This document shows, piece by piece, positions 1 to 62,057 of a stretch of DNA of 62,057 nt (position 1 is its first letter; each line of letters opens with the position of its first letter). The position numbers were made by a program, and so were the translations under genes. Source of the DNA: a virus (taxonomy: Duplodnaviria > Caudoviricetes); the IMG/VR virus record IMGVR_UViG_3300032285_002448, positions 1 to 62,057 of that record, one strand, 5' to 3'. The notes below the pieces were generated by a model, which ran no database searches, was not told where the DNA came from, and saw nothing but the letters and a program-made list of their open reading frames with translations.

Positions 1-676
1 CAAAGTGTACTTCATATTCCCAAGCAAATGCTCCGGGATCTCCGCTATGGCGTACTGGAAGCAGAAGCGCAGTGAATATTTTAGGTAATAGTAGAGGAGT
101 GTGTAATGTACCGCTCGAATCTAGACTTACAACCTGTGTGCTTGATGTTAGTTTGAATGGCGTTGCTGTATAGTTGGTTAAGCTGTTTGCTATCAACGCC
201 GTAACTGTAGCAGTAGATATTCCACTACCACCTAGCGTTGCAGTAGTCCAGCCAATGGTTCCATTACTGTTATATAGAACACCTACTGTGTTTGAATTTA
301 GCCACGCAGGTTTATTAACTACATCACTCCAGTTACCACTAGAAGCAATTGCCGCAAAGCCTGGCTTGCTACTTAGATTGTTCCAAGTAAATGCAGACTG
401 AGTAACGTATTGAGAATCATTAGTAAACGAACTAACGTTTGTGGGAATAGATGGGATTGTTGGTTTGTTTGCGATGTCTTGCCATAAGCCACTGAACGCT
501 ACTGTAGCAAATGATGGTTTACCTGTTATGCTACTCCAGGTAGGTGTCGGTGCTATCGCTAATCTAAGAGTGTTTAAACTGATTTGATAGTTCGTTCCGC
601 TCGATACTACTGGAAATATAGTATCGCCTGGGGGATTTGCTAGAGTTTGTAGTTGACTAAATTTTATTGATGACAT
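1..676 (-). CDS. Tail fibre-like virion protein, partial (runs off window start; not in supplied ORF track)
   Basis: Manual translation from ATG at 676: MSSIKFSQLQTLANPPGDTIFPVVSSGTNYQISLNTL... It contains repeated WSSITGKP / WQDIANKP / WNNLSSKP / WSDVVNKP fibre motifs. The N-terminus resembles that of 2246..6136, and it starts just after the stop of the S8 gene. Confidence 0.75.
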   Translation of the reverse strand, partial: MSSIKFSQLQTLANPPGDTIFPVVSSGTNYQISLNTLRLAIAPTPTWSSITGKPSFATVAFSGLWQDIANKPTIPSIPTNVSSFTNDSQYVTQSAFTWNNLSSKPGFAAIASSGNWSDVVNKPAWLNSNTVGVLYNSNGTIGWTTATLGGSGISTATVTALIANSLTNYTATPFKLTSSTQVVSLDSSGTLHTPLLLPKIFTALLLPVRHSGDPGAFAWEYEVHF

Positions 677-678
677 TG

Positions 679-2244
679 TTAGAATCCAGATGTAATTGAC
701 CAAGGGTACGGATTATTGAACGGCTGATAAAGCTGTTTATTTGCCGCACCTTGTAATCCAGCAAATTGCACATATCCGGCACCGCCATAATATGTTTCTG
801 ATAGCGTATTTACTAGAGCGTTGTCGTTAATCCATTGTAAGACCTGCCAAGGCTTATACCATGGTCGACTTTCTAGAAGGCATGCAACTACTCCTGTAAC
901 CTGAGGGCATGATTGACTTGTTCCATCTATCTTGTTTAGATAAAATGTTGCTGTAGTACTTGTTGAAATATTTCCACTTCTTTTATCAACGACCGCAGGG
1001 TCTGCATAGGCCTTGTTAAGGTACGCACCCATGATAGCCGCGCCAGGAGCAAATATATCTATCCTAGGGCCAGTGTTTGAAAAACTTATCTTATGTTCAG
1101 GCAGTGAATAGCTGGTAGCTCCAACACAGATAACTCCTGTAGCCGCTCCTGGTGTTGTACCTCTATGATAATAATACTTGGCATTAGTATTATCTATCCA
1201 ATAGTTGTTGTAGTCAGTACCTCCAGGCACATCGCACTTCATAGCTTGATTACCTGCGGCACCTGTAAAAATTATTCCTGCATTTTGACATGCCAGTATT
1301 TCTGCTTCGATAGCAGTGATACGTGCTCCAAACACAGTAGTAGAAGTATTTGCGGCAGGCACACTACCGTCTGAGCTAACTTGTCCGTAGATAGCTTTAG
1401 GGCCAGTTTCTGGATATAGTGTTCCTTGCCAGAATGTACCTGTCATGTTTGCGTACTGTATATCATAACCCCAACTGTTACTACATACTGTTGGACGCTT
1501 GTAACCAGTAGATGTTGTAGGTTTGGAATTGTGCCAGAGACGCATTGTTTGTAGCGCAGATATAGGATCTGTATAAGTCGGTAGTGTAGGATCGATGATA
1601 TTAAAACTATATATACTGGCCTTGCGAGCCCATCCTTGAGTATTGCCGCAAGCTATGCTGGCCACATTAGAACCGTGTCCGTCATTGTCTCCTACCCAAG
1701 ATGTAACACCATTACCTGGTATTACTCCATAGGTTGACCAATTGGTTTCAACTACACGAGTACCACCTGTGCCATCGGGATTTACAGCAAACTCTGGATG
1801 ATATTTTATTATACCTGAATCCATAAACACAACATCAACTCCTGCGCCATCTAGATTAAAAGTAAAAGCCGCATTAGTAGCAGTAGCACCTTGGAAAGGT
1901 TCTGTTTTGCTGATAGTTCTTAATAATCCCCAGTTAACGTCGGTATTGGTATTAGCATATCCGTATTTGGCAAACGTACCTGTTGTAAGTGTAGTTGGTT
2001 TAGGTAATATTCCTAGGTCAGCAGGATCTCTATGTACATCCCATACCCGTGGGTCATTTTTTAATACTTCGGCTTCTTCCGGATATAGATAATAGATACC
2101 ATTATGTAAGCTGTGCTGTAAAGGTCGATCACAGACAATAGGACGATCAGGAACATATTCTGTTCCCCACGATGCAGTTAGATCCTGATGGATACTGGGT
2201 TTATCGTCTGGATCTCGAACAACAACATAATATCTATACTGCAT
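679..2244 (-). CDS. Subtilisin-like S8 serine peptidase with N-terminal prodomain
   Basis: Catalytic triad motifs VFMDSG (D), GHGSNVAS (H) and GTSQSCPQVTG (S), plus oxyanion AAGN. Start moved to ATG 2244, next to the upstream stop at 2246. Confidence 0.9.
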   Translation of the reverse strand: MQYRYYVVVRDPDDKPSIHQDLTASWGTEYVPDRPIVCDRPLQHSLHNGIYYLYPEEAEVLKNDPRVWDVHRDPADLGILPKPTTLTTGTFAKYGYANTNTDVNWGLLRTISKTEPFQGATATNAAFTFNLDGAGVDVVFMDSGIIKYHPEFAVNPDGTGGTRVVETNWSTYGVIPGNGVTSWVGDNDGHGSNVASIACGNTQGWARKASIYSFNIIDPTLPTYTDPISALQTMRLWHNSKPTTSTGYKRPTVCSNSWGYDIQYANMTGTFWQGTLYPETGPKAIYGQVSSDGSVPAANTSTTVFGARITAIEAEILACQNAGIIFTGAAGNQAMKCDVPGGTDYNNYWIDNTNAKYYYHRGTTPGAATGVICVGATSYSLPEHKISFSNTGPRIDIFAPGAAIMGAYLNKAYADPAVVDKRSGNISTSTTATFYLNKIDGTSQSCPQVTGVVACLLESRPWYKPWQVLQWINDNALVNTLSETYYGGAGYVQFAGLQGAANKQLYQPFNNPYPWSITSGF

Positions 2245-2245
2245 C

Positions 2246-5200
2246 TTATAGTCCACGTAAGAACGTTGCTTGGAAGTAAGTGGCTGTTGTACTTACTGGT
2301 AATGTCATTGCCCCTCCAGTGGTTTGGAAGAACCATACTTCAATAAAGTCACTGGATCCATTACATTGTACAATAGCATCAGCTGTACATATTACTCCGC
2401 CGGCGTTATTAGCAAATTTATTACCAGCTTTGTATGCTCCACCGTTTTTGTATATTGAAGTTCCTACTAATCCTGTACCACTGGCAGCTGGTTGAACACT
2501 TGCTGACACTTGATAGAAACCAGGAGTAGTCGGTGTGAATCTAAAGTTTGAAGTATTATCATAGTTGGTAGCAGTGTCATATTCCTTTGACTGAAATTGA
2601 ACTTTTGTTGCAACACCAGAAGCTACGGAACCTTGAGTAGAACTTAGATACGCACTCATTATTGGACCATATCCTAACGGTACAGGAGTTGTACCTGTAG
2701 CTGTTGTGATGTAGAAACTGGTAGCGTTAATTCGACCACCTACACCAAGTCCGCCGTTAGTAACTAACAATGCACCAGAACTTGTTGAAGCACTGGCACT
2801 TGCGTTATTAACAGTTAGTGCGTTAGTAACAATACCACCGTTAAAAATAGTACTTGTTGATAGCTGGATACCATTAACATACACTTTACCTGCTACGTTA
2901 ATATCCTGAGCAACCGATAAACCGCCTGCTACAGAAACAGCACCGTTGAGGTTAGTACCAATGTTAGTACTGGTTGATCCTGTAGCATTGTTAACAAATA
3001 GAGGAGCAGTAATTGTACCGCCGTTGAAAATAGTTGCGGTTGATAAACTGGTACCATTAAGTGTGATACTACCATTAATGTTTACTGGCCCTGTAATACC
3101 CATACCACCTAGCACAACTAAACCGCCTGAACTTGTACCTGTTGAGATTGTACTTGTGGTTAAAATTCTTATTGGGACATAAGCATCACCGCCACGTTTT
3201 GTTGTTGTATCTAAGTTACTTGTAACGTTAATAGTAACAGTTCCTGTTGCGCTAACTGCCGCTGTACCGTTCTGTAACAATGAAGTATCAACACCTTGCG
3301 CAATATTCAATACACCTAAGTTCTTAACAGAATAGGCCATTACTGTTGCAGTATTACTCGATGTTGTAATATCAATTCCAAGATTTGGAATTAGTATTGC
3401 TTCTGTCAATACACGACGACCACGATCAAATAATCCAACGTTAGTTGCTGTGGAAGTTAATGTGCTGTCTGCACCTGCGTTTAAGATAGATCCAACGTTT
3501 ACGGAACCAGCAATACCAACGCCGCCGTCAACTACTAAAGCACCTGTACTTGTACCTGTTGAACCAGAAAGTGCTGTAATATGAACTACGTTAGTTGTGC
3601 TGTTACCTCTGTTAGTAATAGACTGGAATGTACTTGTGTTCCATATAGCATACACACCAGCACTAACTAACGCTACTCGAGTATCTGTACCGCCTTGTAA
3701 TCCAGTTAATGGAGTACCTAAATTTGCTTGAGTAACAACTTGTGATCCGCCTACATACAAGTTTGTACCTACCCACAAGCTCTTAGAAATACCCATGCCG
3801 CCTGCAACAATCACAGCACCCGAGCTGGTTGAATCTACTGCATCTTGCGTTGCGTAGAATGTAGCTGTGTTATATTGTGTAAGTTGTCCTTTACCATCCC
3901 ACTGTGCATACAAGTTGCCTGCACCATCTGACAAGCTGACATAGTTTGATAACGTAGCAATAGCATTACCGTTATATCCACCAATGATAACCTGATTGCT
4001 GGCTGTAGTTAGATTACTACCAGCACCATAACCAATCATAGTGTTATAAGAACCGGTGTTGTTCTGATGAGTATTATTACCAACTACTGTGTTGTAAGAT
4101 CCAGGACGAACTGTACCGTTCTGGATATTGTAACCAATTAACACGTTGTTAGACTGTGCTACTATAGTCTGCTGATTGATGTAACCGCCTAAGATAGTAT
4201 TGTAACTACTTGCACCAACGCCTGGGTATGTTGCTTGACCAAATGCGGCATTATATGTTCCTGATACTACACCAAGACCTGAACCAATACCAACAAATGT
4301 ATTGTTGCCGCCGCTTTGTAAGCTAACACCTGCGTTGTAACCATAAGCAGTATTTTGATCAGCATTAACATTAATCAATGCATTAAATCCTACTGCTGTA
4401 ATATATTTTGCACCATTATTGTTTTGTAGTGCGCCTGCACCAATAGCAATGTTATATGGCTGTGCAGAACCACCAGCACCAATCAACACTCCGTTGATTG
4501 TACTTGGCTCACCTGTAATAATATTCTTACCAACTCCAATGCCGCCCCATACTTGCAAAGCACCTGTTGAAGTTGAAGTTGCAGGCGTTGATGTGTTTAC
4601 GTATAAAGTTGTGTTGGTAATTACTTGACCAACTGCACGTAGTTGCAAATCGTTAGCACTTGAAATAATTGTAACTGCTGTGCCTGTTGTGAATATGTTA
4701 GTTGCTGAGATAACACCATTAACACTTAGGTTACCTGTAATAGTAAAGTTACCATCAACACCTAAGTTCAGTGCTCCATCTTGTGTTACACTCAATCCGT
4801 ATCCAGGACGAACAACACCGTTAGTTGCTGTAGTTGCTGGAGGAATATTTGCCGCGTTAACATCAATAGTACCGTCAACTGCCGCGGCAATTGAGTTACC
4901 AATCTTAACACCGCCAACTAAGAATTTAGTAGCTGTTGTTAATACTTGACTTGGAACACTAACAGTACCTGTTTTGTCAATCTGTAGACCGTAACCAATA
5001 ATGATACCGCCTAGTGTTGCTGTTGTTGCTGTGTTAAGAGTAAATTGTGCCGCTGAACTTAGTGTGCCATCACCTGTAATTGATAGACCGCTACCAATTT
5101 TAATTCCACCAACTGTACTTGTTGTAGCTGTTGTTAGTGCTGTTGCTAGACTGCTTAGAATACCGTTTTGGTCAATGGCCAAGCCCGAACCAACAATAAC

Positions 5201-6136
5201 ACCACCAATACTTGATGTGCTGGCCGGTAACAACTGGAATGATAGTGTGTTGTTAACTGCGATAGTAACTGTCTTAGTACCAGGGTTAGTACTCAATGTA
5301 ACGTTGTTACCTGCAATAAAGTTTAAACTGTCAGTACCACTGGTCGCGCTAATTAAACCTTGACCAGGTACAGAAACTTTACCAAATGCTTTAGAACTTG
5401 CATTATCAACGTAACCTTTAGTTGCCGCATCGGTTGAACCAATTGGTGCTGACAAGTTTGTAATACGCTTACCAGTAACGCTAACGTTACCGCCTGGTGC
5501 TAGGATCAAATCAGCGGCAGGTGTTACAATGTTTGTAGCTGTAAGATAACCTGTTACAACACCAAGTGAATTGAATATGCCAGGAATGGTCATGTTCTGA
5601 CCATCATATGTTATGTTTGTTCCTGTAACTGTAGCTGTATTAAAATAAACAGCAATAGTACCAGTGTTTCCTTTTCCTACATTACCAGATCCACCACCGC
5701 CACCGCCAGTAGAGTCAATTGTAATATTATTTGTTACTGGATCGGCAGTAAGGATAATGTTGTTACCTGCAATCAAGTTGAAACTGCTCATGCCACTCAT
5801 GGCCATGATCTGTGTATTACCAACGTTGATAGTACTAAATGCTGGACCCATGTCCAAAGTACCATCTTGACTTATTGTCAAGTTCTGGCCAACCTTAATT
5901 CCGCCTAATGAATTAGCTGTAGCAATAGCTACAGGGAATGTTGAAGGTAAACCTTGTATATCTGTGTAGGCCGCCGAGTATGCTAAACTGCTTAATCCAG
6001 CTGTAGAGTAAATCTTAATATCGTTGATTGATATCTTGTTAGTACCACCTGTGGAGGTATTAACGATTGGCATTGTATCTCCGGGTCTAATATTTGCCTG
6101 ACTCAGTGATGGAAGCTGTGAAATTTTAATTCCCAT
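2246..6136 (-). CDS. Long tail fibre/adhesin-like protein with C-terminal C1q/TNF-like domain
   Basis: 1296 aa, G/T/S/N-rich. About 6 ATxxxxGGxxxGxGLxxxxDG repeats, about 6 STSTGALxVxGGxG repeats, YadA-like ITNL..P...DAATKGYVD and NxAxG beta-roll repeats. C-terminal FTPTTPGFYQVSASV...DFIEVW resembles C1q-like heads. Confidence 0.8.
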   Translation of the reverse strand: MGIKISQLPSLSQANIRPGDTMPIVNTSTGGTNKISINDIKIYSTAGLSSLAYSAAYTDIQGLPSTFPVAIATANSLGGIKVGQNLTISQDGTLDMGPAFSTINVGNTQIMAMSGMSSFNLIAGNNIILTADPVTNNITIDSTGGGGGGSGNVGKGNTGTIAVYFNTATVTGTNITYDGQNMTIPGIFNSLGVVTGYLTATNIVTPAADLILAPGGNVSVTGKRITNLSAPIGSTDAATKGYVDNASSKAFGKVSVPGQGLISATSGTDSLNFIAGNNVTLSTNPGTKTVTIAVNNTLSFQLLPASTSSIGGVIVGSGLAIDQNGILSSLATALTTATTSTVGGIKIGSGLSITGDGTLSSAAQFTLNTATTATLGGIIIGYGLQIDKTGTVSVPSQVLTTATKFLVGGVKIGNSIAAAVDGTIDVNAANIPPATTATNGVVRPGYGLSVTQDGALNLGVDGNFTITGNLSVNGVISATNIFTTGTAVTIISSANDLQLRAVGQVITNTTLYVNTSTPATSTSTGALQVWGGIGVGKNIITGEPSTINGVLIGAGGSAQPYNIAIGAGALQNNNGAKYITAVGFNALINVNADQNTAYGYNAGVSLQSGGNNTFVGIGSGLGVVSGTYNAAFGQATYPGVGASSYNTILGGYINQQTIVAQSNNVLIGYNIQNGTVRPGSYNTVVGNNTHQNNTGSYNTMIGYGAGSNLTTASNQVIIGGYNGNAIATLSNYVSLSDGAGNLYAQWDGKGQLTQYNTATFYATQDAVDSTSSGAVIVAGGMGISKSLWVGTNLYVGGSQVVTQANLGTPLTGLQGGTDTRVALVSAGVYAIWNTSTFQSITNRGNSTTNVVHITALSGSTGTSTGALVVDGGVGIAGSVNVGSILNAGADSTLTSTATNVGLFDRGRRVLTEAILIPNLGIDITTSSNTATVMAYSVKNLGVLNIAQGVDTSLLQNGTAAVSATGTVTINVTSNLDTTTKRGGDAYVPIRILTTSTISTGTSSGGLVVLGGMGITGPVNINGSITLNGTSLSTATIFNGGTITAPLFVNNATGSTSTNIGTNLNGAVSVAGGLSVAQDINVAGKVYVNGIQLSTSTIFNGGIVTNALTVNNASASASTSSGALLVTNGGLGVGGRINATSFYITTATGTTPVPLGYGPIMSAYLSSTQGSVASGVATKVQFQSKEYDTATNYDNTSNFRFTPTTPGFYQVSASVQPAASGTGLVGTSIYKNGGAYKAGNKFANNAGGVICTADAIVQCNGSSDFIEVWFFQTTGGAMTLPVSTTATYFQATFLRGL

Positions 6137-6156
6137 TTTATTATCCTAAAATTCTA

Positions 6157-7896
6157 TTACCATGTACCTGGTGCATCACCGTTAGCAATAGGTATTCTTA
6201 CCCAGCTATTGGTTGCAACACAAAGGTAAAAATATGATCCGTCGTATGTTACTTCGCCTGGATTACCAGCATCTGTGCTTGATCCAAGTGTCGATGGACC
6301 TCGGCTGGTTATTCTTCCTCCAGTTGTTCCTGCTGTTGCACTTAATACACCACTACCATCTATTGCTAAACCATTACCAACAATGATACCACCAACTGTG
6401 GAGTTTGTAGCAGTAGTAATAACTGCGGCTGTTGTTTGTGAACTACCATCAGGGAATGTAATACCCCCTGCTCCATTAACTTGTAAATTACCTGCAATCG
6501 TTAAGTTGCCATTCTTACGCAACAGCATTTTACTTGACCAACCAGTAGTTGCGATTGGGCTGTTATATACACCAGCATCAAATAAATTTGAACCTACGTT
6601 ACTATCGCCGACGATACGTAAACTAAAGTTAGTTGCATCAGTTGCAAGACCTGCGTTCAAGAACGGGTTAGTTCTTAATATTAATGCGTTGTTTCCAACT
6701 TGGCTTAGGATTGTATTATAAACACGAACTACACCGCTGGTTGGGCGTAGAACTAAATCTTCATTTGGATTTAATGTACCTAATTCATTAATGTTAAAAG
6801 TAATGTCTTGGATACCGTTGTTCACGTTAGCAGTAACAGTACCATCGCCACTGGCTGTTAGTCCAGGCCCAATTTTAATAAGACCTAGTGTACTGGTAGT
6901 AGCAGTAGATACCGCACGAGTATCAACACTAATAGTGCCATCACTGCTGGCCTGTATACCTGCACCAATCTTAACAACACCAAGCGCAACGTTAGTTGCT
7001 GTAACTGTTGCACTGAATGTGCTACGTTGTGTAATTTGTCCTTGTAGATCTGAATAGTTTAAAACAACATCGCCAGTTCGTCCTGCAACACTAACAACTT
7101 CAGAAACTAGACCGTCAATCTTATCCCAATTGCCACCGTTGAACAACGCAAGGTCGCCAACGTTCCAAACTGCTATGCCATCTAGATTAGTTGTTCCCGC
7201 AAAACTAACTTTATAGTAACTGCCTTTAGTTCCTGTAGAAGCAGTTAGCACTGGACGGTTTGTGCTTGCGTTCCAAGTACCTGCATAATTTAATGCACCT
7301 AACACAGCGTCTGATAATTGTGTTAAAGGAATATGGCCCTGTGCATCTAATGTGGCAATACCGTTTGGCTGTCCTTCTAAGAATGCGTTAGCCGGAGTAT
7401 ATCCTAATGCTGTTTCTATATCTGTAGTAGAAAGAGTTACTTGGCCACTTCTGTTGTTGAATAAAGTCACACCTGCATTGCTAAGGATGCCAAGTTGATT
7501 TATAGATAAACCGTTACCTACACGAACACCACCGATAACAGTTGGACTGGCAGTTGGCAAGACATAAGCGGCAGCGGCTGAAATTACTCCGTTTCTATCA
7601 ATAGAAATGCCAGCACCAATCTTAACGCCACCAATTGTTGCAGTTGTAGCAGTTGTTAAACTGGCACTAATAATGTGTGTACTTGAGTTGTAAAAATATT
7701 GTATTCCGTAATCAGTATTAGATTGTGTAAAGGCAGGCGCTACAACATCGATAATAGCATTGGTATTAAATCCAGATGTGGCTCCTAAAATTTGGAAGTT
7801 TTGATTAACTTTCCAAAATGCTGTTCTTAGACTGTCGCCGTCCCCTTTATTAGCAGATGTTCCAGTGTTAATTACGAGTATTGTTGCTGTTGTCAT
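6157..7896 (-). CDS. Tail fibre / baseplate-attached fibre protein
   Basis: N-terminal INTGTSANKGDGDSLRTAFWKVNQNF resembles the T4 gp9/gp10-type N-terminal motif. Five ATxxxxGGxxxGxG repeats, a VxSVAGRTGDVVL motif, and C-terminal GEVTYDGSYFYLCVATNSWVR. Confidence 0.8.
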   Translation of the reverse strand: MTTATILVINTGTSANKGDGDSLRTAFWKVNQNFQILGATSGFNTNAIIDVVAPAFTQSNTDYGIQYFYNSSTHIISASLTTATTATIGGVKIGAGISIDRNGVISAAAAYVLPTASPTVIGGVRVGNGLSINQLGILSNAGVTLFNNRSGQVTLSTTDIETALGYTPANAFLEGQPNGIATLDAQGHIPLTQLSDAVLGALNYAGTWNASTNRPVLTASTGTKGSYYKVSFAGTTNLDGIAVWNVGDLALFNGGNWDKIDGLVSEVVSVAGRTGDVVLNYSDLQGQITQRSTFSATVTATNVALGVVKIGAGIQASSDGTISVDTRAVSTATTSTLGLIKIGPGLTASGDGTVTANVNNGIQDITFNINELGTLNPNEDLVLRPTSGVVRVYNTILSQVGNNALILRTNPFLNAGLATDATNFSLRIVGDSNVGSNLFDAGVYNSPIATTGWSSKMLLRKNGNLTIAGNLQVNGAGGITFPDGSSQTTAAVITTATNSTVGGIIVGNGLAIDGSGVLSATAGTTGGRITSRGPSTLGSSTDAGNPGEVTYDGSYFYLCVATNSWVRIPIANGDAPGTW

Positions 7897-8148
7897 TTAT
7901 TTTAATCCTGCTAATCGTTTCATAGTGTCCAAATCCTGTTGTTCAACTGAAACTTCTGTATTTTCTTGCACTACCTGTGTTTCAGTATCTACATATCCGC
8001 CAGTCTGCATAGGAATATCCAAAACAAAACTACGTAAAAAGCTCATACTGCGGTCTACAGTAGGCTGAGGAATTGGTACTGAGCGACTTTCTTTTATCGC
8101 TTTGGCGTCTGTAGCTATTTCTTGTAAAATGGTCTTTTGGCGGTTCAT
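7897..8148 (-). CDS. Small hypothetical protein ending in MKRLAGLK (possible virion protein)
   Basis: 83-aa ORF abutting the fibre gene and preceded by a TAAATA box 6 nt upstream. Confidence 0.65.
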   Translation of the reverse strand: MNRQKTILQEIATDAKAIKESRSVPIPQPTVDRSMSFLRSFVLDIPMQTGGYVDTETQVVQENTEVSVEQQDLDTMKRLAGLK

Positions 8149-8154
8149 ACATGG

Positions 8155-8160
8155 TATTTA
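8155..8160 (-). promoter_or_regulatory. T4-late-like promoter box (TAAATA) heading the fibre operon
   Basis: Minus strand reads AATAAATA-CCATGT-ATG, with the ATG at 8148. Confidence 0.55.
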
Positions 8161-8173
8161 TTGGTTTGAGCTC

Positions 8174-8203
8174 TTGATTAAACCATTGTGAATGTGCTAT
8201 AAT
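8174..8203 (+). promoter_or_regulatory. Candidate sigma70 promoter for the HNH gene
   Basis: TTGATT-N18-TATAAT with an extended -10 TG (TGcTATAAT). Confidence 0.45.
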
Positions 8204-8239
8204 AGAGCTGTAATCAAGCACCCAATAAATAGTTTTATC

Positions 8240-8758
8240 ATGGATACTCTAGTTTTAAACACGGACGGAAGCCCAGTGTCAATGCTTCCACTTAGCGCAA
8301 TCAATTGGCAAGAAGCCATAAAATACATGGTCTTAGACAAGGCCCATGTGTTAGAGTGGCACGAAGATTGGATTGTGAGATCAGCTCGCTGGGAAACTCG
8401 CGTGCCTGCCGTAATTATGGTAAAAGAATACATGAAGAAGAAATCTGGCATTCGTTATTCAAAACAGAATGTATTTCTTCGCGATGGGTACACATGTCAA
8501 TACTGCGGCACCGATGTAAACCGCCGTACTGCTACTCTAGACCATTTGATCCCTGTTTCTAAGGGCGGAAAGTCAGTGTGGGAAAACGCTGTTTGTGCTT
8601 GTTCTAAGTGTAACAGTCACAAAGGCAATAAATCTGGGTTCAAGCCAAGAAAAATGCCTCACAAGCCTAGCTATTATGAATTAGTGGAAAGACGCAAGCA
8701 GTTTGAATTCCACTTGGCACATCCTAGCTGGGGTCCTTACCTAGGTTTAGAGAGCTAA
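8240..8758 (+). CDS. HNH endonuclease (McrA-like)
   Basis: RDGYTCQYCG...TLDHLIPVSKGG..WEN.VCAC.KCN..KG motif. Start set at MDTLVLN (8240), 8 nt after a TAAATA box. Confidence 0.9.
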   Translation: MDTLVLNTDGSPVSMLPLSAINWQEAIKYMVLDKAHVLEWHEDWIVRSARWETRVPAVIMVKEYMKKKSGIRYSKQNVFLRDGYTCQYCGTDVNRRTATLDHLIPVSKGGKSVWENAVCACSKCNSHKGNKSGFKPRKMPHKPSYYELVERRKQFEFHLAHPSWGPYLGLES

Positions 8759-9554
8759 TCCAATCTGGAAGTAGCGTTGTAGCAGACCATCCAAGTAATT
8801 CTTTTGCTTGGGTGGTATCCGCACAAGTTTCTTTAGCATAGCCCAATAACTCTTGCTCTGTAATAATTGGGCAGTTAAACAAGGGTGCAATTTCAGCCAG
8901 GCTCCAACTTTGACCTGTGCCTAGATCTATAGTAGTGTAAGGCGGAGCTTTATCTACTGCTAGAATTAATGCTCGGGCAACATCATCAACGTGAACAAAG
9001 TCCCTACGCTGTTGTCCATTACCACGAACTAAGATTGGTTTGCCGTTTAAGGCTGAGTGTAGCCAATTGCCTATTACTAATCCGTTGTCTCCGTATGGAG
9101 CATCTTCTCCATAGCAGGTAAAGATACGACAAATAGTATAACGTAGACCCATTGAACGACTATAGGCTTCTATCACTTGCTCGCCAGACTGCTTTGTCCA
9201 GCTGTAGGGATTGAGCGGACCTGTGCCATCACCGTAGACTGAGCTAGAACTGGCAAACACTAGGTGTACTCCAAATGTAGCACATGACTGAGCAATGTAT
9301 TCAGTTAATTCAATATTGTCTTTGATATAAGCTGAAGGCGATCCCCAACTTGTAGGAATTCTAGGACGAGCCGCAAGATGTATAACTGCATCAGCATCAG
9401 TTAAGGCGTATTGGAACTCCCGTCTGCCCTCTGGACTATTAAGGTCGTAGTTGCTTCTACGATCAAAGCCGTAGTATCCAATATCTGATTTATCAAGCTG
9501 TTGGCAAACATGTCGCCCAATCCAGCCATCGCTTCCTGTTACTATTATATTCAT
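8724..9554 (-). CDS. NAD-dependent epimerase/dehydratase (extended SDR)
   Basis: TGSDGWIG Rossmann motif, [18 protein letters not shown] (YxxxK) and RDFVHVDD. Confidence 0.9.
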
Positions 9555-9766
9555 TGTCTGTATACAATCCTGCCTTTAGTCAGGTCATACGCACTCATTT
9601 CTACTTTAACATTGTCACCTAACAATATTTGAATGCGGTTTTGTCTAATCTTCCCAGATACATGGGCTAGAATTAGAATCCCATTATCTAGCAATACTCT
9701 AAACATTGCATTGGGTAGTACTTCTTCTACTTTACCTATTACGGTAATAACATCATCTTTTGCCAC
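9551..9766 (-). CDS. infA: Translation initiation factor IF-1
   Basis: MAKDDVI...[56 protein letters not shown] is canonical IF-1. GTG start with AAGGAG SD. Confidence 0.97.
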
Positions 9767-9782
9767 GGGGCCACTTTCTCCT

Positions 9783-10391
9783 TTATAAAACTATTTTTCC
9801 TGATATTTTAAAATCCAAATTGAATACAGTTCTTGTATCGTTATCAATTGGATTTGAACTTGCGTGAAAATACTTACCTGGAAATAAAACAGCTCTGCCC
9901 ATTTTGGGAGATATGCGCTGTTTTTCTGTTAATTTTGTAAAGTTGGACCCTAGTGTTTCATTAAAAATGACGGTGTCTCCGTCTGAGTCGTTTACATAGT
10001 AAACAACTACCATATGGCTATAAGAACCATCCACATGGGCAGGGTTATATTTTCCCTTAGAAAACTTGCGATTGTTAACCAGCATGTTTGCTTTCATCCG
10101 ATAAAGATCTGACTTTTGCAAACCAAATTTATCTTGTAACGCATATACCAACGGGCGTACAAAGTTAAAATGTTTATCAACACCGTCAACTACATCATGA
10201 TAAAATAGATGAGTGTGTTGATAGCTGTCTATTGTATTATCATCTAAAAAGATTTCTGGATACGCTGTTTTGTTTTCGTGAATATTGCTTGGCCCAAAAT
10301 GCCAATCAAAGCTGTAGTCCCTAGTCATATCGTTTAAATGAAACTGATATGTAGGACTAACAATATCGTCGAGAACAATTACATCATTCAT
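9783..10391 (-). CDS. 2OG-Fe(II) oxygenase superfamily protein
   Basis: HVD...[10 protein letters not shown]...FHASSNP...R pattern (HxD...H...R). Confidence 0.8.
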
Positions 10392-11686
10392 TAGATCTTT
10401 TCGCCAGCTGTAAAGCCACGGAAGCGTAAGAAGCGTGGGAAACGCAAACTATATGTACCATCCTGATTTTGGGTGATAGCATCTGCACGGACTTCAACAA
10501 CTTGTCCATCTACTTTGCATGACCAAAACTCATCCCGATCTTCGTCTGTAAATCCAGAACCTACATTGACCTTGATCAACTTGCCGTCCTCGGTACCTTC
10601 GCAAACTAATGCACCCATTTTACCTACGTTACGGCCAGTACCTTCTTCTGTTTCTAGCACAGTAAGACTAACTTCGATAAATGGCTTTTGTTTTAACCAG
10701 CTGGTACTGCGTTTGCACTCATAAGGAGCATTAGGATCTTTGATCATAATACCTTCAAAGCCTTTGGCAATAGCTTCTTTGTTAAATTCTTTGAACTGCA
10801 TTTCACCGACATAGCCATCTAAGTCTACTTCTGTTTGCTCAATAACATCAATGCTACCGCATTTGTCAAAAGTAGGTTTAAGAGTTTTGAGCAAGGCAGA
10901 GCGTCGGCGCTGACCCATTACTGATTTGCCTTTTTGGAATTCTGAAAGCGGCACAATGTCAAACAACATAAGACGTGCGTCTTGTGCCTGTACGTCATCT
11001 TTGCGATGAACTTGCTTCATTAGGTCTTGAAAGCTCTTGCTTACAACTTCTCCGTCGAGTACATAGCTTCTACCCAAATCATCGATGTTAGCCAGAAGGC
11101 TATCTGATATGTGGCTAAAGTTTTCCAGCACTTTACCATTTCTTGTGTACTGAACAACGGTTCGAGCTTCATAGTTGACAACGGTGATACATCGTACTCC
11201 GTCCAACTTTGGTTCGAGCAGTTTAACACCCGTAATTTTCTTCTCATGATTCGCTCCGTCATGGGCAAGCATACATTCGAATACAGGGATAGGATCAATG
11301 CTTGTTCCTTTTACTGCCTTATTTACAGTCTTTTCGCTCACACCGCAACGTAAGTCTTTGATAAGAATACGGCGGTACCAGTAGTTCCACTGATCACCTG
11401 TACTTGCGGCTAGGGCAAGTTCAATAGCATTTTTAGCATCGTTACCTGTAAGCTGACGTGTGTAAAGCAAATGTGCTAACTCTTGGAATGCCTGATAAGG
11501 CAAGCCCTGACCGTCAGGACCTGAGTGCGTAGGTACCTTCTTAACACCAAAGGTAATGTAATTGTTTAGTGCAAGATGTACTCCTGCAAAGAATTCTGTG
11601 TTGCCTGCTTTAGCTTCACGTTCAATAATGGCTTCTTTAGCCAAACGACTGTTATCGGATTCAAGCTCTTTGATGATATTATGCAT
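10391..11686 (-). CDS. ATP-dependent DNA ligase (phage type)
   Basis: Motif I EPKLDGVR, LDGEVV, FDIV, EGIMIKD, WLKQK, and C-terminal OB fold SLRFPRF. Confidence 0.95.
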   Translation of the reverse strand: MHNIIKELESDNSRLAKEAIIEREAKAGNTEFFAGVHLALNNYITFGVKKVPTHSGPDGQGLPYQAFQELAHLLYTRQLTGNDAKNAIELALAASTGDQWNYWYRRILIKDLRCGVSEKTVNKAVKGTSIDPIPVFECMLAHDGANHEKKITGVKLLEPKLDGVRCITVVNYEARTVVQYTRNGKVLENFSHISDSLLANIDDLGRSYVLDGEVVSKSFQDLMKQVHRKDDVQAQDARLMLFDIVPLSEFQKGKSVMGQRRRSALLKTLKPTFDKCGSIDVIEQTEVDLDGYVGEMQFKEFNKEAIAKGFEGIMIKDPNAPYECKRSTSWLKQKPFIEVSLTVLETEEGTGRNVGKMGALVCEGTEDGKLIKVNVGSGFTDEDRDEFWSCKVDGQVVEVRADAITQNQDGTYSLRFPRFLRFRGFTAGEKI

Positions 11687-11713
11687 GGTTACCTTTCTAA
11701 CTGTATAAGCTAT

Positions 11714-11742
11714 ATTATAGCGTATTTTTACCAGTTTGTCAA
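11714..11742 (-). promoter_or_regulatory. Consensus sigma70 (early) promoter for DNA ligase
   Basis: Minus strand TTGACA(11742-11737)-N17-TATAAT(11719-11714), a perfect consensus about 27 nt before the ligase ATG. Confidence 0.85.
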
Positions 11743-11979
11743 GACCTGTATGGTTAATTCGGTGTTTAAACCGTTGGTTATACGCACTTTACCACTTACT
11801 TTGGTAGCATAAGTCATTGTAAAAGTTGAACGAATATTGCCTTTTTCGGTTAACCAATGCAGGAAAACCTTGCAATTTGGGCTAGGAACTAGGATAGCTT
11901 CTGAGCCAAAATCCTGCTCTAAAACTGCATTTCCACCCATTTGTATCTGTCTAGTGTGTAGTTGTTTATACAAACTCAT
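11728..11979 (-). CDS. Hypothetical protein
   Basis: Start moved to MSLYKQ (11979), which gives an ATGA overlap with the upstream stop. Confidence 0.55.
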   Translation of the reverse strand: MSLYKQLHTRQIQMGGNAVLEQDFGSEAILVPSPNCKVFLHWLTEKGNIRSTFTMTYATKVSGKVRITNGLNTELTIQVLTNW

Positions 11980-12701
11980 AGTAACGGAATCCAATGATTT
12001 TCCCATACACGATTGTCAATAAACTCACCGGGGACAATATCAAACGCAATAGTGATCCTTGGTCTATCTTTGATCTTCCAAGGAATGTTTCTGTGTAGGT
12101 CGTTACTGCTTAGGCCCATGACCAGCATGTTGTCGCGCCCTACTACATCGATTAATTCGTATTCGTCATTGTGTTCTAACACACCTTTGTATTGATCCGC
12201 AACATCTCTGCTTTGTTTGTAATAGTGTGGCTGTAGAGCGTAGGTAGTTTTGCTTACGTCAACATCTAAACAGAAGTAGCCGTGATAGGCCTGCATGTGT
12301 TCGGGCCAGTGGTGATGCCATCCTATACTTTCTGCACCTTCCTCATAGATATTAATCCATGCCTGCATATAATGTATTTTATCAGTAGTTTTGACTGATT
12401 GCCAGAATAGGCTTATCTCTTTAAACAGTTCCCATAGAGGCTGTGCAGAAAACATAAACACATTATATTTTTCAAATGTCTTTGTTGTGCCTTTGAATCC
12501 GTTAGTATCAACAGAGTCTTCTGGGTAGCGCATCTTAACAGTATTTGCGGCCATCATTGTACTGGCCATCAAATTTTTAAGGTTAAGATTAAGTTGCTTT
12601 ATTTTGAAATAGCCCGCAGTCCATTCATTCTGGGCTGAAGGAGCTCCCGCATCCGCAGGTTGTAACCGCGTTGGGGTTTTTAATACTAAATTGGGATCCA
12701 T
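11976..12701 (-). CDS. Putative 2OG-Fe(II) oxygenase/cupin-like protein (start uncertain)
   Basis: QAWINIY..G...WHHH...YHGYF...LHR...RITIAFDI pattern. The annotated start overlaps the ErpA-like gene by 77 nt, so a later start is possible. Confidence 0.6.
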
Positions 12702-12933
12702 TAATGTCTTCTTTATAATCTATTGTAGCATCTGTTAGATACTGCATGCTCATAGAATCTACCAAAACATTATCAAATTGAAAATCATCTTCGTTGACTG
12801 TGTCGTCTATGGTAAATCCATATTGCATACCACTGCAACCGCCACCTTGCACAAATGCACGGACGTACTTGCTACCATCTTCTAATAAGATGTCTGCTAT
12901 TTTGATCTTTGCAGATTCTGTAATGGTAATCAT
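12625..12933 (-). CDS. erpA: A-type Fe-S cluster carrier (ErpA/HesB family)
   Basis: ITITESA...[11 protein letters not shown]...VDSMSMQYL...IDYKE...[13 protein letters not shown]. Confidence 0.9.
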
Positions 12934-14186
12934 AATATCATTCTTCCACCAGTATTTAAGTTGCGTTCTACGGCCTCGAGTGTTTTCTTGTTCTTTTCAG
13001 GATCTGTAAAATAGTTATAGCCAAACTTTTTATCTATCAAGTGTAAGTGATAACCGCTAAACACCCAACTTTCAGCAAAGTGCGGTAACCCATCTTGTCC
13101 TTTACGGAAGCAATCAACCAATGCTCTTTTAAAGTGCGGGCTGTTCATTATAGTCTTAGTTGAGCGTTCTTTTGCCATACGCCAGAACGGAGTATCAAAC
13201 GTACTTCCACCGTGATAGAAGAAACAGATCAAGTGCTCTAGTTGGACAGCATAGTCAATAAATCGTTCATTGACATCTTCTATTTTTAAATTGCCTTTTA
13301 AGAATTCTACAAACAAATAGTTTACATATATGTAGAAATAGATTCCTGTAGCTGTAATAGGTTCAAAGAAAATAGCACGGTTGCCGTTTTTAAGAACGTT
13401 GCCTTCAAATACAGTTTTTGCGTAGTAGCTATTAAAATGATAGTCAACTGGCGCACCTTTGCGTCCGATCTTATCCGGAGTTGTATTGAATATTTGAGCC
13501 ATGTCTTCTAGAGCTTCTTCTCTAGTAGTTACAGTATCATTATACATATAACCGTGTGTATGTCTAGTAGTCAGCGGTACTCCAAACATCCAGCCATTTT
13601 TTGTAGCCATATGTTCAGTGTACTGCCAGTTGCCAGGTTCTTCTACAGTATGTATGATTCCACTGTTAATGCTAATGCCTTCTGCAATATTATACTGATC
13701 CCAATCTGTAGGGCTTCCTCTAGTATCAACTACGAAGTCAAAGTACTCAACGCGGCCGTCAATAGTTATATTAACTCCGCGGGCTAGATTTTCTAAGCTA
13801 GAAACTGTGCCTTGCATTAGACTAAACTTGTTAGGCCAACGCTCTAGACATTTTTTAAACACATATTCTTTTAACTTAAAGTTATTGATATGTATAGCTA
13901 CACCACCATCTAGCAGTGGATTAAACCAATCCTTCTCACGCCAGTTGATAAACTTATTACCAAACTTTAGTGTGCTGTCCATTTCATGAAGATCTTCCAT
14001 GAATTCAAACCCGCATGCCTGTTCCAATACTGTAATAAATCCAGAATTAGTACTTTCACCTATTTGAAACATAGGAATGTTAGGGTCATGTATGTTTACA
14101 ATCTTTATCCTGTTGGGAACGTTTGCACAGAGTTGTGCAGATGTAATTACCCCGGCTGATCCTGCTCCTAATACGGCTATTCTCAT
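12930..14186 (-). CDS. Flavin-dependent tryptophan halogenase-like protein
   Basis: GAGSAG FAD motif, IGEST, STLKFG (Lys at the halogenase-like position), GWMFGVPL (variant of WxWxIP), and GN.A.FFEP..ATG. Confidence 0.8.
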
Positions 14187-14246
14187 ATTGTTTTTCTTTA
14201 TAGTTTTATGCGCTAAATATAGGTAGATATTTATTATACTGCTATT

Positions 14247-14573
14247 ATGATCAATCTAACAACTGAAGCCTCCCGAAAAGTAAGCGAAAACCTTAAAAAG
14301 CGCGGCAAAGGAGTAGGGATTAGGATAGGAATAAGAACAACAGGTTGTTCCGGTTTGGCTTACGTGCTAGAGTATGTAGACAAGTACGAAGCTGAAGAAG
14401 GAGTAATAAATTATGCCCAGCAGGATTTTGTGATATTGGTTAGTCAAAAGGACGATCCTTATCTAAGCGGCCTAACAATGGATTGGGTGCGCAATGGTCT
14501 TAACGAAGGATTTGATTTTAAAAACCCTAACGAAAGAGATCGATGTGGGTGCGGCGAAAGTTTTAGAGTTTAA
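14247..14573 (+). CDS. iscA: A-type Fe-S cluster assembly protein (IscA-like)
   Basis: GIRIGIRTTGCSGLAYVLEYVD...GLNEGFDFKNPNE..RCGCGESF. Confidence 0.9.
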   Translation: MINLTTEASRKVSENLKKRGKGVGIRIGIRTTGCSGLAYVLEYVDKYEAEEGVINYAQQDFVILVSQKDDPYLSGLTMDWVRNGLNEGFDFKNPNERDRCGCGESFRV

Positions 14574-14584
14574 TAGGAAAACAA

Positions 14585-15499
14585 ATGGCATCGAGCAAAA
14601 TTACCAAAGATACCTTTAACGGAATACAAGCAAAACTTGCTTCTATCCTAGGTGCTCCTGATCAATCAACTGTAGACTTGGGGTATAATCTAACCTTTAA
14701 TAGTTCACAAGTACAAACTAATGCAATAGTTTACGGCGATGATGTGAATAAGGCCATTGGTGACCTTAATACTATTATACAACATCAGACTGGTTTTCCA
14801 ACAAACTTATCTTTATTTTCCCCTGGTCAATTAATTACAGCAACTGATTTAAATCAACTTTCTTCTATTACTACTTCTGCCGTTGCATCTCGTAATAATG
14901 TAGGAGCTTCGCTGTTGGCTGTAAAGACTTCGGATTCCTACAGTGACGGCAGTACTTGGAATACCATTAGGCAACATTCAGTAACATTAGATTGGGGAAC
15001 TAATAATAATTTTAGAGGTTGGACCAATGCAGGTGGCTTTATATCAGTATCTGCCAGCTTCTCAGGAGGTAGCGGTACTCCACAGACAGGTGCATGGGCA
15101 ACATTGTTGACTTCAGCAGGAACACTTGTATTTTCTGGAAACGCTACTTTTCAGAGCAATAATAATAGAGCAGGTAGTATCCCTAACGGAGGATTATATA
15201 ACATAATTCAAAACGGACAAATTGCAGGGCACGATGGCATTGCATTTAGAATGCTGTCTACTGAAAATCATTATACTTCAAATGCCTATACTCTAGTTGT
15301 AAATCCTTATCCGACTGGCACTGGTATGTTTAACTGTACCGGATTTACACTAACGGCATCAATGACTGACCCCCATACTGCTCCTGCTAGAACAACTGAC
15401 GACTATATTGATTCTTTATTTTCTTGGTCGGTTAATACTTACTATGCATATCAACAACAAGTTCCGACAGTTGTTGCTACATCTAACAATATATCATAA
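14585..15499 (+). CDS. Putative virion structural protein (paralog family A)
   Basis: S/T/N/G-rich. Shares FN.IQ....ILG.P....GY, F....NAGG, W..LL...G and HY.SN motifs with 15512..16372 and the C-terminus of 16381..20733. Confidence 0.6.
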   Translation: MASSKITKDTFNGIQAKLASILGAPDQSTVDLGYNLTFNSSQVQTNAIVYGDDVNKAIGDLNTIIQHQTGFPTNLSLFSPGQLITATDLNQLSSITTSAVASRNNVGASLLAVKTSDSYSDGSTWNTIRQHSVTLDWGTNNNFRGWTNAGGFISVSASFSGGSGTPQTGAWATLLTSAGTLVFSGNATFQSNNNRAGSIPNGGLYNIIQNGQIAGHDGIAFRMLSTENHYTSNAYTLVVNPYPTGTGMFNCTGFTLTASMTDPHTAPARTTDDYIDSLFSWSVNTYYAYQQQVPTVVATSNNIS

Positions 15500-15511
15500 G
15501 AGAAATAATCT

Positions 15512-16372
15512 ATGGCACAAATACAAGCAAGCGACTGGAATCCGTTGCAAACCACTGTTGCTAATATTATGGCAGGCTGGGGTCAGTCGGCCAGTGTTAC
15601 CAGTGCGCAGGTTAACAACACATTAAAGATTAATCATAATCATTATAATGCTCTTAAAGATGATATAAATTTTTGTTATACACATATTACTGGTTCAAAT
15701 TCTGCTCTACCTATTAGAAATGCTGGAACGCAGATTACACAAGCCGACCTTACTAACGTGTCAGCCGCTGTTACATATATTAATACCAACAAAGCAACAG
15801 CGTCATCATCAAAACTTACCAGCCAATCGCTGGCTATTAGCACTACACAGGCGTATACTTGGTCTTCTCAATTGGGCGCATCTTATTCAATGACTTGGGC
15901 CAGTGCTTCTGATTTTAATGCGTTCTTTAACGCAGGCGGTTCAGTTAATTTCAGCATATCTAGATCTGGTGGTGCCGCAACATCCCAAAATCAAAGCTGG
16001 ACTAATGTTTTAAGCGGCATGGGCAACGTGTATATGACATTAAATTCTAGCGGAAATAGTGGAACTATACCTGGCGCAGTAAGCATAACAACTGGTATAA
16101 ATGGCCTTTCATCGTCAAACCAACAATTTATAAAAGTTACTGATCAAGATGCAAACTATACTGCAAACTACATTAACATAACTGCTTATCTTGACGCGGC
16201 ACCAGGTTCCGCTAGAGTATTAACTTACGTAGTACTATTAGTTGATGCGCACGTAGGAACAGCAGGAGGCCCGGATACTGTAGACGGTAATTTTACAACG
16301 TCTTTCACGGCCAAGTATCCATATACATTCTCAGTATCAGCTACATCAAGTTTTAACGGGGTCCTAATCTAA
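15512..16372 (+). CDS. Putative virion structural protein (paralog family A)
   Basis: DWNPLQTTVANIM.GWGQ, FNAFFNAGGS, QSWTNVLSGMG and NYTANY, matching the family above. Confidence 0.6.
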   Translation: MAQIQASDWNPLQTTVANIMAGWGQSASVTSAQVNNTLKINHNHYNALKDDINFCYTHITGSNSALPIRNAGTQITQADLTNVSAAVTYINTNKATASSSKLTSQSLAISTTQAYTWSSQLGASYSMTWASASDFNAFFNAGGSVNFSISRSGGAATSQNQSWTNVLSGMGNVYMTLNSSGNSGTIPGAVSITTGINGLSSSNQQFIKVTDQDANYTANYINITAYLDAAPGSARVLTYVVLLVDAHVGTAGGPDTVDGNFTTSFTAKYPYTFSVSATSSFNGVLI

Positions 16373-16380
16373 GGAATAAT

Positions 16381-19300
16381 ATGAGTGATTTAATCGAATA
16401 CATTGTAATTGTACACAACATCGAAGACAAGCAGGCCTTGCATGATGAAATTATTAATCTAGGCGGAAGCGAATGTGTGCCCGACAGGGAAGTTGATTGC
16501 TGTCTTAATCCAACGACCAGTCGCAATACTCATTATATGATGACCGAGGCCGAGGCCGAGCTTATTAAACAAGATCCAAGAGTGTGGGACGTTAGCAGAA
16601 CATGGCAAGACCTAGGACTATCAGTAGGCCACTTCAATGTTAGCTATTCTCAAATTAGCAATCACTTCAGCAAAGGTAACACACAAGCATCAACAGACGT
16701 TAACTGGGCGTTACTTCAGGTATTAGAAGGACAGAATAGATTCCAGTGGGGTAACGACAGTCCTATACAACTATTTGATGTAGCCGCTTCTATCACCGTT
16801 CCTTTCAGTGGAAAGAACGTAGACATAGTAGTTGTAGATGGCCATGCTGATCCAGCACACCCAGAATTTGCAGTTAACGCAGACGGAACAGGTGGATCCA
16901 GATATAATCAGATCAATTGGTTAGCATATACTAATGCAATTTTTAATGGAACTAACGGCACGTATGTTTATACTCCGTATGGCGGAACTGCCGCGTCGGC
17001 AATAGATTCTTTATTAGAAGCTAATAACAATCACGGAACTCACGTAGCGTCTAGCTGTGCAGGAAATCAACAAGGTTGGGCTCGAAGCGCAAACATATAC
17101 AATATTGGTTTTGGTTTTCCTGACAGCAATCCAACTAATTCTACAACCAATGCTTATATTAACAGCTACTTTTTTCAGTATGTAAAGTACTGGCATCAAA
17201 ATAAAACTGTTAATCCTAGCACAGGAACACGTAATCCTACAATCTGTACCAACAGCTGGGGATATACTTCTACAGTACCTAGAACAGATATTCTTGCAGT
17301 AAATTATCAAGGCACACTTTACCAAGCGCCGGCGGGAGGTTTTAGTGCGGCTCAACTGGCTACTTACGGTATTCCTTGTTTTGATGGTACTAACTGCTCG
17401 GTACCTGCTAGATATACTCCTATGGAATCTCAAATAACTGATCTCATCAATGCCGGAGTTATTATGATAGGAGCCGCAGGTAACAACGGAGCTTATATTG
17501 CAAGAGATACAGCATCCAGTACTGATAATAATTATTTCAACAGTTTCCTTGCCTCTGGGGGGAATACATACTATTATTGCAGAGGTTCAACACCTAGCGC
17601 AGTTACAGGTGTTATTAACGTAGGAGCATTAGATGCATCATATACTACAGCTAAGACATATTTTAGTAATTGCGGCCCTAGGGTCGATGTATATTCTCCA
17701 GGTTATAACATAACAGGTGCATTTAGCACATTTGCTGGACTATCATACGAAGGATATCCGCAGGGCGTAGCTGACCCAAGGAACTCAGGTTATTCTATTG
17801 GTAAAGTACCAGGTACCAGTCAAGCGACTCCGCAAGTTGCAGGGTTAGTTGCGTGTTTGCTAGAAGCGTTCCCTACAGCTGGTCCAGCAGACGCACTTAG
17901 CTACATAACTGCTACAGCAAAAACTGGTCAAATGGTTAGTGGTCAATTTATATATAACGGGTTTGATTACAGTAGCATACAAGGCGGGAACAATCGAGTC
18001 CTGTACGCAAGTTTTCCAAATTCACCCGTAGCATCAGTCGCACTATCTACAGTATCTGTTAAGACAGGAAGTCAAGTAAAATTTACACCTGTGATAGGTT
18101 CAGGTGGTGTTGGACAACTAACCTACACTATATCTCCAAATCTTCCTACTGGTACTACGTTCCAAGGATGGATTGAATCTATACCTGGAAATACATCTTA
18201 CTCATTTTTCCATGTAACGTCTAGTAATAGCAGTTCAATTCAACAAGGTGATTCTATCAGCGGGTCTGGTGTTACTCAAGGATCTTTTTTAGAATGGCCA
18301 ACAGATGCTTCTAAAACTACTTGGACTATCCGTCCTGGCTACAGCGCCAATGTAGGTTCAGCAGGTAGTCCTATTTCTATTAATAACGGATTTCATATTA
18401 ATTCTCTTACAGGAGAAATTACTGGAAGAGTTTCCAACGTATTAGGATTAACAACATATTCTGTTACAGTTACAGGCAATAACATATCAACATCTGCGTC
18501 ATTTAATCTAAGAGTTAACACAGAAGCTTCTCCTACTGTAACTACCGAAGTACCATACGGAACTGATCTATTACAACGTTGTGATATCTATCAACAAACT
18601 GGTGTTACTCCGCAAGGAGTTATTATATGGGTACACGGCGGTGGATGGTCAGGTGGAGCAAAATCTCCTTATGGATTTAACTCTAGCCAAGGCGGTTATT
18701 GGATCAACGATTACGATCAGATTAATCAATTAGCCAAGCAAGGTTATATTGTTGTTAACTGTAACTATCGATTAGCTACTGCTGGCACTGACTACATACC
18801 TTCTGGTGGTACTACTAACAACTACCATCCAGCAGGAGCGGCTGATATTGAAACAATAATACAATTCTGTACTGTTGCAAATGCTGGTTCTTCTTACAGT
18901 GCGTTATGGAATCAGATCGTAAATGCAGTTAACACGTATGGATTGATAATTTCAGGAGCAAGTGCGGGCGGACATCTAGTTGCGTTTGCAGGAATGAAAT
19001 ATATTAATGACTACGGCAATAACAAAATTACTGCAATATGTCCTATTGTAGGACCAACTGACCTTGATTGGGTAACATTAAATGATACATCAATAACACA
19101 AACTGCAAAAGATATTGTTGACAATTATGTAAACAGTGCCAGTCCAGTTGCCCTACAGGCAGCGAGTCCTAGATACATATACGGATCAGATAGCTCTCCA
19201 GGCTATGTACACAATGCGGTAAAAAATTCTACTGTAAAATGGATTTTTATCAATAACCTTAACGATACATTAGTACCGCCAGCATTGACTGATAATTTTA

Positions 19301-20733
19301 TTAATACCTTACAAGCTGAATTAGGAAACAATAGAGTTACCTCAATTAAACTTAACGAAGGAAGCAAGGCATATACTGAAATAAATCACAATCTAGCATC
19401 GCCAATTTCTGTATTAGTTGAAACTGCGGCAAATCTAGCTTTTGGAATTGTAGCCACGATTGCAATATCATCTAAACAAGTTTCAGTAGGATCGTCTACA
19501 ACATTTACACCTGTAACATTTACAGGCGGTAGTGGTGTTAAGACATACAGCATTTCACCAGGTTTACCAGGCGGCTTAAATTTTAATACTTCTACAGGAA
19601 CAATATCAGGAACTCCTACATTAAGTTCTCAAACTACAGCTTATGCAGTTACAGCTACAGACGCTGCCGGTAAGAGTGTTTCTGCCATATTTACTTTAGC
19701 TGTGTTAGCAGTTGGCGGTGGAAGTGGTGCTGTAGTCAATCACAATGATTGGAACCTATTACAAACTAAGGTAGCTACAGTTTTAGGAGCACCAAGTGGT
19801 AGCACTGTAGATGCAGGGTGGGGACAGCAATCGAGTATTGTTAGTAGTCAAATTTCTGCTTATCAGGAAATTACTGGAGTAGAGTTTAATCAAATAGCAA
19901 CAGATGTCGATACATGCTATCAACACATCAACAATACTCGATATCAACCTTATTCTAGATCACCTACGCCTCCAATTTATTATCTAGTAACTCAAGCAGA
20001 CTATACAGAATTATCAGGCAAAGTTGATTATGTATATTCAAACAGAACGACAGTTTCTCCAACTAAACTAACAAATTCTTCATGGACTGCACAAACAGGT
20101 TCTGTTGCATTTAATCAAATACTTGGTTATGCTTATCAGGTTGAATTTGCAAACAACGCCGCCTTTAGAAGTTTTTGGAATGCAGGTGGATCAATAAATT
20201 GGAAATTTGCATTTGGTAATACCGCCGGTAATCCAATTAGTCAAGGTTGGACAGACTTACTAGGTAACATGGGGTCATTTACTCTTACTAAAGATGCGTT
20301 TTATCAATCCGGACAAGCTATATCTTATCCTGCAACTATAGGGTTCACAGGTGGAGTTTACGGTGGAAACATGTTAGTAGCCCCAAATCCTATTGCTAAT
20401 CCGGGAATTACAAAATCAGCTATAGTATATGAAGCTGATGCACATTACACAAGCAGTTTCTTTTCTATGTGGGTTGGGCTAGACAATGGCGACTTATTCC
20501 AAGCAAAATCAATCTATGTGATAATGGCATTAGCTAATCAGTACTCAGGCACTGGTGGTTCTAACAGCACATCATCTGGTAATGCTATGATACGCCAAAT
20601 TTTAACATATCCTTTCAATAATCAGCCTATTGGTCAGACCCATGCGTATAATTACATAGACGGTACTACAAATTATTCTGCATACTATAACGGTATTGAG
20701 CCGAATAATCCTTTTGTAACAGGACCGTTCTAA
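16381..20733 (+). CDS. Multidomain protein: S8 subtilase + Ig-like + alpha/beta-hydrolase (HSL-type esterase) + Ig-like + family A virion domain
   Basis: S8: VVVDG, NHGTHVAS, AAGN, GTSQATPQVAG. Esterase: WVHGGGW, NYRLA, SGASAGGHL, DTLVP, INH. Ig-like: YSISPGLPGGLNFNTSTGTISGTPT. C-terminal DWNLLQTKVATVLGAP...GWGQ...FWNAGGS. Confidence 0.85.
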   Translation: MSDLIEYIVIVHNIEDKQALHDEIINLGGSECVPDREVDCCLNPTTSRNTHYMMTEAEAELIKQDPRVWDVSRTWQDLGLSVGHFNVSYSQISNHFSKGNTQASTDVNWALLQVLEGQNRFQWGNDSPIQLFDVAASITVPFSGKNVDIVVVDGHADPAHPEFAVNADGTGGSRYNQINWLAYTNAIFNGTNGTYVYTPYGGTAASAIDSLLEANNNHGTHVASSCAGNQQGWARSANIYNIGFGFPDSNPTNSTTNAYINSYFFQYVKYWHQNKTVNPSTGTRNPTICTNSWGYTSTVPRTDILAVNYQGTLYQAPAGGFSAAQLATYGIPCFDGTNCSVPARYTPMESQITDLINAGVIMIGAAGNNGAYIARDTASSTDNNYFNSFLASGGNTYYYCRGSTPSAVTGVINVGALDASYTTAKTYFSNCGPRVDVYSPGYNITGAFSTFAGLSYEGYPQGVADPRNSGYSIGKVPGTSQATPQVAGLVACLLEAFPTAGPADALSYITATAKTGQMVSGQFIYNGFDYSSIQGGNNRVLYASFPNSPVASVALSTVSVKTGSQVKFTPVIGSGGVGQLTYTISPNLPTGTTFQGWIESIPGNTSYSFFHVTSSNSSSIQQGDSISGSGVTQGSFLEWPTDASKTTWTIRPGYSANVGSAGSPISINNGFHINSLTGEITGRVSNVLGLTTYSVTVTGNNISTSASFNLRVNTEASPTVTTEVPYGTDLLQRCDIYQQTGVTPQGVIIWVHGGGWSGGAKSPYGFNSSQGGYWINDYDQINQLAKQGYIVVNCNYRLATAGTDYIPSGGTTNNYHPAGAADIETIIQFCTVANAGSSYSALWNQIVNAVNTYGLIISGASAGGHLVAFAGMKYINDYGNNKITAICPIVGPTDLDWVTLNDTSITQTAKDIVDNYVNSASPVALQAASPRYIYGSDSSPGYVHNAVKNSTVKWIFINNLNDTLVPPALTDNFINTLQAELGNNRVTSIKLNEGSKAYTEINHNLASPISVLVETAANLAFGIVATIAISSKQVSVGSSTTFTPVTFTGGSGVKTYSISPGLPGGLNFNTSTGTISGTPTLSSQTTAYAVTATDAAGKSVSAIFTLAVLAVGGGSGAVVNHNDWNLLQTKVATVLGAPSGSTVDAGWGQQSSIVSSQISAYQEITGVEFNQIATDVDTCYQHINNTRYQPYSRSPTPPIYYLVTQADYTELSGKVDYVYSNRTTVSPTKLTNSSWTAQTGSVAFNQILGYAYQVEFANNAAFRSFWNAGGSINWKFAFGNTAGNPISQGWTDLLGNMGSFTLTKDAFYQSGQAISYPATIGFTGGVYGGNMLVAPNPIANPGITKSAIVYEADAHYTSSFFSMWVGLDNGDLFQAKSIYVIMALANQYSGTGGSNSTSSGNAMIRQILTYPFNNQPIGQTHAYNYIDGTTNYSAYYNGIEPNNPFVTGPF

Positions 20734-20742
20734 AGGTGACTA

Positions 20743-21084
20743 ATGGATGAAAGACTGGTAAAAGCATTAGAGCATGCTGAGTATAGGCAAACTCTAGGAA
20801 TCGAAAGACAACGACTAAAAGACAAAGCACATGCAGAACTTGTTATAGGTTATAGCGGTGGCATGTTTACTGTTGATCGTACTTTGATTGGTTTTATAAA
20901 CTCTATCAAAGAATACGGTTCCGCTGTTATATTAGACGACAACGGATATCCTGTACAAATCGACGACCTGGAAGAATTCCAGTCTCGAGTAGTCAGTACA
21001 TATTTTGAAGTTACCAATAGATATCTCACAGACTACAACGAAATCAAACAAAAAAGAACAGCGGCCAAACTGGTAGATCTATGA
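20743..21084 (+). CDS. Hypothetical protein
   Basis: 113-aa ORF with AGGTG SD, translationally coupled to the next gene. Confidence 0.7.
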   Translation: MDERLVKALEHAEYRQTLGIERQRLKDKAHAELVIGYSGGMFTVDRTLIGFINSIKEYGSAVILDDNGYPVQIDDLEEFQSRVVSTYFEVTNRYLTDYNEIKQKRTAAKLVDL

Positions 21085-21887
21085 ATCAAGGATGCTGTAT
21101 CTTTGCCTTTGATGGCGACATTGCATATGGCCCACAAGCAGTTCTAGCGGCCACTCTAGTTAAAAAGTATCTCAACATACCTGTAACTCTTATTACAGAC
21201 AAACTAACTTCAAGCAATACTAACTGCACTATTTTTGATCAAGTTATTATTATTGAGATAGAAGATACAGATAACTCACGTGTGTTATCTGGCAGAAACA
21301 TTTCATTTAAAAACATCAATAGAAATAGAATTTACGATATTACTCCGTACGATAGGACATTACTAATTGATAGCGACTTTCTAGTATTCAGTGACCGATT
21401 AAAACCTTACTTGGATAGTGATAACGATTTCATGATATGTGAAAGCATGAAAGATTTATGCCCAAGAAGACCTGGGGGCGATGTTTGGTTCAGCCCATCA
21501 AGTCTTCATATGCTATGGGCAACAAATATTATATTCAACAAAACACCTGAAAACAAAATACTGTTTGATCTAGTAGAACACGTTAGAGAGAATTGGCAAT
21601 GGTATGGGACACTTTATCAGTTTGATACTAGAAGATTTAGAAACGACTATGCATTTACAGTTGCATGTCATATAATGAGCGGGTTTGGCTGTGAAAAATA
21701 TCATGTGGCGTTACCTAGTCCTATCTTAATCACTGATAGAGACTCTTTAGTAAAAATAACCAACACAAGCATGACATGGGTACTGGGCGAACAAAATACG
21801 CTTGTCAAAACAACCAATCAAGATATTCATATGATGAATAAAATTGAATTGTTAGAAAAAATAGATACCTTTACATTATATGATTGA
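21081..21887 (+). CDS. Glycosyltransferase-like protein (GT-A fold, GT8-like)
   Basis: ITPYDRTLLIDSDFL (DxD), FRNDYAF and DIHMMNK. Paralogous to the next gene. Confidence 0.6.
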   Translation: MNQGCCIFAFDGDIAYGPQAVLAATLVKKYLNIPVTLITDKLTSSNTNCTIFDQVIIIEIEDTDNSRVLSGRNISFKNINRNRIYDITPYDRTLLIDSDFLVFSDRLKPYLDSDNDFMICESMKDLCPRRPGGDVWFSPSSLHMLWATNIIFNKTPENKILFDLVEHVRENWQWYGTLYQFDTRRFRNDYAFTVACHIMSGFGCEKYHVALPSPILITDRDSLVKITNTSMTWVLGEQNTLVKTTNQDIHMMNKIELLEKIDTFTLYD

Positions 21888-22743
21888 AAAGCTATTAGAC
21901 AAAGGCTATTTTATGATAGCTAACAGTACTAAAGAAACAAACTATCTTAAGTTAGCGTATATAACTGCACTGACTATAAAATTAACACAGCCCGAAGGGT
22001 TTAACAATGTAAGCATTGCTACAACAAAGGTAAAGAACGCACAGGCTTTAAAGTTATCTTGGGTATTTGATCAAATTATAGACTACGAAGGCCCTAAAGG
22101 AATGAATGCTAGATCAAGAGCATACGAGCATACTCCTTATAAAGAAACAGTATTCATTGACGGAGATTTCTTATTCCTTAATGATGTTAGCCACTGGTGG
22201 ACTCATATGCAGAAACACGACCTGTGGTGTGCAACTCGCCCTATGACGTTTCGTAATGAAACAATGACCAGCAAGTACTATCGAAAAGTCTTTCTTGACA
22301 ACAACTTGCCAGACTTTTATTCTGGTTGGTTGTACTTTAAACAAAGCAGAGAAACATCTAAGTTCTGGGATATGATGCGAGCCTTAACTGATTATCCAGA
22401 GACATGGAAATCACAATTAATTAACTACAACTTTGAAAGTATTCCTACTGACGAAGCATGTGCGCTGGCCGCAAAGATGTTAGACATGGTTGAGGACATG
22501 AGTGATCCAAATTTACCATTTCCTAGATTCACTCATATGAAATCTAAATCGCAAGGGTTTGGTGATCATGCAACTAACTGGACTGATTACATAGCATTTC
22601 ATTACAACAAAGACTTTAATGTAAAAGTTGGTCCTTATTTCCAGCAAGACATTTTACATTATACACAGAAAGATCTAATTAGTGAAAACTTTATTAATAT
22701 GTTAGAGGACAAGGTATGGAACAAGTACAAAGACATTATGTAA
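21880..22743 (+). CDS. Glycosyltransferase-like protein (GT-A fold, GT8-like)
   Basis: TPYKETVFIDGDFLF (DxD), FYSGWLYF, PTDEA, FTHMK and ILHY. Confidence 0.6.
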   Translation: MIEKLLDKGYFMIANSTKETNYLKLAYITALTIKLTQPEGFNNVSIATTKVKNAQALKLSWVFDQIIDYEGPKGMNARSRAYEHTPYKETVFIDGDFLFLNDVSHWWTHMQKHDLWCATRPMTFRNETMTSKYYRKVFLDNNLPDFYSGWLYFKQSRETSKFWDMMRALTDYPETWKSQLINYNFESIPTDEACALAAKMLDMVEDMSDPNLPFPRFTHMKSKSQGFGDHATNWTDYIAFHYNKDFNVKVGPYFQQDILHYTQKDLISENFINMLEDKVWNKYKDIM

Positions 22744-23276
22744 AATTTAATTCTTCTACATTAGATATCCAGTCCATGGGCGTTCATTACACAGAAGAAC
22801 CAGAGTTTAGCGTATTAGAAGTAGAATGGAAATTAATAGAACCGTTTTTTGTTGATTTAAAAAATATACACGAGTACTATCCTTTAATTGAAAATAATTC
22901 AATTGTAGGTTTTAGACGTAAAAGGATGTTTAATAGTAGCGTTGTTAAGAATGACGATCTCGAAACAGTTAAGTCTATCAGACCTTATGAAAATTTCATA
23001 GCAGACTGTGCTATACTTGCACAACTAACTGGTAAAACTCTAAAGCTGACTTACGATCAATATCATTTTGATAATATTACCAATCAAGAGAATATCGAAA
23101 GATTGACTTTAGTTAAGGAAAAAGTATATAATATACACATTACAGAAAAGGGTAATCCCTACAATCTATACGACACCAAAGAGATTCAAGTAACTAACTT
23201 TATCAGTGGTGTGCCTGTAGAATTGCCCTACGAAGGTCCAAGCCCAATATCAGTTTATGTCGTTGCTAAAAATTAG
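22716..23276 (+). CDS. Hypothetical protein
   Basis: 186-aa ORF overlapping both neighbours within the operon. Confidence 0.65.
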   Translation: MEQVQRHYVKFNSSTLDIQSMGVHYTEEPEFSVLEVEWKLIEPFFVDLKNIHEYYPLIENNSIVGFRRKRMFNSSVVKNDDLETVKSIRPYENFIADCAILAQLTGKTLKLTYDQYHFDNITNQENIERLTLVKEKVYNIHITEKGNPYNLYDTKEIQVTNFISGVPVELPYEGPSPISVYVVAKN

Positions 23277-24132
23277 TGAGCTAGATTGCATATTCATCTC
23301 ATACGATGAACCAAATGCAGAATTAAACTATGCAAGACTATTGCAGGAGGCACCTTGGGCAAAACGTGTACACGGTGTTAAAGGTAGTGATGCGTGTCAT
23401 AAGGCTGCGGCTAATCTAAGCGATACTGATTGGTTTGTTACTGTTGATGCAGATAACATCGTTAATCCTAAATTTTGGGATTTGGAAATTGATTTAGACA
23501 AGTACCCAAACGCACAAGCATTTAACTGGCCAGGGCGTAACAATATTAACGGACTGCGTTATGGTAACGGCAGTCTTAAAGCATGGCGCAAAGAATTTGT
23601 GTTGAACATGCGAACACACGAAGCCGCAGAAGAAGATAAAGGTCAAGTAGACTTTTGTTGGGAGGCAGGATACTATCCTCTCACTGTTAGCTATTCAGAT
23701 ACTATCATAAACACTACTCCTTTGCAAGCATGGAGAGCAGGTTTCCGTGAAGGAGTCAAAATGTGTTTAGATCGTGGCATCCGCCTTGAGCAAGGTAAAC
23801 CTGCAAAAGATGTCATATGGTGGGAAAACCTACATAGATTGAAACAGTGGCTTACATTAGGTATACATGTTGACCAGGGTGCATGGGCAATCGTTGGAGC
23901 ATGGCAAGGTGTTTATCTTACTATGTGTACTGATTGGGACATTACCAATGTTCGAGACTTTGAAATTCTAAATGAAATGTTTGATAAGATATTTGGAACA
24001 GATCCATTAGAACTAATTCAAATGTATCAACTAAAGGCAAAAGATTTTATTAGTGTTCCTGTTCTTAATGCAGATACAAGCGCATACGTAGTGAACACAT
24101 TTGACGAGTTTTACAGGCTTAATCGTGTATGA
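23257..24132 (+). CDS. Glycosyltransferase-like protein (GT-A/GT2-like)
   Basis: FISYDEPNAE, VHGVKG, FVTVDADN (DxD), YGNGSLK and AWRAGFREGVK. Confidence 0.6.
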   Translation: MSLLKISELDCIFISYDEPNAELNYARLLQEAPWAKRVHGVKGSDACHKAAANLSDTDWFVTVDADNIVNPKFWDLEIDLDKYPNAQAFNWPGRNNINGLRYGNGSLKAWRKEFVLNMRTHEAAEEDKGQVDFCWEAGYYPLTVSYSDTIINTTPLQAWRAGFREGVKMCLDRGIRLEQGKPAKDVIWWENLHRLKQWLTLGIHVDQGAWAIVGAWQGVYLTMCTDWDITNVRDFEILNEMFDKIFGTDPLELIQMYQLKAKDFISVPVLNADTSAYVVNTFDEFYRLNRV

Positions 24133-24826
24133 TTTAATTTTTATCAGTTACGGAGAACCAAACGCTGAAGAAAACTATCAGCGTGTTAAATCAAGGTTTC
24201 CTCTTACTAAGCGTGTTAAGGATGTTAAAGGTATACATCAAGCACACATTAAAGCCGCACGTATGAGCTTTACTGAAATGTTTTGGGTCGTCGACGGCGA
24301 TGCACAAATACTAGATTCATTCAGCTTTGATTACAAAGTACCAGAATGGGATTTAGAATGTGTGCATGTGTGGCGCAGTCGCAACCCGCTTAATAACTTA
24401 GAGTACGGCTACGGTGGCGTTAAACTACTACCTAAGAAGCTTACTATCAATATGGATTTAACCAAGCCTGATATGACTACCAGTATTAGCACCAAGTTTA
24501 AAGCAATGCCAGAAGTCAGCAATATTACTGCATTTAATACAGATGCGTTTAGTACATGGCGTTCAGCATTTAGAGAATGTGCTAAGTTGTCTAGCAAAAT
24601 TATTGACGGTCAAGTAGATACTGAAACTGAAGATAGGCTAGATACATGGTGTCATCTTAATACTGATATACCATTTGGCGCACACGGATATGCAGGAGCA
24701 TTAGCCGGAAAGAAATTTGGTCTTGAGCATGTTGCAGAAATAAGTAAAATTAACGATTACAGCTGGCTAAGAGAACAATATGAAAAAACTTTTAAAAATA
24801 CTAATGACTCCGTGGCAGTGGTATAA
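24125..24826 (+). CDS. Glycosyltransferase-like protein, tandem paralog of the preceding gene
   Basis: FISYGEPNAE, VKGIHQAH, FWVVDGDA (DxD), YGYGGVK and WRSAFRECAK. GTG start at 24125 overlaps the upstream stop. Confidence 0.6.
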   Translation: MYDLIFISYGEPNAEENYQRVKSRFPLTKRVKDVKGIHQAHIKAARMSFTEMFWVVDGDAQILDSFSFDYKVPEWDLECVHVWRSRNPLNNLEYGYGGVKLLPKKLTINMDLTKPDMTTSISTKFKAMPEVSNITAFNTDAFSTWRSAFRECAKLSSKIIDGQVDTETEDRLDTWCHLNTDIPFGAHGYAGALAGKKFGLEHVAEISKINDYSWLREQYEKTFKNTNDSVAVV

Positions 24827-24881
24827 GTCACAAAAGCGTCTTAAAGCGTTAGCAAAACAAGATCCATTTATATACAAATGA
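24780..24881 (+). CDS. 33-aa basic peptide coupled to the carbamoyltransferase (not in ORF track)
   Basis: MKKLLKILMTPWQWYKSQKRLKALAKQDPFIYK*. Its TGA overlaps the carbamoyltransferase ATG (ATGA at 24878-24881). Confidence 0.65.
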   Translation: MKKLLKILMTPWQWYKSQKRLKALAKQDPFIYK

Positions 24882-26368
24882 TTACTTGGGGGATATCAGC
24901 TAACAGTCATAATGCGGCCGTTGCCGTGTTTGCTGACGAACATCTGATATTTGCTTCAGAGACAGAACGCTGGAGCGGAATTAAAAACGATCCTAATCTT
25001 AATAAAGATCTAATCTACTATCTAAACTCTCGCAACCTTACTCCTGATCGTGTAGTTTGGTACGAAAAGCCTTTGCTGAAAACATTTAGACAACTTGAAG
25101 CAGGCCAAGGCTGGCGCTATCGAGAAAACAATATCAAAAAATATTTAAAAGAGTATCTACCAAGTACACCTATAAAGTATATAAGCCATCACAAAAGCCA
25201 TGCGGCTGGTGGGTACTGTACCAGCGGGTTTGATCAAGCCTGCATACTTGTAATAGATGCTATTGGAGAATACGAAACACTTACCATATGGAGTGGGGAA
25301 GGTAGTAAGTTAACTAAACTATACAGCTTAGAGTATCCAAACAGCATAGGACTTTGGTATAGCGCAATGACACAGCGATGTGGGTTGGCGCCAAACGAAG
25401 AAGAGTATATCCTAATGGGCATGGCCGCATACGGCGACCCTAAGAAATACTTTAATAGAATATTATCAGACTTCTTTAGTTTCCCCGATGATGAATGGAA
25501 TCATATTTTTCGTTTGAAAGAAAACCTACATCGTGGATGCAGGTCATGGGCACTGGAACTTAGCACAGAGCAAGATTTATTTGACATCGCAGCCGCAACA
25601 CAAGCAGTGTACGAAACAGTATTTGAACGTGTTCTACAGTACGCTACAAAATTATCATCAAGCCGTAATTTAGTATTCATGGGCGGATGTGCGTTAAACT
25701 GTGTAGCAAACAAACTAACTGGCAAGTATTTTGATAATACATGGATAATGCCAGCGCCGGGCGATAGTGGTAGTGCTATTGGTGCGGTATATGCATCAAA
25801 GCCGCATTGGCGAATGCAACCGTATGAATTCACTCCATTGCTTGGATACGAGATGCGTGGAAATGCAAACAACTACGAAATTGTATCTTATCTAGAAAAG
25901 AATCAGATATGCGGCGTTGCTAGAGGTCAAGCAGAATTTGGGCCACGTGCATTAGGTAACAGAAGCCTGCTTGCAGATCCACGTGGTAATGATATAAAGG
26001 AAAAAGTAAATGCAATTAAACAACGACAACAATTTAGACCATTCGCTCCCGCAATTTTGGAGGAGTTATGTGACACTTACTTTGATATGCCTAGCGGTTG
26101 GAATAACAGTAGGTATATGCAAGTCGTCGCTCGTTGTAGGGTTCCTTACTTATTTCCTGCTATCGTTCATGCTGACGGGACTTCTCGTGTTCAAACTGTC
26201 CCAAAAGATGGAAGCAAGTTTAGAGAACTCTTAGAACTATGGTATGCTCGGACAGGATGTCCTATGTTGCTGAATACCAGCTTGAACATTAAAGGCAAGC
26301 CAATGGTAAACAGTAGGGATGATGCGTTAGATTTTCAAAACACTTACAATATTAAAGTGTTTACGTAG
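24878..26368 (+). CDS. O-carbamoyltransferase (NodU/CmcH/TobZ family)
   Basis: HNAAVA...ERWSGIKND, HHKSHAA, DAIGE, MGMAAYG, GGCALNCVAN, PAPGDSGSAIG, EFGPRALGNRSLLADP, RPFAP and LLNTSLN. Confidence 0.95.
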   Translation: MITWGISANSHNAAVAVFADEHLIFASETERWSGIKNDPNLNKDLIYYLNSRNLTPDRVVWYEKPLLKTFRQLEAGQGWRYRENNIKKYLKEYLPSTPIKYISHHKSHAAGGYCTSGFDQACILVIDAIGEYETLTIWSGEGSKLTKLYSLEYPNSIGLWYSAMTQRCGLAPNEEEYILMGMAAYGDPKKYFNRILSDFFSFPDDEWNHIFRLKENLHRGCRSWALELSTEQDLFDIAAATQAVYETVFERVLQYATKLSSSRNLVFMGGCALNCVANKLTGKYFDNTWIMPAPGDSGSAIGAVYASKPHWRMQPYEFTPLLGYEMRGNANNYEIVSYLEKNQICGVARGQAEFGPRALGNRSLLADPRGNDIKEKVNAIKQRQQFRPFAPAILEELCDTYFDMPSGWNNSRYMQVVARCRVPYLFPAIVHADGTSRVQTVPKDGSKFRELLELWYARTGCPMLLNTSLNIKGKPMVNSRDDALDFQNTYNIKVFT

Positions 26369-27122
26369 CCCAGCCAAAACCTTTTAGCATTATTTTTAAA
26401 CTACTATTATCTGGTAGTTTATCTGAAACCAGTTGCGCAAATTCACGGTCTTCAGTACATTGTGAACCAATCACAGCCATAACTTCATAACTAGACATCC
26501 AGTATGTAGATGAAGTCTGTACTACCAGTTTAGATATATTGATGTCAGCTTCCATTACTGCCGCTACTTGTCTGCGTATATCCCCGTTCTGGCCAAATTC
26601 ACTTGCAAGAGCCCCGGGCGCTGTAGTAGGATCTAATGCAATTCCTCTTACTAATGCTATACGATTTTCATCTTGTCTTAACTGCTCAGCTTGCATAGCA
26701 TCTGCTTGATCTTGTGTTAATTGATTCTGCGCAACTAACATTTCTTTATATTGATTAAATGCATCTATAGCTTGAGCTTGTAAATGATTAGATTCGTTGT
26801 TTGTTTTTTCAATGTCTAATTGTTGTTGCCATAATCTCATAGCTTCAGCATCTTGCAGGGCTTGTGCATTTAAGATTTCATAATCGACAATAGCTTGGTA
26901 TGCTGAGGCTGATTGATCTAATCCTAACGGGTATCCTACAGGATTTAATGTAAACCAATTGCCGTCTATATTAAATTTTAACGTTCTTGTTTCTGATGTA
27001 GGAGTTTCTGTTAATGTCCATACCTGGCCTAGTAAGTCGTAAGGGCAATTGCCAGAACAAATTATCTGATCGTTGCTATCGAATATTTGATATAGTATTA
27101 GGCTGGTTGAAAGGTTAGGCAT
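26361..27122 (-). CDS. Hypothetical protein with central Q/A-rich helical region
   Basis: 253-aa ORF with no recognisable catalytic motif. Confidence 0.65.
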   Translation of the reverse strand: MPNLSTSLILYQIFDSNDQIICSGNCPYDLLGQVWTLTETPTSETRTLKFNIDGNWFTLNPVGYPLGLDQSASAYQAIVDYEILNAQALQDAEAMRLWQQQLDIEKTNNESNHLQAQAIDAFNQYKEMLVAQNQLTQDQADAMQAEQLRQDENRIALVRGIALDPTTAPGALASEFGQNGDIRRQVAAVMEADINISKLVVQTSSTYWMSSYEVMAVIGSQCTEDREFAQLVSDKLPDNSSLKIMLKGFGWAT

Positions 27123-27844
27123 AATTTCATTAGGTCTTGGTATTTTGATGTTAAATCAATTTGAGTTCCAAATAGCTTACTCAATAGCTGTGATATTGCT
27201 GAAGGACTATTAATTAGACGTTGTGCCTTTTCAACATACTCATCACGAGTAATTTCTCCTTTTATGTCACCAATAAGAAAATAGCGTTGAGTTCCTGGAT
27301 CATAGTACAATCTTTTTAATGTATCAAGTGACTCAGGGTATACTGGTTCTGTTGGAGTTGCAATTACTGTATCTATTAAACCTATAAGGCTTTGTTCAGC
27401 TTTTATTGATTCAGCTACATATATATCAACAATGTCTGCTGGGTTAGAAGTTTGAATTAGATTCAATACATTAATACCCATAGTATTAAAAGGTCTAACT
27501 TGCTCAACGTATGTATAAACTATTCCCCACAATGTAACAGCTTCTATTACAGTTGGCTTTTCTATCGCTATACTGTTATTAGTATCTGCCGCATTGCTTA
27601 ACAGTTGTTTTCTTGTGTAGTCAGCAGTATGATCACCTGCTACTAATATATAAGATTGTCCGTTATAATCAAAATAGCCACAATATGTAGGATCGTATAA
27701 GAAATATCCAGTAGGAGCTGTTTCCCAAATTCTACTTGAATCTGGGTGAAATCTTGGTAGATTGATATGAAACTCGTCAGCTCTAGACGGAGTCCATGAA
27801 AGTATTTTTTGTTGCAGGATATCTAGCATATCTTTATTTACCAA
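27098..27844 (-). CDS. Hypothetical protein
   Basis: 248-aa ORF in a minus-strand operon. The start is uncertain (TTG). Confidence 0.6.
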   Translation of the reverse strand: MVNKDMLDILQQKILSWTPSRADEFHINLPRFHPDSSRIWETAPTGYFLYDPTYCGYFDYNGQSYILVAGDHTADYTRKQLLSNAADTNNSIAIEKPTVIEAVTLWGIVYTYVEQVRPFNTMGINVLNLIQTSNPADIVDIYVAESIKAEQSLIGLIDTVIATPTEPVYPESLDTLKRLYYDPGTQRYFLIGDIKGEITRDEYVEKAQRLINSPSAISQLLSKLFGTQIDLTSKYQDLMKLCLTFQPA

Positions 27845-27846
27845 TT

Positions 27847-28497
27847 TTATGTTTGGGTGTCTTCATCATTAACTGCGTACATTTTTGTGTAAATTTCTTC
27901 AAGTGCATTGTCAGGCCAAGAAGAATTTTTGTAAACATGTTCTTCTAGATATTTAAAATCAAACCTGCCTTGCTCTGTTTTAGCTCGTATAATTTGAGAT
28001 TCTTCTGGACTAAACGCTGGCATCATTATCTCCATACCAACTGGCTGTTCCCCGTATGTAAAACAATTAAAAAATCCAAATGTTTTGAGATTTTTATCTT
28101 CATCTATAAAGAAATATTCTGGATCCATAGTGACTTTGTATACTTTTTCTTGTCTAAAATCCATGCACATCTGTGTCAGCTGATCTTTCCAATCAGGGCA
28201 ATACTGATCTAATGTTTCGCCTCTATCAAGGATGTCTTTACAGAAGTGTCCTCCAAATCTTAGATAGACTCTCCATCCATCTCTGTTTTCTTGTCCAAAC
28301 TGTGGGCACCATTTGTATTTAGATAACGGTCCTGTTACATGATTAAGGTCCCGCACAAAGCATGATCTTACAAATAGTAAAGAGCATGTTGGGCGTTCTA
28401 CGTATGCTGTGCAAATGTAACTGTTATCTTTGGCCTTATAAAGATGAAAAATTCCTTCTTTGATAAATTCCCAATTTTCGCTCATCGGTTCTCTCAT
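27847..28497 (-). CDS. Degenerate protein-kinase-like fold protein (paralog 1)
   Basis: PDWKDQL...YKVTMDPEYFFID...LKTFGFF aligns with 35457..36146 and 40582..41259. Start MREPMSEN gives an ATGA overlap. Confidence 0.5.
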   Translation of the reverse strand: MREPMSENWEFIKEGIFHLYKAKDNSYICTAYVERPTCSLLFVRSCFVRDLNHVTGPLSKYKWCPQFGQENRDGWRVYLRFGGHFCKDILDRGETLDQYCPDWKDQLTQMCMDFRQEKVYKVTMDPEYFFIDEDKNLKTFGFFNCFTYGEQPVGMEIMMPAFSPEESQIIRAKTEQGRFDFKYLEEHVYKNSSWPDNALEEIYTKMYAVNDEDTQT

Positions 28498-29270
28498 ATT
28501 ACCTCCGTAATTACTAAATGAACTCGTGGAGTATCTCCATAGTTTATAACGGTATGTTCTATAGCTGTGGGGAAAAATTGCCAAGCCGTTCCTGCTGGCA
28601 TGTGCATTTTTACAGTTTCTGAAGTTGTTTTGAACAACCAATAAACGTTAGAGTTTGTTACTACAGGTATGTGATATCGCACAGGAGTTCTAGAGCTATC
28701 AATGTGGAAATTGTATCCTTCTTTAGAGTTGATCCACATGAATGCGGCTCTTCCTTTAAATGGCTGTCCATATGTAACTTTGTGAAAATCAAATATATCT
28801 TGTATTATCTTTTCAAGGTACGTGCCGTTTAGTTCTTCTAATAACTCTGTATAATCAGCAGGATTCACATCTTGAGCAAATATATGCTCAAATTGTCCTT
28901 TGTATTTTTTCCATCTATCCGGACCCGTTAGACCCGGCAAATGATTAAGATTCATATCCCATGCTATAGCTTTTATGTCAGGATCTATTTGTTTGTTTTT
29001 AAAATCTTCTGTCTTGATAAAATCTAAAAAGGTCATATTGGATTGTGAGAACAAAGTTGCTAACCTAGCTGACTCTTTAGCTTCTTCTTCAATGAATTGA
29101 TTATAATCTAAACCTAAATTAGAAAACAATTCATAAAAACTTTGTTCTAACAATGCTTGATCAACTGAAACGTCTATAGGAAATAGATAAGGTTTCATAA
29201 CATCAACTTCTCTGTAAGAGTTTAGCTGATCAATAGCATCTGCGTTTTGTCTTATTCCGTAGATTGTCAT
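28494..29270 (-). CDS. Aspartyl/asparaginyl beta-hydroxylase-like 2OG-Fe(II) oxygenase
   Basis: FHID...RYHIPVVTN...EHTVINYG.TPRVHLV. Confidence 0.75.
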   Translation of the reverse strand: MTIYGIRQNADAIDQLNSYREVDVMKPYLFPIDVSVDQALLEQSFYELFSNLGLDYNQFIEEEAKESARLATLFSQSNMTFLDFIKTEDFKNKQIDPDIKAIAWDMNLNHLPGLTGPDRWKKYKGQFEHIFAQDVNPADYTELLEELNGTYLEKIIQDIFDFHKVTYGQPFKGRAAFMWINSKEGYNFHIDSSRTPVRYHIPVVTNSNVYWLFKTTSETVKMHMPAGTAWQFFPTAIEHTVINYGDTPRVHLVITEVI

Positions 29271-29271
29271 A

Positions 29272-30426
29272 TTAATATAATTTACTAAAATCTAGTTCGC
29301 TAACATCATTAGAATATAATTGGTATCGAACTGGCGGATGATCTGGTAAGGTCATCTTTTTATTTGTTTCTATATCTCTTCTTATAACTTGATGTAAGAA
29401 ATTTGTTAGACCGTCGCTTGTAAAGTTACAATAAGGGCCACTACGCAACTCCTCCATGTGTATATCTGTTTCATCACACCATTGAATTAATCTAAATAAT
29501 TGCCCATCTATCTTCACCATTACATGATATATGTTATCGTCCCAGTTAGCTAACTCGAATGTTTTGTTATGTTTGGCGCACCAATCTTTAGTAATTTTAT
29601 AAATGTCACTCACGTACATACGCTCTTGTTCAGGATATCGTCCAATATCGCTTCCGTATCGTATTCTAAACATTACTGGGTTCCAATTACTTGATGTCGT
29701 TTCTTCAAGTATATCTTCTAACTCGCTAATGCTACTCATTGTGTAACTGATGTAGGCCAATGGCATGCCAAGTGTGTTTGCGTTTTCAATTGCAGTTATT
29801 TGTTTATTCCTAATAGTCTTATTGTCTAGGTAACTTGGATGATTCAATCCTATGCATAGCCCATATAATCCTGCTTGCTTACAACTTGATAAAAAATCTA
29901 TATCTGCAAACCTAATACCGTTAGTCATAACCAATAGCTCGTGCCACTTAAATGTATCTACTATTTGTTTAATTAACAAAATAAAATCTTTATGTAAACT
30001 TGCTTCTGCTCCTGCAAGCATTAATCCTGTTCCAGGACGATACCATTTTGCAATTTGATTGACTATTTCATCTACACTCTTATCAACAATTTTATTATCT
30101 GGCATATGATAGCAATGTGGGCAATCAGCATTGCATTTATCGCTAACTTCAAATAGTACACAGTTAGTTTCAAATTTGCTTTTATCTGGATTTAGCGTAG
30201 TTAAAAAATTATAGTCACGCTCTATCATATGATGACTAACTCCGTGAAGAACACAACTCTTTGATAACCACAGTTGATTATCTTTATGATATGTGTATGC
30301 AGGAATGTGTTGATGGCATTGATGGCACAAACTTACTGTAGGTGTTAATACTGTACCATCTATATTTGTCAATGCAACATCACAGTTGTTACTTGCAAAT
30401 TGATTGAATTTGGTTATAACATTCAT
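29272..30426 (-). CDS. Radical SAM protein with N-terminal CxxC...CxxHG metal-binding domain
   Basis: CNADCPHC (CxxxCxxC), LAGAEA and MTNG, plus N-terminal SLCHQCHQHIPA...SKSCVLHG. Confidence 0.88.
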   Translation of the reverse strand: MNVITKFNQFASNNCDVALTNIDGTVLTPTVSLCHQCHQHIPAYTYHKDNQLWLSKSCVLHGVSHHMIERDYNFLTTLNPDKSKFETNCVLFEVSDKCNADCPHCYHMPDNKIVDKSVDEIVNQIAKWYRPGTGLMLAGAEASLHKDFILLIKQIVDTFKWHELLVMTNGIRFADIDFLSSCKQAGLYGLCIGLNHPSYLDNKTIRNKQITAIENANTLGMPLAYISYTMSSISELEDILEETTSSNWNPVMFRIRYGSDIGRYPEQERMYVSDIYKITKDWCAKHNKTFELANWDDNIYHVMVKIDGQLFRLIQWCDETDIHMEELRSGPYCNFTSDGLTNFLHQVIRRDIETNKKMTLPDHPPVRYQLYSNDVSELDFSKLY

Positions 30427-31004
30427 ATTACTAATTCTTTAGTTAGAATATTATCTACAGAGCTTAACGGTACTTTAAAAATTAAATGAGCTCGTTCAGT
30501 AGTACCTTTGTTAATAGTCCCATGCGGAACAGTAGTGTTTACAAGATAAACGCTACCACATTCTAGTACAACTTCTTCGTCTTCGAATTGAAAATAACTG
30601 CTATCATTAGTTTCTATAGGAATATGTATCTTAACATGCTCTTCATCATTGTATAGTTCTTTATCAATGTGAAATTCTATTTGCGCACCAGGGCCGTGTG
30701 TAGTAATAACCATTTGCTTTGCGTAAGGGAAAGCGTCTAATAGTTTCTTAGCAAAACCAAACATCAAAGGAGTAGGTGTATCAAATTTATAATTAGATGC
30801 TTCTTCGCCGGGCGCATCATACGGAAAGCAAGGTTGGGTAGGATCAGCTAACTTAGTTTGCATTGCATAACTGTAACCATTTGGAAAAACCTTAGATCTA
30901 TATTCCATAGACTGGTAATCTTTCTTGATTGTCTTGTAAAAAGAAGTCAATTCATCAAAAGAAAATTTAATATTGGACAGTTTTTCAACGTTAAATGTCA
31001 GCAT
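30423..31004 (-). CDS. AspH-like 2OG-Fe(II) oxygenase
   Basis: FHID...KIHIPIETN...PHGTINKG.TERAHLI. Start MLTFNV lies 4 nt after TATAAATA. Confidence 0.75.
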   Translation of the reverse strand: MLTFNVEKLSNIKFSFDELTSFYKTIKKDYQSMEYRSKVFPNGYSYAMQTKLADPTQPCFPYDAPGEEASNYKFDTPTPLMFGFAKKLLDAFPYAKQMVITTHGPGAQIEFHIDKELYNDEEHVKIHIPIETNDSSYFQFEDEEVVLECGSVYLVNTTVPHGTINKGTTERAHLIFKVPLSSVDNILTKELVI

Positions 31005-31017
31005 GAAATATTTATAT
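30997..31017. repeat. 21-bp exact repeat, copy 1 (late promoter plus start codon unit)
   Basis: gtcagcatgaaatatttatat is identical at 41914-41934. The minus strand reads ATATAAATATTTC-ATG-CTG-AC. Confidence 0.8.
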
Positions 31018-31022
31018 AAGTA
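31009..31022. promoter_or_regulatory. Overlapping divergent T4-late-like promoters
   Basis: TATAAATA on minus (31016-31009, ATG 4 nt later) and TATAAGTA on plus (31015-31022, ATG 7 nt later). Confidence 0.65.
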
Positions 31023-31029
31023 CTTTACT

Positions 31030-31560
31030 ATGAAAATATTATGCACAGGCAATCCATCTAAGGGCATTGCACAATCTATACATAAATTATATCCAGACAC
31101 TACCTTTTTATCTAGGTCAAACGGATACGATTTAACTACACAAGACGGTATTGATAAATTTAAATCTATGTTGCCCGACTACGATGTGTTTATTAATCAT
31201 AGTCAACTAACAGGCCAAACACAACGCGACTTACTGACTTATGCAAGCGAAGCATGGTCTGAAGGATATGTTATTAATATAGGTAGTGTAATAGAATTTA
31301 AACGTTGGGAATGGTTAGAACCGACTGCCGCAGAAGAAAAAAGGCAACTAAGAGAACTTAGCTTAGAATTAAGCAGTCAGCATTTTAAAACTACTCATCT
31401 TATTGTTGGTGGACTGCAAAGCTGTAACGAAGATCCATTACGCATTCATACAGATCGTGTTGCAGAAACTATTAAATGGATTTTAGAAAATGAAAACCAC
31501 ATACCGTTAATATATGTGGATCATGTCAATGACGAATTGATAAAACGTTATCTCAAATAA
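31030..31560 (+). CDS. Truncated short-chain dehydrogenase/reductase-like protein
   Basis: KILCTGNPSKGIA, SRSNGYDL, DVFINHS and VINIGS. There is no clear YxxxK. Confidence 0.6.
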   Translation: MKILCTGNPSKGIAQSIHKLYPDTTFLSRSNGYDLTTQDGIDKFKSMLPDYDVFINHSQLTGQTQRDLLTYASEAWSEGYVINIGSVIEFKRWEWLEPTAAEEKRQLRELSLELSSQHFKTTHLIVGGLQSCNEDPLRIHTDRVAETIKWILENENHIPLIYVDHVNDELIKRYLK

Positions 31561-31880
31561 AGATTATAAAGATCTTTAGTAACTGTTATTTCTTCAGTGT
31601 TAACTGATACAGCTATTTTATTATATTGATTGTATCTAACTTTAATAGGTTCTTGATAAGCAATAACAGGATCTTTTATATAGTGTTGAAATGCTTCTTT
31701 ATTTTCAAACATCATTTCACAATATTCAGTCATCCTATCATCCGATAATGAAACTTGTAGTGCTATTAGATGTCCAGGGTCAACATGTTCTTCTTCTATA
31801 TAATCATACATGTCAGCATCGTATCTAAAAAACTCAATGTCTTTATTAAGACGCACTGACGTTGTAACTACTTTATACAT
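31548..31880 (-). CDS. Hypothetical protein
   Basis: ORF of about 110 aa coupled to the upstream gene. Confidence 0.6.
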   Translation of the reverse strand: MYKVVTTSVRLNKDIEFFRYDADMYDYIEEEHVDPGHLIALQVSLSDDRMTEYCEMMFENKEAFQHYIKDPVIAYQEPIKVRYNQYNKIAVSVNTEEITVTKDLYNLYLR

Positions 31881-32802
31881 TCTCTTCAACAGTAACGTAA
31901 TCTTTAGTTGTTAAAATACAAGTAACCATCATGTCATCGTTGTAGCGATTTTCAATTCCAACCCAGTTGTGAGGTTTGGTAGGATCTAATGCTTTGCCAA
32001 TACAGATCCAAGGACGTGGAACAAAGTTTTCTTTAGTATAGGTGCCGTACTTGACATGTAGAGTATCTTCTACACGAGCAACACGAGGATCAAACATATT
32101 AAAAGCATTACAGTATGCTACCTGGTAACCTTGAGCCAATGCAGTTAGACCAATTCGAGCATACAAATCGCCCATGTCAAACCAGTAACTTGTATCATAT
32201 TGCTCAGGCGGTACGCTAATCATCATAGGTGTTGTAACCATCTGTGGAGGGCGAATGTGTCCGTTAACATCACCAGCTGATCCCCAATAGATAGCCAATG
32301 CCGCTAATTTTTTACGGACATCTGCATCAGTTACAATGATCTTATATCCTGCACGTTTAGATAAAAACTCATCAATTAAACTGTTAATTTTATCAGTAGT
32401 AACTGGATCAACTGCTACTTCTGAATTAAATGTACGATGTGCATGTTTTAGTTTTTCTTGCTTTTCCTCGCCAACATATTCTTCTAGATCAACACGTTCC
32501 ATTAGAACTTCAGCGCCATCTGCTGAGTTCTTCCATGCATACGCAATATTGTTTTCATGTAGGAAGTATCGTAAACTACCAACTGCTAATCCAATATGTT
32601 GCCATTTCTCAAAAGTATGCACATGCTCGGGCATAAATGCTTCATTTTCTCTACGGGGATCTAACATTAAAAATTCGTCTGTTAACGTGAATTTAACGCT
32701 AATCTTATCAGCAGTTTGGTTAATGTCAACAGCATAAAATGTGCGGCCACAACGAACTGGGGCAAGATAGACAAGTTTTTTAACTGTTTTTAATAGGCTC
32801 AT
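31873..32802 (-). CDS. Nitroreductase-like fold protein (tentative)
   Basis: HRTF near the domain start, then DMG....IGLTALAQGY..AYCNAF...ICIGK, resembling the nitroreductase C-terminal pattern. Confidence 0.45.
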   Translation of the reverse strand: MSLLKTVKKLVYLAPVRCGRTFYAVDINQTADKISVKFTLTDEFLMLDPRRENEAFMPEHVHTFEKWQHIGLAVGSLRYFLHENNIAYAWKNSADGAEVLMERVDLEEYVGEEKQEKLKHAHRTFNSEVAVDPVTTDKINSLIDEFLSKRAGYKIIVTDADVRKKLAALAIYWGSAGDVNGHIRPPQMVTTPMMISVPPEQYDTSYWFDMGDLYARIGLTALAQGYQVAYCNAFNMFDPRVARVEDTLHVKYGTYTKENFVPRPWICIGKALDPTKPHNWVGIENRYNDDMMVTCILTTKDYVTVEENV

Positions 32803-32827
32803 ATTGAACTCCGGTAATTTATAGTGA

Positions 32828-32847
32828 TATTTATCACTATATAAGTA
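32828..32847. promoter_or_regulatory. Divergent late-like promoter pair
   Basis: TAAATA on minus (32833-32828) and TATAAGTA on plus (32840-32847, ATG 5 nt later). Confidence 0.6.
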
Positions 32848-32852
32848 GTAGT

Positions 32853-33506
32853 ATGGACCACAAAGATTACTATGTTTCAGACGCTAAATTCTTAAAACTA
32901 GGAATAGATGTTCCTTACGAATCTATGCTTAAAGAAGCACAAGCACTAAAACACAGGTTTACAGATCATAGAGGTGGTGAGGATGTACATAAAGGCTGGA
33001 AGTCCCTAGCATTATACGGACTAGGAGAGGATTTGCACGAAAGCTGGCAAGACTATGGATACTCTAGTGCTGTTGAGGCCGCCAAGGATTTTAAATGGAC
33101 TCCGGCTGCTACAGAATGTCCTACTATCATGCATTTTTTGCATAACACGTTTCCTTGTAAGCGATACGGAAGGGTTAGGCTTATGCTTGTAGAAGCAGGC
33201 GGTTGGATTGGTCCGCACAGTGATACCAAACACAGATTATTAGAAAACATCAATATATCATTAAGCAATCCCAAAGGTTGCATTTGGCGTTGGGAGGACG
33301 GTGAGGAACTGTTCATGGAACCTGGGGGCGCCTATGCTATGAATATTAGCTATGAGCATAGCATATACAATCGTAGTACCGAAGATCGATTTCATTTAAT
33401 TGTAGCAAGACACGATTCTACTGACGATTGGAAAGCATTAATTGATCAGGCGGCGTCTAATTCTAATGTCAAAGGACATTACATTCAACACGAAATCGCT
33501 GTTTAA
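32853..33506 (+). CDS. AspH-like 2OG-Fe(II) oxygenase
   Basis: WKSLAL, RVRLMLVEAGGWIGPHSD, EHSIYNRS and DRFHLIV. Confidence 0.8.
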   Translation: MDHKDYYVSDAKFLKLGIDVPYESMLKEAQALKHRFTDHRGGEDVHKGWKSLALYGLGEDLHESWQDYGYSSAVEAAKDFKWTPAATECPTIMHFLHNTFPCKRYGRVRLMLVEAGGWIGPHSDTKHRLLENINISLSNPKGCIWRWEDGEELFMEPGGAYAMNISYEHSIYNRSTEDRFHLIVARHDSTDDWKALIDQAASNSNVKGHYIQHEIAV

Positions 33507-34927
33507 CCTAACATCCTAGGACTGTGCCAATCAGTACTGTGCCAAGGAGTTTTCTTTAGCAAATTAATATCAGTTAAATCAAAACTACTAATTGGTCCAT
33601 TTGACACTTGTTGTACAGGATAGTATCCATCTGCAGATCGTGAAGTCATCATAACATTAATGTTAGGATCTATTTGTTTTAGCTTGTTAATTAATTTGTT
33701 TTCGCAAGTTACACGATACTTTAGACTCTGCGTAGCGGTATAAGGACTGTGTGTAAAAACATCACTTAGATTTAAAAGTGTGCGCTTGTTGGGTTCAATC
33801 CAATTAAGATCATATGTTGACATGTAATCAATTAAAACATATTCAAACTTTAAAGATTTAATCTTAGCCCATAACTCTTGCCAGTTGTCATGTTTGCTAA
33901 TAAAACTTTCCCATTCTTTCTTAGTATATTCTATGTAAGCATCGATGTCGTTGTATGTGCCAACAGGAATTATAGGTAAGTGTGCCCGATAAAATTCAGC
34001 GTAGTTAGTACCGTCCCATTCCTCAACCATAGCTTTCATAAATTGAAGCGTATTGTGATTAATGTCAGTAAAGATGACTTTTGTATTTGGAGTAATTCCT
34101 ATGCGTTCTAAATAGGTAATCCAGTAGACTCCAATACCTACAGTAATATATTGTTCTACAGGACCATCAAAGGGAATATGGTCTTTGAACTGATCACTAT
34201 TCCAACTGGCATAAAAATTATTGCAAAAGAATTGATTATGATATATGTCGCTCATCATTCTAAGAAAAACATGATCGTGTTCGTAATACAAATATTTCTT
34301 GTTGTTACGAATATCTTCCCCTAGATCTATGATTGTTTTATTGTGTGCTAATGCTGTTGATATAATGTTCCAACCGTGGCATTTCATTGCGTATTCTTTA
34401 TTAGTAGTTCCGGGCTTAATCCAAGCCGCTACTTCATGATCGTTGTACAAGCATTCTGTACTGCGTAATGGTTCTGTTTGAATATGTGGAATGTCTTGTT
34501 GTTTGCCTATACTAGGAAATCCTAATTGTTTATAATCTTCTAGCTGTACAATGTAAAACTGATGATGCAATTCATAATAACCATTCTTCCAGTAAGACTG
34601 TTCGTTTCTTTCTAATATGTGTCCTGCAACAAAGAAATCTTGTTTACATATTTTTTCTATAGCCGGAAATATTCTGTCACTTAATCCTAGGCTCATTCCC
34701 ATTGCAATGACTACGGCATGTGAGTACTCTTGAGAACTCGCAAAAGTCAATAGTTCATCTTCATCTTTGCCTATAAAAATATCATATCCTTTAGTAGCAA
34801 ATCTATGTACAAGGAAGTCGCTAATATTAATTGATACTTCAGTTGCCCAGCCGCTTTGGTATAGATCTCTATTATCTATAATGCAGATTACAATAGGGTT
34901 AGTGTTTGTCTGATTGAATACTACCAT
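33503..34927 (-). CDS. Hypothetical protein
   Basis: 474-aa ORF with no motif I can assign confidently. Confidence 0.75.
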   Translation of the reverse strand: MVVFNQTNTNPIVICIIDNRDLYQSGWATEVSINISDFLVHRFATKGYDIFIGKDEDELLTFASSQEYSHAVVIAMGMSLGLSDRIFPAIEKICKQDFFVAGHILERNEQSYWKNGYYELHHQFYIVQLEDYKQLGFPSIGKQQDIPHIQTEPLRSTECLYNDHEVAAWIKPGTTNKEYAMKCHGWNIISTALAHNKTIIDLGEDIRNNKKYLYYEHDHVFLRMMSDIYHNQFFCNNFYASWNSDQFKDHIPFDGPVEQYITVGIGVYWITYLERIGITPNTKVIFTDINHNTLQFMKAMVEEWDGTNYAEFYRAHLPIIPVGTYNDIDAYIEYTKKEWESFISKHDNWQELWAKIKSLKFEYVLIDYMSTYDLNWIEPNKRTLLNLSDVFTHSPYTATQSLKYRVTCENKLINKLKQIDPNINVMMTSRSADGYYPVQQVSNGPISSFDLTDINLLKKTPWHSTDWHSPRMLG

Positions 34928-35469
34928 TTCTTAACTTTATCTAGTTGATCCAAGAACACATCTTTGTTTAGTTTCCAAAAGGTCTGTACATGTCCTCTAT
35001 ATTCTTTGCTAACTGCTAATGTCAAGCAACCTGTTAGTGCTAACGAAGGACCCCATACTGTATGAACTAATCGTTGTGTTCCTATTTCGCTAGGGTGTGT
35101 TGTTATATACATATCGCCTTCCCCTACCCACTCAATACATTGAGGGATAAAGAACTGTGCAGTTACGTTTTGATGTGATGTTATACCTTCTCTAGTGCGT
35201 AAATGATCTATGGGCATCATATCAGTAAACGCACAGGTCCTTGCACATATACGGTATGCGTTATCTCCTAGCTCAGGTAGTGAATGGGCGCCTACTGTGC
35301 CTACGGCGGTATTATTGTAGTAAAGAACCCACACGCACCATTTGTCTTCCTTTGCTAAACTATCAACAAGCATCTTTTGTGTAGCGTTATTAACAAAGCC
35401 TCTGCGCTCTGCCTCAGCATAAAAATCAGAAAGATCTAAGTCTTCTGACCAAGGCATCATTTTATACAT
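34921..35469 (-). CDS. GNAT-like acetyltransferase (tentative)
   Basis: WVLYYNNTAVGTVGAH...YRICART beta-strand pattern, and a size typical of a GNAT. Confidence 0.4.
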   Translation of the reverse strand: MYKMMPWSEDLDLSDFYAEAERRGFVNNATQKMLVDSLAKEDKWCVWVLYYNNTAVGTVGAHSLPELGDNAYRICARTCAFTDMMPIDHLRTREGITSHQNVTAQFFIPQCIEWVGEGDMYITTHPSEIGTQRLVHTVWGPSLALTGCLTLAVSKEYRGHVQTFWKLNKDVFLDQLDKVKKW

Positions 35470-36146
35470 CTTGCTTGCTCAATAAAGTCTGCAGGATACA
35501 TATTGCTAAAGCTATCCCAGCACAGTTGCTCTAAAACATCTAGCGGTTGCTTTTCATTCCAATCAATACCTTTTGATTCTGTGTACTTTTTCATTTCTTG
35601 CTGTCTATTAGAATGTATATGACTTGAATGATCAGCAATACTAATAGGACCTTCATCACTGCTATAGGTAAAAAAATAATTAATACTTTTTAGTTTACCA
35701 TCTACTACAAAGTAACTACTAGGGTGCATACTATACTTGTACCACCCTCTAGCCTTATGTGCTCCAATAATAGCAAACATTTGCTCTTGCCAATCAGGTA
35801 ACACAGCATCATACCCGCCTTCATCTATACTACGTTGCCAAAAGTCTGGACCGTCTATTTCTAAATAGATTTTACGATCCGGAATGTTTACCTCTTTAAT
35901 TTTAGGAACCATATCTGGATTATGCCAAGCCATATTGCTGAGGAAGTGTAATTCTCTTTGGAACTTTGCTTTCATTAATTGTGGATCTACAACTTCGTTT
36001 TGACCTTGATGGTATTCAGTATCATTGTTGTACCATTGTACAAATGTCTTTTTATCATCAGATATCAAGCTGGTGTAGATTAAATTATTACGACAAAGAC
36101 CTTTGCCAGGCACATTATTATAGTAGTAGTTTAATTTTAGGTCCAT
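35457..36146 (-). CDS. Degenerate protein-kinase-like fold protein (paralog 2)
   Basis: NNLIYTSLIS, FQRELHFL, VPKI, IYLE, PDWQEQM, YKYSMHPSSYF and KSINYF. Start MDLKLN lies 4 nt after a TAATTA box. Confidence 0.55.
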   Translation of the reverse strand: MDLKLNYYYNNVPGKGLCRNNLIYTSLISDDKKTFVQWYNNDTEYHQGQNEVVDPQLMKAKFQRELHFLSNMAWHNPDMVPKIKEVNIPDRKIYLEIDGPDFWQRSIDEGGYDAVLPDWQEQMFAIIGAHKARGWYKYSMHPSSYFVVDGKLKSINYFFTYSSDEGPISIADHSSHIHSNRQQEMKKYTESKGIDWNEKQPLDVLEQLCWDSFSNMYPADFIEQARCIK

Positions 36147-36150
36147 ACTG

Positions 36151-36165
36151 TAATTATCATAAATA
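36151..36165. promoter_or_regulatory. Divergent late-like promoter pair
   Basis: TAATTA (36151-36156) is 4 nt before the minus ATG at 36146. TAAATA (36160-36165) is 6 nt before the plus ATG at 36172. Confidence 0.6.
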
Positions 36166-36171
36166 TTTTCC

Positions 36172-37215
36172 ATGAATAAGATATCCGATACTGTATCACT
36201 ATGTGAACATTGTTATAGGCATATACCTGCTGTAACATTTCAAAAAGACGGATCAGTATGGATAGGTAAAACCTGTAAAGAGCATGGCTACTTGGAACAC
36301 CTAGTTGAACCAGATGCTAACTTTTATATTAACTATCAATATACAAAAAAGACACATACTGCATACTTTATTGAAGTTACTAACAAATGCAATTTAGCAT
36401 GCCCTCATTGTTATCAACTACCAGATAACACAAGTGCTGACCCAGACATCGATTATATATTAACGCAAATTAAGTCATGGCCAGATGATGGTTATGTTAT
36501 ATCATTAGCAGGGGCAGAACCTACTACACGAAAAGACTTAGACGTATTGATTAGGCGCATACAATCATTGCCTGGAAAGCCGCGCACTATTATTGTGTTG
36601 ACAAATGCAGTGAACATGTCTAAAATTGAATATGCACAAAAGTTTGTAGGACTTGAAAACGTGTTTTGGACGATAGGTCTGAACCATCCTGATTATCAAG
36701 GACACACAGTTCGTGCTAAACAAATGCAGGGCATTAAAAACTGTGTTGACTTAGGACTATCGATTAAGAATATTAGTTACACACTTGAAGGACTACATCA
36801 GCTAGAAGATTGCCTAGTTGAAATACAAGAGTTTTACCCAACAACATGTGAACGATTTAGAATACGAGTTGGCGCTGACATTGGTCGTAATCCAGAAGGT
36901 GATCAAATATATCTAAGTCAATTGGTTAGTGCAGTTAAAGACACATGTACTAAACGCAACTGGTCGTACAGTGAAGATATGGCAAACGGAATCAGAGCGC
37001 ACTTCCCTGTTTATGTAAACGGCGTTAATATAAAATTAATACAATGGCCAGACGCTACTACTATAGATTTAGAGGAAACTCAAACAGAAACTTGGGCTGA
37101 TATAATTCCCGGAAAACCTATTAGTCCGTTAGTGCATCAAGTTATGCTCAGGGATCATTTGATCAATAATAAAAATATATTGCTAGATACCGTACCAGAA
37201 AAATACAGAAGATGA
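36172..37215 (+). CDS. Radical SAM protein with N-terminal CxxC...CxxHG domain (paralog of 29272..30426)
   Basis: CNLACPHC, LAGAEPT, LTNA, IGLNHP, FRIRVGADIGR and LIQW, plus N-terminal SLCEHCYRHIPA...KTCKEHG. Confidence 0.9.
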   Translation: MNKISDTVSLCEHCYRHIPAVTFQKDGSVWIGKTCKEHGYLEHLVEPDANFYINYQYTKKTHTAYFIEVTNKCNLACPHCYQLPDNTSADPDIDYILTQIKSWPDDGYVISLAGAEPTTRKDLDVLIRRIQSLPGKPRTIIVLTNAVNMSKIEYAQKFVGLENVFWTIGLNHPDYQGHTVRAKQMQGIKNCVDLGLSIKNISYTLEGLHQLEDCLVEIQEFYPTTCERFRIRVGADIGRNPEGDQIYLSQLVSAVKDTCTKRNWSYSEDMANGIRAHFPVYVNGVNIKLIQWPDATTIDLEETQTETWADIIPGKPISPLVHQVMLRDHLINNKNILLDTVPEKYRR

Positions 37216-38012
37216 TAAAAGGAATTAACAATCAACCATACATTGATATGGCTTCATATCTCAATATGGCAGAGTTTGATAAACTACAGCCAGAGATTAT
37301 CCGCGGATTTGCAGAAGCAAGAGAATTTGCTAAAGAAGGTACATGGATGAAGCCTGGCTTCACATTCAACGATATGAGCTACAAACTACATTGGAAGCCT
37401 ATATATCAAGCTATGGAGGAATTCATGGAATTGCCTAAAGACGATCCTATCTACGCTGGCGGCATAGATATGTTTAAAGACTTTAATGACTATAAACAGC
37501 GTAACAAATTTACACGCTATTTAAAAATGGCTATGGGCGCATACGATCCTTACATATACTATTTCCTATGGGAAGAAGGTTCTTGGGATGACCGGACTGC
37601 TCCACGTAAACTTACTGAAGAAGCCGCATACTTTCCTAATGTTGTTAAATGGGTTGAGCAGTTGCAAGGAACTATATTTGAACACATTGGCCGTGTAATA
37701 TTCTTTCATTGTGAAGCAGACGGCATTCCATTTGAACACAGAGATTTAGACGCTAAGAACGGTATTGATGTAGTTAAGCCACATCGTAACGAATTTATAC
37801 ACATTCGCCCTAACACAAAGAAAGCATTTTATATTTGGGATCCAGAGTCTAAAAACAAAGTGTATCTTAATACTCGTGCCGCTTGGTGGAATGATGTCGA
37901 CTGGCACGGTGGTGAACAGATTATGGAACAAAGTTATAGTCTACGCATTGACGGCAAATTTACAGACGCTTTCCGTAAGCAGTTGGGTGTTGATCATATA
38001 GAGAGTTACTAA
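37212..38012 (+). CDS. Putative 2OG-Fe(II)/cupin oxygenase
   Basis: GRVIFF...FEHRD...FIH...DWHGG...SLRIDG (HxD...H). Confidence 0.55.
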   Translation: MIKGINNQPYIDMASYLNMAEFDKLQPEIIRGFAEAREFAKEGTWMKPGFTFNDMSYKLHWKPIYQAMEEFMELPKDDPIYAGGIDMFKDFNDYKQRNKFTRYLKMAMGAYDPYIYYFLWEEGSWDDRTAPRKLTEEAAYFPNVVKWVEQLQGTIFEHIGRVIFFHCEADGIPFEHRDLDAKNGIDVVKPHRNEFIHIRPNTKKAFYIWDPESKNKVYLNTRAAWWNDVDWHGGEQIMEQSYSLRIDGKFTDAFRKQLGVDHIESY

Positions 38013-38506
38013 TGGAATACATAGGAAACTACTCAGACTGGATACAGCCCGAGTGGGTTGATTATTTGTTAACTGATCCTGGCTATCCACGCCCGGGAGA
38101 TAAAGTATTAGAAAATAGCTTTGAAGAAAGCCAAAACAATTCTGTTGCTAATCACGGATACGAACAACGAGTATATTGGCATAAGTTTATTCCGGAAAAC
38201 TTTCCGTTTGATATAACAATGCCAACAGGAGAACAGCCAATCTTATGGTGGTTTGTTAAGCTACTTCCAGGTAATTTAATACCCATGCACACTGACCAAG
38301 AAGAAGAAATTGGTAACCAAACTAATCTATACTGGATGAGCCTTACAGACTATGAGCCAGGCCATATATTTGTATGCAAAGACCAGCTGTTAACAAATTA
38401 CAAAAAAGGCGATCTATTTAAATTGGATCATGCAAACGACTTACACGGATCTTGTAATATAGGTTTTACTCCACGTGTTATTTTTAATTTTACTACACAA
38501 AAATGA
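38012..38506 (+). CDS. Small AspH-like/cupin oxygenase, tandem paralog 1
   Basis: YIGNY, WWFVKLLPGNLIPMHTD, DYEPGHIF and LHGSCNIG..PR. Confidence 0.65.
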   Translation: MEYIGNYSDWIQPEWVDYLLTDPGYPRPGDKVLENSFEESQNNSVANHGYEQRVYWHKFIPENFPFDITMPTGEQPILWWFVKLLPGNLIPMHTDQEEEIGNQTNLYWMSLTDYEPGHIFVCKDQLLTNYKKGDLFKLDHANDLHGSCNIGFTPRVIFNFTTQK

Positions 38507-39003
38507 TAGACTATATCGGAAACTATAAAGATTTAATCAAGCAGGATTGGATAGATTTTCTAGCCGCGAACGACGGACAGCTTCTACCAGATACTAGAGA
38601 ATGCTTACTGCCTGAGTTTGACGAGCAGAATAAAAAAATTAGAGGAGCTTGGAAACAGGAGTATCCTCCATTTTGGTTTAAGTTTGAAATACAAGATCTT
38701 CCATTTAATATTCCTTGGCCTGTGCCGCTAACTGATAATATTGATTGGTGGGTTATAAAACAGTATCCAGGACAGATGGTTCCCATGCACGTTGATCAAA
38801 ATCCTCCAGAAACTACAGAACGATATATAATGATGCTACAAGATTATATACCGGGTCATGTATTGATATGGGACGGCAAACTAATTGACGACTATAAACA
38901 AGGCGATCTATTTAAAGTACATGATGTTAATGCGCTTCATGGAGGATGCAACATTAGCAATGACATTAGACTATTAGCATATCTAACAGTATGGAATACA
39001 TAG
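38503..39003 (+). CDS. Small AspH-like/cupin oxygenase, tandem paralog 2
   Basis: YIGNY, WWVIKQYPGQMVPMHVD, DYIPGHVL and LHGGCNIS..IR. Confidence 0.65.
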   Translation: MIDYIGNYKDLIKQDWIDFLAANDGQLLPDTRECLLPEFDEQNKKIRGAWKQEYPPFWFKFEIQDLPFNIPWPVPLTDNIDWWVIKQYPGQMVPMHVDQNPPETTERYIMMLQDYIPGHVLIWDGKLIDDYKQGDLFKVHDVNALHGGCNISNDIRLLAYLTVWNT

Positions 39004-39506
39004 GAAATTACGCAAGCTGGATTCCTCCAGAATTGATGCATCATATTAAAACGCACGACGGTGATACCGTACCAGTGTGGCAACCTGATCGTTGGCAAGG
39101 ACACCCTATGCTGGACGAAGCTCGTGAACGAGCACGTGAAGGATATAGTAATAACAAACATAACTTTCAGCAGTTTAATAGTACTACAAAAGATATGATA
39201 TCATTTGAATTGCCAACTATTCCTAATGACAATAGGCGTATGCTTTGGTGGGTAGTTAAATTGTATCCTGGACAGATGCAGGCAATGCACTTTGATCCCC
39301 ATCTGCTCAACGAAACTAATCCTGGTAGATATACTATGTTTTTAGAAGACTGGAAACCTGGACACATTTTTACCTGGGGCGATAAAATATTAACTAACTA
39401 TCAAGCAGGCGATTTATATCGATGGATTGACCCTATGTGTTATCATGGAGTAGTCAACATTGGATATGAACCTAGATATACATTACAAATTACTACAATA
39501 GATTAA
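38991..39506 (+). CDS. Small AspH-like/cupin oxygenase, tandem paralog 3
   Basis: YIGNY, WWVVKLYPGQMQAMHFD, DWKPGHIF and YHGVVNIG.EPR. Confidence 0.65.
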   Translation: MEYIGNYASWIPPELMHHIKTHDGDTVPVWQPDRWQGHPMLDEARERAREGYSNNKHNFQQFNSTTKDMISFELPTIPNDNRRMLWWVVKLYPGQMQAMHFDPHLLNETNPGRYTMFLEDWKPGHIFTWGDKILTNYQAGDLYRWIDPMCYHGVVNIGYEPRYTLQITTID

Positions 39507-39507
39507 T

Positions 39508-40101
39508 ATGTCAGTTTACATTACCGGTGAAAAGAATATCACGTATCTTCACATTCCTAAAACAGCAGGCACCAGTTTGCTGGATTGGTTGATTTCAAAC
39601 AGAGGAAATAGCGAGTATGTTAGTTGGGATACCCATCCTAAACTTTCTACTGTTCTAAAAGATAAAATACCCAATACTACGTTTACTGTAGTTAGAAACC
39701 CGTGGGATAGAATGGTAAGCATGTATTTCTATATGAAAAACATAGCAATCAACGAAGGCAGTAAGTGGCTTGCGTTAAACAATATCACTCAAGAAAACTT
39801 TCCTTCGTTTGATGACTGGTTATATAGAACTGAAGATAGTTTGATTCCAAGCGACTATTGGTTTAAAGGATCGACTCCGCAATTAGAGTGGATCGACGGA
39901 CCTGTTGATATTGTTATACGATATGAAAATCTAGCAGAAGATTTTGTTAAGATTCAAGAAGCGTTTAATTGTAATATACCGTTGCCACATCTATATTCTT
40001 CAGGTCGCGGTAATTATGCTGATTATTATAACGACAACACTAGAAAGTTTATTGAAAAAATATGTCAAGCAGACATAGATAATTGGAAATACAGCTTTTA
40101 G
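39508..40101 (+). CDS. Sulfotransferase (Sulfotransfer_2-like)
   Basis: 5'-PSB motif LHIPKTAGTS, 3'-PB motif VRNPWDRMVS, and IRYENL. Confidence 0.88.
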   Translation: MSVYITGEKNITYLHIPKTAGTSLLDWLISNRGNSEYVSWDTHPKLSTVLKDKIPNTTFTVVRNPWDRMVSMYFYMKNIAINEGSKWLALNNITQENFPSFDDWLYRTEDSLIPSDYWFKGSTPQLEWIDGPVDIVIRYENLAEDFVKIQEAFNCNIPLPHLYSSGRGNYADYYNDNTRKFIEKICQADIDNWKYSF

Positions 40102-40589
40102 TAACCAAGTATGTGAAACATATACTTGTTTGATAACCCACCATTAATGCCGTTATGCCATTCTCTATGGCTACCCCATTTTAACATTGTACCTTGCAAC
40201 TTGTTAAAGTAATAATCTTTTCCTAATATAAACAAATGCCCAACATCGGACTTGCCTATGAATATAGTGTATCTCTTTAAAAGTCCGTGCGCTAGATACT
40301 CTTGTTCATTATCATCAATATCATAATGATAGCCTGTCATGTATCCGGGCTCAACACAGCTAATCCAACTACGCAACGGAACTATATTTAAATTTGTTGC
40401 TATCTCAGCTTCGATGTCTTTAGTATTATAATAGTTTGTCCACTTAACACTATCTGTATTAAAGTTGTTGTCTTTCCATAGTTTTAAGATTTCTGAGTAT
40501 TCTGGATTTGACATGTTCCACCGTGCAGGATCAACTGTAACTACTTGTCCGTCTTTTAAATTTGCAATTACTGAATCCCAATTAATCAT
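40098..40589 (-). CDS. Small AspH-like/cupin oxygenase (distant paralog of 38012-39506)
   Basis: WISCVEPGYMTGYHYD, GHLFI and WHNGINGG. Confidence 0.6.
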   Translation of the reverse strand: MINWDSVIANLKDGQVVTVDPARWNMSNPEYSEILKLWKDNNFNTDSVKWTNYYNTKDIEAEIATNLNIVPLRSWISCVEPGYMTGYHYDIDDNEQEYLAHGLLKRYTIFIGKSDVGHLFILGKDYYFNKLQGTMLKWGSHREWHNGINGGLSNKYMFHILGY

Positions 40590-41259
40590 ATAGTCTCTTA
40601 TATATCTCTGGAAAAGGATTATCAGGCCACGATTTTTCTAAATGATTTGATATTGTCCTTTTAAAGAAAAACTCAAAATTTACCATTCCATTATCTGTTG
40701 CTTCATCAAATCGGCCGCCACTATCGGGCCCTATCATACCTGCTATTTTATCTCTTGATAAAAAAGGATAACTTGATTCAATACAACTATAAAAGTCAAA
40801 TGTTTTAATTTTATTGTTGCTGTCTAGATAAAAACAATGCGGGTACAGCGCCATTTTATAATATCCTAGACTCACAATATCTGTTAGTATTACAGATATT
40901 TGTTCTTTCCAATCCGGGCAAAGTTCATCCAAATTATTGTCATCAAAAATAATCTGATTTAAACTTTTGTTATTCCATTCAATGAATACTTGTTTTGAGC
41001 TCTTGCTAAATCCTATTAGTTTAGGAGCCCACGGTCTTCCTTGAAAATTTATTAGATTAGATATTTCTCTTTCAAAGAAAAAATCAACAAGCTCGTCTGT
41101 TAGTTCTCTATCTTTTTGATATTCACTCTTTGCATCCCATAACATGCATAATATAGTTTTATCATGATTCAACAGAGGAGTATACAACAGATTAGTAGTG
41201 CATTCTTTATTGCCGTTTACTGTCTTGTATAGATAAGTCCAACCAGTGGTATCAATCAT
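40582..41259 (-). CDS. Degenerate protein-kinase-like fold protein (paralog 3)
   Basis: TNLLYTPLLN, FEREISNL, WAPKL, VFIEW, PDWKEQI, YKMALYPHCFY and KTFDFY (DFG-like). Confidence 0.55.
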   Translation of the reverse strand: MIDTTGWTYLYKTVNGNKECTTNLLYTPLLNHDKTILCMLWDAKSEYQKDRELTDELVDFFFEREISNLINFQGRPWAPKLIGFSKSSKQVFIEWNNKSLNQIIFDDNNLDELCPDWKEQISVILTDIVSLGYYKMALYPHCFYLDSNNKIKTFDFYSCIESSYPFLSRDKIAGMIGPDSGGRFDEATDNGMVNFEFFFKRTISNHLEKSWPDNPFPEIYKRLYD

Positions 41260-41921
41260 GCTAATACAAGTCCTTCTGGTAGTATCTTCTTAAGCTCTTG
41301 TAAACGAGACTCTGATGTCTTAAACTTTACCTGTGTTGCAGAATATTCAAAATCAGATATATGACTGTTTTTGTTTGCAGAGTTTAGCCAAGGACTTACA
41401 TAGTTGTCAAACAAAAATCTTGAATCATCTATACTATCTAATTTAGATATTATTGTAACTGTTAAAGGATTTTTTATAGTATTTCTTTTTAATAATTTTC
41501 TAACTACTAATTGTATTCTAAACAGTCTGCCAAAGTTAGTAGCAGTATGGTGCTGTCCAGCATCCATTTCATACCATATGCCGTCTTGTTCTAATTTGTA
41601 CATCTGCTCGCGAATTAGATCGATTAAAAAACATTCCTCTCCTTGAATGTTTAAATGATATCGATCATCTATATCTGCGTGTGTTTGATAGCACTTAGCA
41701 GGATCCAACACAATTATTCTTGCTTCACCTTTATCAACAGGTAAAGAATTATAAAGTGTTTCCCAGACTGTGCCTTTGTATTCTTCTTTTAGAATCCAAG
41801 GGTCGTAGAAAAAATTACCTGTAGGCTGATTAATGGCTGTTTTCATCGTATCGCTAGAAAAGGATTTACCAGCTTCTTGAACTAATTCTCTATCTATAGT
41901 ATAATTGGTTTTAGTCAGCAT
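41256..41921 (-). CDS. AspH-like 2OG-Fe(II) oxygenase with C-terminal extension
   Basis: EARIIVL....YQTHADIDDRYHL...HHTATNFG...RIQLV. Start MLTKTN lies 4 nt after TATAAATA. Confidence 0.7.
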   Translation of the reverse strand: MLTKTNYTIDRELVQEAGKSFSSDTMKTAINQPTGNFFYDPWILKEEYKGTVWETLYNSLPVDKGEARIIVLDPAKCYQTHADIDDRYHLNIQGEECFLIDLIREQMYKLEQDGIWYEMDAGQHHTATNFGRLFRIQLVVRKLLKRNTIKNPLTVTIISKLDSIDDSRFLFDNYVSPWLNSANKNSHISDFEYSATQVKFKTSESRLQELKKILPEGLVLA

Positions 41922-41934
41922 GAAATATTTATAT
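41914..41934. repeat. 21-bp exact repeat, copy 2 (late promoter plus start codon unit)
   Basis: Identical to 30997-31017. Confidence 0.8.
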
Positions 41935-41980
41935 GCTACTTTAATGCGGTTAAATATTTCACATATTAAGGAACTCAGCA

Positions 41981-42703
41981 ATGCAACTAGATGATATAGA
42001 TATTCCATTTAATGGAAATTGGAACAGTATAGCGATTAGCCTTAGTGGCGGTGCTGATTCTGCATTGTTAGCGTATGTATTATGCGAACAAGCTGAACGT
42101 TACGGAGTCAACGTACATGTCATTAATCATATTAGAATGTGGAAGACACGCCCTTGGCAACAAGAGGATGCTCGTAAAGTTTATGAATATCTAACAAAGA
42201 AATTTTCTAAAGTATCATTCACGTTTCATCAAAACTTTATTGCACCAGACATAGAATACGGAAATATTGGGCCTACTATAAAAGACGAGTACGATAAACT
42301 GGTCAGTGGAGACAATATACAGATAAGAGCATTTGCAGAATTTGTGTGTCACAAACACGATGTTGATGCCTACTACAATGCTGTAACTCGAAACCCTAGA
42401 GAAATAGACTTAGGCGGAATGAAAGAACGAGACATTGAACTAGACAAGACTAATGCACACTTACAATTAATGACTCACATGGGTAGGTTAGTAAGTCATC
42501 CTTTTAGATTTGTAGATAAAGGATGGATTGTTAGCCAATACAAACAATTAGATATAATGGATCTGTTTAATATTACTCGCAGTTGCGAAGGTGAATTTGA
42601 CGGATGCGATTACACAAACTATTATGCAGGACAACGTGTTCCGGCATGCGGCGAGTGCTTCTGGTGCAAAGAAAGAGCTTGGGCAATTGAACAAAACAAG
42701 TAA
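41981..42703 (+). CDS. PP-loop ATP pyrophosphatase, QueC-like
   Basis: ISLSGGADSALL (SGGxDS) and C-terminal TRSC...CGECFWC.ER Zn motif. Confidence 0.75.
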   Translation: MQLDDIDIPFNGNWNSIAISLSGGADSALLAYVLCEQAERYGVNVHVINHIRMWKTRPWQQEDARKVYEYLTKKFSKVSFTFHQNFIAPDIEYGNIGPTIKDEYDKLVSGDNIQIRAFAEFVCHKHDVDAYYNAVTRNPREIDLGGMKERDIELDKTNAHLQLMTHMGRLVSHPFRFVDKGWIVSQYKQLDIMDLFNITRSCEGEFDGCDYTNYYAGQRVPACGECFWCKERAWAIEQNK

Positions 42704-43940
42704 AACATTTTGTATGCATCCTTTTACAGGATTGGCTACTAGAGAAGATGGGGCTGTTAAAGCCTGCTGTCGTAGCCACCCTGTTGGTTATATACAGGAT
42801 AGTTCATTAGAAGAAATCTGGAATAATAGTACAATGCAACGTATACGCAAGCAGGTGCTCAACGATGACCGTCCTCCGGAGTGCGCTCCGTGCTTTGCAT
42901 TAGAAGATCAAGGTGTTGAAAGTCTGCGCCAAAGACATATCAAAGGTGAAATACCAGAAGCACGTATAAATCTATATCCTAACACACCTTTGCAAGAAGT
43001 AATGCCATTTGAGTTTCCTACAATGGAAATTAAACTCAATAACCTTTGCAATCTTAAATGCCGCATGTGCAATCCAACAGATAGTACAAGTTGGAATGAT
43101 TGGGAACAAGTAGAAGAGTTTTACGATAAAGAAAATAATTTTATTGCAGATAATGTTCGTAAACTTAATCTAGTTAGAAAACCCTACTTAGATAAGTTTG
43201 AAGATAATCCTAACTGGTGGGCAAGTTTTGAAAAGCTATTGCCTTACTTCCGTCGTGTAGAATTTGCTGGTGGTGAACCTTTAATGGACCCTCAACATTT
43301 TCGCATACTAGATATGCTTAAACCCTACGGACATCAAATAGAATTAAAGTATGCTACTAATGGCACAACATTAGGAATTTCAAAAGGAAGAACTGTACAT
43401 GAATACTGGCCTCATTTTAGAAGCGTTGCCGTTAACGTCAGCATTGACGGCCTTGGCGATGTTTACGACTACATTCGTGGTAACAGCAATTGGAGTCAGG
43501 TTGTTGCAAATATTAAAGAAATACAAACAATCCCAAACGTTACAAGAATAGTAGGAGCAGTTGCTGTTCAAGTTAGTAATGTATTGATATTAGATAAAAT
43601 GATAGAATACTTTTTAAACGAGTTGGGTATTGTATTTTATACCAACATGGTAAACTATCCAAATGTATTGTCAATACAAGTATTACCGCAAAAACTTAAA
43701 ATGGATGCTATTATAAAACTTGCAGGTGTTTATAATAGAATAGGAGATTTTGAATTAGTTAAGAAACATCCTATGCTGTTAAACCTTACACAGAATCAAA
43801 TAATGGGTGTGCTTAACTATCTAAAAGCAAACGATCAAAGCGACAAGTGGCAAGACTGCGTAGAGTTTAATCGTAGATTAGATACTACTCGTGATCAAAG
43901 TTTTATAGACGTAACTCCAGAGTTTAAAAAATATGTTTAA
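42687..43940 (+). CDS. Radical SAM protein with N-terminal SPASM/twitch-like domain
   Basis: FCMHPF...GAVKACC...EIWN...C..C...E, then CNLKCRMC, FAGGEPL, TNGT and SIDG. Probable TTG start at 42687. Confidence 0.9.
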   Translation: MNKTSKTFCMHPFTGLATREDGAVKACCRSHPVGYIQDSSLEEIWNNSTMQRIRKQVLNDDRPPECAPCFALEDQGVESLRQRHIKGEIPEARINLYPNTPLQEVMPFEFPTMEIKLNNLCNLKCRMCNPTDSTSWNDWEQVEEFYDKENNFIADNVRKLNLVRKPYLDKFEDNPNWWASFEKLLPYFRRVEFAGGEPLMDPQHFRILDMLKPYGHQIELKYATNGTTLGISKGRTVHEYWPHFRSVAVNVSIDGLGDVYDYIRGNSNWSQVVANIKEIQTIPNVTRIVGAVAVQVSNVLILDKMIEYFLNELGIVFYTNMVNYPNVLSIQVLPQKLKMDAIIKLAGVYNRIGDFELVKKHPMLLNLTQNQIMGVLNYLKANDQSDKWQDCVEFNRRLDTTRDQSFIDVTPEFKKYV

Positions 43941-44733
43941 TCTAGTATTAACAAACGGACTAGACGATCTTTCTTTAGAGTTTAAATTAAGAGATACTGC
44001 TATTTCAAGAAAGTGGTTTGCAGAGCTTTCTAAAAATTATCCTCTTTACGAAATTGATAGATTTACCAATTGGGGTAAGCAAAACTTTATCGATCAATTA
44101 AATGAGCAGATAGATATCATTAATTCTTATCAACAAATAATAGATAAGAAAGTTTCAGAAACAACAAATCAACAGGACCTTAACTACCTTCATAAATTCT
44201 TTGAAGATCTAAGAGGAGAAGCATCTATAGGAACAGAATGGTTCCATGCGGCGCCTGCTAAAGTACAAACTGCTTTAGAAAAATTTAATATATTGATTCA
44301 CGATTTAGAATCTGAAATTAGGACAGGAAACAAACATCCAACATTGGTAGTAACATTTAAAGGAAATCCACGTCTTGCGTTATCAAAAGATGATATGAAG
44401 CACTTTACATATAAATGGCAATCAGGAACAGTTTATATAAATTACTGTCACGTAGGAAAAACTGTGCTTGACATATATACAAATCGTGACAGTATATCAG
44501 AAGCAGTTCGTCCGCAAACACACTACTGCGCAGATTTTATGATTAAGTTTGGGCCGTCCTCTAATACTGTATTACATTTTTTAAGATCAGTTATGATAAA
44601 TGTTTGGTTATTGTTTAAAAATTACAATATTGAAAATTATAATATTGGAATGATTCCTGTAGCAGATCTAGTTACGCCAGTAGATAAGAAAACATTAATT
44701 AATTTTAACAAGGTTAAATCTGTAAATGTATAA
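43933..44733 (+). CDS. Hypothetical protein
   Basis: 266-aa ORF coupled between two radical SAM genes; LNYLHKFFE, NILIHDLE and YCHVGK. Confidence 0.7.
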   Translation: MFNLVLTNGLDDLSLEFKLRDTAISRKWFAELSKNYPLYEIDRFTNWGKQNFIDQLNEQIDIINSYQQIIDKKVSETTNQQDLNYLHKFFEDLRGEASIGTEWFHAAPAKVQTALEKFNILIHDLESEIRTGNKHPTLVVTFKGNPRLALSKDDMKHFTYKWQSGTVYINYCHVGKTVLDIYTNRDSISEAVRPQTHYCADFMIKFGPSSNTVLHFLRSVMINVWLLFKNYNIENYNIGMIPVADLVTPVDKKTLINFNKVKSVNV

Positions 44734-45640
44734 AGTAGCACATAGGAATAGAGATGATTCTATTCATGTTGAATGGAATCTTGGTAAACGCTGTAACTTT
44801 GATTGCAGTTATTGTCCTGCGGCTATACACGACAACACCAGCGAGCATACAGATATTGAGATACTCAAAGCAACTGTAGACAAGCTGATGACGTTAGGAA
44901 AACCAGTTCAGTTAAGTTTTACAGGAGGAGAGCCGTGTGTGCATCCAAAGTTTTCAGAATTAGTAATGTATGCCAAACACGTGGGCATACAGAAAATCAG
45001 TGTAACTACTAACGGTTCTAGGAAAGCAGTTTGGTATGAAAATTTACCAGTAGATCAATATGTGTTTAGTATTCATATGGAACATGATCCTATGCGTATA
45101 TTAAACACAATCGTTAACGTTCATATGAACAATCCTAAGATATACTTAGTTGCTCAAATTATGGCGTTACATTCGCATATGAAAACTGTTAAGGTAGTAG
45201 CCGATGCTTGCAAGGCACATGGCATATCCTATAACATACGTAGAATACGATGGACTGAAGGCGATCATAATATATTTGATGACATGCGATATGATGCAGA
45301 TGACTATAAATGGATACTTGAAAACTCGTCAACAGTATATGCAAACTGTGTAGTAGATGACGATCACAATCAATTATATCATGCCAACGATATAATCAAA
45401 TTGCACATGAACAAATATAAAGACTGGAAATGTAACGCAGGTCTTGAAAGTCTAATGATTAATTGGGATGGTGAAGTGCATCGTGCTACCTGTAGAGTAG
45501 GAGGTAGTCTAGGTAACATTTATGAAGGTAGTTTTACTATACCAACCGAACCTATTATATGTACTCGTGACTACTGCACCTGCGCCGCAGATATACCATT
45601 AACTAAAGTTTTAGTCAATAAGGTTTCGGGTGTACAATAA
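44726..45640 (+). CDS. Radical SAM protein with C-terminal SPASM-like Cys domain
   Basis: CNFDCSYC, FTGGEP and TTNGSR, plus C-terminal WKCNAG...C...ICTRDYCTC. Confidence 0.9.
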   Translation: MYKVAHRNRDDSIHVEWNLGKRCNFDCSYCPAAIHDNTSEHTDIEILKATVDKLMTLGKPVQLSFTGGEPCVHPKFSELVMYAKHVGIQKISVTTNGSRKAVWYENLPVDQYVFSIHMEHDPMRILNTIVNVHMNNPKIYLVAQIMALHSHMKTVKVVADACKAHGISYNIRRIRWTEGDHNIFDDMRYDADDYKWILENSSTVYANCVVDDDHNQLYHANDIIKLHMNKYKDWKCNAGLESLMINWDGEVHRATCRVGGSLGNIYEGSFTIPTEPIICTRDYCTCAADIPLTKVLVNKVSGVQ

Positions 45641-46578
45641 CACCCTTGTAGTTTACAAATAGTAGGCTGTATTTTAGGATTAAATGTTGTTTTAAAATCC
45701 TGATCGTATATGTTGAACTTAGTGTCCAAACCATATAACGATTGTCCGCAAGATCCAGATAGTTCACCAGTTGGATTAATATAAAACATATCAATACCTA
45801 CATTACACTTCCAACCGTAAAAGTGGTTCCAATCATTTAGTTGTACTTGATTGTGTTTTACCTTTTTACTTTTACCGTTATCAAACTGTACAACACTACG
45901 ATTAATATTAAAGTTTTTTCGTTGATTAAACGCATACCATATACTTGGATATCGTTTTATAGAATTAGACAAGAACTCCAATTGCTCAGGAGTATATAAG
46001 TTTGCTCCATCTGCTTCCTCAATTTTTTGTGTGCCTATGTACCATTTACGTCTGCTGTTTGATTTAAAATAATCAATCATAGACGCACATTCATCCCATG
46101 CAAACGGATCCATACATACACTCACATCTACGTAAACACCTGTGTCGTATAATGTATCTGCAACTAACGTAAAATGGGGAAGATCAATCTGTTTATAATG
46201 TGCGGATAGATTTACCTTATCAAATACTTGTGCGTTCTCTTGCCACCATCGGATTGTTCTGGATCCGTTAGATTGTACACTGGCAATAAAATTGTATCTA
46301 TCCTTCAGTTGAGAAATAAACTTATCTAGCTCTGGCCACAATGTTGGTTCGCCGCCAAGTATCTGTAATTCAATTTGATCTTTACCAGATTTTATATACT
46401 GATCGAACAGGTGTGAAAAGTTATCTACAACTAACTTTAGGTCTTTTGGCCAACTGTATCTTCCTGCATTTGAACCAGGAAAACAATATCTGCATTTATA
46501 GTTACAAACATCAGTAGGACTATAACTTATTTTTACAAAATTGCTAGGCTGATTTGATACTACAGCTATTGGAATCAT
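45571..46578 (-). CDS. Radical SAM protein with C-terminal SPASM-like Cys domain
   Basis: CNYKCRYC, LGGEPT and SNGSR, plus C-terminal WKCNVG...C...ICKLQGCYC. Confidence 0.9.
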   Translation of the reverse strand: MIPIAVVSNQPSNFVKISYSPTDVCNYKCRYCFPGSNAGRYSWPKDLKLVVDNFSHLFDQYIKSGKDQIELQILGGEPTLWPELDKFISQLKDRYNFIASVQSNGSRTIRWWQENAQVFDKVNLSAHYKQIDLPHFTLVADTLYDTGVYVDVSVCMDPFAWDECASMIDYFKSNSRRKWYIGTQKIEEADGANLYTPEQLEFLSNSIKRYPSIWYAFNQRKNFNINRSVVQFDNGKSKKVKHNQVQLNDWNHFYGWKCNVGIDMFYINPTGELSGSCGQSLYGLDTKFNIYDQDFKTTFNPKIQPTICKLQGCYCTPETLLTKTLVNGISAAQVQ

Positions 46579-47873
46579 AAGTCTTTTAACTCCGGAAACA
46601 CTTGTCTAAAGTCTGTACCGCGCTGTTCATCGGTAACAGTTAGATAGTCATACAATAAAGGTAGTTTATTGGACCAATCTTCTGCCATCATATATTGCAC
46701 TAATCCTTGCCAGCGTTTGTATCCATAGGGGTTCTGCATAAATTCTGTATCATTGCTTCTTCTAGAACAGAAGTACTCTATGCTCTTTATTACTTTTGCT
46801 TTTAGATGCTGAGGCAGTACTCTAACATTTAGATAGCTTGGCAAGTATACAAGATGTGTGCCAACAAGTCCTGCGCCATAAGGAGGTAGATTAATCTTTT
46901 TAAAGTTTTTACTTTCCTTCCAATGCACAAGTTCTGGTACATTCATTACGTTTAATAACTGTACGGCACATGCAATATTAACTGTAATGTTATTAGGTGT
47001 ATCATCAAGGCGCTCTAAGTTGGCAACAACATCTGCCCATTTACTAGGGTAGCGTATGTAATCATTGCGTGTACCCACAGCGTCAACACTAAAGTTAAAT
47101 TTAACTTCTTTGAAATGCTTCCATAGTTCAAATAACTTTTCTGGCAATTCTAGGCCGTTGCTGTTGTAACGTAAAATACAAGACTTTGCCGCACCTGTTT
47201 CTACCATAAACTCTAATATCTTATAGTGCTCGGGTATCAATAATGGTTCGCCGCCTGCAAAGTATAGCTCACGAATATTATATGATTGACTACGCATATC
47301 ATTTAAGAAACTACCTTTCTTATACCACGTATAATCAAAGTCACTATTCCATTGTTGATCTTGTTGCAGTTCAATAGTCTTATACTTAGGATACTGTAGT
47401 TTCCATTCCTTGATCCAACTGCTACTGTCATGCGGGCTACACATAACGCATTTGAGTTGACACAGATTACCTAAGCGTAAATCAAAGTACGGAATGTCTA
47501 CAGGCAAACTACCATCCTCACCTGTAGCATCAACAATGGTTGCAACGTCTAAACGCTCGTTCCATACTGCTGATTCCCACTGGCGCTTGCTCACAATACC
47601 TTTAGACTCTTCTTCAAAGCATTTGGTACAGCTAGGAGGGATCTTGCCTTCTAACATTTGTAAGCGCACGGTCCGCATGTAATTACTATTCCACACTTCA
47701 GCAATAGAATGTGTTTGTAGATTCATTACTTGCCCATTTTGTTTTACTAACCCAACTTCTTTGCTATCTTCATCGCCTGCACCGCTGGCATTGGCAGTAC
47801 AACACACACGCACATCGCCGTTAGGACGAGTCGCTAGATGTATCCACGGTAATGGGCAGAATGTTTTACTCAT
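46575..47873 (-). CDS. Radical SAM protein with N-terminal SPASM/twitch-like domain
   Basis: FCPLPW...GDVRVCC...VWNS...CTKC..EE, then CQLKCVMC, FAGGEPL and NSNG. Confidence 0.9.
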   Translation of the reverse strand: MSKTFCPLPWIHLATRPNGDVRVCCTANASGAGDEDSKEVGLVKQNGQVMNLQTHSIAEVWNSNYMRTVRLQMLEGKIPPSCTKCFEEESKGIVSKRQWESAVWNERLDVATIVDATGEDGSLPVDIPYFDLRLGNLCQLKCVMCSPHDSSSWIKEWKLQYPKYKTIELQQDQQWNSDFDYTWYKKGSFLNDMRSQSYNIRELYFAGGEPLLIPEHYKILEFMVETGAAKSCILRYNSNGLELPEKLFELWKHFKEVKFNFSVDAVGTRNDYIRYPSKWADVVANLERLDDTPNNITVNIACAVQLLNVMNVPELVHWKESKNFKKINLPPYGAGLVGTHLVYLPSYLNVRVLPQHLKAKVIKSIEYFCSRRSNDTEFMQNPYGYKRWQGLVQYMMAEDWSNKLPLLYDYLTVTDEQRGTDFRQVFPELKDL

Positions 47874-48939
47874 TGACTACTTGATCTCTTGATTTTGCAA
47901 AGTTACTTGTAGGAGCTCTGCCACACATCCTAGCACAAGTTATTAAACTACGTTCATTCCAGTAATTAAACCATAACTGTTGATAGCTATCTGAATCAAC
48001 AATATCCTTTACTGTATTTGTTACAGCATTTAATTTGTCAATACCACCAAATGATTCTACAATATCGTGATACTGTGATAGCATTTCATATCTTACAGAA
48101 GCCGCATCATTTTCATCTATGTATGTATAAGGAGAACTTGCTATCCAGCAACAAGGAAATACATTTTTAAATGCATCTATATAGATTTCTTTTTGATTTA
48201 ATGCTTGACAATCAATAACCGATTCAGCCATTATCTTTTTATAAGAATTGATTACCTGTTTGTCAATAAATTTCAAGGGAGTATCTGTTGCTGGTTCTAT
48301 TATATGTGTAACGTTTCCGGACTTATCCAATACATCAACTTTAGGTTCTAGCATAAATCTTGAACTATTTTTCATAACAAAAGTTGCAAATCCTAATTCT
48401 TTACTCAACTGTCTAGCTTGTTCTACTTGATCTTGATTGTGTTTGAATCTAATAAAACACCACTCAGCAGTTCCGCCTGCTTCTATAAATGCTTTGGCAT
48501 TTTTTAAGATAGTATTAAAGTTAGTACCTATACGATATATGCTATGAGTGTCGTCAAGACCATCTAGAGCAAATACTACATTATGTGTTTTAGGTAATGC
48601 TCCTGCTAATTCTTTCCACCAGCTGACGGGTCTTGCACTTCCGTTAGTGTGTACACGAATATTAAGAGAAGGATTAACTTCAGTAGAATACCTACACATA
48701 TCAATCAAATCTTTGTTGAGTATAGGGTCTCCAAAATTGCCACAAAAGAAAAATCCGTCAAGCTGATTCAGAACTTCTGGACTCATGATAGTTTTGTATT
48801 CTTCTAGAGTCCAATCGTTCAAACGTATCAACGGATTTTCTAAGCCGCCATTTCGATTCCGCGCACACATAGGACAACTGGCTTGACAGTTATTTGTAAT
48901 TTCTAAATGCGCTTGCTGAAGCTGATCAAATTTAAACAC
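47866..48939 (-). CDS. Radical SAM/SPASM protein
   Basis: CQASCPMC, CGNFGDP, HTNGS and FALDG, plus C-terminal C...PCCW...CARMCG. Confidence 0.9.
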   Translation of the reverse strand: MFKFDQLQQAHLEITNNCQASCPMCARNRNGGLENPLIRLNDWTLEEYKTIMSPEVLNQLDGFFFCGNFGDPILNKDLIDMCRYSTEVNPSLNIRVHTNGSARPVSWWKELAGALPKTHNVVFALDGLDDTHSIYRIGTNFNTILKNAKAFIEAGGTAEWCFIRFKHNQDQVEQARQLSKELGFATFVMKNSSRFMLEPKVDVLDKSGNVTHIIEPATDTPLKFIDKQVINSYKKIMAESVIDCQALNQKEIYIDAFKNVFPCCWIASSPYTYIDENDAASVRYEMLSQYHDIVESFGGIDKLNAVTNTVKDIVDSDSYQQLWFNYWNERSLITCARMCGRAPTSNFAKSRDQVVNE

Positions 48940-49730
48940 TATTTTAATCCTAGCTCTTTACGGATCTTAGTAGCACTTATATCAGTAATTGTTTCGTCAA
49001 ACGTTTCTTCGCCAGCAGTATAGCCTACACCACGTCCCCAACCAATATGCACAATGTTAGGAACAACTTGTATTTCATACTGTCCTTGATACAACGGATC
49101 CAAATCACGCTTGATAAAGCTCTTTACTTTTTCTACTTCAAACGGGTTACTACCTTGCCATCCTTGTACATCACGCACTTGAATAATAACTTGTCCAGTC
49201 TTGGATAGAAGTCTTTCAAACAATGCCCGATGTCCATCATGCCATGGTTGCCACCGCCCTAACATTTGTACAGTTTCTTTCTTCCAATCAAATGTAGGAC
49301 GTCTACGATTATCAATAATATGGTCAGCAATAAAGTCTGCCCATTTTTCAGCATCTTGTTCTGTGATACGGAAGTCGTACAGTTCAGGCTCTTGGAACAT
49401 AGCATTAGTATCAGCATATCGACCTTCACGAATAGTATCTACCCAGATAGTCCAGTCTGCTTTAAAGTTGTTACGCATTTCAACTAAGGGAGCAACAAAG
49501 TCAGCAATGGCATAGTCGCACTCTAATCTATCTGCAAGCTCACGCATACGCTTACTTTGGCGAATACGTCCTGCTTCACTAAAGTCCCAGTCATCATACT
49601 CTGCACGAACACGATCAGCATTGAGCCACACAAGTTTTTTATCGTGTGCTTCTAGTCTATTCTTCAATGCTTCTGCTAGAGTTGTTTTGCCAGAGCCCGG
49701 CAATCCCATAATTAAAATACGCTGTGTCAT
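48939..49730 (-). CDS. Adenylyl-sulfate (APS) kinase-like domain fused to an HxGH nucleotidyltransferase domain
   Basis: P-loop GLPGSGKTT, LNADRVR, DFSEAGR and ADFVAP, plus C-terminal MLGRWQPWHDGH. Confidence 0.75.
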   Translation of the reverse strand: MTQRILIMGLPGSGKTTLAEALKNRLEAHDKKLVWLNADRVRAEYDDWDFSEAGRIRQSKRMRELADRLECDYAIADFVAPLVEMRNNFKADWTIWVDTIREGRYADTNAMFQEPELYDFRITEQDAEKWADFIADHIIDNRRRPTFDWKKETVQMLGRWQPWHDGHRALFERLLSKTGQVIIQVRDVQGWQGSNPFEVEKVKSFIKRDLDPLYQGQYEIQVVPNIVHIGWGRGVGYTAGEETFDETITDISATKIRKELGLK

Positions 49731-49903
49731 GTTTTCTCCCAAAATTTTTCATGTATATAATATAAGATAGTATTAGCTATCATTTGTACTATAGCGATTC
49801 CGCTAGATGCTACCAGTTGGCCTGTTATAGCATAACTGATAATAAAAGTTGATAGTGACCCAATCAACCTCCATGTTAACGTTTTAATGATTATCCTAGG
49901 CAT
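49727..49903 (-). CDS. Small membrane protein, DUF2061-like (not in ORF track)
   Basis: MPRIIIKTLTWRLIGSLSTFIISYAITGQLVASSGIAIVQMIANTILYYIHEKFWEKT*, showing the KTxTWR...YYxHExxW pattern. ATGA overlap with the APS-kinase gene. Confidence 0.8.
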   Translation of the reverse strand: MPRIIIKTLTWRLIGSLSTFIISYAITGQLVASSGIAIVQMIANTILYYIHEKFWEKT

Positions 49904-50489
49904 TTTTTCCTATAATCATCCAACGTGTATACAAGGGCAATTCTAACTCGCCTGCCCATATAATATCAACACCGCATTGTGTTTTAAATTCTTCTAGATC
50001 TTTAGCTGTTCTAACGTGTTCAGGTATATCATAATTGTTGCTCTGGAGAACTAATAAACTATTATGAGGCATGCCTGATTTCCAAAGATCGAATTGATCT
50101 TGAGTAATATGTTCACAACTTGTGTTAATAATAACATCAGCATCACTGCAGATAGCACACATATCGGCAGTTACTGCTTTGAACTTTCCCTGTATTTCTT
50201 CTTGCTTGTTCATCATAGTAGCAATAGGCTCACAGCTAGGATCAATATCAATACTGCGAATACTATTGATATAGATATCGCTTTGAAATAACATACTGGC
50301 TAACACACCAACCCACCCGCCATGAATATCTATGCTGACAAACTTGTTTACATTTTTACGTAAATTCTTAATCAACCATTCTTTACTTTTAAGTTGCCCA
50401 GACCAGAAGGCATCCATAGTCCGCATAGGATCTGGACTTTGACGGATGGCTTGCATCCAGTAGTGTAAATGTTCTGTGTCTATTTGCAT
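49896..50489 (-). CDS. Class I SAM-dependent methyltransferase-like protein
   Basis: IHGGWVG, SIDID, TADM and DVIINTSCEH. Confidence 0.65.
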   Translation of the reverse strand: MQIDTEHLHYWMQAIRQSPDPMRTMDAFWSGQLKSKEWLIKNLRKNVNKFVSIDIHGGWVGVLASMLFQSDIYINSIRSIDIDPSCEPIATMMNKQEEIQGKFKAVTADMCAICSDADVIINTSCEHITQDQFDLWKSGMPHNSLLVLQSNNYDIPEHVRTAKDLEEFKTQCGVDIIWAGELELPLYTRWMIIGKNA

Positions 50490-51436
50490 TTTGGTATCTT
50501 GCTGTCTGCCGAACTAACGCAACGATCAGTTATACATATCTTAGGAGCAGAAAACAAAGTAAAGTTATCTATTGTTCCTAAACTTTCTTCCTTGCAACTA
50601 TATGCTCGTTTTACCTCAGCACCTTTTATTATAACACTTTGGTACCCACTATTACAAGTCCAATTAGTAAATTGGTTAAATCCTAACGCATTAAACCTTT
50701 CTGCTTGATCTATAAAATAGTTTTGTTTACCATCTGTTAATCTAACTTGCGGTTCGGTTTGTTGTTCAAAGTCATCCTGCATGATTTTTATCATGTCGCT
50801 GGTATATCCATCTACAACAGCAGTAGCAGTATCATTGCTTTGAGGTTTAAGTGTTACATTGATTCCACGACTACGCAACCGATTGCATCGTTCTAAAGTT
50901 TCATAAAACTTTTCAGGAACCATAACTTGGTTAACCGTTACATGTACAAGCTCGTACATTAGCTGTAAACATTTGTCACCAAACTCTTGCTCTTTGGCAA
51001 ATTCAGCATGGAAGCTGGCTGTAATACTTTTACGTTGCAATGGTGCAGTGATGTTACACCAATTTTTCCACCAGTTAGATCCAGGAGATAAATTTGTAGT
51101 CATGTGTATACTTTGATACGGACTTTCTAATTCATCAATGTGTTTAATTAAGTTAGGAAGCTCTTTGTATGCTGTTGGTTCCCCACCCGAGAAGCTCCAA
51201 TGAAATTGTGTAAATCCGTTCAGCCGTGCTTGCCTCTTGATTTCATCTACGGTGTTTTTATAAACATCAAGCGATTGGTAATCTAATCTATCACTGCGAG
51301 CATATGGCCAACAATAACTGCATTTGTAATTACAAAATCTGCCTAGTATCCAACTAACATTGAATAACGGACGATCCAACATTGTCTGTTGTCCAAATTT
51401 AGATATACTATCAAATGGTATCAAAGAATATTGCAT
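50480..51436 (-). CDS. Radical SAM protein with C-terminal SPASM-like Cys domain
   Basis: CNYKCSYC, FSGGEPT, TTNLS and ASFH, plus C-terminal WTCNSG...C...IC...C. Confidence 0.9.
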   Translation of the reverse strand: MQYSLIPFDSISKFGQQTMLDRPLFNVSWILGRFCNYKCSYCWPYARSDRLDYQSLDVYKNTVDEIKRQARLNGFTQFHWSFSGGEPTAYKELPNLIKHIDELESPYQSIHMTTNLSPGSNWWKNWCNITAPLQRKSITASFHAEFAKEQEFGDKCLQLMYELVHVTVNQVMVPEKFYETLERCNRLRSRGINVTLKPQSNDTATAVVDGYTSDMIKIMQDDFEQQTEPQVRLTDGKQNYFIDQAERFNALGFNQFTNWTCNSGYQSVIIKGAEVKRAYSCKEESLGTIDNFTLFSAPKICITDRCVSSADSKIPKCK

Positions 51437-51445
51437 TATATGTAA

Positions 51446-52339
51446 TTATTTTCTTTCGTTGATGCTGTCATACAATAACTTTGCTATCACTGCATGCCCT
51501 TTTCTTGTAGGATGACAACAGTTGGTTATGTACTCTGAAGGTTTATCTAAATTGATATAGTGCTTCCACCAACCTCCAAAAATAAGATCTGGGTTATTTT
51601 CTAATTTCAAAAGCTCTTGTAGGAACGTTTCAGATCCATTAGGGTATATATAGTTAGACCAATCTACTCTATCGATTAAATTTTTGTTGTCTTTTTCTAG
51701 GGCAGGAATTAAACCGCATAAGGTCCTCATTAGCCAAGTTCTATTGGCTCGTAAATCAAATGCGCTTGCAAGGAAAAATTTATATCCGTGCGCTTTGCAG
51801 TACGTTTGAACTTCTAATATAGATAACAAAAGTTCTACAGCAATAAATCGTTCTGAGTAAATGTGGGTAGCATAGGCTTTCCATAGCTCGTAATTAGTAG
51901 CAGTTGGATCATTATAGTTAGGCCACATGGCTTCAAAGCTATAGTGTCCTGACTTATCTTTAGCACCCCAGTCTTTGTTAACAAAATCAAACCTTTCTAA
52001 TCCAGTCATCAAGAATACAACAATCACTTCGTTAGATTCATCTATTGTTAGTCTATTGTTAAGATACAGTTGTTTAACACAACCTCTATTGCCTATTCCT
52101 GCGTGTCCCATATTAACGGGAACATAATCTGTTAGATAATTATCACACAGTTGTTTTACCCAACTGCCTTCATATTGCTCGGCTATTAGTTTTTTATCGA
52201 ATGTAAACCCATCAATCTTGTTGTTATATTTTTTCCAAATAGCGTCTGTATATGCTCCTACACCTTGTGTGAAACTATCGCCTAATCCAATAAGAACTTT
52301 GTCGCCTTTTTTAATTTTAGGAACGTGTTCATGAAACAT
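51446..52339 (-). CDS. SGNH/GDSL hydrolase-like protein
   Basis: GLGDSFTQGVG, NMGHAGIGN and CCHPTRKGH. Confidence 0.7.
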   Translation of the reverse strand: MFHEHVPKIKKGDKVLIGLGDSFTQGVGAYTDAIWKKYNNKIDGFTFDKKLIAEQYEGSWVKQLCDNYLTDYVPVNMGHAGIGNRGCVKQLYLNNRLTIDESNEVIVVFLMTGLERFDFVNKDWGAKDKSGHYSFEAMWPNYNDPTATNYELWKAYATHIYSERFIAVELLLSILEVQTYCKAHGYKFFLASAFDLRANRTWLMRTLCGLIPALEKDNKNLIDRVDWSNYIYPNGSETFLQELLKLENNPDLIFGGWWKHYINLDKPSEYITNCCHPTRKGHAVIAKLLYDSINERK

Positions 52340-53597
52340 TAAAATAATCCTTACAGTAATTTAACAACTCAACAGATCCTAAAGTCCTAATATCTTTTCT
52401 AGAATGAAAATGATTATAGTTGTGTTCTAGTATTTCACGCATACCCATAAACCACTCTAATTTATTTTCTATTGAATCTATTCTTTTTAATTCGTTTATG
52501 ATAGCTGTCATTCTATCATGTGATGACATGCTATCGTATCTTTCATCAATAAACCCCTCAAATGTGCGGTATCCCATATCTCGTAGTGCTTGTAGGCTGT
52601 GTCGTCCTCCTAATATAATAAAAGGATGCATACAAGCAATAGATTTAAAAGTTTTTTCGCTAATAAACACAGCACGGTCTTCGTCATTAAAGATAGGCTC
52701 ACTTACAACGCTTACCCAGCTGTCTTTATACACTTGTTCGTATATTCTGTCTATATAATATCCGTCGCCAAATTGTGTATTTGATTGTCCGTATATTTCT
52801 AAAGGCAGTATAGATCTTGCTTGTTGTAACAAGTCGTTATCTGGCATTCTTCCGTCAATCATACCAACGTGCATATCTCCCCAATCATTTGTACTAATCA
52901 GTCCCTTATCTATTAAGTTAGATTTATACATCTGACCAAGAAACCATATCCTATGAGTTCTTAATCTTTTCTGTAGGCAACTAAACGTTTTAATCTCGTT
53001 GTTCTTTTTATATTCAATATTAGTATTCCAATCTTGGAACAACTGAGTATCTCGTGCTATTTGCATCACTGCAAACTCAAAGTGCGCATAGCCAATAGTT
53101 TTTAATTTGTCAGTGATGCCATTTTGATTAGCCCAACTATCGTAGTCTGCGCCTGTATTCCAATTGCCTGTTACATACACTACAGATTTAGGAGGAATAC
53201 TGTACTTGATAAACTGTTCATGAAACCATTCCCACAACCAAGAAATATGATATCCTTCCAGTCCTTGATCTAATAATAGTAATGCACGACCTTCTTGTAA
53301 ATCTTTTAGATAGATAGGACTAATCCAATCAAACAGGTTAGATCGACCTCTGCCTCGTGTCCAATCAACTGGATGGTGCCTTACTCCTACAGGTATTACA
53401 TAATTGTCTGGTCTATTTTTTACACTAAAGATATTGGTAGGACATATTACATAATTTTTAGAATCATAATGTCTAGTTGTTTCAGCCAGTACACTAGGAT
53501 GAAAGCGACTAAGACCAGATGGATTGTTCTCTTTGCATTCAATAAAGTTTAACTTATCATCTAATGTATGGCTTTGCTCATATACCCAATTAATCAT
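52329..53597 (-). CDS. Glycosyltransferase-like protein (GT-B type C-terminus)
   Basis: FSCLQKRLRTHR...SVVSE...FISEKTFKSIACMHPFII.G...GYRTF...IDERYD...HNY. Paralog of 57898..59082. Start moved to MINWVY. Confidence 0.55.
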   Translation of the reverse strand: MINWVYEQSHTLDDKLNFIECKENNPSGLSRFHPSVLAETTRHYDSKNYVICPTNIFSVKNRPDNYVIPVGVRHHPVDWTRGRGRSNLFDWISPIYLKDLQEGRALLLLDQGLEGYHISWLWEWFHEQFIKYSIPPKSVVYVTGNWNTGADYDSWANQNGITDKLKTIGYAHFEFAVMQIARDTQLFQDWNTNIEYKKNNEIKTFSCLQKRLRTHRIWFLGQMYKSNLIDKGLISTNDWGDMHVGMIDGRMPDNDLLQQARSILPLEIYGQSNTQFGDGYYIDRIYEQVYKDSWVSVVSEPIFNDEDRAVFISEKTFKSIACMHPFIILGGRHSLQALRDMGYRTFEGFIDERYDSMSSHDRMTAIINELKRIDSIENKLEWFMGMREILEHNYNHFHSRKDIRTLGSVELLNYCKDYFNVS

Positions 53598-54936
53598 GTA
53601 GCGATCGGCAATCTTCGAAGAATTTAATGAGCTCTGGGAAAGTATTATAGAATGACGTACGGCGTCTTTTATCATATTCCGTAAACCAACTATAAAAATC
53701 TTTACGACCCTCAATAAGTCTATCTTGATCATAATTTGTGTTCCTCATATATTCAACAACACGACTAAACTTTTCACACTCTAGCGCAGAGAATTTATTT
53801 TTGTGCATATACTCTAAAGAGGTCTCCATGTAAGGCATAAAATCTTCCTTAGGTAGCAAATTCATATCGTATTGCAATGGTTCTTTTAGATAGGGTGTAT
53901 CAAATCTTATACGTTGTTTTGTACTAAACCAGCCGTTATATTTTCTACGCCATTGTTTTATCTTAACTAATAATGAACTAAAATTTGTAACTGTTAAGAT
54001 GTTAAATGTACACATGAAAGTTATAGGCTGTTTAGTTTTAGTTAGATACGTGTGCAAGTTCTTTTCCCAAACTGCAATATCTAATCCTGTGCGTATATAC
54101 TCTGCAGGTTCTCCCCACGTGTCAATGCTGGTAAACAATTTAAAGTGTTTGATCTTGTTTTCTTTTAACAGTCTGTTGACTTTTTCCACAAGCCTTTCAA
54201 TAAGGATTGGTTTGACTCCAAGATTGCTATTAAGATTAAGCTCGAGATTAGGTTTAGGATTATCGTACAGATCATCTAACAGTTTCCATGTTGATTGTTG
54301 CAATAACGGTTCTCCGCCTGTAATGCGTAAGATGTTTAGAGTCTTACTAACTTCAGGCCACCACTTCCACCATGCTTCAACATATGGATTAGTTTCTTCT
54401 TCGTATAGATGCAGATAGTCGATATCATTACGATGATTCTTAACCATTGTATAAGGACCAAAGTCTTTGATCTCTTTGTAGTATGCAGAGCTGTGCTTTG
54501 GATGGCAATATCCGCATTTAAAATTACATTCATTACCAAAACTGATCTCAATGTATTCTGGATTGACAGGAGCTAGAGGATTGGTCTTTATAGCTCCTAG
54601 ACGTTCTTCGTTATATATGCTGGCATTGCGTTCGTGACGATCGCTAATATGCTCGCCTGGCAATGCTTCAATGTTCCAGCAGTATTGGCAACCGCCAGGC
54701 TTTTGTCCATCTAGCATCTGTTGACGCTCTGCTGTCTTTTGTGGAGTATTGTGTAATACGCTAGGATCTTCCTTTAACAAGTCCAAAGGAATAGCATGCG
54801 GCCGTGGATGATAGCAACTGTGTGTTTGACCACTCTGTAGATATATTGTAGTATGATGCCACTTAGCCAAACAGAACGTAGGACTTATTTCATTGACTAT
54901 CGGTATTACTTTTTGAATACGACTAATTTCGCTCAA
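53590..54936 (-). CDS. Radical SAM protein with N-terminal twitch-like domain
   Basis: FCLAKW...SCYHP...CQYCW, then CNFKCGYC, ITGGEPL, NSNL and FTSID. Probable TTG start at 54936. Confidence 0.9.
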   Translation of the reverse strand: MSEISRIQKVIPIVNEISPTFCLAKWHHTTIYLQSGQTHSCYHPRPHAIPLDLLKEDPSVLHNTPQKTAERQQMLDGQKPGGCQYCWNIEALPGEHISDRHERNASIYNEERLGAIKTNPLAPVNPEYIEISFGNECNFKCGYCHPKHSSAYYKEIKDFGPYTMVKNHRNDIDYLHLYEEETNPYVEAWWKWWPEVSKTLNILRITGGEPLLQQSTWKLLDDLYDNPKPNLELNLNSNLGVKPILIERLVEKVNRLLKENKIKHFKLFTSIDTWGEPAEYIRTGLDIAVWEKNLHTYLTKTKQPITFMCTFNILTVTNFSSLLVKIKQWRRKYNGWFSTKQRIRFDTPYLKEPLQYDMNLLPKEDFMPYMETSLEYMHKNKFSALECEKFSRVVEYMRNTNYDQDRLIEGRKDFYSWFTEYDKRRRTSFYNTFPELIKFFEDCRSLHD

Positions 54937-55672
54937 TGTCTGCCTCACTACAGTTAGTTCCAAACTGTATTTCTACAATGCGGCATGACACATCAAAGGG
55001 GTTGTGTAACTGATGCCATTGGTTGACTGATATCTCAATACCGTCATGTTTGTTTAACGTTAGATTATGCATGTCTAGTCTTTTAACTTCGCATGCGCCT
55101 TCTGTAACTAACCAAAACTCTGTTCTATGCTGATGTCTTTGCATTGATAAAGATTGCTTTGGTTCAATTGTTAATTCCTTTACCTTAGTGCCCGGTACTT
55201 CGTGTAGCACTCGATAATATCCCCAAGGGCGTTCTGTCTTAGGTGCCTTCCACTCATCAAGTATCCAACTAGAACTATTAACTTTGTTATCCCCGCCTAC
55301 TCCAAAGACAAACTCTAAATTCAAATACTTTTTTAGTAGATCCATTTCTGGGATATTGTCTTTGGTTCTATCACCACCGTTAGCAAATACAATATCGTGA
55401 TTAGGAAATATTTCTCTAGCTTTACGAATAGCATCTTTAGCAGAGTTGTCATCGTCATTAAAACTAATAACACGATCAACTACATGCATAGCACTGATGA
55501 TAGTTGCACGTTCTTCCCAAGGCATAAATGCACGGCCTTTTTTACGCTCTAGCCAACTATCACTATTAAGGCCAACAACCAGTTTATCTCCTAGCTCTCG
55601 AGCAGAGTTAAAGTATGCAATGTGTCCGGAATGGAGAGGGTCAAAACCCCCAGTAACTAAAACTATTTTCAT
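54923..55672 (-). CDS. Cytidylyltransferase-like (RfaE/TagD-type) domain fused to a mannose-6-P isomerase-type cupin
   Basis: TGGFDPLHSGH, GLNSD, KKGR and FANGGDR, then ERPWGYY...LSMQRH.HR.EFW...WHQL.N...IVEIQ.G...EADIER. Confidence 0.85.
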   Translation of the reverse strand: MKIVLVTGGFDPLHSGHIAYFNSARELGDKLVVGLNSDSWLERKKGRAFMPWEERATIISAMHVVDRVISFNDDDNSAKDAIRKAREIFPNHDIVFANGGDRTKDNIPEMDLLKKYLNLEFVFGVGGDNKVNSSSWILDEWKAPKTERPWGYYRVLHEVPGTKVKELTIEPKQSLSMQRHQHRTEFWLVTEGACEVKRLDMHNLTLNKHDGIEISVNQWHQLHNPFDVSCRIVEIQFGTNCSEADIERN

Positions 55673-55710
55673 ACTCTTAATTATCTGGGGGTTATGTGTT
55701 GCTGAGTCTG

Positions 55711-55821
55711 TTATGAGTTGATATCTATCTTTAGAATCTTAACAAGCAAAATGTGGAATGTTTCCATTATTGATTGTTGAACTCGCATGACTTCTGCAAG
55801 GTATGCGTCTATTAAGACCAT
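55711..55821 (-). CDS. 36-aa hypothetical peptide (not in ORF track)
   Basis: MVLIDAYLAEVMRVQQSIMETFHILLVKILKIDINS* with an AAGGAG SD directly after the upstream stop. Confidence 0.5.
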   Translation of the reverse strand: MVLIDAYLAEVMRVQQSIMETFHILLVKILKIDINS

Positions 55822-55831
55822 TTGAATCTCC

Positions 55832-56083
55832 TTATTTGCCGCTGTAGTCCTTGACTACGCCGCCGTGACGTTCGCTTTGTCCTTTACTTCCGGATTTACC
55901 ACGTAGGCTTTTACCGGAACCTTTCTCGCCTTGTTTTCCAGTACCATCTGTGTGGTCTGAATCATGTGCAAGATACCCTAAGCTAACGCATTGATTGTAA
56001 CGGACACGACTTTTGGTGTTTCCGCTCTTGCATTGGCTACGGGTTGGATTGGCGATTTCTGATATGAATTCAATTGCTCTCAT
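55832..56083 (-). CDS. Small basic protein with MRAIEFISE N-terminus (possible internal head protein)
   Basis: ATG at 56083 is 5 nt after TAAATA. The protein is K/G/S-rich, and its N-terminus resembles T4 capsid-targeting sequences. Confidence 0.6.
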   Translation of the reverse strand: MRAIEFISEIANPTRSQCKSGNTKSRVRYNQCVSLGYLAHDSDHTDGTGKQGEKGSGKSLRGKSGSKGQSERHGGVVKDYSGK

Positions 56084-56084
56084 A

Positions 56085-56783
56085 TCAGTATTTAGCGTGT
56101 TCACGTTCCTTATAGAAAACGTGGCCGCCTACCCTTGTTACTCTCTCTTTACTGTGTGCCCAGGGTGGTCTAATACCTGTTGCATGGAAATACAATGCAT
56201 CAGAATATTTTGATCTGAGGTCCTCATAATTCTCAGAGTCACTAAGTAGACGAAGAGCTACATGTTGGCTTTGAACCCAACGCTCATCATTACTCTTAGG
56301 GTTTTTGACAAACATACAACGCCAGCTAAACTGACAGATGCTGATCTTGGACCATACTGTTTGTTCGGTAGTTTCAACTTCCTTTTTGCCGTACCAATTG
56401 GTTTTGGTAGTTTTTAGGATTTGATTTTTAGGAATGTCCTTAGTCAGTTTCTGGTCAACGACACCACAAATGGTATCTTTGAATCTGCCATCTTGTGTAC
56501 GATTGATCGTAACAATACCTACGGCTACTTTACCTTCTTCGGGTTCACTGCCTGCTTCAAAGAATATGTTCCTTGCTAGACAGTTGAGTTCCTTCATGTT
56601 GATTACAGGGTTAGTCATTGCTTTCGCAACTGCCTGTATCTTGTCGCTTGTCATATCATAGATGTCTCTAGTGAATGACGAGTTACTTGCTACTTGATAA
56701 GACTGTAAGTCTTCTGCATGACCGGGTGCCATTACGGTCAGGGCGTATACTGCTACTAACACTAAAAAACGTGTTATTGACAT
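56085..56783 (-). CDS. Cell wall hydrolase (SleB / Hydrolase_2 family) with N-terminal signal or anchor
   Basis: CLARNIFFEAGSEPEEGKVAVG.VT.NR, TICGVV.Q, CQFSW, ALYFHA...P.W and GGHVFY. AGGAGG SD. Confidence 0.9.
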   Translation of the reverse strand: MSITRFLVLVAVYALTVMAPGHAEDLQSYQVASNSSFTRDIYDMTSDKIQAVAKAMTNPVINMKELNCLARNIFFEAGSEPEEGKVAVGIVTINRTQDGRFKDTICGVVDQKLTKDIPKNQILKTTKTNWYGKKEVETTEQTVWSKISICQFSWRCMFVKNPKSNDERWVQSQHVALRLLSDSENYEDLRSKYSDALYFHATGIRPPWAHSKERVTRVGGHVFYKEREHAKY

Positions 56784-56854
56784 AATCGTGTCCTCCTATT
56801 TTGTATACTTTACTGTATATGTGTGTGTAAATCCTTAACGGGTAAGTTTAGTTA

Positions 56855-56906
56855 CTCAAATTTGTCAGATCGGCCCAATAATAGGGCCAAAATGACTCTT
56901 TTTGAG
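56855..56906. other. Imperfect stem-loop in the intergenic region upstream of the cell wall hydrolase
   Basis: Nested inverted repeats CTCAAA/TTTGAG, GTCA/TGAC and GGCCC/GGGCC around a 7-nt loop. Confidence 0.5.
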
Positions 56907-56922
56907 CTATAAAGTAGGTACT

Positions 56923-57132
56923 TTATTCTGTACCAGCAACTACGTCAGTTAAAGGAGTATTAGTTCCTCTATACTCACGCTTTTCTTTCTTTGGAGCAAT
57001 AGCGGCATACAATTCCGCTTGAATCATTGCTCGCTTCCACTGACCCTTTAAATGTGGGTCTTGCATCTTGCTCAAAGCCAATGATGTTTTGAGTGGTTTG
57101 CTCATCTTATAGTTTGCTGTTGGTTTTAACAT
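56923..57132 (-). CDS. Small basic hypothetical protein
   Basis: MLKPTANYKMSKPLK..., with an AGGAG SD and its own sigma70 promoter. Confidence 0.7.
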   Translation of the reverse strand: MLKPTANYKMSKPLKTSLALSKMQDPHLKGQWKRAMIQAELYAAIAPKKEKREYRGTNTPLTDVVAGTE

Positions 57133-57151
57133 TTTATCTCCTGATATGAAT

Positions 57152-57180
57152 AGTATATTATCTTTCGTTGCGATTGTCAA
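57152..57180 (-). promoter_or_regulatory. Sigma70 (early) promoter
   Basis: Minus strand TTGACA(57180-57175)-N17-TATACT(57157-57152). Confidence 0.75.
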
Positions 57181-57901
57181 ACGGCATTTTGGTTTGTTCA
57201 TCCCACCAATATAAACTGCGGTGTGGATTACTTATAGGTGTAGAGTTACTGCTGTAATAAAACAGTCGCAAGTTTTCTCGTTGCTGATCTGTAGGGCATG
57301 CTAACGGAGTAGGGTATCCGTGTATAAGTCGTTCGTCATAGTCCCATATGATTAGTCTATTAGGTATAGGGTACGTTTTTACCAAACACTCTGTGCGTTC
57401 AAAGTCCCAAAACTCTAGTGCGCCATTCCATTGTTCATCCCATTTGGGATTCAAATATAGGATAGCACTACAACTGCGATTTAGATGTAGTTGTTCGTTC
57501 CAATTAAAGTCTGTGTGCAGATTAAGAAAGTGTCCATTACTGCATGTTGATAAACCTGCTCCTACTAATTTAGGATCGCTTATGATACGATCTTTTCCAG
57601 TTAGTGCTTCCAGCCAATTAAGGAACACTCCGCTATTAAAACAATGTGTCAGTGTTTGTATTGTAGGAGCAGATGAGAATATCTTACACTCACGCATAAG
57701 ACTGCCCTTGCGTGTAAAGTTAGTCCATTGATAATCCGGTATCTGTGCAATTTCACTTTGAGCTTGTGTTAGAATATCTTTAGGCAAAAAGTCATCTATT
57801 ACCAAATAAGGCACAGGCTCTTTTTGAATGTAGTCTAAGTGATACTCTTTTGGATTATACTTTAGATACAGATTGTTAAAGTAATCATACAAAGATTTCA
57901 T
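57158..57901 (-). CDS. 2OG-Fe(II) oxygenase (prolyl hydroxylase-like)
   Basis: VIDDFLP, GAGL, LHTDFN, ILYLNPKW...GALEFW, PNRLII, HGYP and R..LRLFYY. Confidence 0.88.
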   Translation of the reverse strand: MKSLYDYFNNLYLKYNPKEYHLDYIQKEPVPYLVIDDFLPKDILTQAQSEIAQIPDYQWTNFTRKGSLMRECKIFSSAPTIQTLTHCFNSGVFLNWLEALTGKDRIISDPKLVGAGLSTCSNGHFLNLHTDFNWNEQLHLNRSCSAILYLNPKWDEQWNGALEFWDFERTECLVKTYPIPNRLIIWDYDERLIHGYPTPLACPTDQQRENLRLFYYSSNSTPISNPHRSLYWWDEQTKMPFDNRNER

Positions 57902-59082
57902 CGCTGTGTCTCTAGTTCAAATGCATCTGATAGCCACGTAAACTTAGGAAAGTTATTGTTAGTCCATTCTGCATTAGTTTGCAGGGTTTTTAGCATTGAC
58001 AAGTTGTATTCAGCAATCTCTTTACAGTCAGCAATTAAACTGTCATAAGCATCTTTGTCCAATGCGGCAATACGTGTTATCTCAGCGATCACTGCCCTAT
58101 GTCTTGTTTCGTTATCTACGATAGTGTCGTAACTTTCATCTATTAATCCCTCAAATGTTTTAAAGCCCATTCTTCTAATACATGCAAGGGTATAAGGAAC
58201 ACCATATGAAATAAACGGCCTATTACAAGCTATGGCCTTAAATGTTTTTTCAGTTAAGAATATAGGTTGAAACTTGGAATCATATGCTCGGCTACGAACA
58301 TATTCGTTTGGGTTGAACTGACTTTCTATTATAATGTTAATGTCTGCTTGTTGTATAGCCCTGTAGGTTGCCATATGGAATTTTAAATCCACTCGTGCAT
58401 CTAGATCGTAAGGTATTCCATTAATCCAAGAGTTTAATGGTTCCTGTGCAGTATCTATACCGTAGTTGAATAGATCCATACGCAATTCTGATAAAGGAAA
58501 TTTCTTAATAATGCCGTATGGAAATATATTGTGAAATGTAAACACAAAGTCTTTGATCAAATTATCATTTACTAAATTGGCAAAGAATCTAAGACGCCAG
58601 GGCCTGTAATTACGGCTAAGGCAACTGAACTTGTGTGTAGTTGCGGTATCTTCTTTAGGTATGTTAGTAGCTATCACGCTGTAGTAAGTAGAAGCAATGT
58701 TAACACCGGTTATACCTAGCTCAGCCAATCCATTACGCAAAAATTCTGCGTGTTCGTCATCTACTACAATTACAAACACTCTGTCTAAATCTAGATCTAG
58801 TGATACAATGCATGATGCTAGACTGTTGACAAATCTTTTGTCAAATGTTTCGTTACAATTCTCATAAACAAAACGGGTAGTTTTATCCAATTTAAAATGA
58901 TGCCAGTGTTCTTCTTCAAGACACCTAGCCATTGATACTTGCCCATTTAGCAAATCGTATAGTTGATAGTAGTAAACAGTATTGGGCTCAAACTTACACT
59001 CTCTTAAGGGTCTAATGTGTCTTAGGTTAAATTTGGAGTGCGGTATCTTGCCCGTTTTAGAATATATTTTGAGTTGGCTCAT
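57898..59082 (-). CDS. Glycosyltransferase-like protein (paralog of 52329..53597)
   Basis: FSCLSRNYRPWR...NIIIES...FLTEKTFKAIACNRPFI...GFKTF...IDESYD...EYN. Confidence 0.55.
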   Translation of the reverse strand: MSQLKIYSKTGKIPHSKFNLRHIRPLRECKFEPNTVYYYQLYDLLNGQVSMARCLEEEHWHHFKLDKTTRFVYENCNETFDKRFVNSLASCIVSLDLDLDRVFVIVVDDEHAEFLRNGLAELGITGVNIASTYYSVIATNIPKEDTATTHKFSCLSRNYRPWRLRFFANLVNDNLIKDFVFTFHNIFPYGIIKKFPLSELRMDLFNYGIDTAQEPLNSWINGIPYDLDARVDLKFHMATYRAIQQADINIIIESQFNPNEYVRSRAYDSKFQPIFLTEKTFKAIACNRPFISYGVPYTLACIRRMGFKTFEGLIDESYDTIVDNETRHRAVIAEITRIAALDKDAYDSLIADCKEIAEYNLSMLKTLQTNAEWTNNNFPKFTWLSDAFELETQR

Positions 59083-59089
59083 ACTTGAC

Positions 59090-59138
59090 TATTTAAAGTT
59101 CAGAATGTACAATGTGTAGTAATAGTGATACTTAAATA
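59090..59138. promoter_or_regulatory. Divergent late-like promoter pair
   Basis: TAAATA on minus (59095-59090, ATG 7 nt later) and TAAATA on plus (59133-59138, ATG 5 nt later). Confidence 0.6.
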
Positions 59139-59143
59139 AAATC

Positions 59144-59965
59144 ATGCAAACACAAATCGATCACACAACAAACCCAAATTTCAACCCAGATTCCCTTCCA
59201 CAGGAACAGACATTTAAGATTTCTGGAACACCCTTAGAAGTTATTCAAGCCCTAGCTTATGTTAGAGCACTAGGTGGTGGTCACGTATACATTGCTAAGG
59301 GTCTACTTGCGGCCAAGCATCGGTACTACTTAGGACACCCAGGGCCTGTAGATCTTACAGGACGTCTTAATGATGAAGACATTGAGATCATCCAAAGCCT
59401 AGCCCAAAACTGTTCTTACATTAGTGGTATTACAGAATGGGCTGGCCAGATCGTCGATTGGGATTTGGACAAGATTGATTATACTGTTGACATGGACAAT
59501 CGTTTCAATCGTCACCCTATGGATCGTTTTGGTAAAGTATGTAATGTCCATTGGACACAATGGAACATGATCAAGATGGCCAGCTGGTTAGATATTCCTG
59601 CTAACGTAGGACGTCCAACAGGCAAGGGTATTGTTGTTACTGGCTCAGGCTGGGAAGATCGTGAAGTATACAAAGCATGGGCTCAACAGGGCCTAGGCAA
59701 CATGAGCACTTTCTTGGGCTCAGAAGCAGATTACAAAGAGTGGGTGGCCGCAACGGGTATCAAAATGACTCGCGTAGGTTACAAGCACGTAGCGGAATTA
59801 GCACAGTGGATTAGTGGTGCTCAACAAGTCATCTGCACTCCAGGTTGGGGTGCGGCCATAGCGCAAGCTATCAACCAACGCTATCTAGTGCAGAGCCTGC
59901 CGGGCATTGAACTATGGCGTAACCCATGGGTAATCGGCGAACGTGGAAACAACGGACCATTCTAA
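59144..59965 (+). CDS. GT9 (heptosyltransferase)-like protein, tentative
   Basis: FLGSEADY...HVAELAQWISGAQQVIC....AAIAQAIN resembles a degenerate GT9 C-terminal motif. Confidence 0.4.
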   Translation: MQTQIDHTTNPNFNPDSLPQEQTFKISGTPLEVIQALAYVRALGGGHVYIAKGLLAAKHRYYLGHPGPVDLTGRLNDEDIEIIQSLAQNCSYISGITEWAGQIVDWDLDKIDYTVDMDNRFNRHPMDRFGKVCNVHWTQWNMIKMASWLDIPANVGRPTGKGIVVTGSGWEDREVYKAWAQQGLGNMSTFLGSEADYKEWVAATGIKMTRVGYKHVAELAQWISGAQQVICTPGWGAAIAQAINQRYLVQSLPGIELWRNPWVIGERGNNGPF

Positions 59966-60659
59966 ACAACAAGCACTCCTAGCAGAAGCTAGGGCAGTAT
60001 TAACACAACTCCAAGCAGTACGCAAAAAGATAGGGTCCAGCTCTGAATACTATGAGCTGTCCTATCCTGACATGTGGGTTATCTACAACACCCTATCAGG
60101 CAAACAAGCTGAAAAGTACATTGAGGGGTGGGTAGCACACTTACTCAAGGGTGCTAAACTACAAAGCCAAGACATTCCAGAACAAGACCGTGGGCATGAC
60201 TACGGCGACATTTGGGTAGGCCCTAATAAGACTCTAGGCTATAATAATGCAGAGCTCAAAGTTATCCTACGTGATGGGGGTAGTATTGGGGGCAAGCAGT
60301 TCCGTTTTTACGAGAACGTACCCTACTATGTGTTCTTCAAAGCATGGAGCCCAGAAAGCTACGAGCTGTTTGTATTGTCCAAACAAGAACTTGTAGCCGA
60401 AATCAAATACAGGGGCCGCAAGTATACCCAATTACGAGCATTTGGTGCAAGCCAGGGCACGGGTTGGATGACACGCACTACACCCTTAGAGGACAAGCTG
60501 GCTCGTTTGGACGAGAATTTGAGCAAGTCCAGTAGGGACCTTATCACATGGGAATTCAATGCCCTAACTGAAACAGAGTATTATGATCGTTTCCGAAAAC
60601 TCTACTCTGTTAGCTCAGAACAAGCCCTAAAACGAATTTACCAAAATGCCTTGACATAA
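59943..60659 (+). CDS. Hypothetical protein, possible PD-(D/E)xK nuclease
   Basis: GKQAEKYI...DYGDIW...NAELKV...QFR pattern. Confidence 0.45.
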   Translation: METTDHSKQQALLAEARAVLTQLQAVRKKIGSSSEYYELSYPDMWVIYNTLSGKQAEKYIEGWVAHLLKGAKLQSQDIPEQDRGHDYGDIWVGPNKTLGYNNAELKVILRDGGSIGGKQFRFYENVPYYVFFKAWSPESYELFVLSKQELVAEIKYRGRKYTQLRAFGASQGTGWMTRTTPLEDKLARLDENLSKSSRDLITWEFNALTETEYYDRFRKLYSVSSEQALKRIYQNALT

Positions 60660-60679
60660 AACCACTTTTGCTGTACAAT
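60651..60679 (+). promoter_or_regulatory. Sigma70 (early) promoter
   Basis: TTGACA(60651-60656)-N17-TACAAT(60674-60679), 29 nt before the ATG at 60709. Confidence 0.8.
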
Positions 60680-60708
60680 ATACACATATTAACAGCAAAG
60701 GCAACATC

Positions 60709-61836
60709 ATGGCATTCAAACTCAAATACGAAGAAGTTGTTCGGGTTCCTAACCCAATGACTACTCTGAACCCGCTCAAGCGGACTAAGGGCAAAACAGT
60801 TAGTCTACAAGATCGTGTGGACAAGTTGAACAAGAGTTCTGCTTGGAAAAAGACTGTTAAGAAATGGACAGGTGAGCAAAAACTGTTTGACCTTAATCGC
60901 ATGCCCAAGTTCAGCATGGAAAAGCTGGGCGTATTAGATATTGAAGAGCTTATTCAGCGTGAGCTAGATGACAAACATTGCTCTAACAAGATCGCCAATG
61001 TAGACTTGTTTGACCCTGCTCTACTGCAACCTGTTATCTGTATTAAAACCAGCAAGGGCAAGTTTATCAGCATTGACGCACAACATACTGCGGCAACTGT
61101 AGCGGCTCTAATTGATGCTGGCTTTATGCCCGGCGTAACAGACTGGAAAGAGTTTGAATATGCTTTCTGGTACATTGAAACAGACAATTTGGCCTATGCT
61201 CGCAAGGCATTTGGCATCCTTAACGGCAAGGGCAAAAAAGCACAAAGCCAATATCAGCAACTGCGTACCAGTGTGTTTGTTGTACGCATTGACAAAGACC
61301 GCACTGACCCAGAAGATGTAGAAGCAGAGCGTATGGTTAGTATTGCTGAAAAGCACAACTGTTTCCCTGTAGAAGAAAACAGTGACTTGCTCAAGCACCC
61401 AGGCACGTTTTCGAACGTTAGTATCTTTAAGACACTGACCTCCACAGAGCTAGATGTAGCATGTGAGTGGCACAACAAGTATTTCCATTACGAGGGTGTT
61501 CACGTTAACTTGTTCTTTATCTATCAACACCTGTGCCGAGAGTTTGGTGCGGCTCATATGCCCATTACAGACAAGTTTAAAGAAGAACTGGCCGCGCTTA
61601 TCCAAAGCCTGTTTGGCAACTTGTCACAGTTTGCAGAAAGCTGTAAAGAAGCTTATCGCCTGTACACTACCAAACAACATGGCTACCCAGGCAACTGGCG
61701 TGATGAAGCTTATGCTTGTGCCCTAGTGCAACTGTACCAAAAGTTTGGGGGTAAAGAAAAGATTGCACCCACCCTGTTGGATCGCTTTGATGATCTAGTT
61801 GAGTTCTTTGACGAGGACATTGTGAGCCTAGCATGA
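60709..61836 (+). CDS. ParB/Srx-like (DGQHR-type) domain protein
   Basis: IQRELD..H...I...FDP.LLQPV.......ISIDAQHT...F..LN resembles ParB-N/DndB DGQHR motifs. Confidence 0.55.
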   Translation: MAFKLKYEEVVRVPNPMTTLNPLKRTKGKTVSLQDRVDKLNKSSAWKKTVKKWTGEQKLFDLNRMPKFSMEKLGVLDIEELIQRELDDKHCSNKIANVDLFDPALLQPVICIKTSKGKFISIDAQHTAATVAALIDAGFMPGVTDWKEFEYAFWYIETDNLAYARKAFGILNGKGKKAQSQYQQLRTSVFVVRIDKDRTDPEDVEAERMVSIAEKHNCFPVEENSDLLKHPGTFSNVSIFKTLTSTELDVACEWHNKYFHYEGVHVNLFFIYQHLCREFGAAHMPITDKFKEELAALIQSLFGNLSQFAESCKEAYRLYTTKQHGYPGNWRDEAYACALVQLYQKFGGKEKIAPTLLDRFDDLVEFFDEDIVSLA

Positions 61837-62057
61837 GCTACTACCTGTATCTAGTGACCAGTGTTGGGGGCAGGGCTGGGTTTGGCATTGCTGAAGACTA
61901 TAGAGAGCGTAACAAACACTATGCCAGCCACTCAGGTGACATAGTCAAGTTCAGCTATATCTATACGGGCATACGTGCCAAAGCCAAAGCCCTAGAGCGT
62001 ACTATCAAACGTCAGTACGTGGACAATATCTGGATGGTAGATGACTGGAAGACCGAA
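61833..62057 (+). CDS. GIY-YIG-like protein, partial (runs off window end; not in ORF track)
   Basis: MSYYLYLVTSVGGRAGFGIAEDYRERNKHY...AKALERTIKRQY..., with an ATGA overlap with the upstream stop. Confidence 0.55.
   Translation, partial: MSYYLYLVTSVGGRAGFGIAEDYRERNKHYASHSGDIVKFSYIYTGIRAKAKALERTIKRQYVDNIWMVDDWKTE

Follow-up and report, generated by a model that had tools for sequence, protein, structure and literature searches.

A radical SAM-rich enzyme island beside fibre-like genes of a jumbo myovirus, a candidate pathway for sugar or glycan tailoring

The stretch of DNA analysed here (62,057 nt, hereafter the window) lies on a viral rather than cellular contig, as judged from its virus record and its matches to phage families, and represents ~17% of the genome, roughly 350 kb in size, of an uncultured jumbo myovirus. 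Its left flank carries a probable tail/fibre pair (2246..7896, − strand; 1296 and 579 aa) with repeats common to both proteins; 6157-7896 matches the PHROG 'minor tail protein' (5.8e-22). Further downstream, a Trp-halogenase-like gene (12930-14186, −; PF04820, 103.7 bits) is located between two IscA-type Fe-S carriers (12625-12933, −, and 14247-14573, +; PF01521, 55.6 and 53.2 bits). A Trp halogenase adjoins the island in the related contig G001 too. The fibre-like block (14585..20733, +; phrog_9158, 1.8e-84) comprises two ~300-aa paralogues and a 1450-aa protein with subtilase, BD-FAE esterase and He_PIG matches in Pfam; relatives of this subtilase adjoin baseplate genes in cyanomyoviruses. 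The block is directly upstream of the first glycosyltransferase (GT) genes, in a contiguous plus-strand run (14247-26368) with overlapping stops and starts.

The island itself (21081..59965, ~39 kb) holds about 45 enzyme genes. It opens with two paired, weakly GT8-like genes (21081-21887, with a GT8 match at only E=0.027, and 21880-22743, both +), an unassigned gene (22716-23276, +) and a pair of GT-A genes with a DxD motif (23257-24132 and 24101-24826, both +), paralogous at 4e-26. The AF2 model of 24101-24826 (pLDDT 85.4) matched SunS, WrtF, RmlT and PBCV-1 A64R with a Foldseek probability of 0.99, the S-glycosyltransferases SunS and ThuS ranking first, and gave a VIA Z of 11.4 to B4GALNT1. 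GTs that act on peptides or proteins (SunS, ThuS, ppGalNAc-T) are among its best fold matches, as is A64R, a chlorovirus capsid GT; nucleotidyltransferases share the GT-A fold, IspD and MobA giving Z values of about 10. Two GT10-like paralogues (52329-53732, −, delimited as 52329-53597 in the core stretch described below, and 57898-59082, −; 2.7e-19) have atlas scores of 0.78-0.79, and both the GT10 and the GT8 assignments are putative leads. The first GT block is followed by a NodU/CmcH-type O-carbamoyltransferase (24878-26368, +) recognized by both of its Pfam domains (PF16861, 164.5 bits; PF02543, 141.7 bits) and 46% identical to that of the Ralstonia jumbo phage RsoM2USA.

Hydroxylase-type genes are numerous. 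Three AspH-like oxygenases (28494-29270, −; 30423-31004, −; 32853-33506, +) score 29.4, 32.4 and 59.0 bits with PF05118 (cut-off 22.6), another (41256-41921, −) aligns with the AspH family at 93% in hhalign, and a 2OG-Fe(II) oxygenase is encoded at 57158-57901 (−; PF13640, 50.7 bits). Four small cupin paralogues of ~165 aa (38012-38506, 38503-39003 and 38991-39506, +; 40098-40589, −) adopt a cupin fold in an AF2 model (pLDDT 92.7) and have an invariant HxD...H motif (H100, D102, H152), and are AspH-like at only 50% hhalign probability. Among these genes lie a Sulfotransfer_2 sulfotransferase (39508-40101, +; PF03567, 34 bits vs a cut-off of 22), an SDR-like gene (31030-31560, +; E=2.9e-4), a weak GNAT/FeeM-like gene (34921-35469, −) and three protein-kinase-like paralogues (27847-28641, 35457-36173 and 40582-41259, all −). 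The profile of one member of this trio (A1) matches Ser/Thr kinases in the PDB weakly (E=1.3e-4), and the HRD and DFG catalytic aspartates are not conserved in the trio. Several gene starts in 28494..33506 were revised. Unassigned genes are found at 31548-31889 (−), 31873-32802 (−), 33503-34927 (−, 474 aa) and 59144-59965 (+), and a conserved 266-aa protein (37212-38012, +) has homologues 62-81% identical in four related loci; two proteins of the 33503..38012 stretch (A3 and A11) gave no sequence match in the PDB.

Nine radical SAM (rSAM) genes form the most distinctive component. The CX3CX2C motif is present in all nine and seven pass the PF04055 cut-off; one of the remaining two passes NF033640 (311.7 bits vs 170), and the second is recognized by an rSAM PHROG (3e-21). 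Two are Zn-ribbon enzymes (29272-30426, −, with PF23545 and PF04055; 36172-37215, +, by Pfam), and seven are located in a conserved core stretch that occupies both strands of 41981..54963: three N-terminal-twitch (N-twitch) rSAMs (42591-43940, +; 46575-47873, −; 53590-54963, −), three small rSAMs (44726-45640, +; 45571-46578, −; 50480-51436, −) and one further rSAM (47866-48939, −). NF033640 matches in the core reach 332.8, 425.0 and 311.7 bits against the cut-off of 170. Matches to characterized rSAM families are all far below the cut-offs of those families, including the viperin/QueE-like matches of the small rSAMs, and the solved proteins to which the N-twitch enzymes come closest are a mixed set: SkfB (peptide, 6.5e-8), GDGT-MAS (lipid), viperin, MoaA and BlsE (sugar-nucleoside).

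The same stretch contains a methyltransferase-like gene (49896-50489, −; an atlas lead), a PP-loop ATPase that resembles QueC/TilS and carries a Cys motif at its C terminus (41981-42703, +; below the Pfam cut-off, with the SGGxDS motif present), an SGNH-like gene (51446-52339, −; E=0.0076), an unassigned gene (43933-44733, +) and a fusion of APS-kinase-like and nucleotidyltransferase domains (48939-49742, −) identified by profile matches. Beside this fusion is a small DUF2061 gene (49727-49903, −; 70.5 bits), missed in the original prediction. Downstream of the core, 54923-55672 (−) fuses a cytidylyl/adenylyl-transferase-like domain (PF01467, 49.5 bits) to a ManC-type cupin (PF01050, 82.7 bits) and matches RfaE domain II (3.7e-22). 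An insert foreign to the island (55832..57201, −) encodes a Lys/Gly/Ser-rich protein of 90 aa, a SleB-like cell-wall hydrolase (PF07486, 61.1 bits) whose N-terminal hydrophobic segment marks a signal peptide, and a 92-aa ORF; it is kept in two related loci (L008 and L015).

This inventory agrees in its main families with the original prediction, which had listed the nine rSAM genes, the carbamoyltransferase, the sulfotransferase, the APS-kinase fusion and the nucleotidyltransferase-cupin, a first GT block contiguous and co-oriented with virion genes on a viral contig, and, near the island, an epimerase, the halogenase-like gene and two Fe-S carriers, all of which Pfam places outside the interval. 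Its count of about ten 2OG-Fe(II)/AspH-like oxygenases becomes nine in the interval, the four less certain cupins included, with the tenth (9783-10391) outside. For the about seven GT-like genes, the GT-A fold and its paralogue hold, and the remainder stay leads, as does the methyltransferase; the SDR, PP-loop and SGNH labels are partly or weakly supported, and the three kinase-like genes are paralogues of doubtful catalytic capacity. By contrast, the GNAT label (E=0.013-0.088 only) and a 'nitroreductase-like' gene, for which profile searches including Pfam, PHROG and NCBIfam gave no match, were not supported. Late-type promoters proposed for many cassettes were not borne out either, as the T4 late-promoter consensus TATAAATA occurs twice vs 9.5 sites expected by chance.

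The rSAM core is widespread in aquatic phages. Relatives of 46575-47873 are encoded in 280 viral stretches, and the eight-gene set of seven rSAMs and the methyltransferase-like protein is shared by about 80 of 84 related viral loci. Homologues of 47866, 49896 and 50480 are present in 80 of the 84, and in 78-80 of them only a few kb separate this N-twitch gene from the methyltransferase-like gene, the rSAM at 47866 and the small-rSAM family. Five related large contigs have 8-10 rSAM matches each. None of the 84 loci yielded the sulfotransferase, the APS-kinase fusion or the carbamoyltransferase; as these loci extend only ±10 kb and many are just 4-7 kb long, the genes may lie outside them. In cells, relatives of the core occur mainly in chromosomes of the predatory Bdellovibrionota (47 of 71 loci). 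The multi-rSAM core and its cellular relatives in Bdellovibrionota are new findings, and neither these nor the occurrence of the core on hundreds of viral contigs had been noticed in the original prediction. Such rSAM-rich phages were noted previously, with no function assigned (Nishimura 2017).

The cellular neighbourhoods are informative about chemistry. Sugar or glycan genes (glycosyltransferases, NDP-sugar enzymes, carbamoyltransferases or O-antigen exporters) adjoin the N-twitch family in 12 of 25 annotated cellular loci, and no glycan gene is nearby in the other 13. An NDP-hexose 2,3-dehydratase and FdtA accompany the N-twitch relative in a Poseidonocella isolate, and Wzt/Wzm/WbsX/TylF that of Polaromonas; other neighbours are GT2, GT1, GT4, CTP_transf_3 and carbamoyltransferases, and the methyltransferase-like family adjoins GNAT, GT2 and PMT_2 genes in G008. 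Because of this context, sugar or glycan chemistry is the best-backed reading: with a probability of about 0.6, the island is a cytoplasmic sugar or glycan tailoring pathway, whatever its acceptor. A nucleotide-sugar logic is also suggested by the epimerase/dehydratase, the RfaE-II/ManC-related fusion and the second fusion of kinase and nucleotidyltransferase in the window.

As to the acceptor, we tentatively favour, at clearly less than even odds, the phage's own tail fibres or other virion proteins. Two phage lineages have the island after tail-fibre or virion genes, that of the window and that of G001/G003, in which matches to tail-fibre PHROGs span 134-146 kb of the contig and the island occupies 150-171 kb; the count is two only, since G001, G002 and G003 represent one lineage. 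In T4-like phages, hypervariable regions are frequently found close to fibre genes for reasons that have nothing to do with such a role. No membrane-spanning segment is predicted in the island proteins, the small DUF2061 protein excepted, and the island encodes no exporter-like protein, no Wzx/Wzy/ABC exporter and no polyprenyl-phosphate GT, as would suit a soluble acceptor, for instance a protein of the virion. This location downstream of fibre genes without membrane or export proteins is likewise new, and together with the GT-A matches to protein and capsid GTs it favours the virion. The earlier proposal of glycan or virion decoration stands as regards the viral contig, the glycan context and the fibre adjacency, but not its promoter argument.

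The same chemistry may instead supply host envelope pathways (LPS O-antigen, capsule, S-layer glycan) and remodel the infected-cell surface, for example blocking superinfection or changing adsorption, as proposed for LPS gene clusters of cyanomyoviruses and O-antigen-converting phages. Homologous cassettes in cells do occur within surface-glycan loci that include exporters (Wzt/Wzm in L149 and ABC-2 in L145; further examples are LPG_synthase_TM in L104 and PMT_2 in G008), the phage could use host flippases, and carbamoyltransferases and sugar genes are known from large cyanomyoviruses, which are the isolates closest to the window in their subtilase (PMC12801897). However, genes for an exporter, flippase, polymerase or lipid-carrier GT are missing from the window, the position next to fibre genes is conserved, and a lytic jumbo phage would profit little from rebuilding, slowly and in many steps, a cell that is about to die; we regard this alternative as possible but rather unlikely.

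Unlikely, too, is a peptide or protein substrate, in a RiPP-like or direct protein-modification system where rSAM/twitch enzymes would cross-link or epimerize residues, AspH-like enzymes hydroxylate Asp/Asn, kinase-like proteins bind or phosphorylate, and the GT-A enzyme glycosylate a peptide like SunS. SkfB, a peptide thioether enzyme, is the nearest solved N-twitch relative, weak NCBIfam matches are mostly RiPP maturases, the best-known members of the AspH and protein-kinase folds are protein-directed, as are the top GT-A matches, and an M16 peptidase adjoins rSAMs in three of the 25 cellular loci. Nevertheless, glycan neighbours are four times as frequent, no precursor-like small ORF occurs in any gap >40 bp, the 68 ORFs scanned include no RRE/PqqD, YcaO, LanB/C or leader peptidase, and catalytic aspartates are missing from the kinase-like proteins. 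L113 and L108 each contain five paralogous rSAMs in tandem, an arrangement unusual for RiPP clusters.

We attach no greater likelihood to a free small molecule, released or intracellular, which might be a natural product of nucleoside, aminoglycoside-like or glycolipid type, or else a modified nucleotide that serves in anti-defence or signalling. The combination of rSAMs, carbamoyl-, sulfo- and methyl-transferases, SDR, PP-loop ATPase and halogenase-like gene is a typical natural-product tailoring set, an N-twitch rSAM of Paenibacillus lies within a glycolipid-type cluster (FAS-like, AMP-ligase, GT2), the small rSAMs match viperin and QueE weakly, and the authors of the S-SCSM2R study interpret similar genes as 'antibiotic synthesis'. 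Against this, no scaffold synthase (NRPS, PKS, terpene, aminocyclitol) or exporter was detected, the absence of NRPS/PKS among the 68 ORFs scanned in the window being as predicted, no viperin/QueE score comes near its family cut-off, and about six GT-like genes suggest that a polymer or conjugate, not one metabolite, is assembled. Hypermodification of the phage's DNA, or of tRNA/rRNA, comparable to that of the glucosylated hmC, 7-deazaguanine and hypermodified thymidine systems, is very improbable: the PP-loop ATPase, the weak QueE-like matches, the P-loop kinase and GT genes and the limited share of the genome in the window, which leaves room for core genes elsewhere, speak for it, but the cellular cassette adjoins glycan and not DNA-modification genes, and ThyA-type hydroxymethylase (PF00303) and TGT/DpdA (PF01702) are absent from the window, in line with the original prediction, and from all five related contigs, one of them 75% complete, in which controls were detected.

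From these data we infer a substrate class, an order of steps and an acceptor for the sugar or glycan pathway. The island would act on nucleotide-activated sugars in the cytoplasm of the infected cell. The core rSAM set (three N-twitch, three small STM4011/viperin-like and one further enzyme, with the methyltransferase-like partner), provided with Fe-S clusters by the phage IscA-type carriers, may carry out the hard steps on the sugar skeleton via C-H activation; epimerization, oxidation, deoxygenation and C-C or C-methyl chemistry are candidate reactions. A variable enzyme shell would then decorate the product: cupin/AspH-like hydroxylases, the carbamoyltransferase, the sulfotransferase, possibly fed by the phage APS-kinase fusion, and, as a weaker candidate, the SGNH-like esterase. 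The GT-A and GT10-like transferases could finally join the product to its acceptor. The decorating genes differ between relatives, as would be expected for an exposed, diversifying surface structure.

We consider it probable (about 0.6) that the tailoring-enzyme island, at about 21-59 kb of the window, uses nucleotide-activated precursors to build an unusual sugar or glycan, which it also tailors. A core of radical SAM (rSAM) enzymes would perform skeleton chemistry on the sugar, and a variable shell of decorating enzymes would add hydroxyl, carbamoyl, sulfate and methyl groups. The function of the island is read here from genomic context only.

The nine rSAM genes announced by the original prediction are real; each encodes the CX3CX2C motif of the [4Fe-4S] cluster. 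Seven exceed the PF04055 cut-off of 29.5 bits; the other two, at 28.0 and 25.4 bits, were rescued, one by an rSAM PHROG (3e-21) and the other by NF033640. They comprise two Zn-ribbon (PF23545) enzymes with 37% mutual identity (genes starting at 29272 and 36172), three with an N-terminal twitch domain (42591, 46575 and 53590), three small enzymes with a weak STM4011/viperin likeness (44726, 45571 and 50480) and a single further one (47866). The N-twitch enzymes match NF033640 over profile positions 1-397 with 332.8, 425.0 and 311.7 bits, against a curated cut-off of 170. PF13186 lies at residues 6-101, ahead of PF04055, in the paralogues 42591-43940 and 46575-47873, and was not detected by Pfam in 53590-54963. 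To our knowledge, no substrate has been assigned to NF033640.

Scanning IMG/VR with 46575-47873 gave 280 confirmed viral stretches, and 80 loci were retained; four more came from 36172-37215 as query, making 84 loci in which the N-twitch gene is present by construction. The methyltransferase-like gene 49896-50489, rSAM 47866-48939 and the small-rSAM family recur in 78-80 of the 84, usually within a few kilobases of the N-twitch gene and in recognisable order. In the atlas, 49896-50489 is confined to viral clusters, and its methyltransferase assignment is a lead. In a more distant lineage a copy of the glycosyltransferase (GT-A) gene 24101-24826, 60-66% identical, directly adjoins the core, and in each of five large related contigs a stretch of about 20 kb holds 8-10 rSAM matches. 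The comparison of gene neighbourhoods across related large phages, proposed with the original prediction, yields a conserved multi-rSAM core with varying surroundings. A block of AspH, cupin, kinase-like and Zn-ribbon rSAM genes recurs in about 9-20 of the 84 loci; the sulfotransferase, the APS-kinase fusion, the carbamoyltransferase and the first GT pair recur in none, the loci extending only ±10 kb and many being short.

The window, whose 62,057 bases are the whole of the virus record, is 17% complete (CheckV). Its left third carries phage genes: one protein matches the PHROG 'minor tail protein' (5.8e-22), and two subtilases belong to phrog_9158. Their relatives in cyanomyoviruses (29-35% identity) either neighbour baseplate genes or bear the annotation of virion structural protein. 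Also encoded are an HNH endonuclease, an ATP-dependent ligase and a SleB-like lysin. These genes, together with the status of the entry as a virus record, led us to reject a cellular origin of the contig, which the original prediction had named as a way in which it could fail. No tRNA was found in the window, and a megablast of positions 1-21000 against 50,697 phage records gave no match at the nucleotide level. Relatives found through island genes include contigs 126-268 kb long and 35-75% complete. Three of them, forming a single lineage (G001-G003) and carrying the core cassette as more distant relatives, have a gp23-family capsid gene, and its product shares 67-71% identity with the capsid proteins of the jumbo phages Phosso (469 kb), Vibrio 2.275.O (349 kb) and PA5oct (287 kb). 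No gp23 match was found in G005, the sole contig collinear with the window, and no capsid gene is available from the window's own lineage; the gp23 genes show that the core occurs in phages, not that the window contig is one. The only isolate with distant copies of island genes is the Ralstonia phage RsoM2USA (344 kb), with a carbamoyltransferase at 46% and, as the best match in the 50,697 phage records, an N-twitch rSAM at 23.5%; no close relative of the latter was found there. From the phage genes of the left third, the capsid of the related contigs and the RsoM2USA copies we infer that the window is part of the genome, roughly 350 kb in size, of an uncultured jumbo myovirus and is not cellular DNA.

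Several features of these genomes deserve mention in their own right. The G+C content of the island (21-56 kb) is 0.33-0.40, compared with 0.39-0.42 on its left and values as high as 0.45 at the window's right end, which is consistent with a separate ancestry or a relaxed composition. The HNH endonuclease gene (8192-8758, plus strand) sits on the opposite strand, with tail genes on one side and an epimerase gene on the other, and is probably a mobile insertion of the homing type. RsoM2USA carries, at 197-214 kb and a few kilobases from its N-twitch rSAM homologue, a run of about 20 hypothetical genes for proteins of ~200 aa (RsoM2USA_315-336), a run reminiscent of the tandem small cupins of the window.

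Relatives of the core are not restricted to viruses. A pattern scan with one genome per species, a biased sample, found at least 71 cellular loci; among the matches listed, 47 of 71 belong to Bdellovibrionales, Bacteriovoracaceae or Oligoflexia (counted from record titles) and identities reach 50%, with several copies in some genomes. Four small MAG contigs (L093, L095, L106 and L159) share many phage genes and may be misbinned phage. Other loci are clearly chromosomal; one shares a 558-kb contig with DnaG, TadA and MscL, another a 1.9-Mb chromosome with RecG and TsaE, and a third lies on a contig of 3.0 Mb. The multi-rSAM loci of Bdellovibrionota share with the island N-twitch rSAMs (up to 50% identity), small rSAM 50480 (44-46%), rSAM 47866 (about 34%), the methyltransferase-like protein (36-40%), the GT-A (up to 58%) and carbamoyltransferases. 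Unlike the island, they are set among housekeeping genes (DnaG, TadA, MscL, RecG and SUF) and are accompanied by GT2, GT-C and membrane proteins.

We annotated 25 of the 71 listed loci (8 plus 17 non-redundant). Sugar or glycan genes lie within the flanks of 12 of these 25, an M16 peptidase gene in three, and neither in ten. The neighbours include an NDP-hexose 2,3-dehydratase and FdtA in a Poseidonocella isolate; Wzt, Wzm, WbsX and a TylF methyltransferase in Polaromonas; an epimerase and a GT1 in Micromonospora; a GT2 with a FAS-like set in Paenibacillus; and GT2, GT1/GT4, CTP_transf_3 and carbamoyltransferases in several Bdellovibrionota. Such neighbourhoods point to sugar chemistry. The methyltransferase-like family is present in four of five Bdellovibrionota genomes, in one of them beside GNAT, GT2 and PMT_2. 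The kinase-like family gave no tblastn match among the 71 listed loci; the small cupin family was found in none of the five Bdellovibrionota genomes by a search that had no positive control and is uninformative.

Tandem arrays of four to seven paralogous N-twitch or other rSAM genes occur in Bdellovibrionota chromosomes (L113, 2166-11287; L108, 8665-17015; and L135), the first of them interrupted by an IS1595-type transposase. In one cellular genome the methyltransferase-like domain is embedded in an ORF of 1100 aa (locus L167, 6275-9577), immediately upstream of an Rrf2-SufB-SufD-SufS Fe-S assembly operon; in other genomes it occurs in fused forms of 413 and 561 aa. The Pfam matches of the 1100-aa ORF (glutaredoxin, nitrate reductase and others, with no significant stretch) look like artefacts of compositional bias.

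The shell is largely as anticipated. The count of about ten oxygenases holds, with three PF05118 genes, one PF13640 gene and, as candidates, 41256-41921 and four tandem cupin paralogues of ~165 aa. The three AspH-type PF05118 proteins score 29.4, 32.4 and 59.0 bits (cut-off 22.6), and H122, D124 and H169, the HxD/E...H iron-binding triad, are invariant in their alignment. For 41256-41921, profile-profile comparison (hhalign) gives a likeness to AspH of 93%, but the Pfam E-value is 0.16. The ~165-aa paralogues have an invariant HxD...H and a cupin-barrel AlphaFold model (pLDDT 92.7); hhalign relates them to AspH at 50% (E=1.6e-4) with the triad aligned, although small cupins that are not oxygenases score equally well.

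Profile matches likewise bore out the carbamoyltransferase, the sulfotransferase, the APS-kinase fusion and the nucleotidyltransferase-cupin. The carbamoyltransferase has both Carbam_trans_N and Carbam_trans_C and reaches 131 bits against a NodU equivalog cut-off of 1000, and is therefore a member of the O-carbamoyltransferase family, not a NodU orthologue. The sulfotransferase matches PF03567 at 34 bits (cut-off 22). The fusion (48939-49742, minus strand) joins an APS-kinase-like P-loop domain to a ~110-aa (H/T)xGH nucleotidyltransferase domain. It scores 45.1 bits against 21.1 with PF01583, but spans only profile positions 5-94 of 152, and misses all NCBIfam APS-kinase cut-offs; its C-terminal domain resembles nucleotidyltransferases of the NMN-adenylyltransferase type at about 1e-5 and no sulfurylase model, and the protein matches the 'kinase' phrog_10255 over its entire length (8.5e-50). 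It is possibly a minimal PAPS-synthase-like enzyme. Directly upstream and overlapping it lies a gene missed by the original prediction, for a DUF2061 membrane protein of 58 aa (49727-49903, minus strand; 70.5 bits), the sole membrane-type protein of the island. The kinase-like trio retains a weak kinase match (E=1.3e-4) but lacks the catalytic aspartates, and the GNAT and nitroreductase labels are unverified. With Pfam at E up to 5, the matches of 29 ORFs of unassigned function were mostly at chance level, and Choline_kin_N, IRF and Nucleo_P87 were not used. Profiles A3, A4, A5, A6 and A11 of island protein families gave nothing usable against the PDB, and matches of A5 to designed repeat proteins were discarded as spurious.

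Among the predicted glycosyltransferases, one GT-A fold, with a paralogue, could be confirmed, and the rest remain leads. The model of 24101-24826 (AF2 pLDDT 85.4) has the DxD residues D65 and D67 invariant and superimposes on B4GALNT1 with Z 11.4 and an rmsd of 3.0 over 138 residues, nucleotidyltransferases of the same fold reaching Z about 10. Its best fold matches, which have low TM-scores, include peptide and protein GTs and a chlorovirus capsid GT; with PBCV-1 A64R and Mimivirus R699 the Foldseek probability is 0.99-1.00 and the TM-scores only 0.26-0.36. For 52329-53732 and 57898-59082, atlas features of 0.78-0.79 to GT10 clusters provide a lead only; Pfam gave no PF00852 (GT10) match and their alignment A6 no PDB sequence match.

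Where such a glycan would be attached is suggested by the position of the first GT genes, which are, as originally described, on the same strand as the fibre-like block and contiguous with it through overlapping stop and start codons. The genes preceding them encode a 1450-aa protein (16381-20733, plus strand) and two paralogues. The large protein has subtilase and BD-FAE esterase domains together with a He_PIG Ig domain; 14585-15499 and 15512-16372 are the paralogues of its C-terminal ~300 aa, and it resembles a fibre or spike bearing domains of the depolymerase type. In G001 a 1699-aa virion protein and three tail-fibre proteins precede the island on the same strand, an arrangement also shown by G003, of the same lineage. 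The Trp halogenase gene lies on the far side of the island in G001 and upstream of the fibre-like block in the window. No transmembrane segments were predicted in the island enzymes, and no exporter, flippase, polymerase or lipid-carrier GT was found among the 68 ORFs of the window. Fibre adjacency, the lack of membrane and export genes and the GT-A fold matches favour a soluble, phage-made acceptor and prove nothing. We tentatively prefer a sugar or glycan pathway with the phage fibres or virion as acceptor.

The island contains one stretch of another character. A 90-aa protein with a Lys/Gly/Ser-rich tail (55832-56104, minus strand), 86-91% conserved in the viral loci L008 and L015, adjoins the SleB-like lysin, which has a signal peptide. 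The two are possibly a lysis-type module interrupting the island, or the 90-aa protein is possibly an acceptor.

The expected late-type promoters did not materialize. The strict T4-type consensus TATAAATA is depleted rather than enriched, with 2 sites against 9.52 ± 3.05 expected and at least 2 in all 100 shuffles; both sites are 4 nt ahead of an ATG. Relaxed 7-mers occur upstream of about five genes and were judged to be no evidence. An identical 19-base stretch is found at 30999-31017 and 41916-41934, the plus strand reading ...CAGCATGAAATATTTATAT. It precedes two AspH-like genes of the minus strand, placing TATAAATA 4 nt ahead of each probable true ATG, and could be a duplicated promoter or a leaderless start. 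It also indicates that three listed ORF starts, at 31100, at 42008 and at the TTG of 30973-31560, are probably artefacts of read-through, the true starts being 31004, 41921 and 31030. No RNA sequencing run is listed as containing the window sequence; one DNA run contains 97% of the sampled words and may derive from the source sample.

Among the alternatives, a sugar or glycan pathway acting on the host envelope shares the same chemistry with the preferred reading; the window holds no cell-surface polysaccharide locus of the Wzx/Wzy or ABC type, and we regard this acceptor as rather unlikely. Modification of a peptide or protein is improbable. The solved sequence closest to the N-twitch rSAMs is that of SkfB, the auxiliary-cluster (twitch/SPASM) architecture is shared with SkfB, sactipeptide and ranthipeptide clusters, and the M16 neighbours of cellular relatives would fit. 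However, the twitch domain is N-terminal in the island enzymes (NF033640), and neither precursor, RiPP recognition element (RRE) nor leader peptidase was found. The 11 gaps above 40 bp contain no precursor peptide, the only real small gene being that for DUF2061; the island has no RRE, PqqD or peptidase family, and an RRE was found in none of the 25 annotated cellular loci. A larger protein would still be allowed as substrate. That the island delivers a free small molecule likewise has little probability. Nucleic-acid modification is very improbable, as no ThyA-family hydroxymethylase or DpdA/TGT gene was found in the window, in agreement with the original prediction, or in any of five related contigs, in which controls were found and whose records, like all those searched, are incomplete.

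Returning to the sugar pathway, its components have precedents of several kinds. Cyanomyovirus glycan clusters and virus-encoded virion glycosylation are both established; P-SSM2 and S-SCSM1, for example, are cyanomyoviruses with LPS/glycan auxiliary gene clusters. PBCV-1 A64R and Mimivirus R699 are, like the window GT-A, virus-encoded soluble GT-A enzymes, theirs acting in the cytoplasm without host export machinery, and work by Freeman from 2023 is said to cover glycosylation of mycobacteriophage capsids and tails. We know of no virus-encoded virion glycosylation system that contains rSAM enzymes. An LPS/glycan auxiliary gene cluster is described in the large cyanomyovirus S-SCSM2R (PMC12801897). 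Like the island, such clusters are hypervariable blocks in T4-like phages that bring together sugar-nucleotide enzymes, carbamoyltransferases and 2OG oxygenases with genes of the sulfotransferase type; they differ in having at most one or a few rSAM genes. Cyanophage relatives of the window subtilase and carbamoyltransferase are 28-35% identical. The major capsid protein of G001-G003 belongs with those of the jumbo phages PA5oct, Phosso and Vibrio 2.275.O rather than with the cyanomyovirus type.

Nishimura et al. (2017, PMC5332604) reported 12 rSAM genes, along with a carrier of the A type, in the T4-like marine viral genome TARA_ERS488813_N000010. Their account suggests that the carrier serves viral Fe-S proteins and, in the passages on this genome, proposes no function. 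Like the window, the genome represents a T4-like aquatic phage with an IscA-type carrier and many rSAM genes; those passages give a count only and describe neither a cassette structure nor a connection with glycan genes or Bdellovibrionota. Glycan genes of phages and marine phages rich in rSAM genes were already known. What is new is a conserved rSAM cassette of seven to nine enzymes, tied to glycosyltransferases and shared by hundreds of viral contigs and Bdellovibrionota chromosomes; no description of the cassette or of the Bdellovibrionota link was found in the phage, Bdellovibrio, jumbo-phage and T4-like literature. The cassette is striking, widespread and testable, and its chemistry is uncharacterised. 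The question is directly accessible to experiment, since the core is small enough to express and homologues are present in harmless Bdellovibrionota isolates.

A more specific scenario, doubtful as a whole, can be put forward as speculation. The three N-twitch, three small and one further rSAM enzymes, the methyltransferase-like protein and the GT-A would form an uncharacterised rSAM pathway that builds a hypermodified sugar and is common to aquatic jumbo phages and predatory Bdellovibrionota; the phage, without host export machinery, would make a glycan bearing sulfate, carbamoyl and hydroxyl groups and attach it to the fibres of its own tail. If this is true, the island would be to bacteriophages what autonomous glycosylation is to giant viruses, and its lineage-specific decorations would serve as a variable coat. 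The sugar reading, if correct, would reveal new radical sugar chemistry in the NCBIfam family NF033640, explain why these phages have their own Fe-S carriers and provide a concrete candidate for self-glycosylating bacteriophage virions.
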